59,118 nucleotides of DNA from Candidatus Eiseniibacteriota bacterium (GCA_031431875.1 JANPEF010000049.1:1-59118), one strand, 5' to 3'. Positions 1 through 59,118 are shown, counted from the first letter of the stretch. A program made the numbers and translations. The notes: a model not told the origin generated them from the sequence alone.

Positions 1-8
1 ATGGACAT
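1..8 (-). CDS. Probable start of a gene running off the left edge (only ATG TCC AT visible)
   Basis: Minus strand reads AAGGAG-tccgcg-ATG at 20..6, a well-spaced Shine-Dalgarno site. The product cannot be determined. Confidence 0.4.
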
Positions 9-216
9 CGCGGACTCCTTCGAGCGAGCAATCGTCCGGGCCCGTGGGGTCCTCGCAGACGATGGATGCCGCGAGCCGACTTCCGGGTGGAAGGACGTCA
101 CTCCCCTCGACCATAGGGCAGCGATCGCATTCTCGAGCAGGCTCATTGCGCGCGCGCGGCGGAGTCGGCGAAACGCCGGACACGCGCGCCGGGAGAAATC
201 GAGCTGTTTGCCGCGG

Positions 217-1050
217 TTATCGCGCTTGCGCCGTCCGATCCAGGCCCGCGGACGTCTTGCGCAGGATCAGGATGTTTCCGAAGGCGGGACCGGGGGCACG
301 CACGTGGCGGAACCAGGCACGGTTCCAGCCGTGGATCACCGCCAGCGCGGTTCCCGAGTTCGTGCGGCTGTAAAGCTCGGTGAACTGGCCGGCGAAGCGG
401 CGGACCAGGGAGAGCCCGAGCCCCTGGAAGCGCGACACGAGCCAGTCGACGTTCGCATGGCGGATGAGGAGGACGCCGTCGGGCGTCATCAGTTCATACT
501 CGGCGCCGGCCGGCGCGAGGCGCGGTCGCCGTCCGCGCAATCGGTTCGACACGCGGAGGAGAAGGCCGTGCATGGACCCCGCATTGCCCTCGCTGACGAC
601 CAGCATGCCGCCGGGCCGCACGACACGGGCCAGCTCGACGATCGCACGCTCGACCTCGGGCACGTGCATGAGCACGCCCCAGCAGAGGACCGCATCGAAC
701 GACGCATCGGCGAACGACAGGTGGAGGAGATCCTCGCGCTGCAACGTCACGCGGTCGGACAGGCCCGCTGCGCGGACGTTCGCTGCGGCCGACTCGAGGA
801 CGCTGCTCGAGAAGTCGACCGAGCGCACGTGGAATCCGCGGCGCGCCAGGCGAATCGTGTGTGCCCCGGCGCCGCAGCCGGCATCGAGGATCGTGGTACC
901 GGCGGGCAGGCCGAGTTCGCGCACGACCACGTCGAACGCCTCCTCGAATGAGCGCTCGTTGGCGTCGCTGCGGAACACCGACTCCCAGCCCTGGTGCACG
1001 CCGGGGCGGTCGAGTGTCGCGGCAAGATCGTCGGATCCGGGTGCGGTCAT
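217..1050 (-). CDS. Class I SAM-dependent methyltransferase
   Basis: Motif I ILDAGCGAG, acidic VDFS, and LSFADASFDAVLC...LMHV...LARVVRPGG, typical of Methyltransf_11/25. Confidence 0.88.
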   Translation of the reverse strand: MTAPGSDDLAATLDRPGVHQGWESVFRSDANERSFEEAFDVVVRELGLPAGTTILDAGCGAGAHTIRLARRGFHVRSVDFSSSVLESAAANVRAAGLSDRVTLQREDLLHLSFADASFDAVLCWGVLMHVPEVERAIVELARVVRPGGMLVVSEGNAGSMHGLLLRVSNRLRGRRPRLAPAGAEYELMTPDGVLLIRHANVDWLVSRFQGLGLSLVRRFAGQFTELYSRTNSGTALAVIHGWNRAWFRHVRAPGPAFGNILILRKTSAGLDRTAQAR

Positions 1051-1130
1051 CGCGGGGTGCGCCGCCTCGGCCCGCCGATCGGGGCGAGCCGAGGCAGGCT
1101 AGCACAGGCGCAACGGAAGTCGGCCGGCGG

Positions 1131-2216
1131 CTAGGCCCCCGGCGGCAACGGCGGCGGCGTGCGCCCGAACAACGACGCGACATCCGCGACCGACGCGGCA
1201 GCCGTCCATGCGGTCATTCCCGGCATCCACACCAGCGTCGCCGGCGTGACTCGCCCCGACGCCGCTTCCTCGGCCAACTGCAGCAGCGTGTACGGACCGG
1301 CCGCGCGGCCGCTCGCGGCGACGTGCCACTGCGCCGGGATCGGCGGCGGCGACGTCGGGGCGCCGGGCGCCCCCACCTGCTGCGCGTACGCCAGTCCCAT
1401 GCCCAGGCCCACGCCGGCACCGGCGACGCCGCCGGCCGGGTTTGCCGCGGCGATCGGCGTCGAGCGACCGACTTGGTACGCCTGGTACGAGGCGAGGTCG
1501 GCGACGACGCTGATCGACGTGCGCGCATCGAGCGCCTTCTCCACTTCCTCGGGCACCGAGATATTCACGATGTAGAGCTGCGGGATATCGAGACCGTACT
1601 CGTTGTCGACGCGCGCCAGCACCGCGGCCCGCAGCTGCTCCGACAGCGGGCCCGAGTTCGCGGCGAGGTCGCCGAGACGGATGCCGGAGCGCGCGATCAA
1701 GGCGCCGAACTCGTGGCTCACGATCGAGCGCAGGAGCTCGGTGATCTCCTCGGCCTGGTACGACGCGCCGGTGCCGACGAGCTCGGCGAGGATACGCTTC
1801 GGGTCGCGCGCCTTGAGCGTGTACGAGCCGAAGGCACGCACGCGCAGCGTCCCCAGGTCGGGATCGTTGACGATCACCGGATTCGGCGTGCCCCACTTGA
1901 GGTCGGTCACCTGGCGCGTGGCGAAGAAGTACACCTCGGCCTTGAACGGGCTGTCGAAGCCGTGCTTCCAACCCTGCAGCGTCGACAGGAGCGGCAGGTT
2001 CGACGTCTCGAGCGTGTACGTGCCCGGGCCGAACGTGTCGGCGATCTTTCCCTCGTGCACGAACAGCGCGACCTGGCCGGGGCGCACGATCAGCTGCGCG
2101 CCGTTCTTGACCTGGTTGTGATAACGCGGAAAGCGCCACACCAGCGTCTGCGGGTCGTCCTCGAGCCACTCGACGATGTCGACCAGCTCGCCACGCATCT
2201 TGTCGATCCAGCTCAT
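1131..2216 (-). CDS. SPFH (YdjI-like) domain protein with C-terminal GYF_2/DUF4339 domain
   Basis: LVDIVEW..LVWRFP..GAQLIVRPGQVALF..KWGTPNP..RAFGSY is YdjI-type SPFH. The C-terminal WHVA..GPY..TLVWMPGMTAW..PPPLP is GYF_2. ATG at 2216 follows GGAGG. Confidence 0.88.
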   Translation of the reverse strand: MSWIDKMRGELVDIVEWLEDDPQTLVWRFPRYHNQVKNGAQLIVRPGQVALFVHEGKIADTFGPGTYTLETSNLPLLSTLQGWKHGFDSPFKAEVYFFATRQVTDLKWGTPNPVIVNDPDLGTLRVRAFGSYTLKARDPKRILAELVGTGASYQAEEITELLRSIVSHEFGALIARSGIRLGDLAANSGPLSEQLRAAVLARVDNEYGLDIPQLYIVNISVPEEVEKALDARTSISVVADLASYQAYQVGRSTPIAAANPAGGVAGAGVGLGMGLAYAQQVGAPGAPTSPPPIPAQWHVAASGRAAGPYTLLQLAEEAASGRVTPATLVWMPGMTAWTAAASVADVASLFGRTPPPLPPGA

Positions 2217-2250
2217 GACCGCCCTCCGTTCCATCGGAACCCCGGTTCGT

Positions 2251-3156
2251 TCATCGCCTCAGCATTTCGCGCAGGAACACGCCGATCAGCGCCCCTGCCC
2301 CCGGATTGCCAGTGTCGCGCCCTCTCGTCGTCGATGACCCGTCCGAGAGCGACGTCTGCGCAAGAATCCACGCTTCGCGTGCAGCTGGCTGTGTCGCGCG
2401 CGCCGCCAGCGCCGCGGCCTCGGCGGCCGCCCTCTCCGCATGCGCCCGCTCCGCCTGCTCGAGCGCGCCCGACATCACGAATGTGGCCACGCGCTCCAGC
2501 TCCTGCGGATCGAGCCACGTGCCGTGCTTGCGACACCAGTCGACGATGATTCCCGAGCGGCGGCCGAAGTTCTTGCGATGCATCGGCTGCGCGCACACCG
2601 GGCAGTCGCGATAGTGCACGGCTCCCTCGGTCGCAGCCTCGCTCGCACGCGCGACGGCGGTGATGCCGCGGGTCGGAGTCGCGCGCGCCGCCTCCATCGC
2701 CTTCTTCACCAGCGCGTCGAAGTGTTCGCCCGGCACCCACAGCCCGGCGCAGCGCGCACACTCGCGCACCGGCACGCCGCCGATCCCCTGGAGCGCCAGC
2801 GGCTCGGCGCACACCGGACAGGCCAACGCGACGGTATCGGTCGGCACCGGCTGCGGGCGGAACTCGACACCGCAGGTCACGCAATAGCGGTGCGCCTCGT
2901 CGTTGCGGGTGAAGCACTCGGGACAGATCAGCCGCAGCCGTGTCGCGTCGGCGACCAGGCCCGCGCGGCAGTACGGACACGCGCGCGCCGCGCCCTCGAC
3001 CGCCGCGCCGCAGGCGCCGCAGCGGCGCGCCTCGGCGTCGCGGCCGGCGGCGACGGCGTTGTCGACGCTCGTCCCGCACGAGCACGCGAAGCGCGCGCCG
3101 GCGTGGGCCGTGACGTCGTACTGGATGTGACAGCGTGGACAGGCGACGAGCCGCAG
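2251..3156 (-). CDS. Multi zinc-ribbon protein with two C-terminal zf-TFIIB-like repeats (probable CTG start, about 301 aa)
   Basis: The frame of track ORF 2251..2880 stays open upstream to 3156: (M)RLVACPRCH..CSC..CGAC..CPYC..CPEC..CVTC..CPVC..ECARCAGLW..CPVC..DWCRKHGTWLD. An in-frame TGA at 3162..3160 bounds it. Confidence 0.8.
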   Translation of the reverse strand: MRLVACPRCHIQYDVTAHAGARFACSCGTSVDNAVAAGRDAEARRCGACGAAVEGAARACPYCRAGLVADATRLRLICPECFTRNDEAHRYCVTCGVEFRPQPVPTDTVALACPVCAEPLALQGIGGVPVRECARCAGLWVPGEHFDALVKKAMEAARATPTRGITAVARASEAATEGAVHYRDCPVCAQPMHRKNFGRRSGIIVDWCRKHGTWLDPQELERVATFVMSGALEQAERAHAERAAAEAAALAARATQPAAREAWILAQTSLSDGSSTTRGRDTGNPGAGALIGVFLREMLRR

Positions 3157-3381
3157 AGTTCACCCCCCGGGCCCGTGACCGTGCGCGGGGCCCCATGGAG
3201 TAATCGGCGGTCGGGCGTCCGATCTGAATCCGTCCCTTGTGGCCGCACGATTGTGTGTCGACCCGGATTCGGGAGGTGCCGCGCCCGTGCAGCCTCGTAA
3301 CTCGTTGTGCCGCAACAGAGGGAAATCGCCTAAACCCGCGCGCACAATCATGCGGGCACAACCTGCGCCGTCGGCGAGGCC

Positions 3382-4857
3382 TCAGCAGCTGAAATAGACA
3401 TGCGCGCGGCTCTCGGTATCGATGTCGAACTCCAGACGCCACATGCGACGGCGGAGGTCCCGATGGCGCGCGGCCGGCTCCGCCGTGAAGTCCGGTGACC
3501 ACCAGAGGTCGAGCCCGGCCTCCGGGAGAGCCTCCCCGACCAGCCCCCGGTAGAGCTCGAGCGCGCGACGGCGGTGCGTCCCGGCCCCGGCACGATCGAG
3601 CTCCGGGTTGTTGCCTCCCTCGGCGCCGTCGGCGATTGCGAGCGACCAGGCCGTCTCGTGCGCCTGCGCCACGAGAAAGGCGACCTCGCGCCCGGCCGTC
3701 GACCGCGGGTGATCGCGCAGGAAGGACTCACCCCGGTCGATGATGAACCGGTAGGCATCCCACTGATACGCGCCCGTGCCAGCCGAGTCCCAACCCGAGC
3801 CCAGGCGATCGGCGAAGGCATGATCCGCCCACGGGCTCCGGCCCAGGCGCTGCATGAGGGTCGTCGCCAGCGAGCCGCGATAGAGCCGGGCGATGCCGTC
3901 TTCGCCCGCGTGAAAGGTGACGCCGAGCGGAGTCAGGGCAGCCTCGACATGCGCGGCGCGGTCGCGGGCGGCATCCGAGCCGGTCGTCAACGAATCCAGC
4001 GATGCGAGCCACAGGTGACTCGCCCACTGGAGCAGGTCGCGCCGCTCCCCCGCCCGCAGCGACATCGCCTCGGCCAACGCCGCCTGCACCGCCCCGAGCG
4101 CGGCCGGCGAGGGCGCGGCTTCCTCGAGGGCCGCCCGGAGCGCGCGATCGCGGGACCCGAGCGCCTCTGCCGCCTCTCGCCGTCGCTCGCGTGTGCGCTG
4201 CGCCTCGAAGGGAAGTTCCGGCCCGCTCGTGGGCTCGGGATCCCAATGTGCGTGCTCCTCGGCAGCAAGGGGAGCGAACCAGTGCGCGACGAGGAGCGAG
4301 TCGACGCCCCAGTCATCCTCAGCGGAATAAACGCGGAGAACTCCGAGCGACGTCGCGAACTCGAAGGGATGGTTCCTGGAACGACCGAGGCCATCGAAGG
4401 CGGTCCCGCTCGGCCGCGCACGTGCCGGCCCGAGGCGGCGCGCGAGCGAGTCGAGCACCTCCTGGCGAAGCGAGGCGAGGGGCTCGGCGGAGGAACCGGC
4501 TGCGGACAGGGCGCCGATGGACCAGAAGACGACGGCCCCGCGGGGCTGCGGGTCCTCCCCTACCTGGTGCACGCGCCGCTCCAGCCGTCCGCCGGCGAGC
4601 GGGCGCTCGCAGCGCTCCACCCACTGTTCGACGGGACTCTTGAACCAGAGTCCGCCGTACTCGCTCCGAAATACGACACATGAACTGCCGTCCGCGGCGC
4701 GCCCATCGAGCGCGGCAGGCGACCAGGGAAGCCCCAGCGAGTTCACGAGCAGGGAATCGCAGACGACGGCGACGGAAGGACGGGCGGCATGGAGCGGGGC
4801 AGGCCACAGGACCCACGTCGCCAGGAGGACTGCGACGAGCAGCGGGACTTGGATCAT
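3382..4857 (-). CDS. Exported hypothetical protein, helical/TPR-like C-terminal half
   Basis: GGAGG then ATG at 4857. Signal peptide MIQVPLLVAVLLATWVLWPAPLHA. FLRDHPRS..VAFLVAQAHE..ALELYR is TPR-like. It is the real 3' part of track ORF 3382..6621. Confidence 0.65.
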   Translation of the reverse strand: MIQVPLLVAVLLATWVLWPAPLHAARPSVAVVCDSLLVNSLGLPWSPAALDGRAADGSSCVVFRSEYGGLWFKSPVEQWVERCERPLAGGRLERRVHQVGEDPQPRGAVVFWSIGALSAAGSSAEPLASLRQEVLDSLARRLGPARARPSGTAFDGLGRSRNHPFEFATSLGVLRVYSAEDDWGVDSLLVAHWFAPLAAEEHAHWDPEPTSGPELPFEAQRTRERRREAAEALGSRDRALRAALEEAAPSPAALGAVQAALAEAMSLRAGERRDLLQWASHLWLASLDSLTTGSDAARDRAAHVEAALTPLGVTFHAGEDGIARLYRGSLATTLMQRLGRSPWADHAFADRLGSGWDSAGTGAYQWDAYRFIIDRGESFLRDHPRSTAGREVAFLVAQAHETAWSLAIADGAEGGNNPELDRAGAGTHRRRALELYRGLVGEALPEAGLDLWWSPDFTAEPAARHRDLRRRMWRLEFDIDTESRAHVYFSC

Positions 4858-5168
4858 GGTTGTTCGACCTCCGCGGCGGGCGCACCGGGGACCGGGCGCG
4901 GGCGCGCGACAGCGGGACACGCGCGCGCAGCATAGCGGGTCCGTGTGCCCGCGCTCAGACTTTCGCCGGATCTCCCTTGGACAGCTGTCGCAGCGACGGC
5001 ACCTGGGGCAGGAAGAGGATGACCGGCCGGGCGCTCCCATCGTTGATGCGCGCGGCGATCGCCTCGACCAGGGCGGCCGAGCGGGCGGGATCTGGCGCGG
5101 GGTCGGCGCGGCCGGACAGTGTGGCGCGGGCGACGACCGGGCGAGCCATGCTTCGTTCGGGAATCGAC

Positions 5169-5891
5169 TCAGACCAGGTTGTGGAACACCTTCTGCACGT
5201 CCTCGTCCTGCTCGATCTTGTCGACCATCTTGAGGACGACCTCGGCCTGGTTCTCGGGCAGCGTCGAGTGCGTCGTCGGGATGTACTCCGAGTCGGCCGA
5301 GACGGGCGTGATGCCGCGATCCTCGAGTGCCTTCTGCAGCTTGCCGAAATCGTTGAAGGCGCAGCGGATGACGACCTGATCCTCGCCCTTCTCGCCGCTG
5401 CCCTCGCCCATCTCCTCGAGCCCGTGGTCGATCAGGTCGAGCTCGAGCGTTTCCGTGTCGAGGCCCTCGGGCTTCAAGCGGAACACACCCATCTTCTTGA
5501 ACATGAAGCCGACGCTGCCCGCGGCCCCCATGTGTCCGCCTCCCTTGAGGAACGCATTGCGCACGTTCGCCACGGTGCGGGTGGGGTTGTCGGTCGCGGC
5601 CTCGACGAGCACGGCGACACCATGCGGCCCGTAGCCCTCGTAGATGATCTCGGCGTAGTCGGCGGAGGTGTGGTCCATGGCCCGCTTGATCGCGGTCTCG
5701 ACCTTCTCCTTCGGCATGTTGACCGCTCGTGCGTTCTGGAACGCCCGGCGCAGCGCGACGTTGGTCTCGGGGAGCGGGCCGCCGGCTTTGACCGCGATCG
5801 TGACCTGCTTGCCGATGCGTGCAAATGCCTTCGACATCTTGTCCCAGCGCGCGAACATCGTGGCCTTGCGAGTTTCGAAGATGCGACCCAT
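5169..5891 (-). CDS. yebC: YebC/PmpR (TACO1) family protein
   Basis: MGRIFE.RK N-terminus, [41 protein letters not shown]. Confidence 0.95.
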
Positions 5892-6003
5892 CGTGGCTTC
5901 GCTCCTGGGTGCGGGTAGGGCGCCGGCGGCGGGCCGGGAACGCGCGAGACCGCATGGATCGCGGCCGACGCGCCATGATGCCACGCAGCGGCGCGCGCGT
6001 CCA

Positions 6004-6045
6004 CCCCGTGGCCGTCACCCCGTGGCCGCCAACTGCCCCGTGGCC
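6004..6045. repeat. Three direct copies of CCCCGTGGCC in the intergenic region upstream of yebC
   Basis: Exact 10-mer at 6004-6013, 6018-6027 and 6036-6045. Confidence 0.7.
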
Positions 6046-6055
6046 ACCACGCGAA

Positions 6056-6088
6056 CGCGGCCGCCCCCGAAACAGGCGGGCGGCCGCG
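6056..6088 (-). terminator. GC-rich hairpin downstream of the 6117..6908 gene
   Basis: CGCGGCCGCCC (6056-6066) pairs with GGGCGGCCGCG (6078-6088). The U-tract is weak. Confidence 0.5.
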
Positions 6089-6116
6089 CAGGGCGTGGAC
6101 AGGCGCGTTTCAACGA

Positions 6117-6908
6117 TTATCGATAGTGCGCCTTCACACCGCCCCAGCTCTTCGGCAACGCAGCCACGACACCCGTCTTGAACGACGGAACGCACAGCCA
6201 CTTGTCCTCGACCAGCTGGATGGACCAGAACCCGAACTGGTCCTGGGTGACGACCTGTCGCGGCTGCGACGGCGGCGTCTTCGTGATGTCGTAGCAGACC
6301 AGGTGCGCCTCGGGATCGAGGATCGGATACTGCCCGGTCGGATCCTGCTTCTCGACGGGATTGCAGAACCAGCGGGCCGAGTCGACGAAAGCGTGATTGA
6401 AGCCGAACTGGTCCTCGAGCGTGACGATGCGCCCCGGCCCCGGCGCGATCGCCGCGTAGCACTTGTAGTGGTTGCGCGGCGGGATCACCTGCCCGGGCAC
6501 GGGGAACTTGAGGCTCGGCGCGAGCAGGAAGCGCGCGGAGCCCACCCGCAGTTGCTGCTCGGGGCCAAACTGGTTGGTGGCGAAGACGAGGGCCGAGAAC
6601 GGCTGGGAATCGATGCGCCACCAGTCGTAGTGCAGGATCGGGTCGAACATCGGGTAGCCGTCCTTCGACACCGGTGTCGCGAAGTACGGGAACTCACGCA
6701 CCAGATGCGTGGCGATCCCGAACTGGTCGCGCAGGACCACGGGCACCTGGTGCACCGGCGGCGGCAGCACCGCGTAGATCTTGTAGTGATCGATGCCCGG
6801 GGGGCCACCCGAGCCCTGGGCGTGGGCCGGGACGACGGAGGCGAGGAAGCACAGTGCGGAGAGCAGCGCGATGTGCGCGCCGCGGGAGACCTGTGTGCGA
6901 GATGGCAT
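6117..6908 (-). CDS. Secreted protein with duplicated DHYK(C)Y...DQFG modules (DUF7450-like) and SWG-x-VK C-terminal tail
   Basis: GGAG then ATG at 6908. Signal peptide ends VPAHA-Q. Two units: DHYKIY..DQFG..PVSK..LHY..NQFG and NHYKCY..DQFG..FCNPVEK..HLVCY..DQFG..LCVPSFK. Ends VAALPKSWGGVKAHYR. Confidence 0.75.
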   Translation of the reverse strand: MPSRTQVSRGAHIALLSALCFLASVVPAHAQGSGGPPGIDHYKIYAVLPPPVHQVPVVLRDQFGIATHLVREFPYFATPVSKDGYPMFDPILHYDWWRIDSQPFSALVFATNQFGPEQQLRVGSARFLLAPSLKFPVPGQVIPPRNHYKCYAAIAPGPGRIVTLEDQFGFNHAFVDSARWFCNPVEKQDPTGQYPILDPEAHLVCYDITKTPPSQPRQVVTQDQFGFWSIQLVEDKWLCVPSFKTGVVAALPKSWGGVKAHYR

Positions 6909-7124
6909 GACGGAACTCCGGAGTGGAGGTCGGTCCGTGCCGCGTCCGACGGTTTCCGGCGACGTGGAGAGGCGACCCCGCGCGCGGCGGGGATTCGGGA
7001 CGTCTCTGGGACGGGATGCGGATGGAGGATGCGGGTCCCGGGAACCGCTGAGAACAATGCGCCGATTCCCCGCGCCGTCCAACCCAATTTCGGCGCGTCG
7101 GCAAGACCTTGCCGGGCAGCAGCT

Positions 7125-8591
7125 TCAAGCCACGGGCACGCCCCCCGTCAGCCACGCGAGGACGTCGAGCGCCGAGTAGTGGTCGCGCCCGGCCAGGAAC
7201 CCGCCGAGGATCTTGAGGTCGTCTCCGCTGGTCACCAGCGGTGGCTCGACCGCCCCGTCGGCGCGCACCTGCGGGTGCCCCACGGTGGCGACCAGCGTGT
7301 TGCACAGGCAGCGCCGGCCCGCGGTCTCCTCGGCCGCGCCGCCCTTCCACACGAACAGGTCCTCCGGTTCGCTGGCACAGCGGAAGCCGACGCGTCCCTC
7401 GGGCGTCACGTAGGTCACGCGCAGGTAGCCGAGGTCACACACGCGCTCGCGCTCGACGCCCTGCGCCGGATCCTCGGGCCACTTGACGATCTTGAACGGG
7501 TAGCCGGTCGGCGACGCCTCGGCATCGGTGAAGACGTCGACCTCGTCGCGCGCAACGGCGGCGAGCACGGAGCGCTTGATCGCGGGCGCCATGCCCGACT
7601 CGTCGCTGAACGCGAACAGCGTTCCCACCTGGATCCCGGCCGCGCCCTGGGCGAGCGCCTCGCGCAGGCGATCGGGGTGGCCCGCCCCGCCGGCGAGCCA
7701 GAACGGCAGGCCGAGTTCGCGCATCTTCGCCAGGTCGACCTCGTCGCGCGGGCCGTAGACCGGCTCGCCGCGGTCGTTGCGCGGCGCCTCGGTCCGCGGC
7801 GGCGCATTGTGGCCGCCCGCGGTCGGACCCTCGATGACGAACCCGTCGACTTGCCCGGTCGCCTTCTTCGCCAGCACGGTGGCGAGCGAGTGGCTGGCGA
7901 CGATCGGCAGGAAGCGTGGTCGCGTCAGCGATTCCGGCGCGGCGCCCAGGTGATCGGCGGGATCGAAGCGCAGGAGTTCGAGGCCGGCGGGCGCTTCCCC
8001 TTCGATCTCGAGCTTGAGCGTCGCGGGCCGGTGCCCGGCGAGGGCATCGAGCACGCCCGGGATCTCGCGCGGGATGCCCGCGCCCATGAGGATGAAGTCG
8101 ACGCCCGCGAGCATGGCGCCGTAGAGCAGCGGCAGGTTCGCCAGTTGCACCTTGGTCAGCAGGTTCATGCCGACGACGCCGGCGTGGCCTTCCTTCGCCA
8201 GCCAGACCTCGACGAACGCAGCGAGCATCGACATCCGCTGGCGGGCGAGATCGAGCGGCAGGCGCAGGAGCGGCAGCAGCCGATACGGCGTGCCCGGCGG
8301 CAGGCCGCCCTCGACGAAGAACCTGGCGAGCACCTCGCTGGCCACGCCCGGCACGGGGAAGTGCGTCATGGCGCGACGGAGGTGTCCGCCCTCGTCACCG
8401 TCCTGCAGCCGCCGCACGACGATGGTCTCGAGACCGGTCCCCGAGACGACGCCGAGTTGCCCGGCGCGGGAGACGGTCCGGGCGAGGCGCCAGCCGGAGA
8501 CACCGATCCCCATGCCTCCCTGGATGATGCGAGGAAGCGAAGGAGTGGCGTGGTCGGCACGGGAATCTGGGGTGGGGATTTCAGGCGGCAT
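7125..8591 (-). CDS. Nitronate monooxygenase-like FMN oxidoreductase
   Basis: IIQGGMGIGVS, MGAGIP, EGPTAGGHNAPPR, AGIQVGTLFAF, ASPTGYPFK, and a C-terminal Cys cluster CDLGYL..C..CLCN. Confidence 0.88.
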   Translation of the reverse strand: MPPEIPTPDSRADHATPSLPRIIQGGMGIGVSGWRLARTVSRAGQLGVVSGTGLETIVVRRLQDGDEGGHLRRAMTHFPVPGVASEVLARFFVEGGLPPGTPYRLLPLLRLPLDLARQRMSMLAAFVEVWLAKEGHAGVVGMNLLTKVQLANLPLLYGAMLAGVDFILMGAGIPREIPGVLDALAGHRPATLKLEIEGEAPAGLELLRFDPADHLGAAPESLTRPRFLPIVASHSLATVLAKKATGQVDGFVIEGPTAGGHNAPPRTEAPRNDRGEPVYGPRDEVDLAKMRELGLPFWLAGGAGHPDRLREALAQGAAGIQVGTLFAFSDESGMAPAIKRSVLAAVARDEVDVFTDAEASPTGYPFKIVKWPEDPAQGVERERVCDLGYLRVTYVTPEGRVGFRCASEPEDLFVWKGGAAEETAGRRCLCNTLVATVGHPQVRADGAVEPPLVTSGDDLKILGGFLAGRDHYSALDVLAWLTGGVPVA

Positions 8592-8656
8592 GGCAGATCT
8601 CTCCCGTTTCGACGGGGTCTGGATCCGCGTGCCGCGTTCGGGGGAACGAGCTGAAG

Positions 8657-9832
8657 CTATCCCACTTGCCGGGGCCCGGGCAAGCCCGGCGTCGGCGAGT
8701 CCGCGCCGGCCGCCTGCGGGTACGTCCCGAGCACGCGCAGGTCCCGCACGCGCGGCCCGAGGTCGGCCAGCGCCGCTGCCACCGCCGCCGAGGCGGCATG
8801 CCCCTCGAGATCGAGGTGAAAGCGATAGCGGAACGGCTCGCCGGGCACGGGCCGCGACTCGAGCTTCGTCAGGTTCACGCCGTGCGCGGCCAGGGTGGTC
8901 AGCGCCTCGCCGAGCGCGCCGGGCCGGTGGTCGAGCGTCACCAGCAGCGAGGTCTTGCACAGCGCGTCCGCGGCGCACGCCACCGGATCGCGGGCGAGCT
9001 CGAGGAAGCGCGTGAAGTTCCCCTCCTGCGACTGGATGCCGCGCGCCAGAACGTCGAGGCCGTAGGCCCGTGCCGCCGCCGCCGAGGCGATCGCGCCGAC
9101 CGTGCGGTCGCCGCCCTCCCGCACCTTGCGTGCCGCGCCGGCGGTGTCGAAGTCGGCCTCGGCGCGCACGTCGGGCAGGCCGCGCAGGAACGGCGCGCAC
9201 TGCGCCAGGGCCTGCGGGTGCGAACGCACGACGCGCAGTTCGTCGAGACGCACGCCCGGCAACGCCAGCAGGCAGTGCGCGACGTGGCTCACCACCTCGG
9301 CGGTGATCACGAGGCCGCCGTCGGCGAGCAGGTCGTAGACCTCGTGCACGCTGCCGGCGGTCGTGTTCTCGATCGGCAGCAGCGCGCGATCCGCCGCGCC
9401 CGAGACGACGGCGTGCGCCGCGGCGGCGAACGACTCGTGCCCCGCGAGCAGCGCGCCGCCCTCGCGTCCACCGTAGCGGGCCTGCGCCGCCAGGTGGCTG
9501 TACGAGCCCTCGACTCCCTGGTAGGCCACGCGCAATGGCGCACTCGCGTGTGCGGCGACCCACGCCTGCTGGTGGGCGATCGACATGGCCATGATGCGGC
9601 GGTACAGGTCCTCGACGGCGTGGGCGTCGATCCCCTGCTCGCTCGCGAGCGCACGCACGCGGCGGATGACCTGTTCCTCGCGGGCGGGATCGCGGAAGGG
9701 CGCGGCGGCGTCGAGCTTCCACTGCGACACGCGTTCGACCAGGTCCATGCGCTCGCCCAGCAGGGCGATCAAGCGCGCGTCGAGCCCCTCGATCGCCTCG
9801 CGAATCGCCTGGATGTCGTCGGGACCGCTCAA
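8657..9832 (-). CDS. pheA: Bifunctional chorismate mutase / prephenate dehydratase
   Basis: AroQ-type N-terminus (IREAIEGLD..L..R..K..DPARE), PDT motifs VAYQGVEGSYS, LPIENTTAG, SHPQALAQC, NFTRF, and ACT motif NLTKLESRP. TTG start overlaps the NCS1 stop (TTGA). Confidence 0.92.
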   Translation of the reverse strand: MSGPDDIQAIREAIEGLDARLIALLGERMDLVERVSQWKLDAAAPFRDPAREEQVIRRVRALASEQGIDAHAVEDLYRRIMAMSIAHQQAWVAAHASAPLRVAYQGVEGSYSHLAAQARYGGREGGALLAGHESFAAAAHAVVSGAADRALLPIENTTAGSVHEVYDLLADGGLVITAEVVSHVAHCLLALPGVRLDELRVVRSHPQALAQCAPFLRGLPDVRAEADFDTAGAARKVREGGDRTVGAIASAAAARAYGLDVLARGIQSQEGNFTRFLELARDPVACAADALCKTSLLVTLDHRPGALGEALTTLAAHGVNLTKLESRPVPGEPFRYRFHLDLEGHAASAAVAAALADLGPRVRDLRVLGTYPQAAGADSPTPGLPGPRQVG

Positions 9833-11286
9833 CGCCGCCCGCGCATCAGCGCCAGGTAGACAGCACCGGCGAGCCCGAAGCCGACGAACCACGCGTAGGC
9901 GTAGAGGCCCGTCCACAGCGCCCCGACCCCGCCGAATCGCGCCGGGAACGCCTGCGCGAGGAAGCCCGGGACGTTGGGCACGATGCCGGCCGCGAGCGCG
10001 ATCAACGCCGCCGGGTTGAATCCCTGCGCGTACTCGTAGCGCCCACCGCGGCGGTACAGGTCCCCGAGGTCGAGCGTCCGGCGGCGCAGCACGAAGTAGT
10101 CGGCGATCAGGATGCCACCGATCGGGCCGAGCAGCGCCGAGTAGCCGACGAGCCAGGTGAAGATGTAGCCCTGCGAACTCTTGAGCAGGTTCCACGGCAT
10201 GATCAGCACGCCGATGACCGCCGTGATGATGCCGCCGGTGCGGTACGAGATCCGCCGCGGCGCGAGGTTCGAGAAATCGTTCGCCGGCGAAACCACGTTT
10301 GCCGCCAGGTTCGTCGTCAGCGTCGCGACGGTGAGCGCGATCATCGACACGATCACCGCGACGGGTCCGCCGATCTTCGCCAGCAGCACGACCGGGTCCC
10401 AGATCACGCCGCCGCCCGGGAAGATGACCGCCGTCGCCGAGGTCACCGCCACGCCGATGAACGCGTACAGCGTCATCGTCGTCGGCAGCCCCGCCGCCTG
10501 CCCCACGATCTGGTCGCGCTGGCTCCTGGCGTAGCGCGTGAAGTCGGGGATGTTGAGCGACAACGTCGCCCAGTAGCCGATCATCGCCGTCAGCGCCGGG
10601 AAGAAGATGGGGAGGAAGGCAGCCGTCGTCGGAAACTTCGATGGCTGCGCCAGCATCGGCCCGAAGCCGCCGGCGCGCAGGTACGCCCAGCCCAGCAGCA
10701 CGAGCCCCATGATGATGAGGAACGGCGCCGCGATCGACTCGAGCCCCTTGATCGACTCGGTCCCGTGCCAGATGAAGTGCAGGTTCATGAGCCAGAACAA
10801 CAGGAACGCAAGGAACTCCCCGGTCCCCAGCCCGACCCAGCCGGGAAGGATGGCCGGCAGCGTCGCCACCGCGGGCCACAGCGCCTTGGTCAGCTGAAAA
10901 ATCGCCGCACCGCCGATCCACGTCTGGATCCCGAACCAGCCACAGGCCACGAGCGCGCGCAGCAGCGCGGGCACGTTGGCGCCCAGCACGCCGAACGAGG
11001 CGCGGGCGAACACCGGGAACGGGATGCCGTACTTGGCGCCGGCGTGCGCGTTGAGCAGCATGGGCAGCAGCACGATCGAGTTGCCGAGGAAGATCGTGAA
11101 CATCGCCTGCTTCCACGACATCCCCGAGTCGATCAGGCCCGAGGCCAGCGTGTAGGTCGTGATGCACACCGACATGCCGATCCACAGCGCGCAGTAGTGC
11201 CACCAGTTCCAGGTGCGCGCCGAGGCGGGGACGGGGGCAATGTCGGCATTGATCAGCGACGGGTCGCTTCCCTCGATCGCGCTCAT
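9829..11286 (-). CDS. NCS1 family nucleobase:cation symporter
   Basis: RTWNWW..LWIGM, GAKYGIPFPVFARASFG, WATLSLNIPDFTRY, NLAANVVSPANDF. About 12 hydrophobic segments. ATGA overlap with preA. Confidence 0.95.
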   Translation of the reverse strand: MSAIEGSDPSLINADIAPVPASARTWNWWHYCALWIGMSVCITTYTLASGLIDSGMSWKQAMFTIFLGNSIVLLPMLLNAHAGAKYGIPFPVFARASFGVLGANVPALLRALVACGWFGIQTWIGGAAIFQLTKALWPAVATLPAILPGWVGLGTGEFLAFLLFWLMNLHFIWHGTESIKGLESIAAPFLIIMGLVLLGWAYLRAGGFGPMLAQPSKFPTTAAFLPIFFPALTAMIGYWATLSLNIPDFTRYARSQRDQIVGQAAGLPTTMTLYAFIGVAVTSATAVIFPGGGVIWDPVVLLAKIGGPVAVIVSMIALTVATLTTNLAANVVSPANDFSNLAPRRISYRTGGIITAVIGVLIMPWNLLKSSQGYIFTWLVGYSALLGPIGGILIADYFVLRRRTLDLGDLYRRGGRYEYAQGFNPAALIALAAGIVPNVPGFLAQAFPARFGGVGALWTGLYAYAWFVGFGLAGAVYLALMRGRR

Positions 11287-12620
11287 CGGTCGTGCAGGCC
11301 GCCGGGGACGTGCGCGGTTCCCTTGGCGATGCGGTCGTTCCACGACTCGAACGGCCGATCGCCGGTCACGTCCTTCATGGTGATGCAGCCGTCGACGGGG
11401 CAGACATGCGAGCACAGGTTGCAGCCGATGCACTCGGTCTCGTCCACCCACACGATGTGGGTCTTGCGCTCGGCGCTCCCGGCGATCGCCGCGTCGCGTG
11501 TCGGGGCGAGGTGGCCCGCGGCCAGCGGATCGTCCGCGTTGTGGATGCAGTGCACGGCGGTGTCGCGGCAGGCGACGTAGCACAGGTTACAGCCCACGCA
11601 CTTGTCGGCGTCGACGTGGGCGACCACCTTGTAGTTGAGGTCGAGGTCGCCCCACTCGACGTAGGCCGGCAGCGCCTTCCCGCGCAGCTCGTTCACCGAC
11701 TTCATGCCCTTGCCGTCGAGGTAGGCCGACAGCCCGTCGATCATGTCCTCGACGATGCGGAAGCCGTAGTGCATCGCCGCCGTGCAGACCTGCACCGAGG
11801 TGGACCCCAGGGCGATGAACTCGGCCGCGTCGCGCCACGTGGCGATCCCGCCGATGCCCGAGATCGGGATCGTGATCCGTGGATCGCGCCCCAGGGCGGC
11901 GACCATGTGCAGCGCGATCGGCTTGACCGCCGGGCCGCAGTAGCCGCCGTTGGTCGAGCGCATGCCGACGACCGGGTACGGCACCAGCTTGTCGAGGTCG
12001 ACGCCGACGATGCTCTTGATCGTGTTGATGAGCGACAGCCCGTGCGCGCCGGCCTCGACCGCGGCGGCGCCGGGCTCGGTGACATCGCCGATGTTCGGCG
12101 TCAGCTTGATCAGCACCGGGATGCTCGAGAACTCGACGGCCCAGCCGGCGACGACCTTGAGCACCTCGGGCTCCTGCCCCACCGCCGAGCCCATGCCGCG
12201 CTCGCACATGCCGTGCGGGCAGCCGAAGTTGAGCTCGAGCCCGTCGCAACCGGTGTCGATCGTGCGCTTGATGATCTCCTTCCAGTCGTCCTTCGACTCG
12301 ACCATGAGCGAGGCGATCAGCGCGCGATCCGGGTAGCGCCGCTTCACTTCCTTGATCTCGCGCAGGTTGGTCTCGAGCGGCCGGTCGGTGATCAGCTCGA
12401 TGTTGTTGAAGCCCGCCATCTTCATGCCGCCCAGCGCGACCGCACCGAAGCGACTGGAGGTGTCGACGATGGGCTCGCCCAGCGTCTTCCACACCGCGCC
12501 GCCCCAGCCGGCGTCGAAGGCACGCATCACCTGCTCGCCCGTGTTCGTCGGCGGCGCCGAGGCGAGCCAGAACGGGTTCGGGGACTTGATCCCCGCGAAG
12601 TCGATCGACAGGTCCGCCAC
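11283..12620 (-). CDS. preA: NAD-dependent dihydropyrimidine dehydrogenase subunit PreA
   Basis: SPNPFWLASAPPT, NNIELITDR, ELNFGCPHGMCERGMG, KLTPN, plus two C-terminal CxxCxxCxxxC ferredoxin motifs. GTG start at 12620. Confidence 0.95.
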   Translation of the reverse strand: MADLSIDFAGIKSPNPFWLASAPPTNTGEQVMRAFDAGWGGAVWKTLGEPIVDTSSRFGAVALGGMKMAGFNNIELITDRPLETNLREIKEVKRRYPDRALIASLMVESKDDWKEIIKRTIDTGCDGLELNFGCPHGMCERGMGSAVGQEPEVLKVVAGWAVEFSSIPVLIKLTPNIGDVTEPGAAAVEAGAHGLSLINTIKSIVGVDLDKLVPYPVVGMRSTNGGYCGPAVKPIALHMVAALGRDPRITIPISGIGGIATWRDAAEFIALGSTSVQVCTAAMHYGFRIVEDMIDGLSAYLDGKGMKSVNELRGKALPAYVEWGDLDLNYKVVAHVDADKCVGCNLCYVACRDTAVHCIHNADDPLAAGHLAPTRDAAIAGSAERKTHIVWVDETECIGCNLCSHVCPVDGCITMKDVTGDRPFESWNDRIAKGTAHVPGGLHDR

Positions 12621-12789
12621 GCTGCGTACCCCCTTCTGGATCCGTTGCCCGGTCTGCCGAGGGTCGTTCGTTCCGTGGCGGACCGATGATTCGGTGAATC
12701 GCAAACTATTATGTGTTATGTACTTACGACAGCACGTCCGGAATACCAGTCAGATCCCGGTAAGTCCACTGGTTCTGGGACGAGTCGTT

Positions 12790-14109
12790 TTACACGTGCC
12801 CGGCCATCATCGGCGCATCCGGGTCGACGGTCAGGCCGCACGCTGCGGCGATCGCACGCGCCGCGCGCTTCCCATCCTGGACGGCGGTCACCACGAGTTC
12901 GCCGACGCCGGTGCTGTCGCCGCCGGCGTAGACGCGTGGGTTCCCGGTGCGGCCCGTCGCCGGATCGGCGACGATGCCACCCTTCGGATCGCACTTCACG
13001 CCGTCGAACCCGGCCACCACGGCGGCGTCGGGCTTCGCCTGGCCGATCGCCACGAGGACGAGGTCCGCCTCGAGCTTCCGGCCGTCGGCCAGCACCAGCG
13101 CCGTGAGCGAGCCCTCGGCACCGCGCATGAACATCTCGGGGACCGCGCGCTCGACCAGCCGCACGCCCTCCTCGCGCGCGTGCAGCAGTTCGTGGGCGTA
13201 GCCGGACATGTCGGCCTCGGTGCGCCGGTAGGCGAGGCTCACGTCGGGCACGCCCAGGTGCGCCAGTTCGCGCACGGCGTCGATCGCGGTGTTGCCGCCG
13301 CCGATCACGACCGCCCGCCTGACGGCGCCCAGCGCGAAGCCGGGCTCGTTCTTCAGGCGCTCGATCCACGCGGTCGCACCGCTCACGCCCGGGCCGTCCT
13401 CGCCGCGGATGCCCAGCTTCGCGTCGCCGCCCAGGCCCACGCCGAGGAACACGGCGTCGAAATCGTCCAGGAGCTGCGCTCCCGTCAAGTCCCGCCCGAC
13501 CTCGACGCCGGTGCGGATCGTCACGCCCAGCTCGCGCACCAGGTCCACCTCGCGCAGCGAGCCGTCGACATGCATCTTGTATGGTGCCACGCCGGTCGTG
13601 TTGAGCCCCCCGGGCATCGCGCGCTTTTCGAACACGGTGACCGCAACGCCTTCGAGCGCGAGATAGCCCGCGCACGCCAGCGAGGCCGGCCCCGCGCCCA
13701 CGCAGGCGACCTTCTTCCCGTTCGCGGGCATGCGGCGCAGCAGCGTCGCCGCGTCGCCGCGCTCGAATGCGGCCTCGACGGCGTAGCGCTGCAGCCGGCC
13801 GATCGCGATCGTCTCGTGGCCCTGGTGCTGGTGGACGCATGCGCCCGCGCAGAGGACCTCGACCGGGCAGACGCGCGCGCACGAGTAGCCGAGCAGGTTC
13901 GCCGACAGGATTGTGCGCGCGGAGCCCTTCAGGTTATCGGTCGCGATCTTCCTGATGAAGCCCGGGATGTCGATCCCCGTCGGGCACGCCGTGATGCACG
14001 GCGCGTCGTAGCAGTAGAGGCAGCGGTTCGCCTCGGCCACGGCCTGGCCCGGCGTGTACGTGGGCTTGAGGTCGGGAAGCGCGTGCTCCAGCCGATCGTC
14101 GTGGGCCAC
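12790..14109 (-). CDS. preT: Dihydropyrimidine dehydrogenase subunit PreT (GltD-like flavoprotein)
   Basis: EANRCLYCYDAPC..ACP, CARVCP..LC..AC, VGAGPAS, VIGGGNTAID, YAGGD. Adjacent to preA. Confidence 0.92.
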   Translation of the reverse strand: MAHDDRLEHALPDLKPTYTPGQAVAEANRCLYCYDAPCITACPTGIDIPGFIRKIATDNLKGSARTILSANLLGYSCARVCPVEVLCAGACVHQHQGHETIAIGRLQRYAVEAAFERGDAATLLRRMPANGKKVACVGAGPASLACAGYLALEGVAVTVFEKRAMPGGLNTTGVAPYKMHVDGSLREVDLVRELGVTIRTGVEVGRDLTGAQLLDDFDAVFLGVGLGGDAKLGIRGEDGPGVSGATAWIERLKNEPGFALGAVRRAVVIGGGNTAIDAVRELAHLGVPDVSLAYRRTEADMSGYAHELLHAREEGVRLVERAVPEMFMRGAEGSLTALVLADGRKLEADLVLVAIGQAKPDAAVVAGFDGVKCDPKGGIVADPATGRTGNPRVYAGGDSTGVGELVVTAVQDGKRAARAIAAACGLTVDPDAPMMAGHV

Positions 14110-14113
14110 GTGC

Positions 14114-15439
14114 CTACGCCGCCTCGATCGCGGCGAGTCCCTCGCCGAGAATGCGCACCGCCTCGGTGACGTCTGCCTCGGAGGCGATGAGCGGAGGCGA
14201 GATGCGTGCCACGTTGCCGTACAGACCGCCCTTGCCGATCAGGAGCCCGCGCGCCTTCGTCTCCTCGAACAGGCGGGCCAACGCCTGCGGATTGGGCGTG
14301 CGGTCCTGCTTCGTCTCGTCCATCACGAACTCGACGCCGAGCATGAGCCCCAGCCCGCGCACGTCGCCGATGATCCTCGGGTACTTGCGCTTGAGCCCGT
14401 CGAGACCTTCGCGCAGCGCCTTGCCCACCTTCGTCGCGTTCTGGCGCAGCCCGTGTTTCTCGATGTAGTCGATCGTCGCGTTGCCCGCGGTGGCCGAGAT
14501 CGGGTTGCCGCCGAAGGTCGAGATGGTCAACGTCTTGAGCGAGTCGGCGATCGGGGTCGTGCACACGGTGGCCGACAGGGGCAGCCCGTTGGCGATGCCC
14601 TTGGCCATGGTCATGATGTCGGGCTCGACGTCCCAGTGCTCGATCCCCCACCACGAATCGCCGGTGCGGCCGAAGCCGGTCTGCACCTCGTCGCAGATGA
14701 ACACGCCGCCGTACTTGCGCACGATATCGGTGGCGATCTTGAAGTACTCCCTGGGCGGCGTGACGAACCCGCCCACTCCCTGGATCGGCTCGGCCAGGAA
14801 CGCGGCGACCTTCCCGGTCGTCGTCGTCAGGATCAGGTCCTCGATGTCCTGCGCGCATTTCACGCCGCAGCTCGGGTAGGTGAGCCCGAACGGGCAGCGG
14901 TAGCAGTAGGGCGCAGCCGCGTGCTTGATGCCGGCGATCTGCGTCGGTACCGCGCGCCACGTCGAGTGCGCGGTCAGTGACTGCGCCAGCATCGAGCGGC
15001 CCGAGTAGCCGTGGCGCAGGGCGATGATCTCCTGCCGGCCCGTGTAGACCTGCGCCATCATCACCGCGGTCTCGTCGGCTTCCGTACCCGACGCGGTGAA
15101 GTAGCACTTGTCGAGCGCGCCCGGCGTGATCGACGCCAGCTTCTCGGCCAGCTCGACGATGGGCAGCGTGGGGTACAGCGTCGAGACGTGGCCCAGGCGG
15201 TCGATCTGCGCCTTGACCGCGTTGTTCACGTCGTCGTTGCAGTGACCCACGGAGACGGTGAGGATGCCGCCGAAGAAGTCGAGGTACGACTTCCCGTCCA
15301 TGTCGGTGACGCGCATGCCCTTGCCCGAGGCGAGGACGATCGGCTCCGCGTAGTAGTTGGTGCAGGCCGGGAACAGGTGCTTCTTGTGCGCGGCCCGGAT
15401 GTCCGCCGCGCTGCGTGTCGCCTCGGTCTTCGCGCTCAT
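14114..15439 (-). CDS. Class III PLP aminotransferase (AGXT2-like; likely beta-alanine/3-aminoisobutyrate aminotransferase)
   Basis: YLDFFGGILTVSVGH, AEPIQGVGG, DEVQTGFGRTG, MAKGIANG. Located in the pyrimidine catabolic operon. Confidence 0.9.
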   Translation of the reverse strand: MSAKTEATRSAADIRAAHKKHLFPACTNYYAEPIVLASGKGMRVTDMDGKSYLDFFGGILTVSVGHCNDDVNNAVKAQIDRLGHVSTLYPTLPIVELAEKLASITPGALDKCYFTASGTEADETAVMMAQVYTGRQEIIALRHGYSGRSMLAQSLTAHSTWRAVPTQIAGIKHAAAPYCYRCPFGLTYPSCGVKCAQDIEDLILTTTTGKVAAFLAEPIQGVGGFVTPPREYFKIATDIVRKYGGVFICDEVQTGFGRTGDSWWGIEHWDVEPDIMTMAKGIANGLPLSATVCTTPIADSLKTLTISTFGGNPISATAGNATIDYIEKHGLRQNATKVGKALREGLDGLKRKYPRIIGDVRGLGLMLGVEFVMDETKQDRTPNPQALARLFEETKARGLLIGKGGLYGNVARISPPLIASEADVTEAVRILGEGLAAIEAA

Positions 15440-16872
15440 CCCCGTCTCCCGGCGTTGCCCGCGCCCACGAGAGCGGCGGCGTTGGCGCGCGGCCCCGGCT
15501 CGCGCCGGAGGAAGCGGCCCGCCCCGCGCTCGACCTTGAGATTCCCGTTCGCGTACTGCACGCGCCCGGCCGCCACGACGTACGACGGAGAACCGGTCAC
15601 CTTCACGCCCTCGAACATGTTGCGATCCGACTTCGACTGGTGCGTCTTCGCCGAGATCGTCCGCTCGCCCTCGGGGTTCCAGACGACGAGGTCGGCGTCG
15701 GCGCCCGCGGCGACCAGGCCCTTGCGGCCCATCAGGCCGAAGATCCGCGCCGGTGCGGCCGAGCACAGCTCGACCATGCGCTCGAGCGAGATGCGCCCGG
15801 TCTTGACGCCGAACGTGTACAGGAGCGCGAGGCGCTCTTCGACGCCGGCCGCGCCGTTCGGGATCTTGGTGAAGTCGTCGATCCCCATGCGCTTCTGCTC
15901 CATGGTGAACGGGCAGTGGTCGGTGCCCATCGTGGCGAGCAGCCCGTCCTGCACGTGGGCCCATAGCGCATCCTGGTGGCCGCCCGCGCGCGGGCGGATC
16001 GGCGGCGACATGACGCAGGTCGAGCCCTCGAAGTCGGGCTGCTCGTAGACCGAGTCGTCGAGCAGCAGGTACTGCGGGCAGGTCTCGCCGTAGCAGTGCT
16101 GGCCATCCGCCTTGGCGCGGGCCAGCGCCTCGACCGCCTCGCGCGCCGACATGTGGACGATGTACACCGTCGCGCCGGTGAGCCGGCCGATCATGAGCGC
16201 GCGACCGGTCGCCTCGCCCTCGACCGACGACGGCCGCGAGATGGCGTGGTACCTGGGCGCGGTGTTCCCGGCGGCGATCAGCTCGCGCTGGCGGTGGGCG
16301 ATCGAGTCGCCGTGCTCGGCGTGCACCGTGACGACCGCGCCAAGCTCGCCCGCACGCTTCATCATGCGGTAGAGCTCGTCGTCATCGACCATGATCGCGC
16401 CCTTGTAGGCCATGAACAGCTTGAACGAGGTGATGCCCTCGTCCTCGACCACGATGCGCATTTCCTCGGCGGTGTTGTCGTTCCAGCCGTTGACGCTCAT
16501 GTGGTACGTGTAGTCGGCGACGGCGCGCTTCGACTTCTCGTGCCACTCGGCGAGGCCGACCAGCAGCGAGCGCTCGCGGCCGGGAATGACGAGGTCGATG
16601 ACGGTGGTCGTGCCGCCGGCCATCGCGGCAGCGGTGCCGTACTCGAAGTCGTCGGACGAGACCGTGCCCATGAACGGCAGCGCCAGGTGGACGTGCGGGT
16701 CGACGCCACCCGGCAACACGAACTGCCCGCTCGCGTCGATCACCTCGTCCTTGGCCGACGCCTTCTCGAGGTTCATTCCCAGCGCGACGATCTTCCCGTC
16801 CTGGCACAGCACGTCGGACTGCGTGCGGCCGCCCGCGTTGACGACCGTCCCGTTCTTGATCAGCACGCCCAT
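15436..16872 (-). CDS. hydA: Dihydropyrimidinase
   Basis: PGGVDPHVH, SFKLFMAY, VHAE, YIVH, ETCPQYL, TDHCPF, KIPNG. Confidence 0.95.
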   Translation of the reverse strand: MGVLIKNGTVVNAGGRTQSDVLCQDGKIVALGMNLEKASAKDEVIDASGQFVLPGGVDPHVHLALPFMGTVSSDDFEYGTAAAMAGGTTTVIDLVIPGRERSLLVGLAEWHEKSKRAVADYTYHMSVNGWNDNTAEEMRIVVEDEGITSFKLFMAYKGAIMVDDDELYRMMKRAGELGAVVTVHAEHGDSIAHRQRELIAAGNTAPRYHAISRPSSVEGEATGRALMIGRLTGATVYIVHMSAREAVEALARAKADGQHCYGETCPQYLLLDDSVYEQPDFEGSTCVMSPPIRPRAGGHQDALWAHVQDGLLATMGTDHCPFTMEQKRMGIDDFTKIPNGAAGVEERLALLYTFGVKTGRISLERMVELCSAAPARIFGLMGRKGLVAAGADADLVVWNPEGERTISAKTHQSKSDRNMFEGVKVTGSPSYVVAAGRVQYANGNLKVERGAGRFLRREPGPRANAAALVGAGNAGRRG

Positions 16873-16904
16873 GGCGATTCTCTCCCGGGTCCGAAGAACT
16901 GCGG

Positions 16905-17771
16905 CTAGATCGCGGTGAGGCCGGCGTAAGTCTCGGGCCGGCGATCGCGGTAGAACTGCCAGATGCGGCGCACGTCCTCGATCACGTCGAGGTCCATCGT
17001 GGCGACGACCAGTTCGTCCTTGTCCTCGCTCGCCTGCGCGAGGAACGCGCCGCGCGGATCGACGAAGTACGAGCTGCCGTAGAACTTGCCGATGTTCCAC
17101 GGTCCCTCGGTGCCGACGCGATTGCTGGCGCCCACGTAGTAGCCGTTGGCCACGGCGTGCGCGGGCTGCTCGAGCTTCCACAGGTACTGCGACAGCCCGG
17201 CGACGGTGGCGCTGGGATTGAACACGATCTCGGCGCCGTTGAGGCCGAGCAGGCGTGCGCCCTCGGGAAAGTGGCGGTCATAGCAGATGTAGACGCCGAT
17301 CTTCGCATAGCGCGTCTGGAACACCGGGTAGCCGAGGTTGCCGGGACGGAAATAGTACTTCTCCCAGAAGCCCGACGTCTGCGGGATGTGGTTCTTCCGG
17401 TACTTGCCCAGGTACGTCCCGTCGGCGTCGTACACCGCGGCGGTGTTGTAGTAGACGCCCGCCTGCTCGCGCTCGTAGACCGGCACGACGACGGCCATCT
17501 CGTACTTCTTCGCCGCGTCGGCGATGATCCCGGTCGTCGGTCCGGGCACGGGCTCGGCCGCCGCGTACCAGCGCGGATCCTGCCCCGGGCAGAAGTACGG
17601 GCCGTTGAAGATCTCCTGCAGGCACAGCACCTGCACGCCCCTCTTGCCGGCCTCCTCGACGAACGCCAGGTGCTTCTCGAGCGCCGCCTGCTGGATCTTC
17701 GCAACCGGCTGCGACTCGTCGTTGATCGGATTGCTGCACTGGATCAGCCCACCGGTGACCATGCGCGGCAT
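16905..17771 (-). CDS. Beta-ureidopropionase (nitrilase family C-N hydrolase)
   Basis: Nitrilase triad in LQEIF, YRKNHIP and ICYDRHFPEG. FWEKYYFRPGNLG. Operon context. Confidence 0.92.
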   Translation of the reverse strand: MPRMVTGGLIQCSNPINDESQPVAKIQQAALEKHLAFVEEAGKRGVQVLCLQEIFNGPYFCPGQDPRWYAAAEPVPGPTTGIIADAAKKYEMAVVVPVYEREQAGVYYNTAAVYDADGTYLGKYRKNHIPQTSGFWEKYYFRPGNLGYPVFQTRYAKIGVYICYDRHFPEGARLLGLNGAEIVFNPSATVAGLSQYLWKLEQPAHAVANGYYVGASNRVGTEGPWNIGKFYGSSYFVDPRGAFLAQASEDKDELVVATMDLDVIEDVRRIWQFYRDRRPETYAGLTAI

Positions 17772-17813
17772 CGAGCGTTCTCCCGCGGTGAAAGGAACGT
17801 GCCGACTGCGGAT

Positions 17814-19277
17814 CTAGAGCCAGCGGCTGATGACGACCTTCTTGTCGGTGTAGAAATCGACGCACTCGCGGCCGTGGGCCTTGGTGTCGCCGAAGAACGA
17901 CGCCTTCGAACCGCCGAACGGGAACATCGCCATCGGTGCGGCGACGCCGATGTTCACGCCGAGCATCGCCGGGGCGACGCGGTGCCGATACTCGCGCGCC
18001 CACTTGCCGCTCGACGTGAAGATGCTCGAGGCGTTGCCCTGCGGATGCGCGTTGACGATCTCGCACGCGGCGTCGAAATCCTTCGCCTTGAGCAGGCACA
18101 GCACGGGGCCGAAGATCTCCTCGTTGGCGATCGTCATGTCGGGCGTGACGCCGTCGAAGATGCACGGCCCGATCCAGTTGCCGCCCTCGTGCCCGGGCAC
18201 CTTGACGTCGCGCCCGTCGAGGATGAGCTTCGCCCCCTCGGCGATTCCCTTCTCGATGTGGGCGAGGATGCGATCGCGATGCTCGCGCGTGATCACCGGG
18301 CCCATGGTCACGCCGGGCTCGAGCCCGTTGCCGACCTTGATGGCGCTGGCGTGGGCGAGCAGCCCCGCCCGCACCTTGTCATAGGCGTCGCCGACGGCGA
18401 TGACCGCGCTGTTGGCGAGGCAGCGCTCGCCAGCGCAGCCGAACGCCGACTCCGACGAGATCTCGCACGCCGTGTCCATCACCGCGTCGGGCATGACCAC
18501 CGTGAAGTTCTTGGCGCCACCCAGAGCCTGCACGCGCTTGCCGCGCTCGGCCGCGCGCTTGTAGACGTAATGCGCCACCGGCGTCGAGCCGACGAACGAC
18601 ACGCCGGCGATGTCCGGGTGGTCGAGAATCGCGTCGACCGCTGCGTGCCCGCCGTTGACCAGGTTGATGACGCCCGGCGGCAGCCCGCATTCGGACATCA
18701 CCTCGAAGATGATCTGCTGAGACAGCGGCACGCGCTCGCTCGGCTTGACCACGAACGTGTTGCCCAGCGCGACGGCGTGCGGCAGGAACCACAGCGGGAC
18801 CATGGCGGGGAAGTTGAACGGCGCGATCGCGGCGAACACGCCCAGCGGCTGGCGGATGGTCTCGCAGTCGATGCCGGTCGAGATGTCCTCGAGCGTGGCG
18901 CCCTGCATGGTCACCGGCACGGAGCAGGCCATCTCGATGTTCTCGATGCCGCGGCGCACGCTGCCGCGCGCCTCGTCGAGCGTCTTGCCGTGCTCGAGCG
19001 TGACGATGCGCGCGATGTCGTCGACCCGCGCGTCCATCGCCACCTTCATCTTGTAGAAGTAGCGGGCGCGCTGGACGACCGGCGTGCGGCGCCAGGCCGG
19101 GAACGCCTCGCGCGCGGCCTTGACGGCGGCGTCGACCTCGGCCACCCCGCCCATGGGGACGCGGGCGAGCAGGTCGCCGGTGGCGGGGTTCCTGACTTCG
19201 GCGTGGGTGCCGGTGTTCGGTTCCACCCAGCGCCCGCCCACGTAGTCGCGGACGGGATGCAGCGCGGTCGTGGCCAT
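17814..19277 (-). CDS. mmsA: CoA-acylating (methyl)malonate-semialdehyde dehydrogenase
   Basis: PFNFPAMVPLW, KPSERVP, SFVGST, QALGGAKN, AFGCAGERCLA, EEIFGPVL. AAGGAG then ATG at 19277. Confidence 0.93.
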   Translation of the reverse strand: MATTALHPVRDYVGGRWVEPNTGTHAEVRNPATGDLLARVPMGGVAEVDAAVKAAREAFPAWRRTPVVQRARYFYKMKVAMDARVDDIARIVTLEHGKTLDEARGSVRRGIENIEMACSVPVTMQGATLEDISTGIDCETIRQPLGVFAAIAPFNFPAMVPLWFLPHAVALGNTFVVKPSERVPLSQQIIFEVMSECGLPPGVINLVNGGHAAVDAILDHPDIAGVSFVGSTPVAHYVYKRAAERGKRVQALGGAKNFTVVMPDAVMDTACEISSESAFGCAGERCLANSAVIAVGDAYDKVRAGLLAHASAIKVGNGLEPGVTMGPVITREHRDRILAHIEKGIAEGAKLILDGRDVKVPGHEGGNWIGPCIFDGVTPDMTIANEEIFGPVLCLLKAKDFDAACEIVNAHPQGNASSIFTSSGKWAREYRHRVAPAMLGVNIGVAAPMAMFPFGGSKASFFGDTKAHGRECVDFYTDKKVVISRWL

Positions 19278-19377
19278 GCCTGCTCCTTGCGGTGGGTCCG
19301 GCAAGTCGCGGCTCACGGGCCACGCATCTCGCGGAGGGTGCGAGCGTTCGGGGATCGGAACTCCGTTTCGACGCGGA

Positions 19378-19386
19378 AGCATAGCA
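19378..19386 (-). promoter_or_regulatory. Candidate extended -10 promoter for the pyrimidine operon
   Basis: Minus strand TG-C-TATGCT about 100 nt upstream of the mmsA ATG. Confidence 0.45.
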
Positions 19387-19409
19387 CCTTCTCCCCGCGC
19401 TGCATCCCC

Positions 19410-20819
19410 CTAGCGCGCGGGGCTTCCGGCCGGAGCCTCACGCGCCGGGATCATCCGGAGGCGGAGCAGCCGCGGGGCCTCGAGCGTCGTGCCCGGGCGG
19501 CGCGTGCCGTCCTCCTCGTACTTCTCCCATTGCGAGTTCGCCACGTAGACCAGACCGTCGCCCACGCGGGCGAGCAGCGTCGGCTCGTCGGCGAACTCGA
19601 GATTGCGATCGACCTCGACGACCGAGCGCACCGCGACCGGCGAGCCGTCGGCGCCCCGCGCCAGCGTGATGCGGACGACGTGCGGCGGCGCGATCCCGTT
19701 CTGCACACCGACCAGGTCGTCCTCCCAGCCGATGAGACCGTCGAGACCGAGTGTGCTGCCGCCGCCGGTCGGGCCCGGGAGCCAGGTGACCTTGCCACTC
19801 GCCCGATCGATCGCTGCCAGCCCGTGCGAGTAGTCGGCGACGTACAGCGTCTTCTGGTCCGGCGCGAGCGCCTGGCCCTGCAGCGAGCGGAAGGCCGGGT
19901 CCGTCGACCACACAGCGAGCACCCCGGCGCGCAGCCGGTAGATCGCCGGGTGCAGGCTGTCCGACACGAAGACGTCGCCGTCGGCCGCGACACACACGTC
20001 GCCGGGCACGTGCCCTCCGGCCGCGGCCGGCAGGTCGTGGCGCGAGCGCGACGCGCCGGTCGCCAGGTCGAAGGCGAGCAGCGCGGCCCGCCCGCTGTCG
20101 GCCCGGACGTAGCCCGCGCCCTGCGGGAGCGCCGCGGTCGTCACCCACAGGAGCCCGCGCGGCGCATCGACCGCGACGGCCATCGCCGACCACGGCACGT
20201 CGACGTCCGCCCGCACGAAGTCGCGGACCTTGCCGTCCTTCGCCACCACCGCGACGCGTCCCGCGCGCACGCCGGCGACGAACGTGCGCCCGGTGGCGTG
20301 GTCATGCGCAAGACCCTCGGGCCACAGCGCCGAGTCGGCGGCCGGAAATGCGATCGCGATCGTGCTGCGCGGGCGCGACACGCCATTCGCCTCGACGCGC
20401 GCGAGTGCGACGTCGGCCCCGGCGGCGCGGCCCGCGGCCGAGCGGGCGAAGGCGACGAGCGTCGTGTCGGGCGCGAGGTTCGGCCCGCCGCCGATCTCGG
20501 CCAGGTGGCCGAGGCCCCGCGCGCAGGCCGCGCCATCACCGGCCAGGGCGCCGACCGAGGCGAGCCCGTAGGCATAGACCCATTGCGCGGGCCACGCGGC
20601 GTGCGCGCGCTCGGCAAGGACGAGGACCTCGGGATAGCGCTTGCCCGTGCGGGCCTCGCGCGCCTCGCCCCAGGCGCGGCGGGCGACGGCGGCGGACTCG
20701 GCGGGTGAATACGCGCCGAAGGCGCAAGCAGTAGACGCGTGGAACAGGGCAACCACGACCAACGGAAGGATCAAGCTCGAGGCAAGCCGGTCGGGACCAC
20801 TGCTACGGAATTCGCTCAT
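19410..20819 (-). CDS. Exported protein: TPR-like N-terminus plus SMP-30/gluconolactonase-like beta-propeller
   Basis: Hydrophobic signal segment, then WPEGLAHD, AVAVDA..LLWV, GDVCVAADGDVFVSDS, SLQGQAL..LYVADYSHG, GLDGL..LVGVQNG, LVYVANSQW. Confidence 0.78.
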   Translation of the reverse strand: MSEFRSSGPDRLASSLILPLVVVALFHASTACAFGAYSPAESAAVARRAWGEAREARTGKRYPEVLVLAERAHAAWPAQWVYAYGLASVGALAGDGAACARGLGHLAEIGGGPNLAPDTTLVAFARSAAGRAAGADVALARVEANGVSRPRSTIAIAFPAADSALWPEGLAHDHATGRTFVAGVRAGRVAVVAKDGKVRDFVRADVDVPWSAMAVAVDAPRGLLWVTTAALPQGAGYVRADSGRAALLAFDLATGASRSRHDLPAAAGGHVPGDVCVAADGDVFVSDSLHPAIYRLRAGVLAVWSTDPAFRSLQGQALAPDQKTLYVADYSHGLAAIDRASGKVTWLPGPTGGGSTLGLDGLIGWEDDLVGVQNGIAPPHVVRITLARGADGSPVAVRSVVEVDRNLEFADEPTLLARVGDGLVYVANSQWEKYEEDGTRRPGTTLEAPRLLRLRMIPAREAPAGSPAR

Positions 20820-20864
20820 GACCGGCAGTCTACCGCCCCGGGCGGCGATCGGGCGAGAACGAAG

Positions 20865-20892
20865 CCGGCCCGGGGATCGTTCCCCGGGCCGG
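20865..20892 (-). terminator. Hairpin after the PA-domain protease gene
   Basis: CCGGCCCGGGGA-tcgt-TCCCCGGGCCGG, a 12-bp perfect stem just past the stop at 20921. Confidence 0.6.
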
Positions 20893-20920
20893 TTCGTGTG
20901 CTGCCTGCAATGCAGCGACG

Positions 20921-22867
20921 TCAGTCGATGACGACGACCGGCTTCGCCACCGACTTGCCATCCTGATACAGGCGCAGGAAGTACGTTCCCGCCGGCAGCG
21001 AACGATCGCCGCCCAGGTTGACCGCGTGCCGACCCGGACCGTAGCCCGACAGGTCGGCCGAACGCAGCACGCGACCGGCGACGTTCACCAGGTCGAGGCG
21101 CGCGCGCGCGACACCCGGCAGGGTGAAGGCGACGTTCATGTTGCGGCCGACGGCCGGATTCGGCTGGGCACCCTCGAGCGCCAGCTGCATCGCGGCATCC
21201 GGCGTCGAGACCCACACGATCTCCGACGTCGTCGTCTCGCCATTGCCCCGGCCGATCACGCGATAGCCGTAGTCCGTGCCGGGCGTGACGGTCGGATCCT
21301 CGAGGATGAGCACGCTGCGGCCCATCAGCGTGGGCTCTGCGATCGTCGTCCACTGGTCGTCACCCGTGGTCCGCTCGGCCGACCACGACAGCTCCGACGC
21401 GCCCGCCGCAAACCACTCGATGCGCACGCCCTCGCTGCCGACGTTGATGTAGCCCGGCGCGATCGCAATCGACGTCGCCGCATCGAGCCAGCCGATGTCC
21501 GCGAAGTGATTGAGCGTGATGTCGACGGTCGACGACAGGTTGCCGTTGATCGCCGGCTCCATGAGGACGTTGGGCTGCAGCGCCGTATCCCAGTGCGAGA
21601 CCGACGAGCCGCCCTGGAACGGATTCGGCGTGTTCATGCGCACGCGACCGCCGGCATCGAGTCCGGCGAGCGAGCCCGGATCGATCGTCAGCGACACGTT
21701 GAGGCCGACCAGGTTGGCCTTGAGCAGGTTGCCGTTGGGCAGCGTGATGCGGACCGACGGGATCGTGATCGTCGGGTCGGCGCCGCCGAGTCCGGCCGGC
21801 GGGCAGCCCGCCGCGTTGTCGGCGATGATGACGCCGATGGCGCCGGCGTTCTGCGCGTTCTTCACCTTGATCACGAAGCCGCAGAAACCCCGGTCGATGA
21901 GCGCGATCTTGCCCGCGAGCGCCGCCGCATTGACCGGCGGAGCCTCGCAACCGTCGTTGATCGGGGCCACGGCATCCTCGTAGAGAACGACGTCACCCGT
22001 CACCGTGCCGGCCGAGATCGACGGGCCGAACGAAGCGGCGCCGATGTCGTAGTCCCCGACGGCGGGCGCCGGGGCGTGGACGCGGAGCAGCGACTTCGGT
22101 CCCATCGTGACGCTGGCGCCGGCCATCGCGCTCGTGCCGTCCCACGCCAGCTTGCCGCAGCTGATTGCCGAGGCGACACGCTGCGCGGCGGTCATGGTGT
22201 CCCAGTGACCGCCGCTGATGTTGTCGTACAGGAACTTGTCGAAGATGCTCGGCAAGCCCGTGTTGAAGTTTCCGGTCGTGCCATTCGTCGTCGTGCTGAA
22301 GCCGAGCCCGTGTCCGAGTTCGTGGAGCACGACCGGCAACAGCTCGGTCGCGGTTCCTTCGTTGCCATCGAGCCCGTAGTACCAGGTGAACCCGCAGCCC
22401 GGCAGGCCGAGGTTCGAGTTGAACGTCGCATTGATGTCGTTCAGCGCCGGGTCGAGGTCCGCGAACGTCAGGCGGTTGGCGAGCGCGACGTGGTACCAGA
22501 AGTTGTTGAACGGAGCTCCCGGGAAGTTGACCCAGATTTGCGTCGGGCCGGCGCTGCCGAGGACGGCGCTGGTCGCGGTGCAGGTCTGCGGATTGAACAC
22601 GGCGTTGACGCGGATCTCGACCGTGCTCGGAAGGAGCGCGCCCCAGATGTTCGCCGCGTGCTGGAACACCGCCAGGCGCTGCTGGCCGATGGTCACGCCG
22701 GGGTTGCCACCGACCGGCGCGGCCGGCGTGACGTCGTTGAAGCCTTCACCGACGCCGTCGTTGTTGACGATGGTGATCGTGGCGGCCTGGGCGCTCGCGG
22801 CGGCGAGGATGCCCGCGCAGGCCAGGACGGCCGAGAGGTTGCGGAAGCGAACGAGCTCGGGGCGCAT
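20921..22867 (-). CDS. Secreted HExxH zinc metalloprotease with inserted PA domain and FlgD/T9SS-like C-terminal domain
   Basis: Signal peptide ending AQA. HELGHGLG. PA domain GKIALIDRGFCGFVIKVKNAQNAGAIGVII. SSVSHWD..LMEP. C-terminal PNP..FTLP..LDLVNVAGR..LPAGTYFLRL. Confidence 0.87.
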   Translation of the reverse strand: MRPELVRFRNLSAVLACAGILAAASAQAATITIVNNDGVGEGFNDVTPAAPVGGNPGVTIGQQRLAVFQHAANIWGALLPSTVEIRVNAVFNPQTCTATSAVLGSAGPTQIWVNFPGAPFNNFWYHVALANRLTFADLDPALNDINATFNSNLGLPGCGFTWYYGLDGNEGTATELLPVVLHELGHGLGFSTTTNGTTGNFNTGLPSIFDKFLYDNISGGHWDTMTAAQRVASAISCGKLAWDGTSAMAGASVTMGPKSLLRVHAPAPAVGDYDIGAASFGPSISAGTVTGDVVLYEDAVAPINDGCEAPPVNAAALAGKIALIDRGFCGFVIKVKNAQNAGAIGVIIADNAAGCPPAGLGGADPTITIPSVRITLPNGNLLKANLVGLNVSLTIDPGSLAGLDAGGRVRMNTPNPFQGGSSVSHWDTALQPNVLMEPAINGNLSSTVDITLNHFADIGWLDAATSIAIAPGYINVGSEGVRIEWFAAGASELSWSAERTTGDDQWTTIAEPTLMGRSVLILEDPTVTPGTDYGYRVIGRGNGETTTSEIVWVSTPDAAMQLALEGAQPNPAVGRNMNVAFTLPGVARARLDLVNVAGRVLRSADLSGYGPGRHAVNLGGDRSLPAGTYFLRLYQDGKSVAKPVVVID

Positions 22868-22869
22868 GG

Positions 22870-23400
22870 TTACTTCTCCTCGAGTTCGGTCGGGGTGAGG
22901 TGCGTGTGATCCATGTCGCCCGGGTGCTGCACGCAGCCGGTGACGATCTTGCCGTCGGCCGTGCGCTTGACCACCGCGTAGTCCTGGTTCCGGCCCTGCA
23001 GGTCGAGGCTGACCATTCCGTTCGGGTGCCGGACGAGGATGCCGCCCTCGCGGGAGACCAACTCGTTTTCGTCGAGCTTCATCTCCGCGAGCTGCTCGCT
23101 GGAGGGCGCGCCCACCAGTCCGGTCTCGGGATCGATCGCGATCACCATGCCGGCGGTGCCGGGGACGATGCCGGAGACCGGCGTCGCGGCCGGGGCGGCC
23201 GGAGTGACTGCCGGCGGTGCGACGGCGAGCGGCGCGACGGCGAGCGCCGGAGCGGCCGCAATGGCGGGCGCCGACACGACGTCGGGCGTCGCGACAGCCG
23301 TCGCGGGAGCGGAAACGGTCGGCGTCTGCGCGAGCGAAAGCGCGAACGCCCCCGCCAGCGCAGCCGTCGAACCGACGAAAATCCATCCGTTTCGGGTCAT
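22870..23400 (-). CDS. Small exported protein resembling the 'post-PEP-CTERM-1' domain
   Basis: Signal peptide and Pro/Ala linker, then AGMVIAIDPETG..HPNGMVSLDLQGR..AVVKRTADGKIVTGC. Stop is 2 nt before the protease ATG. Confidence 0.7.
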   Translation of the reverse strand: MTRNGWIFVGSTAALAGAFALSLAQTPTVSAPATAVATPDVVSAPAIAAAPALAVAPLAVAPPAVTPAAPAATPVSGIVPGTAGMVIAIDPETGLVGAPSSEQLAEMKLDENELVSREGGILVRHPNGMVSLDLQGRNQDYAVVKRTADGKIVTGCVQHPGDMDHTHLTPTELEEK

Positions 23401-23537
23401 CAGGAATCCCCTTTCGGTGGGCACAGCCGAGTAGGAAATGAGTTCTGGAGCAGCCGGGTTCGCGTCGTCCGAAACGCAAAATGAAGGCAGGACGCCGCGG
23501 GGGAGCTCATCAAATCGGAGCGTCCGGCGTGGCAAGT

Positions 23538-23565
23538 AGAGTAGTCATCCCCGTGCAGGTGTCAA
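23538..23565 (-). promoter_or_regulatory. Candidate sigma70 promoter for the two-gene protease unit
   Basis: Minus strand TTGACA-N16-TACTCT. Confidence 0.5.
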
Positions 23566-23604
23566 GAAAGAATGAAGTTGGACGGGATCCCCGGCGCCAA
23601 TGCC

Positions 23605-25989
23605 TCAGCGAACGAGGAGTTCGGCGCCGCACACGACGGTGTTCCCGCGCGTCCGAAACGTGGCGCGCGCGAAGTACAGCCCCGGCGCGAGGCCGCCGCT
23701 CCAACTGCCGGACCGCGCGACTGCGACGTGGTACTGCCCGCCGGGCAAGTCGGCGGCGTGCAGGAGCGTCCGGACCCGGCGACCGGTCACGCTGAAGAGG
23801 TCGACCTGGACACGCCCCGCCTCGGGCAGGGCGAGGACGAACGCCGGAGATCTTCCTCCGAGCGGGGTCAGCGCGAAGTCGGCCGGTGTGTCGTTCCATT
23901 GCGGAACAGAGACCGGCTTGGGTACGAGGAGCACCACCGTCGAGTCGGTGTAATCCAGCGCGAGTCCGGAGGTCCCCGTCGTGTCGCCCTCGAGGACGAG
24001 CGACTCGAACACCCCGGTGCGCGTTCCGGCCGTCAGCAGCGGGAGTTCCGCCCCCGCGGGCAGGTTGAGCCCCGGCGCGATGCGCAGCCGCAGCTTGCCG
24101 CCACAGGTCAGCGCGCCCGCAACCACGACGCGATCGAACTCGCCTCCCAGGGCGCCCGCGACGTCGAGGAGGAGCTCGCTCGTCGTGCCGAGGTCGCCCC
24201 CGCCGGCCAGGAACAGATCGCTCGCCGCATCTTCTCCGACGTCGAGGACCCCGTCGTTCTCGAAGTGCGCCGCGACGAGCGTGCCCCGACCTGCAAGCAC
24301 GGCGGCCGCCGGGTTCGACAGCGTGTCGGCGACCTCGAGCGTGCCACCCTCGAGGCGCGTCGAGTCGCCGAGCGCGATGTCCGCGGCGGCAAGCAGCCGC
24401 ACGTGATGCGCGCCCACCTCGAGGGTGCCCGCGAACGCATAGCCGGCCGGATCGGCCGCCACACCCAGGTCGAGGTCGGCGAGCGCCGCGATCGTCGTTC
24501 CCGCGGAGTCGCCCGCGATCGGCACGGCAAGCACACCCCGCGCTTCGAGGCGGCCGGCCGCCGCGAAACGCATGCGGCTCGCGACGAGCGTTCCCCCGTC
24601 GAGCCGCAGGCGACCGCGCAACTCGAGCGAGTCGGTGAGCGCGAGAGTCGCTTCGTTCGTGACCGTCGCCGCGGCCTCCGCACCCAGGAACAACGGGCCC
24701 TGCACGCTGAGCGTCGCGCTCGAGTCGGCGTCGATCGCGGCTACGCCATCGGTCGCCACCAGCGCTCCGCCGACCGTGAGGTGCGCCCCCGACGCGAGGA
24801 CGAGCGCCGCGGTGTCCGCCGCCGTTCCCACGAGCGTCAGCGGTCCGGCGACCGTCCCCACCGCGCCACGGATCAACTCGAGTGCACCGCGCCCGGATCC
24901 GACCGACGCGCCGAGGACGAGAGGATCGGGCAGGTCGAGCGTGCCGCCGTCGACCCTGAGCGTGCCGCCGGTGAGCGCGAGCGATCCGCTCCCCGGGATC
25001 ACCGCGAGCGTCTGCGTGTGCACGGTGCCGCCCTGGACCAGCAGGCTGCCCGAGCCGCCGTGCGCATCGCCGACCTGCAGGCGCGCGGCGCAGCGAAACT
25101 CGCCGCCGGCACCGGCCGATGCGATCCCGTCCCCCGCGGCCGCGGTCGTGAGGTTCGCACCGATGTAGAGGTTGCCGTCGCTCGTCACGCGCGAGACGGG
25201 GCCGCCGGAACCGGCTTCGAGCGTGCCGAACGCGCCGCTCAGGTAGCCGACGTAGATCGCGCTGCGCGCCTGGGCGCGGCCGCCCGCGAGGATGCTGAGC
25301 CGCCCGCTGCCCTGTTCCCCCACGAAGAGGTCGCCGGTCACGCCGGTCGTCTGCAGCAGCGATGCGACCGTGTCGGCGACGCCGCTCACCGTGATGCCGC
25401 CGTCGGATCCGGCGTCGTCGCCGATGAACACGTCGTCGGTCACCTTCACCGCCGCGCCGTCGAGCGCCTGCAGGTCACCCACGCCACGGCTGCCGACGCG
25501 AAGGTCCTGTCCGGCGCCGGTCACCTGGAACTGCGAGCCCGCGCCGCGCACGACCAGCGATCCCGTGCTGCCGGCGACGGCGCCGAGCTGCGACGTCGAT
25601 CCGGCCGCGAGCGCGCCGACGACCTCGAGCGCCGCGACGTCCAGGTTCGTGGTCGCGATCTGCAGCACGCCGGCGATCGTGTGCGGCGAGGTGGCCAGCA
25701 GGGACACGCTGCCGCGGCGATAGGTCTGGGTGGCCGACTGCAGCGTCGTGTTGCCCGCGGTCACGCCGTAGGTTGCGTTGAGGTTGAACACCAGCGCGTC
25801 GATCGAGGTCGGCGCCTGGGCCGGCGCCCAATTGGCCGGCGTCGCGTAGGCGCCACCGGCGGGGTTGGCCCAGTTGAGCGTGGCAGTGTACGCCGCAGGC
25901 GCGCCTTGAAAGGCGCCGCCGACAACGAGGGCCAACGCCAGTAGGCAGCGAGAAACGCAGCGCGGGAATGCGGCCAATGTGGGCTCCAC
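23605..25989 (-). CDS. Secreted Gly-rich beta-helix protein (T5SS/PEP-CTERM-associated-type repeats) with FlgD/T9SS-like C-terminal domain
   Basis: Signal peptide, W....GG....ANW cap, repeats VG..G.G.L....G..V.....IG...G..G, FDRVVVAGAL..GG.L, and C-terminal FVLALP..VDLFSVTGRRVRTL..LAPGLYFAR. Start uncertain. Confidence 0.75.
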   Translation of the reverse strand: MEPTLAAFPRCVSRCLLALALVVGGAFQGAPAAYTATLNWANPAGGAYATPANWAPAQAPTSIDALVFNLNATYGVTAGNTTLQSATQTYRRGSVSLLATSPHTIAGVLQIATTNLDVAALEVVGALAAGSTSQLGAVAGSTGSLVVRGAGSQFQVTGAGQDLRVGSRGVGDLQALDGAAVKVTDDVFIGDDAGSDGGITVSGVADTVASLLQTTGVTGDLFVGEQGSGRLSILAGGRAQARSAIYVGYLSGAFGTLEAGSGGPVSRVTSDGNLYIGANLTTAAAGDGIASAGAGGEFRCAARLQVGDAHGGSGSLLVQGGTVHTQTLAVIPGSGSLALTGGTLRVDGGTLDLPDPLVLGASVGSGRGALELIRGAVGTVAGPLTLVGTAADTAALVLASGAHLTVGGALVATDGVAAIDADSSATLSVQGPLFLGAEAAATVTNEATLALTDSLELRGRLRLDGGTLVASRMRFAAAGRLEARGVLAVPIAGDSAGTTIAALADLDLGVAADPAGYAFAGTLEVGAHHVRLLAAADIALGDSTRLEGGTLEVADTLSNPAAAVLAGRGTLVAAHFENDGVLDVGEDAASDLFLAGGGDLGTTSELLLDVAGALGGEFDRVVVAGALTCGGKLRLRIAPGLNLPAGAELPLLTAGTRTGVFESLVLEGDTTGTSGLALDYTDSTVVLLVPKPVSVPQWNDTPADFALTPLGGRSPAFVLALPEAGRVQVDLFSVTGRRVRTLLHAADLPGGQYHVAVARSGSWSGGLAPGLYFARATFRTRGNTVVCGAELLVR

Positions 25990-26036
25990 GAGGCTGGAAT
26001 CTCGAAGGATCGAATCGACGATAGGGAGGGGCGAGT

Positions 26037-26429
26037 CTACACCCGCCGGCGACCGCCTGCACGGGCCCGATGCCGCTCCAGGTCGACGCGCCCGCCGCGG
26101 GTGAAGCGCACGCCTTCGCGCTCGAGACGCATGCGCTGGGTCAACGCCGTGTGTGGCGCGAAGCGGCCGACCGAAAGCACGCCCCCCGCCCCGACGACAC
26201 GATGCCACGGGACGATCGCGGCCAGCGCAGCCGGCGCCTCGCGCAGCACGCGACCCACCAATCGAGCGCGCCCCGGCAGGCCCGCGGCGGCGGCCACGTC
26301 GCCGTAGGTCGCGACTCTCCCGCGCGGAATGGCGCGCACCGCCGAAAGCACGACGGCCGCGCGTCGCCGCGCGGCCGCCTCCCTCGTCTCGGTCCCTGCG
26401 TTCACCCGCGGAACGAGGCCCCGTGTCAT
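26037..26429 (-). CDS. Alkyltransferase-like (ATL/YbaZ-type) MGMT-family protein
   Basis: IPRGRVATYGDVA..ARLVG..VPWHRVV..Q..RLEREGV. Trp replaces the catalytic Cys of PCHR. Confidence 0.9.
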   Translation of the reverse strand: MTRGLVPRVNAGTETREAAARRRAAVVLSAVRAIPRGRVATYGDVAAAAGLPGRARLVGRVLREAPAALAAIVPWHRVVGAGGVLSVGRFAPHTALTQRMRLEREGVRFTRGGRVDLERHRARAGGRRRV

Positions 26430-27958
26430 CACACGTCGAAGTGCACACCCTGGGCGAGCGGCAGGTCGCGCCCGTAGTTGATCGTCACGGTCTGGCGGCG
26501 CATGTAGGCCTGCCACGAGTTCGAGCCCGCCTCGCGACCACCGCCGGTATCCTTCTCGCCGCCGAACGCCCCGCCGATCTCGGCGCCCGAGGTACCGATG
26601 TTCACGTTCGCGATCCCGCAGTCGGAGCCCTGCGCCGAAAGGAACTTCTCCGCGGCAAGCACGTCGCGGGTAAAGATCGCCGACGACAGACCCTGGGGCA
26701 CGCCGTTGTTGACGGCGATCGCCTCGTCGAGATCGGCCACCTCGATCACGTAGAGGATCGGCGCGAACGTCTCTTCGTGGACGATCTTCATGTCGGCCCG
26801 CGCCTTGACGATCGTCGGCTCGACGAAGTGCCCGGGGCGTTCGAGCTTCTTCCCGCCGTAGAGGATCGTGCCGCCTTCGGCCTGCACCTGCTTCAGCGCC
26901 TCTTCGTAGTCGGCCACGGCGTGCTCGTCGACGAGCGGGCCCATCAGCGTGCCCGGATCGATCGGATCGCCGATGCGGATCGAGCCGTAGACCTTCTTCA
27001 GGCGGTCGACCATGGTCGCCGCGACGCCTTTCTGGACGACGAGACGGCGCGTCGTCGTGCAGCGCTGGCCGGCGGTCCCGCAGGCGGCGAACGTCACCGC
27101 GCGCACGGCGAGATCGAGGTCCGCGTCGTCGAGCACGACGATCGCGTTGTTGCCGCCGAGTTCGAGAATCGTCTTGCCCATCCGCGGCCCGACCACGCCC
27201 GCGATGCGGCGGCCCATCCGCGTCGAGCCGGTGGCCGAGATGAGCGGAATGCGGGCATCGGCGAGCATGCGCTCGCCCACTTCGGAGACCGGGCCCATGA
27301 CCAGGCCGAACACGCCCGGGAAGCCCTCGGCGGCGAGCACGCGATCGGCGATCGCCTGCACCGCGACGGCGCACAGCGGCACCTTGTGCGACGGCTTCCA
27401 CACGACAGTGTCGCCGCAGACGGCGGCGAGCGCGGCGTTCCATGCCCACACCGCGACCGGGAAATTGAACGCGGTGATGACGCCCACGACGCCCAGCGGC
27501 TGCCACTGCTCGTACATGCGATGCGACGGGCGTTCGCTGTGCATCGACAGCCCGTAGAGCTGGCGCGACAGGCCCACCGCGTAGTCGCAGATGTCGATCA
27601 TCTCCTGCACTTCGCCCAGGCCCTCGGAAAGGATCTTCCCGTTCTCGAGCGCCACCAGGGAGCCGAGGTCCGCCTTGTGCTCGCGCAGCGCGTTGCCGAG
27701 CAGGCGGATGACCTCGCCGCGACGCGGCGCCGGGACGTTGCGCCAGGTCTCGAAGGTCTTTGCCGCGGTGGCGACGACGGTCTCGTAGTCGGCCGCGGTC
27801 GCCTGGCGCACGGCGGCCAGCGGCTCGCCGGTGGCGGGGTTGAAGGAGACGACCTCGTCGCCCTTCGTCTCGAGCCAGTGCCCGGCGGAGGCACCCGAGT
27901 TGACGGGACGGATACCCAGGCGCTCGAGGACGGCGCCCGCGGAAACGATGGTGCTCAT
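26429..27958 (-). CDS. Aldehyde dehydrogenase family 7 (antiquitin / alpha-aminoadipic semialdehyde dehydrogenase-like)
   Basis: EGLGEVQEMIDICD.AVGLSRQL, ITAFNFPVAVWAWN, LELGGNNA, GTAGQRCTT, SDCGIANVNIGTSGAEIGGAFGGEK.TGGGRE.GS. Confidence 0.94.
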   Translation of the reverse strand: MSTIVSAGAVLERLGIRPVNSGASAGHWLETKGDEVVSFNPATGEPLAAVRQATAADYETVVATAAKTFETWRNVPAPRRGEVIRLLGNALREHKADLGSLVALENGKILSEGLGEVQEMIDICDYAVGLSRQLYGLSMHSERPSHRMYEQWQPLGVVGVITAFNFPVAVWAWNAALAAVCGDTVVWKPSHKVPLCAVAVQAIADRVLAAEGFPGVFGLVMGPVSEVGERMLADARIPLISATGSTRMGRRIAGVVGPRMGKTILELGGNNAIVVLDDADLDLAVRAVTFAACGTAGQRCTTTRRLVVQKGVAATMVDRLKKVYGSIRIGDPIDPGTLMGPLVDEHAVADYEEALKQVQAEGGTILYGGKKLERPGHFVEPTIVKARADMKIVHEETFAPILYVIEVADLDEAIAVNNGVPQGLSSAIFTRDVLAAEKFLSAQGSDCGIANVNIGTSGAEIGGAFGGEKDTGGGREAGSNSWQAYMRRQTVTINYGRDLPLAQGVHFDV

Positions 27959-28043
27959 GGGGTACGACCTCCGCGATCGGGGGCTGGGGCAGGAAGACGG
28001 CGACGCGCCGGGCCCGCGTGGACCGCGTCAGGGTACCACAGGG

Positions 28044-29342
28044 TCAGGAGCGCGCGAGGAGCCAGCCGGCCCACGCCACGCCGACGACAAACAGCAATCC
28101 CGGCACCGTCGCCAGCGCGAAGGAGCGGGTTCCTGCGGCTACGGCGACGATGATCTTCGAGATGGTGTTCGTCGTCATGCCGACGAGGACCGCGAACGCG
28201 GCCTCGGCCGGCTCGATCCTTCCGGCCGCGGCGAGCGACGCGGACGAGTTGGCGGCCGCGTGCGCGTCGGCGAAGCCCGAAAGGCCGGCCGCGAGGAGCA
28301 ATCCGCGCGAGCCGATCCACGCGGTCACGAGCCCGGTGAGGATCAGGATCGCGCTGACCAGACCCGCGAAGAGGAGCGCCGTGCGCAGGTCGAAGGCGTG
28401 CCCGCCGGACCCCACGTCCTCGTCCGCGGCCGCCCGCGACGCAGCCGCGGACGCGCGGCCCCGTCGTCGCCGCGCGGCGACGAGGGCGAACAGCGCGCCG
28501 TACGCGACCGCCGCCGTGGCCGCCGCCGCGAGCGGGAGTGCGAGCACCCGCAGCGTGGCGACGCTCGTGAGCCCGAGCACGACGCCGAGCTGGAGGACCG
28601 TGGCCACCGTCGAGAGGACGGCGCCCGCGGTCGCCTCGTGGCGCAAGGCGGGGACCGTGCGCGCCCGCGCGCCCAGGCTCCCGATCGTCGCCGTGCTCGA
28701 GATGAAGCCGCCGGCGAATCCCGCCAGCGGCAGGCCGGCGCGCGGCCCCAGCGCCCGGATCGCGACGTAGCCCAGGCCACCGATCGCGAGCACGACGACG
28801 ACCAGGCGCCACACGCTGCGCGGGTTGAACACTTCGTAGGGGCCGAACCCGCGGTCCGGCGTCAGCGGGAGCACGACGAGCGCCGCCGCCGCAAAGACGA
28901 GCAGGTCGTGCAGCTCGCGCTCGCTGAGCACGCGGCGAACGAAGCGATGGAGCGCCCCCCTCGCGGCGAGGAGCGCGGTCACGACGACGCCGATACCCGC
29001 GGCGAGCGCGGGTTCGCGCATCGCGAGCCCGCCGAGCAGGAACGTGGTGAGAAGCGCGACCTCGGTCGTCAAGCCGGGGTCCTTCGCGTCCGTCCGCACG
29101 TAGGAAAGTGCGGTCATCACCGAGACGAACGCGCCGGCGAGCGCGAAGATGACGAGGCCCGGCAGCATGGCGGAGAGTCCGCCGACCAGCGCGACGAGCG
29201 CGAACGTGCGGATGCCGGCCGCCGACAGCGTCGTGCTCTCGCCCTTCCTGCGCTCGCGCTCGAGCCCGACGAGCAGGCCGATGCCGAGCGCGACCGCGAG
29301 CCGGAGCGCGAGGACGCCGGAAGTGAGTTCCCCGGAAAGCAC
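28044..29342 (-). CDS. MgtC/SapB family membrane protein with DUF4010
   Basis: ALGIGLLVGLERER..AGIRTF, GLTTEVA, LPD..GP...NP..W, GGFISSTAT, GFADAH, NTISK. Confidence 0.9.
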   Translation of the reverse strand: MLSGELTSGVLALRLAVALGIGLLVGLERERRKGESTTLSAAGIRTFALVALVGGLSAMLPGLVIFALAGAFVSVMTALSYVRTDAKDPGLTTEVALLTTFLLGGLAMREPALAAGIGVVVTALLAARGALHRFVRRVLSERELHDLLVFAAAALVVLPLTPDRGFGPYEVFNPRSVWRLVVVVLAIGGLGYVAIRALGPRAGLPLAGFAGGFISSTATIGSLGARARTVPALRHEATAGAVLSTVATVLQLGVVLGLTSVATLRVLALPLAAAATAAVAYGALFALVAARRRRGRASAAASRAAADEDVGSGGHAFDLRTALLFAGLVSAILILTGLVTAWIGSRGLLLAAGLSGFADAHAAANSSASLAAAGRIEPAEAAFAVLVGMTTNTISKIIVAVAAGTRSFALATVPGLLFVVGVAWAGWLLARS

Positions 29343-29354
29343 GCGCGTCGTGCC

Positions 29355-29885
29355 TCAGCCCCGTCCGACCGCGGCGCGCGCCTGTTCGATCTGCGCCACG
29401 TGGTGATCGCCATGCCAGGCATAGAGCGCCAGCAGCCAGTCGAGCGAGCGCGGCTCGGCCTGCTCCGGGTGGCGGAACGTGCGCGCGAAGTCGTCGTCGC
29501 CCATGCCGCCCAACAGGATCACCCAGCGCTCGTGCAGGGCCTCGAGCAGCCGCAGGGAAACGTCGACCGGCGCCGTGCGCGAGTCGACGAGTTCCGCCCA
29601 CGCCGCCTCGTCGTAGGGCTTGATGAGCGGGGCGTCCTCGGTGAGCGCCAGGCGAAAGCGCACGAACGCATTGAGATGACTGTCCGGCAGGTGATGGGCG
29701 ACCTGGCGAATCGTCCAGCCCCCCTCGCGATAGGTGCGTTCGAGGGCCGGCTCGTCGAGAGCGGAGACGGCGGCTCGCAGGCGCCCGGGCGTTGCGGCGA
29801 TCCGGGCGATCCACGCGGCCCGCTTCTCGGGGTTGGATGATCCGTCGAAGATGAAGCGGCCCAACGGGTAACGGGGATCGCTCAT
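29355..29885 (-). CDS. YfiT/BstA-like DinB-family thiol transferase
   Basis: RYPLG, YREGGWTIRQVAHHLPDSHLNA..RF.LALTE..P.IKPYDE..WA, YAWHGDHH. Confidence 0.92.
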   Translation of the reverse strand: MSDPRYPLGRFIFDGSSNPEKRAAWIARIAATPGRLRAAVSALDEPALERTYREGGWTIRQVAHHLPDSHLNAFVRFRLALTEDAPLIKPYDEAAWAELVDSRTAPVDVSLRLLEALHERWVILLGGMGDDDFARTFRHPEQAEPRSLDWLLALYAWHGDHHVAQIEQARAAVGRG

Positions 29886-30139
29886 GTCGTCTCCGGGTGG
29901 ACGCAAGGCGCACCGGAAAGTCCCGGTGGCCAACGAATTCGATTGCCGAAGCGTGGATTCTTCCGCTATCCTTACGGCCTTGATGTGAACGGTGCCTGTT
30001 CCCCTGCGGGCACATCCATTCGGACGCCCGGATCGTAACGCTTTCGGCCCGCCCGGCCTTGATTCGATTCGAAGTCCTGACCGATCTGCCTTACTCGACG
30101 TGCGTGTCGATGCAGTCCTTACATTCAGCGGGAGCCCCG

Positions 30140-31048
30140 ATGAAGCCGGCGATCATTCGTGTCACCTCCTTCCTGTTCACTTTCGTGATCCTTCTCGCCG
30201 GTCCGGCTGCAGCCGTCGATGCGCCGGTCGTCACCGTCCTGCTGTCGAAGCCCGGCTCCGTGCGCCTCATGGTGAGTGCGGGCGCCAGTGGCGCGCCGGC
30301 CGGTTTCACCATCGACCGCATGAGCCAGGGCGATTACGATGCATTCGGCGGGTGGGCCACCTCGATCGCCACCAGCCGGGTCATGAGCTCGTTCGAGGGT
30401 CGGCCGACTTTCAACATCGAGGGTACCGCCGACGACTACCGCCTCGCTGCTGGCGAAGGTATCGAAGTCGAGCTCGGCCAGCTGTTCGACGAGACGGGCG
30501 TCGGCGCGACCGACTACGAGGAGCTGGATGCCTCGACCTCGTACGTCTTCCGCATCCGCGCCAACAACCTGTCCGGCGGCCAGCCCAGCCCCTACACCGA
30601 GACGATGTCGGTGACGAGCGCCGGCCTGGCGCAGAACTGCACCTACACGCAGGGCTACTGGAAGAACCACACCGAGGTGTGGCCGACCGGCAGCCTGATG
30701 ATCGGCACCGTCAACTACAGCGCCGCACAGCTGTTGGCGATCTTCCAGCAGCCGGCCCAGGGCAACAAGCTGACGATCCTGGCGCACCAGTTGATCGCGG
30801 CGAAGCTGAACCTGGCGAACGGCGCGAACCCGGTCTCGATCGCGGCGACGATTGCGGCGGCCGAGGCCCTGATCGGCGGCCTGGTCATCGCTCCGATCGG
30901 CAACGGCTCCCTGCCGACCAACCCCGCGACCGGCTACGCCAACACCCTGGATGACTTCAACAATGGCCTGATCGGCCCGGGACACTGCGGCTCGGTCCCG
31001 GCGACGGCCTCGACCTGGGGCACGGTCAAGGCGATCTACCACCACTAG
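30140..31048 (+). CDS. Secreted protein (FN3-like domain + TQGYWKNH helical domain + TWG-x-VK tail), paralog 1
   Basis: GGAG then ATG at 30140. Signal peptide. L.ASTSYVFRIRA is FN3-like. CTYTQGYWKNH..LAHQLIAAKLN..LDDFNNG..GHC. Ends VPATASTWGTVKAIYHH. Confidence 0.8.
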   Translation: MKPAIIRVTSFLFTFVILLAGPAAAVDAPVVTVLLSKPGSVRLMVSAGASGAPAGFTIDRMSQGDYDAFGGWATSIATSRVMSSFEGRPTFNIEGTADDYRLAAGEGIEVELGQLFDETGVGATDYEELDASTSYVFRIRANNLSGGQPSPYTETMSVTSAGLAQNCTYTQGYWKNHTEVWPTGSLMIGTVNYSAAQLLAIFQQPAQGNKLTILAHQLIAAKLNLANGANPVSIAATIAAAEALIGGLVIAPIGNGSLPTNPATGYANTLDDFNNGLIGPGHCGSVPATASTWGTVKAIYHH

Positions 31049-31072
31049 GCCTCGGGCTCGTACAGCCGCCCG

Positions 31073-31108
31073 AACGGGGGCGGGGGGACGCACCCCCCCG
31101 CCCCCGTT
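31073..31108 (+). terminator. Intrinsic terminator
   Basis: 15-bp perfect stem AACGGGGGCGGGGGG / CCCCCCGCCCCCGTT followed by TCGTTT. Confidence 0.8.
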
Positions 31109-31358
31109 TCGTTTCCCCGGACAAATTGTCCCTTTACTTCCTGTTTCAATCTGCGATAGTTTCTCCCAACCGAAATCAGGGCGTTCGATCTCCCCATCGG
31201 ACGGCGGGTCGGTACATCGATTTTGTCGAACTCCAGGATTCGTCCGCTGTCCCTGATTCCGTCCGGAATCGCCGCCCCCGGCGATTCGCAGTTGCCTGGT
31301 TGTTGGTTGATTGTGCGTTGAGAACGCAGGATTTCGACCCCCCTTAAGGAGAGACTCC

Positions 31359-32276
31359 ATGAAGCTGAATCGCGTACGCATGTTGGTTGCAGCCGCCGTC
31401 GGACTGTTCGTCGCCGCCGGACCGGTCGCCGCCCAGACCCTCGACGCTCCGCTGGTCAACGCGATGCAGAGCAAGCCGAGCTCGGTCCGCCTCATGGTCA
31501 TTGCCGGCGCGAGCGGTGCTCCGTCCGGCTTCGAGGTGCAGTGGATCACGAAGGCCGAGTTCGACCTGCTCGGCGGCTTCCCCGCCGACGGCGTCGCCTC
31601 GACGCTGGTCGAGGGCACGTTCACCGGCGCCCCGACGTTCAACACCGAGGGCACCGCCAACTCCTACATCCTGGGACCCGCCGAGGGCATCGAGGTCGAG
31701 CTCGGTCAGCTGTTCGACGAGACCGGCGTTTTGGCCGACGACACGGACGAGCTCACGCCGGGCACGCAGTACGTCGTGCGCGTGCGCACCCAGGGCGCCG
31801 GCGCCGGTTCGCCGAGCGACTTCACCGACGCGATGATCGTCAACAGCTCGCCGCTGGCGGCTAATTGCACGTACACGCAGGGCTTCTGGAAAAACCACTT
31901 CGAGGTGTGGCCGGTGACCAGCCTCACGCTCGGCACCGTCAACTACACCGCGGCCGAGTTGCTGGCGATCTTCAACCAGCCCGCCGGGGGCAACAAGCTG
32001 ATCATCCTCGCGCACCAGCTGATCGCGGCGAAGCTGAACCTCGCCAACGGCGCCGATCCCAGCGCTGCGGCCGCGACGATCGCGGCGGCGGATGCGATCA
32101 TCGGTGCGCTGGTCGTCCCGCCCATCGGCGGCGACAACCTGCCGAACAGCCCGGCGGTCGGCTACGCGAACCTGCTCGACGACTTCAACAACGGCCTGAT
32201 CGGCCCGGGCCACTGCGGCACGGTGCCGGCCTCGGCCGCGACATGGGGCCAGGTGAAGTCGCTTTACCGCCAGTAA
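31359..32276 (+). CDS. Secreted protein, tandem paralog 2 of 30140..31048
   Basis: AAGGAG then ATG at 31359. Colinear with paralog 1 (SVRLMV.AGASGAP.GF, EGIEVELGQLFDETGV, CTYTQG.WKNH). Ends VPASAATWGQVKSLYRQ. Confidence 0.82.
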   Translation: MKLNRVRMLVAAAVGLFVAAGPVAAQTLDAPLVNAMQSKPSSVRLMVIAGASGAPSGFEVQWITKAEFDLLGGFPADGVASTLVEGTFTGAPTFNTEGTANSYILGPAEGIEVELGQLFDETGVLADDTDELTPGTQYVVRVRTQGAGAGSPSDFTDAMIVNSSPLAANCTYTQGFWKNHFEVWPVTSLTLGTVNYTAAELLAIFNQPAGGNKLIILAHQLIAAKLNLANGADPSAAAATIAAADAIIGALVVPPIGGDNLPNSPAVGYANLLDDFNNGLIGPGHCGTVPASAATWGQVKSLYRQ

Positions 32277-32301
32277 GCTCGGCTGACAGCGCGAATCATC
32301 C

Positions 32302-32335
32302 GGAAGGGCGGGGAGGACCATCTCCCCGCCCTTCC
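32302..32335 (+). terminator. Terminator-like hairpin
   Basis: 14-bp perfect stem GGAAGGGCGGGGAG / CTCCCCGCCCTTCC after the stop at 32276. Confidence 0.7.
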
Positions 32336-32352
32336 TGCTATTCTGGCCTCCT

Positions 32353-33423
32353 ATGACCACGCCCGCCGCCTCGCCCTCGCGTCCCGCCGTCCACCCGTCG
32401 CACGACTCGGCCTTCCTCCGGGCCTGCCGGCGCGAAGCGGTGCCCCACACGCCCGTCTGGCTCATGCGCCAGGCCGGGCGCTACATGCCCGAGTACCGCG
32501 CGATCCGCGCGAAGATGTCCATGCTCGAGTTGTGCAAGTCGCCCGACGTGGTGAGCGAGGTGACGTGCTTCGCGCGGCGCCGGATCGGCGCCGACGCGGC
32601 GATCCTGTTCGCCGACCTGCTGCTCATCGCCGAGCCACTCGGGCTGACGCTCACGTTCGCCGCCGGCGAGGGGCCCGGGCTCGAGCCCGCAGTGCGCGAC
32701 GCCGCCGCGGTCGACCGCCTGCGCGAGGTGGACCCGGCCGAGTTGTCGTACGTGTACGACGCCGTGCGCGCGGTCCGCCGCGATCTCGAACCAACGATCC
32801 CGCTGATCGGCTTCGCCGGCGCGCCATTCACCGTCGCCTCGTACCTGATCGAGGGCCGGGGCACGCGTCACTTCGACCAGGTGAAGGGCTTCATGTACCG
32901 CGACGAGGGCGCGTGGAACGCGCTGATGGCGAAGATCGTGCGCGGCACGATCGGCTACCTCGAGCGTCAGGTCGACGCCGGCTGCCAGGCGCTGCAGGTA
33001 TTCGACAGCTGGGTGGGCGCGCTGTCGCCGGCCGACTACCGTCGCTACGTGCTGCCGCACACGCGCGCGCTGTTTCAGGCCCTGCCCGCCGGCGTGCCCA
33101 CGATCCACTTCGGCACGAACACCGCGACGCTGCTGCCCGACCTGCGCGCCGCCGGTGGATCCGTGATCGGCTTCGACTGGCGCGTCGAGCTCGACCGCGC
33201 GTGGGAAGAGGTCGGCCACGACATCGCGGTGATGGGCAACCTCGACCCGCTGCTGCTGTTCGCCGAGATCCCCGTCCTCGAGCGCGAGGCCGACCGCATC
33301 CTCGGCGAGGCCGCCGGCCGCGCCGGACACATCTTCAACCTCGGGCATGGCATCCTGCCCGGCACCCCGGTCGATCACGTCGTGCGACTGATCGACCACG
33401 TCCATGAACGGAGTGGGCGGTGA
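32353..33423 (+). CDS. hemE: Uroporphyrinogen decarboxylase
   Basis: TPVWLMRQAGRYMPEYR, DAAILF.D, LIGFAGAPFT.ASY, GNLDP, HIFNLGHGI. Confidence 0.97.
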   Translation: MTTPAASPSRPAVHPSHDSAFLRACRREAVPHTPVWLMRQAGRYMPEYRAIRAKMSMLELCKSPDVVSEVTCFARRRIGADAAILFADLLLIAEPLGLTLTFAAGEGPGLEPAVRDAAAVDRLREVDPAELSYVYDAVRAVRRDLEPTIPLIGFAGAPFTVASYLIEGRGTRHFDQVKGFMYRDEGAWNALMAKIVRGTIGYLERQVDAGCQALQVFDSWVGALSPADYRRYVLPHTRALFQALPAGVPTIHFGTNTATLLPDLRAAGGSVIGFDWRVELDRAWEEVGHDIAVMGNLDPLLLFAEIPVLEREADRILGEAAGRAGHIFNLGHGILPGTPVDHVVRLIDHVHERSGR

Positions 33424-33445
33424 CCTTCCACCGTCCGGAGGCACC

Positions 33446-34408
33446 ATGACGTCCCCGGTCCCCATCGATTCGGTCCTGTTCATCGGCTTCGGCGGGCCGA
33501 CCGAGCCCGCGCACATCATGCCGTTCCTGCGCACCGTCGTGTTCGGTCGTGGCGTACCCGACGAGCGCCTCGTCGACGTCGAGCACCACTACATGGAGGT
33601 CGGCGGCCGCTCGCCCTACAACGAGCAGACCGAGGCGCAGCGCGCCGGCGTCGAGCGCTGGCTGCGCGTCCACGGGATCGACCTGCCGCTCTACGTCGGC
33701 ATGCGCAACTGGGACCCGCACATGAAGGACACGATCGCGCGCATGAACGCCGACGGGAAAAGGCACGCGCTCGGCGTCATCCTCGCGGCGCATCGCTCCG
33801 AGGTGAGCTGGGAGCGTTACATGGGCGATGTCGCCTGCGCCATCGCCGGGAACGCGGGCCTCGGCCCGCAGGTGACCTACCTCGAGCCATGGTTCGACCA
33901 CCCGCGCTTCTTCGAGGCGAACGCGCAGCTCATCGAGGAAGCGACCGGCGTGCACCGCGGCGCGTGGCCGGCCGACCTGCCCGTGATCTTCACCGCGCAT
34001 TCGATTCCCACCGCGATGGCCGAGCGCTCCACCTACCTGGCCGACATCACCGCCTCCTGCACGGGAGTGGCGAAGCTGCTGGACGCGAACGACTGGGAAC
34101 TGTGCTGGCAGAGCCGCTCGGGCGACCCGCGCACGCCGTGGCTCGAGCCCGACGTGAACGCGGTGCTGCGCCGCCGGCGCGCCGCGGGTGCCACTCGCGT
34201 CGTCGTTCAGGCGATCGGCTTCCTCTCCGATCACGTCGAGGTGCTGTTCGACCTCGATCGCGAGGCGCGGGACACCGCGGCCGAGATCGGGCTCACGCTC
34301 CACCGTGCACGCTGCGTCAACGACCATCCCGAGTTCACCACCATGATCGGCGAGCTGCTTGCCGCAGGCCTGGCCAGGGGCGGTGCGGCGGCAGCGCACA
34401 GCGACTGA
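33446..34408 (+). CDS. hemH: Ferrochelatase (HemH/CpfC-type)
   Basis: FGGP, HY..VGG.SP, GMRNW.P, FTAHSIP, WQSRSG....WLEPD, GFLSDHVEVLFDLD. GGAGG then ATG at 33446. Confidence 0.93.
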   Translation: MTSPVPIDSVLFIGFGGPTEPAHIMPFLRTVVFGRGVPDERLVDVEHHYMEVGGRSPYNEQTEAQRAGVERWLRVHGIDLPLYVGMRNWDPHMKDTIARMNADGKRHALGVILAAHRSEVSWERYMGDVACAIAGNAGLGPQVTYLEPWFDHPRFFEANAQLIEEATGVHRGAWPADLPVIFTAHSIPTAMAERSTYLADITASCTGVAKLLDANDWELCWQSRSGDPRTPWLEPDVNAVLRRRRAAGATRVVVQAIGFLSDHVEVLFDLDREARDTAAEIGLTLHRARCVNDHPEFTTMIGELLAAGLARGGAAAAHSD

Positions 34409-34410
34409 GC

Positions 34411-35853
34411 ATGCCTCCGTCGCCGCGGCGCATCGCGGTCGTCGGCGCCGGGATCACCGGCCTGGCGGCGGCGCACCACGTTCTCGAGCTCGCCGGCGGC
34501 GATGCCGCAGGCGGCGGCGCGACAGCGATCGAGGTCGCGCTCTTCGAGGCGAGCCCCCGAGCCGGTGGCATCGTCGCCACGTTTCACGGGGACGACGGAC
34601 TGCGGCTCGAGGACGGTCCCGACTCGTTCCTCACCGAGAAGCCCGCTGCACTCGGGCTCCTGCGCCGCCTCGGCCTCGAGTCGCGCGTCGTGGGCACCAA
34701 TCCGGCGTTCCGCACGAGCTTCGTCGTCGCGCAGGGCCGCCTGCGCCGCACGCCGCCGGGATTCCAGCTCCTCGCCCCGGTGCGCGCCCTGCCGTTCCTG
34801 AAGAGCCCGATCCTCTCGCCCTGGGGCCGCCTGCGCGCCCTGGCCGAGCCGCTCATCCCGCCGCGCACGCGCGACGTCGATGCGATCGTCGACGAGAGCC
34901 TGGGCGCATTCGTGCGCCGTCGCTTCGGCAGCGAACTGCTGTCGGCCATCGCCCAGCCGATGATCGGCGGCATCTACGGCGCCGACCCCGAGCGCCTGTC
35001 GCTGCTCGCCACCTTTCCCCGCTACCTGCGCCTCGAAGCCGAGCACGGCAGCGTGCTTCGCGGTTTGCGCGTCGCGCGCGTCGCCGAGGCCAGCGGGCCG
35101 CGCTACGGGCTGTTCGCCTCCCTCGCCGGTGGCATGCAGGAGCTCACCGATGCGCTCGCCGCCCGTCTGCCCAAGGGCGCGCTGCGCCTGCGCACGCCCG
35201 TAACGGGCCTGGCGCGCGAGGACGACCACTGGCTCGTCGCCACACCGACCGGCAACGAGCGCTTCGACGCCGTGATCCTGACGCTTGCCGCCCCCGCCAC
35301 CGGCCGCCTCGTCGCCGACTTCGACCGCGACCTGGGTCGGGCACTCGGCGGGTTCCCGCGCGGCTCCTCGGCCTGCGTCACGTTCGCCTTCCGCGCCGCC
35401 GACGTCGCCCACCCGCTCGACGGCGCCGGGTTCGTCGCGCCGCGCCGCGAAGGGTTCCTGCTGCTCGGTGCCTCGTTCGCGCACCGCAAGTTCGCTGACC
35501 GCGCCCCCGCGGACCGGGCGATCGTCCGCGCGTTCTTCGACGAGCGCGCCTTCAGCTTCGAAGACGCAGCGCTGGTCGCCCGGGCGCGTGCCGAACTCGC
35601 CGAACTGCTCGGCGTGGCGTCCGGGGCGGCCCCGTTCGCCCGGGTCGTGCGCTGGGAGAACGCCATGCCGCACTACCACGTCGGGCATCTCGATCGGGTG
35701 GCCGCGCTGCGCGCCCGGATGGCGGCCTGGCCGGGGTTGCAGCTGGCGGGGAATTCGTACGCGGGCGTCGGCCTCCCCGACTGCATCGCCGCGGGCGAGG
35801 CTGCGGCGGAGGCGGTCCTGGGCCGGGCCGGCGCGTTCCTCACTTGTGATTGA
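34411..35853 (+). CDS. hemY: HemY-type proto/coproporphyrinogen oxidase
   Basis: VVGAGITGLAAA, EDGPDSFLTEKP, GGIYGADP..LS, AMPHYHVGH, AGNSYAGVGLPDCI. Confidence 0.94.
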   Translation: MPPSPRRIAVVGAGITGLAAAHHVLELAGGDAAGGGATAIEVALFEASPRAGGIVATFHGDDGLRLEDGPDSFLTEKPAALGLLRRLGLESRVVGTNPAFRTSFVVAQGRLRRTPPGFQLLAPVRALPFLKSPILSPWGRLRALAEPLIPPRTRDVDAIVDESLGAFVRRRFGSELLSAIAQPMIGGIYGADPERLSLLATFPRYLRLEAEHGSVLRGLRVARVAEASGPRYGLFASLAGGMQELTDALAARLPKGALRLRTPVTGLAREDDHWLVATPTGNERFDAVILTLAAPATGRLVADFDRDLGRALGGFPRGSSACVTFAFRAADVAHPLDGAGFVAPRREGFLLLGASFAHRKFADRAPADRAIVRAFFDERAFSFEDAALVARARAELAELLGVASGAAPFARVVRWENAMPHYHVGHLDRVAALRARMAAWPGLQLAGNSYAGVGLPDCIAAGEAAAEAVLGRAGAFLTCD

Positions 35854-35878
35854 CGGGCGTCGGCGGCCCCCGTACAAT
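35850..35878 (+). promoter_or_regulatory. Near-consensus sigma70 promoter for the Kelch gene
   Basis: TTGACG-N17-TACAAT. The -35 element overlaps the hemY stop codon. Confidence 0.75.
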
Positions 35879-35944
35879 TGTGCAACGATTGCGGTCGTTG
35901 CCGCGCCCTGACCCTTGTCCCATTCCTTGCAGGATCACCCGCCC

Positions 35945-38440
35945 ATGTCCCCATTCCACCCCGCCCGCATGCCTGGTGCGCTCGTGCTCGCCTGCGCGTT
36001 CGTTGCCGGGCTCGCCTGCGCCGCCCTGGCCCAGCCCGCGGACGCCTCGCCCGCCCGCCGCCTCACCGGCGAGCAGGGCGACCCCATCGGGCGCACCCTG
36101 CTCATCGAGTCGCGGCTCACCGGCCTCCACCTCGACGCCTTCGTCGACGGGTTTCGCCAGCCGGGCGACGATGCGCCGCAGGGCGCCGTGGCCCCGGCCT
36201 TCGACTTCGCCGCCGCCCCGTTTGCGGGTCTCACGGTGGAAGGGCCGTGGAGCCCGCTGCCGCCGCCGGCACGCTGGGTGCATTCCACGATCTACGACCC
36301 CGTGCGCGATCGCATGATCGTGTTCGGCGGCCAGGGCTACTCCGGCTCGACCAACGAGGTGTGGGCGCTCAGCCTCTCGGGAATCCCGCGCTGGACGAGA
36401 CTCTCCACCTCGGGAGCCTCGCCGTCGGCGCGCGCGTTCCACAGCGCGGTGTTCGACTCGCTGCTCGACCGGATGATCGTCTTCGGCGGCAATGACGGCT
36501 CGCCGCGCAACGACGTCTGGGCGCTCTCGTTCGCCGGCAGCCCGACCTGGTCGCAGCTCGGCCCCACGGGCACGCCGCCGTCACCGCGCGCGTGGCACGC
36601 CGCGGTCGTCGATCGCGCGCGCAACCGGATGATCGTGCATGGCGGGCAGGTCAACGGGACCGGGCTCGCCGACACCTGGGCGCTGTCGCTCGGCGCGACG
36701 CCGGCGTGGACGCAGCTCGCGACCGCCGGCGCCGGCCCGGGCGCGCGCTCGGCGCACGCCGTGGCGCTCGATGCGCTGGGCGATCGCCTGATCGTGTTCG
36801 CCGGCATCGATGCGGCCGGCCAGGCCACGGCGACGGCGTGGACGCTGTCGCTCGGGGGGACACCCACATGGGCCGCACTCACGCCGACCGGGACGCCCCC
36901 GGGTGCGCGCTACGGCGCGAGCGGGACCTACGACCGCCTGCGACGACGCGCGATCTTCTTCGGCGGCGGCGTCGGCGCCCCGAATACGAACGAGACGTGG
37001 GCGCTCACGCTCGAGGGCACGCCCGCGTGGACACTGCTCCCCTCGTCGAACGCACCGCAGGGTCGCCAGTTCCACACCGCCGCCTACGATCCGTTCGGTG
37101 ATCGACTGCTGGTCTACGGCGGATCGTCCGGTCCCGTGCTCTCGGATACCTGGGCGCTGCCGCTCTCGTCGCCCGGCTCGGCGTGGATTCCGCTGTCGGG
37201 GACGCGGCGCAAGGGCCATACGGCCGTGCTCGACACCGCGCGCCGGCGCATGGTGATCTTCGGCGGCGAGAACTCGACGCAGCTCAACGACCTCTGGGAG
37301 CTGGGGCTCGGCGCGGGCTCGACGTGGGCGCGACTCAATCCCGCCGGGACGCCGCCCTCGGCGCGCGCGCTGCACACGGCGATCTACGATGACCGACGGG
37401 ATCGCATGATGGTCTTCGGCGGACGCGGCGGGCCGCCGACCAATGACCTCTGGGAGCTGACGCTGTCGGGCTCGCTCGAGTGGCGCCTCGTCGAGGCGGC
37501 GGGGACGCCCCCGCCACCGCGCTTCGACCATGTCGCGGTCCTCGACGCGTCGCGCTATCGCATCCTCGTCTTCGGCGGGATGGACGCCGGCGGCTCGTTC
37601 AACGACGCCTGGGCACTCTCGCTCGCTGGCACGCCGACGTGGAGCCTGCTCGCGACCACCGGCAACCGGCCGCCGGCTCGCGGCGGCGCGCAGGCGATCT
37701 TCGACACGGTGCGCGACCGGATCGTCGTCTTCGGCGGCTACACGCAGAACTTCACGCCCCTCGGCGACGTCTGGCAGCTCTCGTTCACGAACGGCCCGGT
37801 GTGGTCCGCGCTCACGCCCACGGGCACGGCCCCGGTCCCCCGCTTCGCCGGCGCGACGTCGTACGACACGACGCGCGATCGCATGCTGGTGGCCAGCGGA
37901 ACCGACTTCGTCAACTTCCACGACGAGACCTGGGCGCTGCAGTTCACGGGTTTCGGCACGTCGGCGAGCTGGAGCCGCCTGTCGGGGCCCGGCCAGGGAC
38001 CGACCTCGCGCTCCGACCACAAGTCGGTCTACGACGTGGACTCCGATCGGCTCGTCTCGTTCGGCGGCTTCAACCTCAACGGCGTGCTGCACGACACGTG
38101 GGAGATGGACTTCACGGCGGTGGTCGGCGTGCCGGGCGGGGATGTGCCGACGGCCGGCACGGGCGGGTTGACGCTGGCGCTGGCCGGCGCGAACCCGGCG
38201 CGCGGCGCGGCGCGCTTCGAGTGCACGCTGCCGACAACGGGACCGCTCGCGCTCGAGCTGGTCGACGCGCGGGGGCGTGCCGTGCGAACCGTGGCCGCGG
38301 GGTCGTTCGCGGCCGGGCGGCATGCGTTCGCGTGGGATGGGCGCGACATGGCCGGACGCCGGGCGGCGGCCGGGATCTACTTCGCGCGCGTGCGACAGGG
38401 CGCCGCCGAGGCGCGGGCGAAGGTGGTCTGGCTGCCTTAG
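35945..38440 (+). CDS. Secreted Kelch-repeat protein (about 12 repeats) with FlgD/T9SS-like C-terminal domain
   Basis: Signal peptide. Repeats P.AR..H.A..D..RDRMIVFGG.....ND.WAL.L...P.W. C-terminal NP..F..LP..LELVDARGR.VR..WDGRD..G...AAGIYFARV. Confidence 0.88.
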   Translation: MSPFHPARMPGALVLACAFVAGLACAALAQPADASPARRLTGEQGDPIGRTLLIESRLTGLHLDAFVDGFRQPGDDAPQGAVAPAFDFAAAPFAGLTVEGPWSPLPPPARWVHSTIYDPVRDRMIVFGGQGYSGSTNEVWALSLSGIPRWTRLSTSGASPSARAFHSAVFDSLLDRMIVFGGNDGSPRNDVWALSFAGSPTWSQLGPTGTPPSPRAWHAAVVDRARNRMIVHGGQVNGTGLADTWALSLGATPAWTQLATAGAGPGARSAHAVALDALGDRLIVFAGIDAAGQATATAWTLSLGGTPTWAALTPTGTPPGARYGASGTYDRLRRRAIFFGGGVGAPNTNETWALTLEGTPAWTLLPSSNAPQGRQFHTAAYDPFGDRLLVYGGSSGPVLSDTWALPLSSPGSAWIPLSGTRRKGHTAVLDTARRRMVIFGGENSTQLNDLWELGLGAGSTWARLNPAGTPPSARALHTAIYDDRRDRMMVFGGRGGPPTNDLWELTLSGSLEWRLVEAAGTPPPPRFDHVAVLDASRYRILVFGGMDAGGSFNDAWALSLAGTPTWSLLATTGNRPPARGGAQAIFDTVRDRIVVFGGYTQNFTPLGDVWQLSFTNGPVWSALTPTGTAPVPRFAGATSYDTTRDRMLVASGTDFVNFHDETWALQFTGFGTSASWSRLSGPGQGPTSRSDHKSVYDVDSDRLVSFGGFNLNGVLHDTWEMDFTAVVGVPGGDVPTAGTGGLTLALAGANPARGAARFECTLPTTGPLALELVDARGRAVRTVAAGSFAAGRHAFAWDGRDMAGRRAAAGIYFARVRQGAAEARAKVVWLP

Positions 38441-38447
38441 CGGGGCG

Positions 38448-39008
38448 CTACAGCATGCCCAGTTGCAGCCGCGCCGCCTCGGACATCATCTCGCGCTCCC
38501 ACAGCGGTTCCCACACGATGTTCACCTGCACCTCGCGCACGCCGGGCACGGCGTGCAGCTTCTCCTCGACGTCCTGCTTCAGGAACTCGCCCATGCCGCA
38601 GCCGGGCGCGGTCATCGTCATGTCGATCTCGATGCGGTTGCCGCCGGCGGGCAACGGCACCGCCTCGCAGCGATAGACCAGCCCCAGGTCGACGATGTTC
38701 ACCGGGATCTCGGGATCGTAGACCGTGCGCAGCTGGTCGTTGACCAGGGTCTCGTCGACCGGGCCGTCAGTCACGGTGACCGGCACGGCCAGGCGCGGAT
38801 CGACCACGCGGACATCCTTGCCGAGGGCGTCGGCATCGCGTCCGTCGATGCGGAACAGGTAGCCGTCGACGGTCATGACCGTGTAGTTGCCGCCCAGCGT
38901 CTGGGTGAGCAGGACGTGGGTGCCGGCCGGCAGCAGGGACCGCGTTCCGGCGGGGATCTCGACGACTTCGACGTCGCGGATCAGGGCGATCGGTTCGCTC
39001 TCGCGCAT
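38448..39008 (-). CDS. sufT: Fe-S assembly protein SufT (DUF59)
   Basis: TQTLGGNYTV..RIDG.DADALG, YDPEIPVNIVDLGLVY, TAPGCGMG, W...MMSEAARLQLGM. Confidence 0.93.
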   Translation of the reverse strand: MRESEPIALIRDVEVVEIPAGTRSLLPAGTHVLLTQTLGGNYTVMTVDGYLFRIDGRDADALGKDVRVVDPRLAVPVTVTDGPVDETLVNDQLRTVYDPEIPVNIVDLGLVYRCEAVPLPAGGNRIEIDMTMTAPGCGMGEFLKQDVEEKLHAVPGVREVQVNIVWEPLWEREMMSEAARLQLGML

Positions 39009-39015
39009 GAAGTTG

Positions 39016-39462
39016 CTACTCCGTGGTGACGGCGGCGCCGCGGCCGGCGAGCGCCGCGCGCAACGTGTGCCAGGCGAGGCTCGCGCACTTGACGCGCGCC
39101 GGGAACTCGACGACACCGGCGAAGACGTCGAGCTTGCCGCCCGCCGCTTCGGTCGAATCGCCCTGGCCGGTGACGAGGGCGTGAAAGCTGGCGAACAGGC
39201 GCTCGGTCTCGGTGGTGGTCCGGCCCTTCACCGCCTGGGTCATGAGCGAGGCCGAGGCCTTGCTGATGGCACAACCGTCGCCGGTGAACGACACGTCGGT
39301 GACGATCTCGCCATCGGTCTTCACGTAGACGTGGACCTTGTCGCCGCACAGCGGGTTGTACCCGTCGGCATCGCCCGAGGCGCCTTCGATCGCGCGGAAG
39401 TTCCGCGGCTGGCGGCCGTGGTCGAGGATCAATTCCTGGTAGAGGTCGCGCAGGTCGCTCAC
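39016..39462 (-). CDS. sufU: SufU (NifU-like) sulfur-transfer protein
   Basis: LYQELILDH..PRN, NPLCGD, GCAISKASAS, RVKCA.L.W. Confidence 0.94.
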   Translation of the reverse strand: MSDLRDLYQELILDHGRQPRNFRAIEGASGDADGYNPLCGDKVHVYVKTDGEIVTDVSFTGDGCAISKASASLMTQAVKGRTTTETERLFASFHALVTGQGDSTEAAGGKLDVFAGVVEFPARVKCASLAWHTLRAALAGRGAAVTTE

Positions 39463-39469
39463 GGGCGGC

Positions 39470-40732
39470 TCACGCGGGGAACAGTGCGCGCACCCGCGCC
39501 AGCCCGGCGACGAGCGCATCGAGGTCGGTGCGCAGGTTGTACAGCGCCAGGGATGCGCGCGCGGTGGCCGGGATCCCGAAGCGATCCATGACCGGCTGAG
39601 CGCAATGATGCCCGGTGCGGATCGCGATCCCCTCGCCGTCGAGGATCGTGCCGACGTCGTGCGGGTGCACGCCCGCGAGCGTGAACGACAGCACGCTCGC
39701 CTTGGCGACGGCGGTGCCGACCAGGCGCAGCCCCGGAACGGCGGACAGGGCCGCGGTGCCGTAGGCCAGCAGGTCGTGCTCGTAGGCGGCGACCTGCGCC
39801 AGGTCCTGTGCGCTCAGCCAGTCGAGCGCCGCGGCCAGGCCGATCGCGCCGGCGATGTTCGGCGTCCCCGCCTCGAACTTGTAGGGCACGCGGTTCCACG
39901 TCGTCTTCTCGAACGTGACCGAGGCGATCATGTCGCCCCCGCCCTGCCACGGGATCATCGCCTCCAGGTGCTCGCGGCGGGCGTACAGCGCGCCGATCCC
40001 GGTCGGGCCGAACACCTTGTGCCCCGAGAACGCGTAGAAGTCGCAGCCCAGTGCCTGCACGTCGACCGGCAGGTGCGGCGCGGCCTGCGCGCCGTCGACC
40101 AGCACCGGAATGCCGTGCGCGTGCGCGAGGGCGGTGAACGCGGCGACCGGCAGGATCGTGCCGAGCGCGTTCGAGACGTGCGCCATGGCGAGGAAGCGCG
40201 CCCGCGGCGAAGCCAGCAGGCGCTCGAGGACGGCGGCATCGACGTCGCCGCGGTCGTCGATCGGCGCGACCCTGAGCACCGCCCCGGTCCGTTCGCACAG
40301 CAGCTGCCACGGCACGATGTTCGAGTGGTGCTCGAGGTGCGTGATCACGATCTCGTCGCCGGGGGTGAGCCGCGGGCCGACGAACGAGTGCGCGACCAGG
40401 TTCACCGCCTCGGTGGTGCCGCGCACGAAGACGATCTCGTCGTCCCCGGCCGCATGGACGAAACGGCGCACGGCGCCGCGCGCGGCCTCGTAGCGACGGG
40501 TCGCCTCCTCGGACAGGAAGTGGACGCCACGGTGCACGTTGGCGTTCGCCGTCGTGTAGTAGTCGCGTTCGGCGTCGAGCACGGCCAGCGGCTTCTGCGC
40601 CGTCGCGGCGTTGTCGAGGTAGACCAGCGGCTTGCCGTGCACGGTCGTGGCCAGGATGGGACACTGGGCGCGAACCGCCGCGGGATCGAAGGGCACGGCG
40701 GCGCGGGACGGTGTGTGCAAGGCGGCGCTCAT
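39470..40732 (-). CDS. sufS: Cysteine desulfurase SufS
   Basis: YLDNAATAQKP, EHHSNIVPW, DGAQ, FSGHK, FEAGTP, RTGHHCAQP. Confidence 0.96.
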   Translation of the reverse strand: MSAALHTPSRAAVPFDPAAVRAQCPILATTVHGKPLVYLDNAATAQKPLAVLDAERDYYTTANANVHRGVHFLSEEATRRYEAARGAVRRFVHAAGDDEIVFVRGTTEAVNLVAHSFVGPRLTPGDEIVITHLEHHSNIVPWQLLCERTGAVLRVAPIDDRGDVDAAVLERLLASPRARFLAMAHVSNALGTILPVAAFTALAHAHGIPVLVDGAQAAPHLPVDVQALGCDFYAFSGHKVFGPTGIGALYARREHLEAMIPWQGGGDMIASVTFEKTTWNRVPYKFEAGTPNIAGAIGLAAALDWLSAQDLAQVAAYEHDLLAYGTAALSAVPGLRLVGTAVAKASVLSFTLAGVHPHDVGTILDGEGIAIRTGHHCAQPVMDRFGIPATARASLALYNLRTDLDALVAGLARVRALFPA

Positions 40733-41993
40733 GCGACCTCCGTACCGACGCGGTCCATGCGCTCGCCGATCCACGCCCCGATCTCGGCACGCAGGCCGTC
40801 ATGCTCGACGCGGTCGACCAGCTCGCCGGCGAACGCGCGGACGAGCAGCGCGCGGGCCTCGTTCGCGCCGATGCCGCGGGCGCGCAGGTAGAACAGCGCA
40901 TCGTCGTCGAGTCGGCCGACGGTGGCACCGTGACCGCACTTCACGTCGTCGGCGTAGATCTGGAGCTCGGGCTTGGTGTCGATCGTCGCGTCGTTCGACA
41001 GGAGCAGGTTCATGCTGCGCTGGTTCGAGTCGCTCTTCTGCGCGTCGGTGCGGATCAGGACGGCGCCGTTGAACACGCCGTGCCCCGCGCCGGTGAGCAC
41101 ACCCTTGTAGTACTCGCGGCTGGTGCAGCGCGCCGCGGCGTGATCGAGGATGGTGTGGTGATCGACGACCTGGTTCCCCGTGACCGTGAACAGCCCGTCG
41201 AGGTGTGCCTCGCCGCCCTCGCCCGCGAAGAGGACGCGCAGGTCGTCGCGCACGATCGGGCCGCCCGGCGCGAAGGTGCGCGCCGTGAAGCGGGCGTCGC
41301 GTGCCAGTCGCACGGCGGCCAGGCCCACGTGGAAGCCCTGCGCCCGCTCGCCCACCAGGCGGACGAGCGTGCAGGTCGCCCCGGCGGCGAGCACCACCTC
41401 GGTGACCGCGTTGGTGAACTCGTCGCCGGAGGTGAGCCCGCGGAAGTCCTCGACCACCGTCACCGTGGCGCCGGCGCCCACTTCGAGGAGCACGCGCGGG
41501 GTGACCACGATGCGCGCCTCCCCCGAGCGGATGCCGCGGCCGTGGGCGATCACCACGGGCGCGGCGATCGCGGCGCCGTCGGCGACGCGCACGTGCACGC
41601 CGGCGGTGGCCCGAGCGGTGTTGTGCAGCACGAATGAATGTGTCGCAGCGTCGGCGGGCGCGATCGTGCCGTAGGCGTCGGGCAGGGATGTGGTGTCGTC
41701 GGCCGGCAAGGCGGTGATGGCGAGGCCCGGCGCGGCAACGGGTGTGACGAGGCGGCCGTCGACGGTGGCGACCGCGTGGCGGGACCAGGCAGGTGCTGCC
41801 GTGGTGGCGGGTACGAACACCGTCGGCTCCGCCGTATAGGGCTCCGCCGTACACCAGGCCACGCGCGTGATCGCCGCCGGGTTGGTGAAGCGCCACTCCT
41901 CGAGCTTCACCGTCGGCAGCCCGAGCTCGGCGAGCCGGGCGGCGGCCTGGGCGCGCAGCGTGGGAGCGGTGCGCGCGGTGGCGGTCGCCTGCG

Positions 41994-41997
<4 letters not shown>
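40729..41997 (-). CDS. sufD: Fe-S cluster assembly protein SufD
   Basis: LPT.K.EEWRFT, FTNAVTEV, AQKSDS.Q..NLLLS, TKPELQIYADDVKCGHGATVG. Confidence 0.94.
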
Positions 41998-42785
<788 letters not shown>

Positions 42786-42836
42786 GAACGACGATTCCTT
42801 TCCCGGGGCCCCGCGCCTGGCGGGGCGACTGGACCC

Positions 42837-44278
<1,442 letters not shown>

Positions 44279-44282
<4 letters not shown>

Positions 44283-44758
44283 GACCGGCTCTCGGCGGAG
44301 GACGGAAGACGAATCTGGAGCCACGCGCTCAGCGCGGGCTCGGAGCGGACCAGGGACTTGAGCGACACCTTGCCCAGCGCGTCGTGGACGAGCCGATCGA
44401 GGGTGACCAGCACCGGACGAATCGAGCAGTTGCTCTCGTGCATGCAGCGGCCCCCCTCGGCGGCGTTGGCACTGTGGTTCTCGCAGAACTCCGTGTCGTA
44501 GAGGCGGCCGCCGAGCGCGATCAAGGCCGCGGACAGGTTGATCTCCTCGGCGCTGCGGACGAGCGCGTACCCGCCGTCGCGGCCGCGGGTGGCGACGACG
44601 AGCCCACTGCGCCGAAGGATGCCGAGGACCTTGGCCACGTACGCGGGGGTGAGCCCTTCGGCCTTCGCCACCTCCTGAATGGTCGAGGCGCCGTCGGAGT
44701 GGCGAGCCAGCTGTACCAGGCAGCGCAGCCCGATCTCTTCCTGCGAGGAGAGCTTCAT
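44279..44758 (-). CDS. Rrf2 family (IscR-like) transcriptional regulator
   Basis: wHTH with RG..GGY.L and three Cys (FC..RC.....C). Heads the suf operon. Confidence 0.9.
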
Positions 44759-44764
44759 GCCCGG

Positions 44765-44797
44765 ATTCTGGAGAAAGTAGACGGATTAGTCAAGTTT
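44765..44797 (-). promoter_or_regulatory. suf operon promoter with overlapping imperfect palindrome (candidate Rrf2 operator)
   Basis: Minus strand TTGACT-N17-CAGAAT, 6 nt before the ATG. Palindrome AAAGTAGAC-N6-GTCAAGTTT at 44774-44797. Confidence 0.65.
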
Positions 44798-44949
44798 CAG
44801 AGCCAGACCGGCCGTCGGGCCCGCGGTGCGGCCCGAGATTGCTCCCCAAGACCTTGTCCTGATGGACGTTGACCGCTGACCCGGCCGCCGGCCGGAACGA
44901 GCCCAAGGGGGCCCGGGGCCGACCACCTCGGCACCGGCCCGGAAGCGGA

Positions 44950-45615
44950 TCAATCCTGGCTGCGCGTCGGCTTGCCGGGGCCTGCGCTTCGCGCGGAAGG
45001 CACGGTCCGGCGCATGACCGCTCGGGTCTTCGAGGGGCGCGCGACCTCCTTGAAGCCGGCCTTCGCGAACGCGGCGATCGTGCCGTGGAATGCGGTCACG
45101 TCGGCCCACGCCCCCGTCGTTCCCGCCGTCGGGTAGCCCTCGAGGATCCGCCCGCCGAGCGCGGCCACATGCCTCGCCGCGGCGTTGAGCAGCGCGACCG
45201 TCACGCCGCGGCGACGATGCGCGCGGGCCACGAAGAAGCAGGTCACCGACCACACGGGACGATCGTCGATGGGTTTTGCGATGCGCGAGCGGGCGAGGCC
45301 GGCGTAGTCCTCGCGCGGGGCAAGCGCGCACCAGCCGACGGGCACGTCGCCGTCGTAGGCGAGCAGGCCGGGGATGGCACCGCGGCGCACGAGTGCCCTC
45401 ATGGCGCGCTTGTTGCCGGCACCCTCGTCGGCGCAACCGGTGGTGTACTCCTTGCGCGGCAGGCGAAAGAACATGCACCAACAGCCGCCGTACGCGCCGC
45501 GCGGGCCGAACAGGGCCGCAAAGTCGGACCAGCGCTCTGGCGTCAGCGGGTGGACGGCGAGGCGCAGACGCGCGGCAACGGTTACCGGGACGGTTGTGGT
45601 CGATGCGCGTGGCAT
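44950..45615 (-). CDS. GNAT family N-acetyltransferase
   Basis: LFG..G...GCWCM, GLLAY....VGWC, WSVTCFFV...R.RGV..ALL, LEGYP, F.KAGF. Confidence 0.88.
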   Translation of the reverse strand: MPRASTTTVPVTVAARLRLAVHPLTPERWSDFAALFGPRGAYGGCWCMFFRLPRKEYTTGCADEGAGNKRAMRALVRRGAIPGLLAYDGDVPVGWCALAPREDYAGLARSRIAKPIDDRPVWSVTCFFVARAHRRRGVTVALLNAAARHVAALGGRILEGYPTAGTTGAWADVTAFHGTIAAFAKAGFKEVARPSKTRAVMRRTVPSARSAGPGKPTRSQD

Positions 45616-45684
45616 GGCCCACGAGAATATCCGATCGGCGCGGAGATGAGTAGCGCGGGGGGTTCCCGCGCCGATCGCCCTTCC

Positions 45685-46107
45685 TCAGGTCTTCTTCTGC
45701 ACCCGGAAGTTGAGCGTCCCGTTGACGTTGGTCAGCGTCACGCGGATCGTCCAGGCTCCCGCCAGCCCGGCCGCGCTGGCCAGGGATCCGCCCTCGGTCA
45801 GGTTCCGCGTGTAGACCTGGCTGCCCGTCGAGTCGCTCAGAGTCAACGTCGCGGTCCCCGCCGTGATGCTGCTCGACTGGTCCACGTTCGCCTGGACACC
45901 CGTGTTCCGCCACGAATAGCTGAGGACCTGCGTGACGTTCGTCACGTTCGTGGCCTGGAACTGGAAGCTGTCGATGTTGTTCGTCACCTCCGGCTGGAAT
46001 GCCGGGTTGATGACGTTGGTGTTGTTGTCACTGCAGCCGACGCCGAGCGCCAGCACGACAACGATGAGTGCCGAAGCGGCGATCTGGTGCATGCGGTCAA
46101 TCTTCAC
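45685..46107 (-). CDS. Small Asn/Thr-rich lipoprotein, hypothetical
   Basis: AAGGAGG then GTG at 46107. Lipobox-like GVG-C after a hydrophobic stretch. Beta-rich mature part ending G.W.I.V...NG.LNF.V. Confidence 0.72.
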   Translation of the reverse strand: MKIDRMHQIAASALIVVVLALGVGCSDNNTNVINPAFQPEVTNNIDSFQFQATNVTNVTQVLSYSWRNTGVQANVDQSSSITAGTATLTLSDSTGSQVYTRNLTEGGSLASAAGLAGAWTIRVTLTNVNGTLNFRVQKKT

Positions 46108-47083
46108 GGATGCCTCCTTGCGCTGCGAACCCGAAGGCCCGCTCCGCGGTGAGTTCGAGCAGGCGGGCCCAATGCTCCGCCTGTGCAGCGTCCCCGGCGG
46201 GCAGGGGCACCCACTCGGGGTTACGATAGGCCGCGGCCGCCACCGCGCGGTCACGCGCCAGTGCCGCGAGACGCAGGCAAGCCGCAGCTTCCCACGCGCC
46301 GACGACCCGGCGGCGCGCGCGCCCGCCGGCCTCGCGGTAGGCGGCAACAACCGCGGCCCGATGCGGCGGCTCGAGCGCTCCGACCTCGTCCTCGCGGCGC
46401 AGGGCGCGCAGGCGTTCGTGCGCCAGCAGGTTGCCGAGATCGAGACCCGCCGGCGCGTGACTTGCCTGGTCCCAGTCGACCCAGTGACGGGCGTCGTCGG
46501 GGCGCTCGGGATCGAGCAGCACCTGCTCTTCGTTGAGATCGCGGTGCGCGGGCACGCGCGGACCCTCACCGTGCTTGGCCAGGGCGCGCGCCAACGGCAT
46601 CGCGAGGGCGGGCCACGGGCGACCGCTCCCCGACCATAGCCGGGCCAGGTTCTCGATTTCGCGGGCGGCGCTCCATTCACGATCCGGCCAGCGCGCGGCC
46701 GCCACGGGATCGGCTTCGAGCACGGCGAGCGCGCGCGCGACGCCACACAGGCCGCGCCGGCGCGCCTCACCGTCGGGCAGGCGCGACAGCGCGAGGCCCG
46801 GAAAGGCCTCGATCTCGATCCACCCGGCCGCCATGTCGACGTCCGTGATGGCCGGAGCACGCGGCCCGGCCCACACCGGATCGCGACCGGCGACAAGCGC
46901 GCTGTGCAACGCCAGGTAGCGCTCGTGCAGCCGGCGCGTGCGCTCGGGGTCGGTGCGCTTGCGCACGCGACCGTCGATGATCGCTCGACCGAACGCGGTC
47001 TCCGCCATCCGGCCATGGAACTCGACGCAGCGCCGTCCCGGGCGATTCTTGAGCACGTGGCGCTCCACCGGGGCCGCGCTCAT
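46097..47083 (-). CDS. Aminoglycoside-phosphotransferase-like kinase
   Basis: RPGRRCV N-terminus, HRDLNEEQVL catalytic loop, WVDWD, A.LDLGNLLAH. ATGA overlap with the ABC gene. Confidence 0.75.
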   Translation of the reverse strand: MSAAPVERHVLKNRPGRRCVEFHGRMAETAFGRAIIDGRVRKRTDPERTRRLHERYLALHSALVAGRDPVWAGPRAPAITDVDMAAGWIEIEAFPGLALSRLPDGEARRRGLCGVARALAVLEADPVAAARWPDREWSAAREIENLARLWSGSGRPWPALAMPLARALAKHGEGPRVPAHRDLNEEQVLLDPERPDDARHWVDWDQASHAPAGLDLGNLLAHERLRALRREDEVGALEPPHRAAVVAAYREAGGRARRRVVGAWEAAACLRLAALARDRAVAAAAYRNPEWVPLPAGDAAQAEHWARLLELTAERAFGFAAQGGIRED

Positions 47084-48885
47084 GCGGTGGCGGCGCGGGC
47101 GAAGGCGCGCGCCTCCCAGAGGCGGCGATAGGCCGCGCAGTCGGCGAGCAGGTCGTCGTGCCGGCCATCGCCGACGACGCACCCGTCGTCGAGCACGACG
47201 ATGCGTTCGGCGTCCCGGATGGCCTCCAGTTGGTGAACGATCACGAGGCAGGTGCGTCCGCGGGCGCGGCGATCGATCGCCGCGGCGAGCGCGCGCTCCG
47301 TGGCCGCGTCGAGCCCGGTCGCCGGCTCGTCGAGGAGCAGGATCGGCGCGTCGCGTAGAAATGCGCGGGCCAGCGCGATCCGCTGGCGCTGACCGCCCGA
47401 AAGCGTGGCCCCGCGCTCGGCGAGCGGCGTCTCGAGCCCCTGTGGCAATGCGCGCACGAAGCGGTCGACCTGTGCGTCGGCCAGCGCGCGCCACAGGTCC
47501 TCGTCGCCGCGCGTCGGATCGGCGAGCAACAGGTTCTCGCGAATCGTCGCGCCGAGCAGGACCGACTCCTGGAGGCCCACGGCGATCTGCCGGCGCAGGC
47601 TCGCGACCTTGTACTCCCGGAGATCGCGGCCATCGAGGCGCAGCGCGCCGTGCTCGGGATCGAACAGCCGTGAGACCAGCGCGAACAGCGTGCTCTTGCC
47701 GGCGCCCGTTGCGCCCACGATCGCGACGCGCTCGCCGGCGGCGATCCGGAAGTTGACGTCATGCAGGGCCGTGCGTCCCGCCGCATAGGTGTGATGGATG
47801 CCCGCGAACTCGAGGTCGCCACGCACGCCCTCGGCGCCGATCGCGTCCGGGCGATCGACCACGGTCGGCGCGGTGTCGAGCAGCGAGACGACGCGCTCGG
47901 CACAGGCCTGCGCCTTCGAGGCGCGCTGTGCCGCCCGCGCCAGGTCGCGCAGGGGGCGTTGCAGGCTGCGCACGTAGGAGAGGACGACGACGAGGTCGCC
48001 GGCGGTGATCGCCCCGGAGTGGACCCGCAACAGGCCGGCGAACAGCACGAGCGCGAGCCCCCCCCCGCCCGCTATCTCGACCGTCGCCTGTATGCGTGCC
48101 TCGGCGCGCGCCGCGGCGAGGCCCGCGGCGACGAACCCCTCGCCCTCCTGCTCGAGGCGACGTGCCGCGCGCTCCTCGGCGCCGAAGGTCTGGAGCACGG
48201 AGACGAGTTGCAGGCTCTCCCCCGCCACGGCGGCGAGCCGCCCCTCGCGCTTGCGCTGCGTGCGCGCGGCGGTGCGGATCGCGCCGACCTGGCGCCGCAC
48301 GATGAGCGCCAGGATCGGCGTGGCCGCCGCCGCGACCAACGCGAGGCGCGGGTCGAGGTGCACCAGCACGACGACCATCCCGATGAGAAAGACGCCGCGG
48401 CCCACCACGCGACTCACCTGTCCGACGAGAAACTCGCTGACGATGTTGAGGTCGCCGATCAGGTGAACGAGCAGCTCGCCGGCGCGCCGCTTGCGATGGA
48501 ACGCCGGCGACAGGCGCGCCAGGTGGCGGAACACGAGCATGCGCAGCGAGAGCAGCGCGCGCTGGCCGACCGTCGCCTGGAGTCGCGTCTGCGCCCCGGC
48601 GAACGCCGCGCCCAGCACCGCGATCCCCACGAAGGTGGCCGCCACGGCCGCCATGCCCCAGGGCGCGGGCATCTCGCGCAGGAAGGCGAATGCCGCGTCG
48701 CGCGGGCGGGCCGCCGAAGGCGGGGCGACGAACAGGTCGAGGGCGAGCTTGATCGGCCACGGCTTGAGCAGCTCGATCACGCCCGCGCCGATCGTCGCCA
48801 GCGCGGCGAGCGTGAGCGGGCGCACGTGCCCGGCGAGGGCGGTACGCGCCAGGCGCGCCAGCGGTTGCGTGGTCAGGCGGTTCAT
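47080..48885 (-). CDS. ABC exporter, fused permease/ATP-binding (MsbA-like)
   Basis: LLKPWPIK TM start, GATGAGKST, LSGGQRQRIALARA, LLLDEP..GLD. Confidence 0.93.
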   Translation of the reverse strand: MNRLTTQPLARLARTALAGHVRPLTLAALATIGAGVIELLKPWPIKLALDLFVAPPSAARPRDAAFAFLREMPAPWGMAAVAATFVGIAVLGAAFAGAQTRLQATVGQRALLSLRMLVFRHLARLSPAFHRKRRAGELLVHLIGDLNIVSEFLVGQVSRVVGRGVFLIGMVVVLVHLDPRLALVAAAATPILALIVRRQVGAIRTAARTQRKREGRLAAVAGESLQLVSVLQTFGAEERAARRLEQEGEGFVAAGLAAARAEARIQATVEIAGGGGLALVLFAGLLRVHSGAITAGDLVVVLSYVRSLQRPLRDLARAAQRASKAQACAERVVSLLDTAPTVVDRPDAIGAEGVRGDLEFAGIHHTYAAGRTALHDVNFRIAAGERVAIVGATGAGKSTLFALVSRLFDPEHGALRLDGRDLREYKVASLRRQIAVGLQESVLLGATIRENLLLADPTRGDEDLWRALADAQVDRFVRALPQGLETPLAERGATLSGGQRQRIALARAFLRDAPILLLDEPATGLDAATERALAAAIDRRARGRTCLVIVHQLEAIRDAERIVVLDDGCVVGDGRHDDLLADCAAYRRLWEARAFARAATA

Positions 48886-50066
48886 CAGGCCGACCCTTCG
48901 ACGCGGGTGGCGCGCACGGTGCGCACCACTGCATCGACCTCGGCGAGGAGCCGGCGCGCCACGTGGCGCCAGTCGAACTCGCGCCGCGCGCGCACGCGGG
49001 CGGCAGCGCCAAGGCGGAGCCGCAGCGCGCGGTCGTGCGCCAGCAGCACGAGCGCATCGGCCAGGGCGCGAACATCCACCGGCGGAACCAGCAGCGCGTC
49101 GCGACCGTGGAGAAAGCGTTCCCCGGTCTGCCCGGTCGCCGGCGCGACGATGGCGCACCCGGCGGCGGCATATTCGTAGACCTTGAGCGGCGAGAAGTAC
49201 GGCTCCTCGCCCGGAGCCGACGCCGCGACCGCGATGTCGATCCCGCGCAGGAACTCCGCCACCTCCTCGTGCGGGCGTGCGCCGTGGAAGCGCACGTCGT
49301 CGCCGGCCCCCGCCTGGGCGGCCCGCGCCTCGAGCTGCCCCCGCACCGGCCCGTCGCCCATGAACTCGAGCATCGTGCGTGCGCCGCGCGCGCGCGCGTC
49401 GAGCCAGGCGTCGAGCACGAGGTCGAGCCCGTGCCACGGCTTGAACGAACCGACGAAGCCGATGCGCACGGGCGCGCCCGCAGGCGGCTCGGGACGCGGT
49501 CCGTCGAACAGGTCGACCCGCACACCATTCGGAATCACCAGCGTGCGCCGCGACGAACCACCGCGCGCGACCACCCACGGCACGAGCGGCCGCGACACGC
49601 AGACGACGAGGTCGGCCGTCGCCAGCGTGTCGTGCAGGCGCTTGCGCGTCGCGGGTCCGGGCGTCGCGCCGCGGTAGCGCGCGGCCTCGTCGTCGAGCGG
49701 CGCGTTGACTTCGACCACGAGCGGCACGCCCAGGCGGCGGGCCAGCGTCACGCCGGCCGCGCTGTCGAGGGCCAGCCGCTCGAGCACGAAGTCCGGGCGG
49801 CGTGCGGCGGGCAGCGTGACTGCCGCCAGAGCCGCTGCGAACACGCGTTCGGCGATCACCGCCCCGTCGTCGCGGCCACGCGCGATGGGCTTGAGCGTGA
49901 CCCCCGGGGGCAGGGGCGGCGGCGCTTCGCCGCGGACCGCCGCGACGCCACAGACAGCAGCTCCTTCGGCGCCGAGCGCGCGCCACAGCTCGCGCAGGTG
50001 GACGCTCGCCCCCTTCGTGCCGTCGTAGGCGATCCCCGGATCGGCGCAGAGGGCCAGCACGTTCAC
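48885..50066 (-). CDS. Glycosyltransferase family 4
   Basis: DPGI...GTKGASVH, VEVNAPL, PNGV, GFVGSFKPWHG, YFSPLKVYEY.A.G. Confidence 0.9.
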   Translation of the reverse strand: MNVLALCADPGIAYDGTKGASVHLRELWRALGAEGAAVCGVAAVRGEAPPPLPPGVTLKPIARGRDDGAVIAERVFAAALAAVTLPAARRPDFVLERLALDSAAGVTLARRLGVPLVVEVNAPLDDEAARYRGATPGPATRKRLHDTLATADLVVCVSRPLVPWVVARGGSSRRTLVIPNGVRVDLFDGPRPEPPAGAPVRIGFVGSFKPWHGLDLVLDAWLDARARGARTMLEFMGDGPVRGQLEARAAQAGAGDDVRFHGARPHEEVAEFLRGIDIAVAASAPGEEPYFSPLKVYEYAAAGCAIVAPATGQTGERFLHGRDALLVPPVDVRALADALVLLAHDRALRLRLGAAARVRARREFDWRHVARRLLAEVDAVVRTVRATRVEGSA

Positions 50067-51298
50067 GCGCACTCCGCGCGGGGGGCGTCGTCGAACCACG
50101 ACGACAGCGTGGCGACGTTGCGGCGCAGGTCGAAGCGCTCGACCGCGCTGGCGCGGGCCGCCACCGCCATGCGCGCCCGGGTAGCGGGGTCGAGCAACAG
50201 CTCGACCAGGGCCGCGGCGAGCGCGTCGGGATCGCCGGGGGCGACGAGTCGCCCCTCGATGCCATCGCGCACAATCTCGGGATTCCCGGTGACGGTCGTC
50301 GTGACGCAGGGCACGCCCGAGGCGAGCGCCTCGAGCAGGACGGTCGGCAGGCCGTCGCGATTGCCATCGCGGGCGATGCGACAGGGCAGCGCAAACAGCG
50401 TCGCCGAGGCGAACAGCTCGCGCACCGCGTCCTGCGGCAGCGCCCCCGCCCAGCGCACGGTGTCCGTGATGCCGAGCCTCTGCGCGCGCGCCACCAGCGC
50501 GTCGCGCTCGGGGCCCTCGCCGACGAGGACGAGCCGCGCCGCCGGCACGCGGGCCACGACCGCGGGCCACGCGTCGAGCAGGTCGGCGAAGCCCTTCTTC
50601 TCGACCAGGCGCCCGATGGCGAGGACGACCGGCCCGTCGTGCGGCGCCGGTGCCGCCCGCGCGCCCGGGGAGAAGCGCTCGAGGTCGACGCCGTTGTACA
50701 GTCGCCGCACACGAGTCCGCTCGCCGCCCAGCACGCCCTCGAGATGGGCGCGATTGAAGTCGGAGACGGTGACGACGAATCGTGCGGCGCGCATCTTGGC
50801 GCGCAGCAGGTCGAGGTCCGTGTCGGCATGGAAGATGTCCTTCGCGTGCGCCGTGAAGCTGAAGGGCACTCCGGCGAGGTGGGCCGCGAACATGGCGACC
50901 CGCGACGGGGCGCTCGCAAAGTGCGCGTGCAGGTGGCGCGGCGGATCAGGCTCGAGATCGCGCACCATCACGGCCGCCTGGAAAAAGCGCTTCCACGCCT
51001 GGTGCGTCCGCCGCGTCGCCACGTAGCGCAGGAGGCTTCCGACCCGCCGGGGATGACGCACGAGGAGTGCGAGCGCCGCCGCCCCGCCGTAGAGGAGCCA
51101 CGCGACGGGGCGTTCCGGCAGCTCCACCACGCGCGCCTTGAGGTGCGCCACGTCGGGATGCCGCGGGCCGGTCGCGGCGCGTTTCAACGAATAGACCGTG
51201 AGTGTGAAGCCGCGGCGCTCGAGCTCGAGAAGCTCGCTGAGGATGAACGTCTCGGACAGTCGCGGGAACATCTTCACCACGTAGCCGAGCCGTGGCAT
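50063..51298 (-). CDS. Glycosyltransferase family 4 (WcaL-like)
   Basis: YVVKMFPRLSETFI..E, HLHAHFA, FTAHAKDI, GRLVEKKG, DGNRDGLPTVLLEA. Confidence 0.92.
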   Translation of the reverse strand: MPRLGYVVKMFPRLSETFILSELLELERRGFTLTVYSLKRAATGPRHPDVAHLKARVVELPERPVAWLLYGGAAALALLVRHPRRVGSLLRYVATRRTHQAWKRFFQAAVMVRDLEPDPPRHLHAHFASAPSRVAMFAAHLAGVPFSFTAHAKDIFHADTDLDLLRAKMRAARFVVTVSDFNRAHLEGVLGGERTRVRRLYNGVDLERFSPGARAAPAPHDGPVVLAIGRLVEKKGFADLLDAWPAVVARVPAARLVLVGEGPERDALVARAQRLGITDTVRWAGALPQDAVRELFASATLFALPCRIARDGNRDGLPTVLLEALASGVPCVTTTVTGNPEIVRDGIEGRLVAPGDPDALAAALVELLLDPATRARMAVAARASAVERFDLRRNVATLSSWFDDAPRAECA

Positions 51299-52521
51299 CA
51301 CGCGACCTCCGCCCGTCGCACCGCCGGGAAGCGCGCCGACACGAGGTCGCGCATCTCCTCGCTCACGCGCGAGGCGCCGTCGGTGCGGAACGGCAGCGCC
51401 GTTTGCCGCGGGCCCAGGGCGAGCGCGCCGGCGATCGCGGCAAGCAGTGCCGCGGGATCGGCCTCGTCCGGATGAAGCATGGTGCACAGCCCGCGCTCGG
51501 CCATCGCGCTGGCGCGAATCCACTGTTCGAGCCGCGGCGTGACGCGCGGCACCACGACGGCGGGCGTGCCGGCCGCGAGGATCTCGGTCATCGAGTTATA
51601 GCCCGCCATCGACACCACGCAATCGGCCGCGGCGACGAGCGATGGCAGGTCGGGCTCGAACTCCTGCATCACCACCGAGGGAATCGGCGCGGCGCGGGAC
51701 TTGAGCGCGTCCGCGGAGTCGTTCGCCATCAACGGGCCGGTGATCACGACGAGACGGGTCGCCGGCGGCGGCGTGCGGGCGAAGCCGTCGAGCAACGCCT
51801 CGAGCACGGCCGCGCCGTCGCCACCTCCGCCCACCGTGGCGACGACCAGCCGCTCCTGCGGCGCCAGCGCGAAACGCTCGCGAACCCGCGCGGCGGCCGT
51901 GCGCGGCTCGGCCCACAGCACGTAACCGGTGAATCGCACGCGGCCGTTGAGCCGCGGCGACAGCCCGTACTCCTCGGGCGATGGACCGAGTCCACGCTCG
52001 CCGTACACGAGGACGCGATCGTAGATGCGATCCATCCAGTCGAGCGTTCCGTCGCGCTCCCACTCGGCGCGCACCCGGGCCGGCTCGTCGATCACGTCGC
52101 GCAGGCCGAGCACGAGCCGCACCCCGGGCCGCGCCTTGCGCAGGCGCTCCAGCGGGGTGACCAACTCCCCCGCCATGCCCGCCGGCGCGTGGTCGACGAG
52201 CAGCACGTCGGGGGCGAAGGCGAGCAGCGCCTCGGCAATGAGCCGCGACCGGAGGTCGGTCAACTCGCCCAGCGTGAGGTCGAGCGAGCGCGACTCATAG
52301 GCTCCACCAGGGCCCTTGGTGGCGGACGGGATCTTCACGAAATCGAAGCGCGGCGGCAGCGGAAAGGCGTGCGCCTGGTTCGATCCCGTGAGCGCGAGCA
52401 GGTGGACCGCGGGCAGGTCGCGCGCCAGGCGATGCGCCAGCGTCAGGTTGCGGCGCAGGTGGCCGAGCCCGAACGTGTCGTGTCCATAGAGCGCGATGCG
52501 CGGACCGCGGGCCACGGTCAC
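51298..52521 (-). CDS. Predicted GT-B glycosyltransferase (COG4671 / Glyco_tran_28_C type)
   Basis: YGHDTFGLGHLRRN, VDH.P.G..GEL, LGLRDVID, VGGGGDG, SMAGYN..EI, VPR..PRLEQ.IRA. Confidence 0.88.
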   Translation of the reverse strand: MTVARGPRIALYGHDTFGLGHLRRNLTLAHRLARDLPAVHLLALTGSNQAHAFPLPPRFDFVKIPSATKGPGGAYESRSLDLTLGELTDLRSRLIAEALLAFAPDVLLVDHAPAGMAGELVTPLERLRKARPGVRLVLGLRDVIDEPARVRAEWERDGTLDWMDRIYDRVLVYGERGLGPSPEEYGLSPRLNGRVRFTGYVLWAEPRTAAARVRERFALAPQERLVVATVGGGGDGAAVLEALLDGFARTPPPATRLVVITGPLMANDSADALKSRAAPIPSVVMQEFEPDLPSLVAAADCVVSMAGYNSMTEILAAGTPAVVVPRVTPRLEQWIRASAMAERGLCTMLHPDEADPAALLAAIAGALALGPRQTALPFRTDGASRVSEEMRDLVSARFPAVRRAEVA

Positions 52522-53201
52522 TGCAGATCGAGCGCGCGCGCGCGGCTCGCCCCCTGCACATTGTTGGCGAAGCGCAGCTTGACGCGCCAGTACCAGCGTC
52601 CGGCGCCCAGCACCTGCCCGGCAAAGCCGTTCTGGTTGCCCACGCCGTTCCACGACGCCTCGGTCGAGGGAACCTGGGCCGACTGCCACGCGAGTTCGCC
52701 ATTCGCATCGTCGAGATAGACCGCCGACCAGAGCGCGGGCGCGGCGTAGGCCGACCAGCGGAAGACCAGCGGCGTGCTGAAACCTGGACGGGGCACGCTC
52801 GCTCCATCGGCAGGAGCAAGCTGATCGAACCCGTGGGAGGCGACGTCGAACGGCGGGACTGCGACGACCTGCCCCGCGGCCGAAGTCACGAAGAACCAGC
52901 GCACATAGCCAAGGTCGCTCGCCAGCGCGCCCGAGACCTTCACCATCCAGCTCCCGGCGGGCAGGTTATCGAAGCCGTATGATCCGTCGGCGCCGGCGAA
53001 GACCGAGTCGCGCTGCGCGCCGCTGGCGTCGTCGTAGAGCTTCACCTTGATGGCGACTGCGGGCGCGCCGGCGCGACGCACCACGCCGGAGACGTCGTGT
53101 GTCGGCGCCGGCCCGGTCGGGCCCGTCTCGCGGCTCACGCCGCACCCGCTCGCGAACAACGCGACGAATCCCGCGACGGCGCACATCTGGCGCCCGCTCA
53201 C
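52518..53201 (-). CDS. Lipoprotein with carboxypeptidase-regulatory-like (prealbumin-fold) domain
   Basis: Lipobox-like FASG-C. VSGVV..V.LYD..ADGSYGFDNLPAGSW.V. C-terminal WNG.GNQ.G.....G.WYW.V. GTGA overlaps at both ends. Confidence 0.7.
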   Translation of the reverse strand: MSGRQMCAVAGFVALFASGCGVSRETGPTGPAPTHDVSGVVRRAGAPAVAIKVKLYDDASGAQRDSVFAGADGSYGFDNLPAGSWMVKVSGALASDLGYVRWFFVTSAAGQVVAVPPFDVASHGFDQLAPADGASVPRPGFSTPLVFRWSAYAAPALWSAVYLDDANGELAWQSAQVPSTEASWNGVGNQNGFAGQVLGAGRWYWRVKLRFANNVQGASRARALDLQ

Positions 53202-54637
53202 GGCAGCACCACGAACGGGCGCGTCTCGACGCTCGCGCCGTCGCTCCAGCGCACGCGGTAGACGCCGGGCGGCACGCGCCGGCCGGTGCGATCGCGCAGG
53301 TCCCACGCGGCGCGACCGGCACTGTTGCCCGCCCCGCCGCGATGCACGTCCGCCACGCGACGGCCGGCGGCGTCAACGACCGCGAGGTCGAACGCGCGTC
53401 CGCTGCCTCCGGCAAACGTGAAGGCGACCGCGGCGCGGGCCGGCGACGGCGCGGGGGCGCCCAGGCGCATTGCGGGCGCGCCGCCGGCGACGGCGACCGC
53501 CTGCGGGGCGCCGAGCGCGTACAGCTTTCCGTCGTAGGCGCCGAAGTACACCGCGCCGTCCGCGCCGATCGCCGGCGATGAGCGCACCGGCGCGCCGACC
53601 GGGAACGACCAGCGCAGCGTGCCGTTCGGCTCGAGGCAATAGAATGTCGAGTCGTCGGAGCCGAAGTAGACGGCGCCATCCGCCGCGCACACGGGCGAGG
53701 AGCGGATGCTGTTGCCGGCGTTGAAGTCCCACAGGAACGCTCCGGTCGTCGGCTCGAGCGCGACGACGTGCGATCCCGCCGCGGCCACGAGCGAACCGTC
53801 GGCGCGTACGCACGGGGTGGTGTCGAAGCGGCGACCGTCGGTGTACGCCCAGCGCAGCACTCCGTCCGGGCGAACCGCGTACAGGAACGTGTCCTCGCTG
53901 CCGATGTAGACCGTTCCGTCGTTCGCCACGGCGGGCGACGCCAGGTCGATGATGTCACCGGTCACGCCCGTCCACAGTGACGATCCGGTATCGCTCACCG
54001 CGTGGAGCATGAAGTCGTGCGAGCCGACGTACAGCGCGCCGCTCGGTCCCCGGGCGGCCGACGAGCGCACGTTGCCGAGCGTCGCATAGGTCCACACCGG
54101 CACGCCCGCGGCCGTGAAGCGATACAGGTTGTTGTCGCCGTTGCCCGCGACCACGTCGCCGTTGGGCAGGAGCAGCGGCGAGGTGCGGAACGTGCTACCG
54201 CGTGTTGCCTTCCAGCGCAACGTGCCGGCCGCAGTCACGGCGTACAGGGTGCTGTCCATCGATCCGATGTAGACCGTGCCGTCGGTGGCGAGCGCCGGGC
54301 CGCCAAAGCGCAGCTCGCCGCCGGTGAGGAACGACCAGCGCAGCGTGCCGTTCGCGTTCACCGCGTAGAGCCGACGATCGATCGAACCGACGTACACCGC
54401 GCCGTCCGGCCCGATCACCGGCGAGGAGGCGACGATCGAGTCCCCGGTGGTGAAGGTCCAACGCAGTTGCGCGGTCGCCAGCGACGGCGCGGTTGAACGG
54501 CCGGAGCGCGCGGCGTCCCCGTGGAACAGGGGCCAGGCCGAGGACGCCGGCTGGGCGCCGACGGCGGGAGCGAGCAGCGCGAGCGCGACAGCAAGGAGAC
54601 CGGCGGGGACCGGTGGGCGCATCGACATGGGACGCAT
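53198..54637 (-). CDS. Secreted PQQ-like (BamB-type) beta-propeller protein with FlgD/T9SS-like C-terminal domain
   Basis: Signal peptide, WPLFHGD..RSG, eight SSP.I..DG.VY.GS.D..LYA....G.L.W repeats, and C-terminal PSP..VVDAAGRRV..WDLRD..G..VPPGVY.VR. Confidence 0.88.
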   Translation of the reverse strand: MRPMSMRPPVPAGLLAVALALLAPAVGAQPASSAWPLFHGDAARSGRSTAPSLATAQLRWTFTTGDSIVASSPVIGPDGAVYVGSIDRRLYAVNANGTLRWSFLTGGELRFGGPALATDGTVYIGSMDSTLYAVTAAGTLRWKATRGSTFRTSPLLLPNGDVVAGNGDNNLYRFTAAGVPVWTYATLGNVRSSAARGPSGALYVGSHDFMLHAVSDTGSSLWTGVTGDIIDLASPAVANDGTVYIGSEDTFLYAVRPDGVLRWAYTDGRRFDTTPCVRADGSLVAAAGSHVVALEPTTGAFLWDFNAGNSIRSSPVCAADGAVYFGSDDSTFYCLEPNGTLRWSFPVGAPVRSSPAIGADGAVYFGAYDGKLYALGAPQAVAVAGGAPAMRLGAPAPSPARAAVAFTFAGGSGRAFDLAVVDAAGRRVADVHRGGAGNSAGRAAWDLRDRTGRRVPPGVYRVRWSDGASVETRPFVVLP

Positions 54638-54654
54638 CGGCAGTTCTCCTCGGC

Positions 54655-55632
54655 TCAGCGTTCGACGACAAGACCGAGGCCGACGCCCCGGACCACGGAG
54701 TTCTTCGCGTCACGCGTCGATCCGGTCGCGCGCCACTGGGCGCCGAATTCGACGCGCAGCGGACCGGCGATGGGATGATCGAGCGTGGTGAAGACGCGCC
54801 AGCGATTGTCCTGGCGACTGAAGTTGGAGGCGAAGACGTCCCCGGTGCGGTAGGAGCGGACACCGCCCTCGAGGCGGAGCGCACCATGCAGGCGCGCGAC
54901 GAGCGCGCCCTCGGCGTCGAGGCGCAGGACGTTCTGGCCGTAGCTGTAGAGATCGGTGATCGATTGCGTGTCGCGGTAGAACCAGGTCAGCGCCGTGCGA
55001 AACGTCTGCGCCTGGCCGCGCTCGACGCCGAGACGCGTCGACCAGCGGCGGTCGTCTCGCTCCGGGTGAAGTTCGTCGAATGCGTTCTCCTCGCGCTCGA
55101 TGCCGCCGTGGAGGCGAACGCCGGGGACCACCTCGACCCGAACTTCGGCTCCGGTGTTGCGCCGATCGACGATTGCGTCGCCGGACGGGTCGGGGAAATA
55201 GAGCTCGTCGTTGGCGAATCCATGGAACAGGCGGAGGCGAACATTGGAGCGGCGAAGGTCGACGCCGAACTCGTAGGCGACGAGGTCGCGCTCCGGATAC
55301 ACGTGGTAACGCTCGATCCCGAGGTCCGCCCACGGCTTGATCCGCAGGTGATCGCCGGCGTGAAACGTCACCTCGGGGGCGAGTCCGAGGCGAAGCCCCT
55401 GGTCAGGCTCGCGGGTGTCGCCCCCGGGGAAGACGTCGCTGGTGGCGAAGACGTCGAGACGCGCTGTGCCGGCGAACTCGGGGGCCGCGGTCCGGGCCAT
55501 CGCCGGTGCGGTGAGGGAGCAGCCGATGGCCACGGTCGCGAGCAGCCGGAGAAGCGCCAGGGAGCCGCCTCGAAGGGAGCCTGGGGCGACTCGGCCGGCG
55601 GTGCGGCGCAGGATGCGGGAACGAGGGTGCAT
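54655..55632 (-). CDS. Putative outer-membrane beta-barrel protein
   Basis: Signal-like LLRLLATVAIGCSLTAPAMA followed by amphipathic alternating strands (ERYH.YP.RD, RDD.RW..RLG, final strand GVGLGLVV). Start uncertain. Confidence 0.6.
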   Translation of the reverse strand: MHPRSRILRRTAGRVAPGSLRGGSLALLRLLATVAIGCSLTAPAMARTAAPEFAGTARLDVFATSDVFPGGDTREPDQGLRLGLAPEVTFHAGDHLRIKPWADLGIERYHVYPERDLVAYEFGVDLRRSNVRLRLFHGFANDELYFPDPSGDAIVDRRNTGAEVRVEVVPGVRLHGGIEREENAFDELHPERDDRRWSTRLGVERGQAQTFRTALTWFYRDTQSITDLYSYGQNVLRLDAEGALVARLHGALRLEGGVRSYRTGDVFASNFSRQDNRWRVFTTLDHPIAGPLRVEFGAQWRATGSTRDAKNSVVRGVGLGLVVER

Positions 55633-55973
55633 GCCCCACAGGTGGGCGCGGCAACCCTTCTGATACAGAAAATCGAACTCGGTCGCGCCCACGAGATCGC
55701 TCATCCAGGCGGCGACGGTCTCGAGGAGTGCGTGCGGGTCGAGCGCGGAGGCGACCAGACGGCTCACGTCGAGCCGCGCGGACAGACGACGGCGCTGCCG
55801 GCCCTCGCGGGCAATAATCGCCACGGGAGTGTCGGGAGTCGGAGGAGAAGGGTGCACGCTGGGGGATATCGGCAGGACGCCCACTCTGCTTGATCGAGAA
55901 CTGTGGCGGAAAATCGATCGGCGGCCCTGGCTCGCAGGCGCGAGTCGGGGCCTGACGGGGCCGCCCGGCGCGC

Positions 55974-57320
55974 CTAGGGGGTGGTTACCACCGACCGCAC
56001 GATGCCGATCCCATCCTCGCCGGCGCCTCGATCGGGCGCCAGGGCCGCGGCCAGGTCGAGGATCCCCACGCCGTAGTGCGATGTCGCCTCGGGCACCGAG
56101 GGATCGAACGCGCGGGCGCCCTCGCCCAGGCGCTGCATGACCTCGGCGCGGGTCCACTGCGGATGCACGGCGAGGAGGAGCGCGGCGCCACCGGCCACCC
56201 AGGGCGTGGCCATCGAGGTGCCGCTCCACACGGCGGTGTGCCCGTTCCAGTACGCGCTGCGGATGCCCTCGCCGGGAGCCGAGATCGCGACGTGACTGCC
56301 GAAGCTGGTGAAGGACGCGGGCAGCGACGCGGGATTCGTGGCGGCCACGGCGAACGCGTCGGATTCGTGGGCCGGGAACTCCTCGGGATTCTCCGCGCCC
56401 CAGTTGCCGGCGGAGGCGAAGACAACGACGCCGCACGCGACCGCCCGCTCGAGGGCCTCGTCGATCAGGCGATCCTCGACCAGCATGCCGAGGCTCAGGT
56501 TCATGACGCGGGCGCCACGGGCGACGGCGAGATCGATGGCGCGCGCGATGTCGTACGCCTCGCCGCGGCCGTCGTCGTCGAGCACCCGCAGCGGCAGGAT
56601 GCGCGCCTCGGGGGCGACCAGCGCGACGATGCCGGCGACGTGGCTGCCGTGGCCCAGGGCTTCGTCGATGCGGCCGTCCTGATCCTCGTCGATGCCGTTG
56701 GGCGCTTCGGTCGGATCGGCGTCGCCATCGACGAAGTCGTATCCCGCGACGAGGCGTCCGGCGAAAGCGCGGTGGTCGGGATCGATGCCCGTGTCGAGAA
56801 CCGCCACGAGGATGCCGCGTCCACGCGAGACCTTGTGCGCCTCGTGCAGGCCGACGCGGCGCGCCGCAGCCAGGTCGACGATGGCCGAGCCGAAATCGGA
56901 GCCATCATCGAAGGCGAACGAGTGACCGCGCGATTCGGCGCTCTCGCTGATCAGGTTCGGTTCGGCCCAGGTGACCCGGGGATCGCTCGCCATCCGGGTC
57001 AGGAGCGAGGCCACGGTCTCCCCGGCGGGGATCGCACAGACCCGGGCCATGCCGAGCTCGCTCTCGAGGTCGAGTCCGTATTCGGCCTCGAGCGCATCGT
57101 CGTCGCCGTCCGGGGCGCCCCACCAGATGACGACCGACGGATCGTACTCGACGGCGACGGTCGCGCCCCCGAGGTCCCCGCGCGCGATCGTCGGGTACGG
57201 GCCGCGGGCACGCACGGCCACCGGCTCGGGCGCGGTCCCTGGCGCGCAACCGAGCGGCAGGAGCGCGATCAACGAGCAGGCTGCGACGAGAACTGCGGTG
57301 CGAGCGGAGTGACAGATCAC
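55974..57320 (-). CDS. S8 subtilase-family serine protease, probable lipoprotein
   Basis: Catalytic VAVLDTG, GHGSHVAG, SAGN, SGTSMATP. Lipobox-like LPLG-C. Propeptide ending WAEPN. Confidence 0.93.
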   Translation of the reverse strand: MICHSARTAVLVAACSLIALLPLGCAPGTAPEPVAVRARGPYPTIARGDLGGATVAVEYDPSVVIWWGAPDGDDDALEAEYGLDLESELGMARVCAIPAGETVASLLTRMASDPRVTWAEPNLISESAESRGHSFAFDDGSDFGSAIVDLAAARRVGLHEAHKVSRGRGILVAVLDTGIDPDHRAFAGRLVAGYDFVDGDADPTEAPNGIDEDQDGRIDEALGHGSHVAGIVALVAPEARILPLRVLDDDGRGEAYDIARAIDLAVARGARVMNLSLGMLVEDRLIDEALERAVACGVVVFASAGNWGAENPEEFPAHESDAFAVAATNPASLPASFTSFGSHVAISAPGEGIRSAYWNGHTAVWSGTSMATPWVAGGAALLLAVHPQWTRAEVMQRLGEGARAFDPSVPEATSHYGVGILDLAAALAPDRGAGEDGIGIVRSVVTTP

Positions 57321-59118
57321 GAGCGAGCCTCCGGTTCGATGCGAGACGAGTCGCTTGATTTTACCACGGGAGGGAATCGATTGCCGCGGGCATCCCCTTG
57401 AGCGGCACCGCGGAACGACGCGCGGCGCACCGGGCGGATCCCCGGAAAGCGAATGTCGAGACGGCCGAAGAGCCCCCAGGTCCAGGCGTTCCAGGAATGA
57501 ACAGGGTCCGCCTGGGCCGCCGTGCGGGCAGTTCGCAACGCTTCACCCAGGGGCGCTCCCTCGCGGAGGGCGCGTACCAGCGCCACGCTCACGGCCCGCG
57601 CCGGCGCGTCTGCGACCTCCCAGAGGCTGGCCAGCACGGCCTCGGCGCCCGCCCGCAGGAGTCCCCCCGGCAGCCCCTGCCATTGGTTGCGAAACCCGCC
57701 CACCAGCTCCCCCGTCCGGCAGGCGGCAAGCACCACCACACGCGGCGCGCGCCCCTCGGGGGCGAAGTCCGGTACGTGTGCCCAGCGGTCGGCAAGGCGC
57801 ACACCCGAGAGGATCGGTCGATCGACGTCGGCGTGACCGTGCCCGGCGATGTGCAGCCAGTCAACGTCGACGACCGCCCGGCGCAGGCGGGCGACGGTGG
57901 CGTCCGTCCCCATCAGAACGCGCGCCGCCGGGACGAGTCGACTCAAGTCCTCGATCTCGGCCTGCACTTCGGGGAGGTCGTCCCCCCCCAGGCCAACCAA
58001 CAGGACAGCCCGACGATGGCTCGATCGCGCCGGCCGGCGGAGCGCGGCGAGGGTCGGCAGGACCGCGACCGGGACCGGCGACAGTGCGGGCCACGGCAGT
58101 CCGGCCAGGGCACCGTCGGGGACGACCACCAGAGCCTCGACCGCTCCTCCATCGGCCCGGGCCCAGGCGAGGACGTCGTCGAGCAGGCGACCGCGGGCTT
58201 CGGCGAGCACGTCGCCGAGCGCCCGGGCCGCCGAGGGATCACCGGCCGCGCCGGCGCGAGCGTGGTAGCGCATCTCTTCGATCCAGTGCGTGACCTCCGC
58301 ATCGCGCGCGCGCGGCGCGAAAGTGCGGGCGCCGTGCTTGCCGATGGCGAGGACCGCCGGTCCGCGCGCCGTCGAGAACCACTCGAGGGCGAGCGTTCCT
58401 CGAGGCAGGGCGCAACGCGTCGCATTGAGATCGAAGCCGACCCCGGCCGCGCGGGCGCGCGGGGCACCCAGGCGATCAAGGCGTTCGAGTTCGCGCGCGA
58501 CGGCACGGCGCTCCTCCTGCACCACGTCGCTCGGGGGCGCCGATGCGGCGAACGATGCACGGCCTCGACCCCGCGCTTCGAGCCGCAATGCAATCGACTC
58601 GAGACGACGCTCGAGCCTCGCCTGCGCGTCGTCCCGCTCGCGGCTGAGCCTGGGCAATGCCGCCGCGACGCGCTCGAACGCCGAGGCACGCCCGCGCTCG
58701 AGAGCGCGGAACAACGCCGGGGTGCGGCCTGCGGCATACTCGACGGCCACGAGCCGGGGGTAAGCGTCTTCCCACGCCGACCAGTCGGTGGCGCGAACCA
58801 TTTCGCCGCGCACGCGCGCTGCGGTCGACTCGGAAAGCCGCGCCGCGCGCAGGTAAGCGCGCCGCGCCGCAGCCAGGTCGCCACCGCCGAACGCGAAGTC
58901 GCCCTCGAGGCAGGCGACACGAAAGGCGAGGAAGGACGAGCCGGCCGCACGCGCGCAGACCCGGGCGCGGGCCACCGCCGACGCGCCGGCGGCGCGGGCC
59001 CGGCTTGCGCGGACGAGTTCGGCGCGACCCGCCGCGACCCACGCCATGCCCTCGCGTTCGTGATCGCCCTCGCGAGCGAACTCGCCCGCCGCGCGGCGTG
59101 CGCGCTGCGCGGCGGCGG
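57317..59118 (-). CDS. TPR/helical + CHAT (caspase-like) domain protein, 5'-truncated by the window edge
   Basis: LVVVPDGAL..LPW.AL, LP.VQAEI, ATV, LHIAGHG (His), VVLAAC.TG (Cys), GA.AVLASLW.V.D. The frame stays open to the window end. Confidence 0.9.
   Translation of the reverse strand, partial: AAAQRARRAAGEFAREGDHEREGMAWVAAGRAELVRASRARAAGASAVARARVCARAAGSSFLAFRVACLEGDFAFGGGDLAAARRAYLRAARLSESTAARVRGEMVRATDWSAWEDAYPRLVAVEYAAGRTPALFRALERGRASAFERVAAALPRLSRERDDAQARLERRLESIALRLEARGRGRASFAASAPPSDVVQEERRAVARELERLDRLGAPRARAAGVGFDLNATRCALPRGTLALEWFSTARGPAVLAIGKHGARTFAPRARDAEVTHWIEEMRYHARAGAAGDPSAARALGDVLAEARGRLLDDVLAWARADGGAVEALVVVPDGALAGLPWPALSPVPVAVLPTLAALRRPARSSHRRAVLLVGLGGDDLPEVQAEIEDLSRLVPAARVLMGTDATVARLRRAVVDVDWLHIAGHGHADVDRPILSGVRLADRWAHVPDFAPEGRAPRVVVLAACRTGELVGGFRNQWQGLPGGLLRAGAEAVLASLWEVADAPARAVSVALVRALREGAPLGEALRTARTAAQADPVHSWNAWTWGLFGRLDIRFPGIRPVRRASFRGAAQGDARGNRFPPVVKSSDSSRIEPEARS
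57358..57366 (-). promoter_or_regulatory. Candidate extended -10 promoter for the S8 gene, inside the CHAT 3' end
   Basis: Minus strand TG-G-TAAAAT about 38 nt upstream of the S8 start, followed by GGAGG. Confidence 0.45.

Follow-up and report, generated by a model that had tools for sequence, protein, structure and literature searches.

A short C-terminal TWG tail as a candidate sorting signal of small exported proteins in Eisenbacteria and other uncultured phyla

Many exported proteins of a Candidatus Eiseniibacteriota bacterium (GCA_031431875.1) end in the same short module of 16-17 residues, which combines a P-[TV]-[PA]-[AV] linker with a predicted helix of the pattern [TS]WGx[VIL]Kxx[YF]R. 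This tail is carried by about 66 proteins in 48 sequence groups, corresponding to approximately 2% of the proteome. We see about an even chance that it works as a CTD-free sorting signal in miniature, which would route small exported proteins to a T9SS-like SprA-PorV-PorU route and would be cut by PorU. The support for this T9SS-route reading is correlative throughout.

The tail in the window and across the genome

The window, i.e. the whole stretch of 59,118 nucleotides that was analysed (JANPEF010000049.1:1-59118), contains three tail genes. Protein 1 (6117..6908, minus strand, 263 aa) consists of a signal peptide, DUF7450 repeats (PF24247, E 3.4e-31) and the tail VAALPKSWGGVKAHYR (6117..6167, minus strand, including the stop), in which a V-A-A linker leads into SWGGVKAHYR. 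Protein 2 (30140..31048, plus strand, 302 aa) comprises a signal peptide, an Fn3-like domain and a helical domain, assigned by similarity to protein 3, and ends in VPATASTWGTVKAIYHH (30995..31048, plus strand, including the stop) with a V-P-A linker before TWGTVKAIYHH. In protein 3 (31359..32276, plus strand, 305 aa), a signal peptide, an Fn3-like beta-sandwich (Fn3 matches, E ~3e-4) and a helical domain precede the tail VPASAATWGQVKSLYRQ (32223..32276, plus strand, including the stop), where the V-P-A linker is followed by TWGQVKSLYRQ. As originally predicted, each tail adjoins its stop codon and signal-peptide-like segments begin all three genes. When the last 18 residues are omitted, protein 1 is unlike proteins 2 and 3 (best E 0.45 and 0.46), whereas proteins 2 and 3 are paralogues with 61% identity across 287 aa. 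The window thus contains two independent passengers and not three. Among the listed homologues of protein 3, 118/120 have kept the tail; distant homologues of protein 1 (P0158-P0162) are without it and their C-terminus directly follows the domain.

When all six frames of the 3.75-Mb genome were scanned with [ST]WGx[VILM]Kxx[YFW], without requiring a stop codon, 65 matches were obtained, 63 of them at most two residues from a stop and 64 at most five. This terminal placement is far above chance expectation. Among the 3,143 called genes, 61 have the motif at the C-terminus and none has it internally, and by a crude heuristic, used instead of SignalP, a signal peptide is present in 54 of 62 tail proteins and in 796 of the 2,917 others. 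The modular, terminal and uncatalogued motif on unrelated exported proteins that the original prediction described is borne out. None of the four outcomes named as speaking against it was found, namely a tail confined to a few proteins, as frequent internally or on cytoplasmic proteins, integral to the preceding fold or already matching a characterised family. W and G are invariant in 65/65 aligned tails, K is almost never replaced, W-to-F/L variants are absent, and a profile in which W, G, K or Y was masked recovered no variant tails among the 3,143 genes. The W/G/K/Y constraint is counted for the T9SS-route reading, as it may reflect stereospecific recognition.

The passengers include choice-of-anchor L and E, DNRLRE, ScyF-like NHL, LTD, CHRD and DUF4394 domains, and on the known choice-of-anchor domains the tail fills the sorting-signal slot. 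In 4/62 tail proteins, a domain has a homologue in a protein of this genome that bears a CTD. The genome encodes 164 T9SS-like CTDs, and none of the 62 tail proteins carries both elements, in line with the predicted parallel use of tail and CTD. The median cargo length is 243.5 aa for the tail (n=54, maximum 492) versus 604 aa for CTD proteins (n=111, CTD subtracted).

Four tail-less proteins of the window with T9SS-like CTDs served for comparison: a secreted protein of 648 aa (20921..22867, minus strand) with V-S-T before the CTD; a protein of ~776 aa with uncertain start (23605..25935, minus strand) and a V-S-V linker; a secreted protein of 831 aa (35945..38440, plus strand) with a FlgD/T9SS-like CTD (PF13860, E 3.8e-11) and a V-G-V linker; and a secreted protein of 479 aa (53198..54637, minus strand) with a V-A-V linker. 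The valine linker that had been described ahead of three of these four CTDs was recovered as V-[GSA]-V, with V-S-T in the fourth.

The tail occurs in 113/121 genomes of this phylum (Eisenbacteria), in 60/61 Krumholzibacteriota and, as one gene per genome, in 12/41 Zixibacteria, and at least 978 protein clusters (50% identity) carry it. In the best 150 library matches, the motif lies within five residues of the C-terminus in 145. In Zixibacteria the tail has diverged less than its passenger, with TWGKIKALF being invariant at 34-39% overall identity; an orthologue of this Zixibacteria protein was not found in the genome studied here. Three records whose titles pointed beyond the T9SS-bearing phyla were rejected as such cases: a Limnocylindria-titled record (35 pattern matches) is Eisenbacteria-like, with best matches to this genome of up to 87% identity, and contains CTD proteins and a PorV; a Fibrobacteraceae-titled record falls within the Krumholzibacteriota sample; and a Verrucomicrobiia-titled record (31 matches) contains SprA. 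Two further genomes (G257, G258) have one or two tail-pattern matches. In two small samples, the peptide was not seen ahead of a CTD, with 0/95 motif matches of a metagenome sample and 0/6 in 400 kb (7%) of one poribacterial chromosome showing this arrangement; the genome studied here does not have it either.

Predicted structure and comparison with known signals

In the model of protein 3 (mean pLDDT 90), the tail is predicted as a flexible linker followed by a helix from W271 to R279 (pLDDT 57-58), and the same arrangement of flexible linker and short helix was obtained, with low confidence, in models of two unrelated folds. Over the last 40 aa of the 62 tail proteins, the highest 19-residue hydropathy is 1.55 and none exceeds 1.6, as expected from the predicted lack of a transmembrane segment. 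The original prediction of an amphipathic helix stands in part: a helix is predicted, albeit with low confidence, but its mean hydrophobic moment is an unremarkable 0.38; other C-termini have a median of 0.30, and their 90th percentile lies at 0.57.

Such a helix might bind lipid or LPS directly without any protein reader, which we consider distinctly unlikely. The tail would then resemble the membrane-targeting helices at the C-termini of MinD and FtsA, which reside on cytoplasmic proteins, are strongly amphipathic and tolerate hydrophobic swaps. Both kinds are short, basic C-terminal helices with spaced hydrophobic residues; in the tail these occupy W, +3 and +6/+7, and the net charge is +1 to +5 in 61/62. 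A lone tail gene can also persist in a genome, and tandem copies would offer a gain in avidity. The tail differs, however, by its fixed W, G and K, by its modest moment and by being exported. The absence of W-to-F/L variants and the almost fixed K argue against lipid binding, as do the moment close to background, the mostly polar +6 position in this genome and the Poribacteria-type tails, which often end 1-4 residues past K without Y/F.

Searches of Pfam and NCBIfam with tails and whole proteins revealed no family for the tail, including no T9SS CTD family. PDB sequences gave five weak matches (E 0.04-0.36), and the three alignments that were inspected were repeats aligned to the linker only. 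In the ESM Atlas, the 24-residue tail gave no usable match and the whole protein 2 only unnamed clusters. A literature search of titles and abstract openings, mostly of openly available papers, retrieved no description of the tail, and no publication on the T9SS of Eisenbacteria, SprA/PorV of Zixibacteria or TWG tails of Poribacteria.

The closest comparison is the T9SS type A CTD (TIGR04183/PF18962), for which PorV serves as the carrier and PorU as the cleaving enzyme and which is present in this genome in the FlgD-like PF13860 form. Like the tail, it is C-terminal on signal-peptide proteins of many folds, is found in many copies per genome and is preceded by a flexible P-T/x-hydrophobic linker, and SprA, PorV and PorU are encoded in the same genomes. 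Unlike the CTD, which comprises 3-7 beta-strands and can form an Ig-like beta-sandwich, the tail amounts to some 16 residues with a predicted helix; its logo is devoid of motif B and of motif D (GxY), it matches no CTD model, it frequently has Pro after the proposed cut site, it is restricted to small cargo and it can occur in tandem copies. The resemblance of K-x-x-Y-R to motif E is loose, and most Poribacteria-type tails lack K-x-x-Y-R. The short CTDs of Prevotella intermedia have 43-55 residues (PMC11969387), and known T9SS signals require beta-strands and at least 22 residues (PMC11969387, PMC4804311). The type B (TIGR04131, PorP/SprF partner) and type C (ChiA) signals provide a precedent for multiple signal classes per translocon and for an uncleaved class served by a partner barrel, but comprise about 100 residues or more (PMC10202324). 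The cargo genes of type B lie in clusters with the partner gene; next to tail genes, no partner gene was found at the inspected Zixibacteria loci, and none of the PorV clades from 11 genomes follows the tail.

The LPXTG/sortase, PEP-CTERM/exosortase, GlyGly-CTERM/rhombosortase and MYXO-CTERM/myxosortase signals are likewise short and terminal, occur in many copies and combine a signature motif with a basic end (bioRxiv 10.1101/2023.06.07.544157), and PEP-CTERM systems also share the ScyF-like NHL and choice-of-anchor passengers. In contrast to these tripartite signals, the tail is without a transmembrane segment (0/62) and exosortase was not found: PF09721 had no match in this 98% complete genome, while one control genome gave a match. 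A regular expression retrieved no PEP-CTERM-like or LPXTG-like tails in the genome.

The linker and the secretion machinery

A linker matrix that was trained solely on 139 CTD linkers was tried at 36 offsets on the tails. One single offset was best in 27/62 own and 45/135 outside tails, with a shuffle null for the own set that peaks at 9; the mean CTD-matrix score is -2.1 for tail linkers versus +8.0 for CTD sites. Judged from these sequence placements, the tail linker shares the register of the linker that precedes CTDs. In the Poribacteria-type tails (n=25), an [LTFS]-[APS]-V-[DEK] linker lies five residues farther upstream with V in 22/25, and the best offsets are split between the in-register position (7/25) and two residues on (9/25). 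The register of the tail linker agrees with the PorU consensus PT/GI, for which G, S, A and R, K, H, D, N are listed as tolerated after the cut (PMC11969387). Pro, which follows the proposed cut in 47/62 own tails, is not among the residues of that list. PorU cleavage has also been described as sequence-independent (PMC4804311), and the shared linker is therefore suggestive only.

According to the T9SS-route reading, Sec would carry the tail protein into the periplasm, where the W/G/K face of the helix would dock stereospecifically either on a shared component of the pathway, namely a general PorV-family barrel, SprA or PorU itself, or on a CTD-bearing carrier. PorU would then cut at P-[TV]/[PA]-[AV] and free a basic peptide of about 15-16 residues, after which the cargo would be attached to a surface glycan or released. 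The genome contains SprA and a PorU over the NCBIfam cut-off, with PorV adjoining and intact His and Cys catalytic motifs. SprA is present in 117/121 genomes of this phylum and in 5/5 tail-bearing genomes found via other loci (one below cut-off). No SprA match was obtained in the tail-bearing drafts G117, G114, G060 and G064 (88-94% complete), in G257 (two tail-pattern matches) and in G256 (35 tail-pattern matches); G256 has CTD proteins and a PorV, so that draft incompleteness is the likely cause there. As SprA is near-universal in these phyla, its co-occurrence with the tail is low in power. GldM and GldN gave no match in this genome, and control genomes likewise gave none.

The original prediction had proposed a dedicated machine, and a protease or exporter that reads the tail independently of T9SS is very unlikely in our view. 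The lack of a match to any catalogued signal would fit such a machine, the patchy presence in Zixibacteria (12/41) could follow an unseen gene, and with GldM/GldN undetected the route is atypical in any case. Nevertheless, no recurring machinery gene was found beside tail genes at the inspected Zixibacteria loci, even at 1-5 tails per genome, an entire machine for one cargo gene is improbable, and the linker connects the tail with the pathway of the CTD. The idea that a second, dedicated PorU is required was rejected: this genome has two full PorU-like genes and Poribacteria have about three per genome (31/31, all below cut-off), but all 41 Zixibacteria have one PorU match each, with or without the tail. 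A dedicated PorV was rejected as well, since no tail-tracking clade was seen among 115 PorV-family sequences from 11 genomes, including three Zixibacteria without the tail family, in a fast tree with weak deep support from which matches below 150 aligned residues had been dropped. The single PorU of one-tail Zixibacteria and the lack of a tail-tracking PorV clade point to a shared reader. Of the original interpretation, the modular exported tail without transmembrane segment and its use parallel to the CTD are retained, and the dedicated machine is so far unsupported.

SurA-like genes adjoin the second PorU-like gene of this genome, which, together with the usually free C-terminus, would suit a periplasmic turnover or folding tag for a C-terminal protease or chaperone. 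We regard such a tag as extremely improbable, as the closing residues of the tail vary (R, RR, RN, HH or a bare K-x), some copies lie internally and the cargo consists of typical surface domains. An internal TSWARLKPAYR in a SurA-like protein encoded next to this second PorU-like gene was considered as a tail mimic and attributed to chance, because most of 16 homologues retain W alone.

Uncleaved docking and biological meaning

Two lipoproteins deviate from the single terminal tail: P0402 has four tandem copies and P0407 one internal and one terminal copy. A cleaved terminal signal does not need such copies, and they are counted against cleavage. They favour an uncleaved docking peptide, which, like a minimal dockerin, would attach non-covalently to a scaffold, S-layer or outer-membrane protein and gather small binding proteins at one envelope site; if the scaffold bears a CTD, the cargo could hitch-hike uncut through the T9SS. 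The tails on lipoproteins in L094, the invariant W and G, the Pro after the proposed cut site, the linker and short helix in two unrelated folds and a Zixibacteria tail that is better conserved than its passenger also agree with docking. We nonetheless rate docking, the main alternative, as somewhat unlikely, because it leaves unexplained why the linker register is shared with the CTD cleavage linker and the pattern held at two spacings, because no more than 2 of the best 150 library matches have tandem or internal copies and because a crude BLAST self-comparison of the CTD proteins of at least 400 aa in this genome gave no candidate for a repeated-domain scaffold. Dockerins, which consist of paired calcium-binding loop-helix repeats, are like the tail small C-terminal modules on diverse secreted proteins and are sometimes repeated. 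In contrast to dockerins, the tail is about a quarter of the size and has no identified cohesin partner, and its alignment contains no calcium-binding loop-helix repeats and has no Pfam match.

The T9SS-route reading can be extended, tentatively and with less confidence, to a stripped-down T9SS in Eisenbacteria, Krumholzibacteriota, Latescibacterota, Poribacteria and some Zixibacteria, with SprA, many PorV barrels and PorU, but no recognisable PorKLMN motor. Its two signal classes would be divided by cargo size, with the CTD serving large proteins and the 16-residue linker plus TWG helix serving small ones. If this is true, no shorter type IX signal would be known, and the tail would be a peptide-only address for crossing the outer membrane and coupling to it.

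Most of the at least 978 tail clusters are unnamed as families, and together with the share of about 2% of the proteome this indicates that the tail marks out an extensive envelope proteome without annotation across several uncultured phyla. Zixibacteria provide a direct test bed, with one conserved cargo gene in 12/41 genomes and one PorU each. If the tail feeds a T9SS-like route, a type IX signal could be a short helix instead of beta-strands, which would give insight into how the translocon functions where motor genes went undetected and would make a very small surface-display tag available.

The tail in the window and in its genome

The three window tails lie at 6117-6167 (minus strand), 30995-31048 (plus) and 32223-32276 (plus), each followed directly by a stop codon. 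As originally predicted, protein 1 is unrelated to proteins 2 and 3 after removal of the tail, while proteins 2 and 3 are paralogous to each other, with 61% identity across 287 aa. For the source genome (G000; 3.75 Mb, 98% complete), gene calls were made anew and gave 3,143 genes (90% coding). A six-frame search of all of G000 with [ST]WGx[VILM]Kxx[YFW], in which a stop codon was not demanded, returned 65 matches, 63 of them within 2 and 64 within 5 residues of a stop. Of the 3,143 called genes, 61 have the motif at their end and none has it internally. A position matrix brought one degenerate gene and four uncalled ORFs, giving about 66 tails; scores range over 29.9-56.6 in the 61 called genes, against 16.6 for the degenerate gene and 10.5 for the top internal site. 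The G000 consensus is P-[TV]-P-A-x-x-x-[TS]-W-G-x-[VIL]-K-x-x-Y-R, with W and G invariant in 65 aligned tails (degenerate tail excluded), and masking W, G, K or Y in the profile gained no variant tails in G000. Elsewhere in the window, a gene run on the minus strand (9829-19277; transporter, dehydrogenase subunits, aminotransferase, dihydropyrimidinase, nitrilase-family, aldehyde dehydrogenase) resembles, by eye, a reductive pyrimidine-degradation operon.

Signal peptides, judged by a crude heuristic and not by SignalP, were recognised in 54 of 62 tail proteins of G000, 111 of 164 proteins with a T9SS-like C-terminal domain (CTD) and 796 of 2,917 others; the eight tail proteins that failed look mostly like fragments or miscalled starts. 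No lipobox was present in the 62 tail proteins. Their passengers form 48 BLAST groups, and a Pfam match was obtained for 16 of 63 scanned tail proteins, leaving the majority without a family. The named passengers are surface-type domains (choice-of-anchor L and E, DNRLRE, ScyF-like NHL, LTD, CHRD, DUF4394, CBM, beta-helix, PD40); the first domain of protein 3 is Fn3-like. Tail and CTD never occur on one protein in G000. For 4 of 62 tail proteins, a domain recurs in a CTD-bearing protein of this genome, and in one of these pairs the two genes are adjacent. Among signal-peptide proteins, tail cargo has a median of 243.5 aa (n=54, maximum 492) versus 604 aa for CTD cargo (n=111, 85 aa removed; p=1e-16). 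Cysteine content is 1.9% in tail proteins versus 0.7% in CTD proteins, and a Cys stands just ahead of the short linker preceding the tail helix in 27/62 tails of G000 and 86/136 of other genomes, a pattern which suggests that a disulphide shuts the domain at the linker itself.

AlphaFold was run on protein 3 (alignment of 106 rows) and on a Zixibacteria tail protein unrelated to it (10 rows): the domains reach pLDDT near 90 and the tails 57-61, with the tail modelled in both as a loop followed by a 9-10-residue helix. The tail is thus no part of the preceding fold, and distant homologues of DUF7450, the passenger of protein 1, stop just short of the tail position. The tail is likened to MinD/FtsA helices and to dockerins. 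Of the predicted amphipathic helix, the helix itself is modelled, at that pLDDT, but its hydrophobic moment is modest (0.38; background median 0.30). Direct binding of the tail to lipid or LPS is unlikely: W, G and K are fixed and the moment is modest, which argues for a protein reader.

Distribution across genomes

Among the matches listed, named relatives of protein 3 are labelled Eisenbacteria, and the tail is kept in 118 of the 120 relatives listed; the remaining two look truncated. With a DNA pattern blind to TAG stops, 113 of the 121 Eisenbacteria genomes proved to carry the tail (one family has 0-3 matches per genome; the reversed control gave 2 matches in all). In a Krumholzibacteriota sample it is present in 60 of 61 genomes. 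On GTDB contigs it occurs at 126 loci or more, 80 with titles; the named ones among the matches listed are mostly Eisenbacteria, together with Krumholzibacteriota, Latescibacterota, Poribacteria and Zixibacteria. The tail-rich genomes G256, G259 and G166 carry the titles Limnocylindria, Verrucomicrobiia and Fibrobacteraceae, while G256 is Eisenbacteria-like and G166 falls within the Krumholzibacteriota sample; record titles can therefore mislead distribution surveys. In G256, an 18-codon ORF that is nearly all tail follows a tail gene immediately (L445, about 9028-9085, minus strand); it has a GAGGAG-like ribosome site and no signal peptide, and is either a micro-gene or a duplication remnant.

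A profile of 65 tails matched at least 978 clusters among 1.84 billion (E<=0.001). Among the best 150 of these, 145 end within 5 residues past the motif, three are extended by 11-31 residues and two are repeat artefacts. Two informative exceptions occur among tail-bearing lipoproteins (P0402, P0407, L094:1331-3031): P0402 carries four tandem copies, and P0407 one internal and one terminal copy, so placed that one follows each of two repeated domains. One member has a weak DUF4440 (NTF2-like) match. Poribacteria-type tails retain T-W-G-x-[IL]-K and often end 1-4 residues on, which reduces the shared core to [TS]WGx[VIL]K. In small samples looked at for Poribacteria, the tail peptide never stood ahead of a CTD.

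Fourteen of the 41 Zixibacteria genomes show a single pattern match, and in 12 of these it belongs to one conserved secreted protein, about 140 aa long and encoded once per genome. Its tail, TWGKIKALF[KR], is invariant while the remainder falls to 34% identity, and at 9 of the 10 loci read its gene follows rex. The protein (L255-L266; L207-L218) has an all-beta fold and nothing over the cut-off in Pfam; at some loci the next genes were recognised by eye as anti-sigma-factor-antagonist-like and anti-sigma-kinase-like.

The secretion machinery

G000 encodes SprA (441 bits, cut-off 200) and PorU (552 bits, cut-off 420), the latter followed by a PorV-family gene. It also has a second PorU-like gene of full length and a third C25 protein, and its PorV-family genes number nine. 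His and Cys motifs are kept at the catalytic positions, as judged from alignment, in both full PorU-like proteins. A profile built from 98 PF13860 matches identified a terminal FlgD/T9SS-like CTD in 164 proteins. GldM and GldN had no match in G000, and the control genomes gave none either. With SprA, PorU, nine PorV-family barrels and 164 CTD proteins, G000 possibly has a type IX secretion system (T9SS) without the usual motor and ring. SprA was found in 117 of the phylum's 121 genomes, the four misses being tail-positive drafts (88-94% complete). It was also present in 5/5 genomes reached via tail loci, one each from Poribacteria, Krumholzibacteriota, Latescibacterota and Zixibacteria and one untitled; the poribacterial match is a 2,232-aa frame below cut-off. 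PorU-like genes, likewise below cut-off, occur in 31/31 Poribacteria, for which an early single-cell study reports the CTD but no structural genes (PMC3909097).

Several neighbouring features were also seen. The second PorU-like gene (L050, G000:C23:1624-12468) stands divergent from SurA-like PPIase genes, and matches to its N-terminal part adjoin a PPIase homologue in 14 of 16 loci (L405-L426). Four modules (L051-L054) each join a TonB-dependent receptor to a large protein, whose CTD is of a distinct subtype (V-P-N-P-Y), and to a PorV-family barrel of their own; in one module an NHL lipoprotein stands in between. A 396-aa probable lipoprotein (L060:100-1287) is weakly similar to SprA model positions 390-548, and a similar short frame occurs in G123. 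In 5/5 Zixibacteria examined (L319, L325, L326, L328, L330), the PorU-adjacent PorV carries, some 40 residues in, an in-frame insertion of about 500-700 aa that splits it (open frames 863-1,070 aa).

A second PorU is ruled out as a requirement, since each of 41 Zixibacteria has one PorU match. A tree was built from 115 PorV-family sequences of 11 genomes, and no clade in it tracked the tail; a PorU-adjacent and a PorV2-like clade occur nearly everywhere, also in three Zixibacteria that lack the tail family. The persistence of a lone cargo gene next to a standard T9SS core speaks for either a shared reader or a ligand other than protein. A dedicated machine reading the tail, as first proposed, is improbable.

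A candidate signal for the T9SS route

The original prediction placed the tail outside known signals, and the comparisons bear this out. Type A CTDs have shortest natural forms of 43-55 residues with three strands (PMC11969387) and a minimal engineered signal of 22 residues with two strands (PMC11969387, PMC4804311); the shorter tail lacks their fold and their motifs. Type B and C signals are domains of about 100 residues or more (PMC10202324), and the transmembrane segment of tripartite signals (bioRxiv 10.1101/2023.06.07.544157) is missing. Exosortase had no match in G000 (the control genome matched), and a regular expression found no PEP-CTERM-like or LPXTG-like tails there. From its sequence, the tail appears to work like a sorting signal, yet it fits no family tested.

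The linker offers a connection to the CTD. [TV][PAGDS][VA] occurs in the stretch just ahead of the CTD in 96 of 150 proteins, compared with 38-41 of 150 in five other stretches. A de novo matrix, trained on 139 CTD linkers (x-x-[VT]-[GDAS]-V), peaks at one offset of 36 in 27/62 G000 tails and 45/135 outside tails; local shuffles of the former gave at most 9. In this register the tails read P-[TV]/[PA]-[AV], lining up with the consensus P-T/G-I measured for Prevotella intermedia PorU (PMC11969387). In Poribacteria-type tails the linker, [LTFS]-[APS]-V-[DEK]-P, sits 5 residues further from W, with V in 22/25 although this position played no part in selection; linker and helix thus behave as two elements. 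Against cleavage count the Pro behind the proposed cut in 47/62 G000 tails, the mean linker score (-2.1 in tails versus +8.0 at CTD sites) and the description of PorU as sequence-independent (PMC4804311). This Pro, the tandem copies and the tails on lipoproteins favour an uncleaved docking peptide, a possible but distinctly less probable reading than a cleaved signal. That the tail is a turnover tag is very improbable.

The tail is real and widespread, and is undescribed in the sources searched: no description was found in the openly accessible literature covered. Judged from these sequence patterns, it is probably a kind of C-terminal sorting or docking signal. Its position, modularity, cargo class, size split, linker register and co-occurrence with the machinery support a CTD-free signal for the SprA-PorV-PorU route, to which we give roughly even chances. 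The tail helix would serve as docking element, the protein would be translocated by this route, PorU would cleave at the linker, and attachment of the cargo would be the final step.
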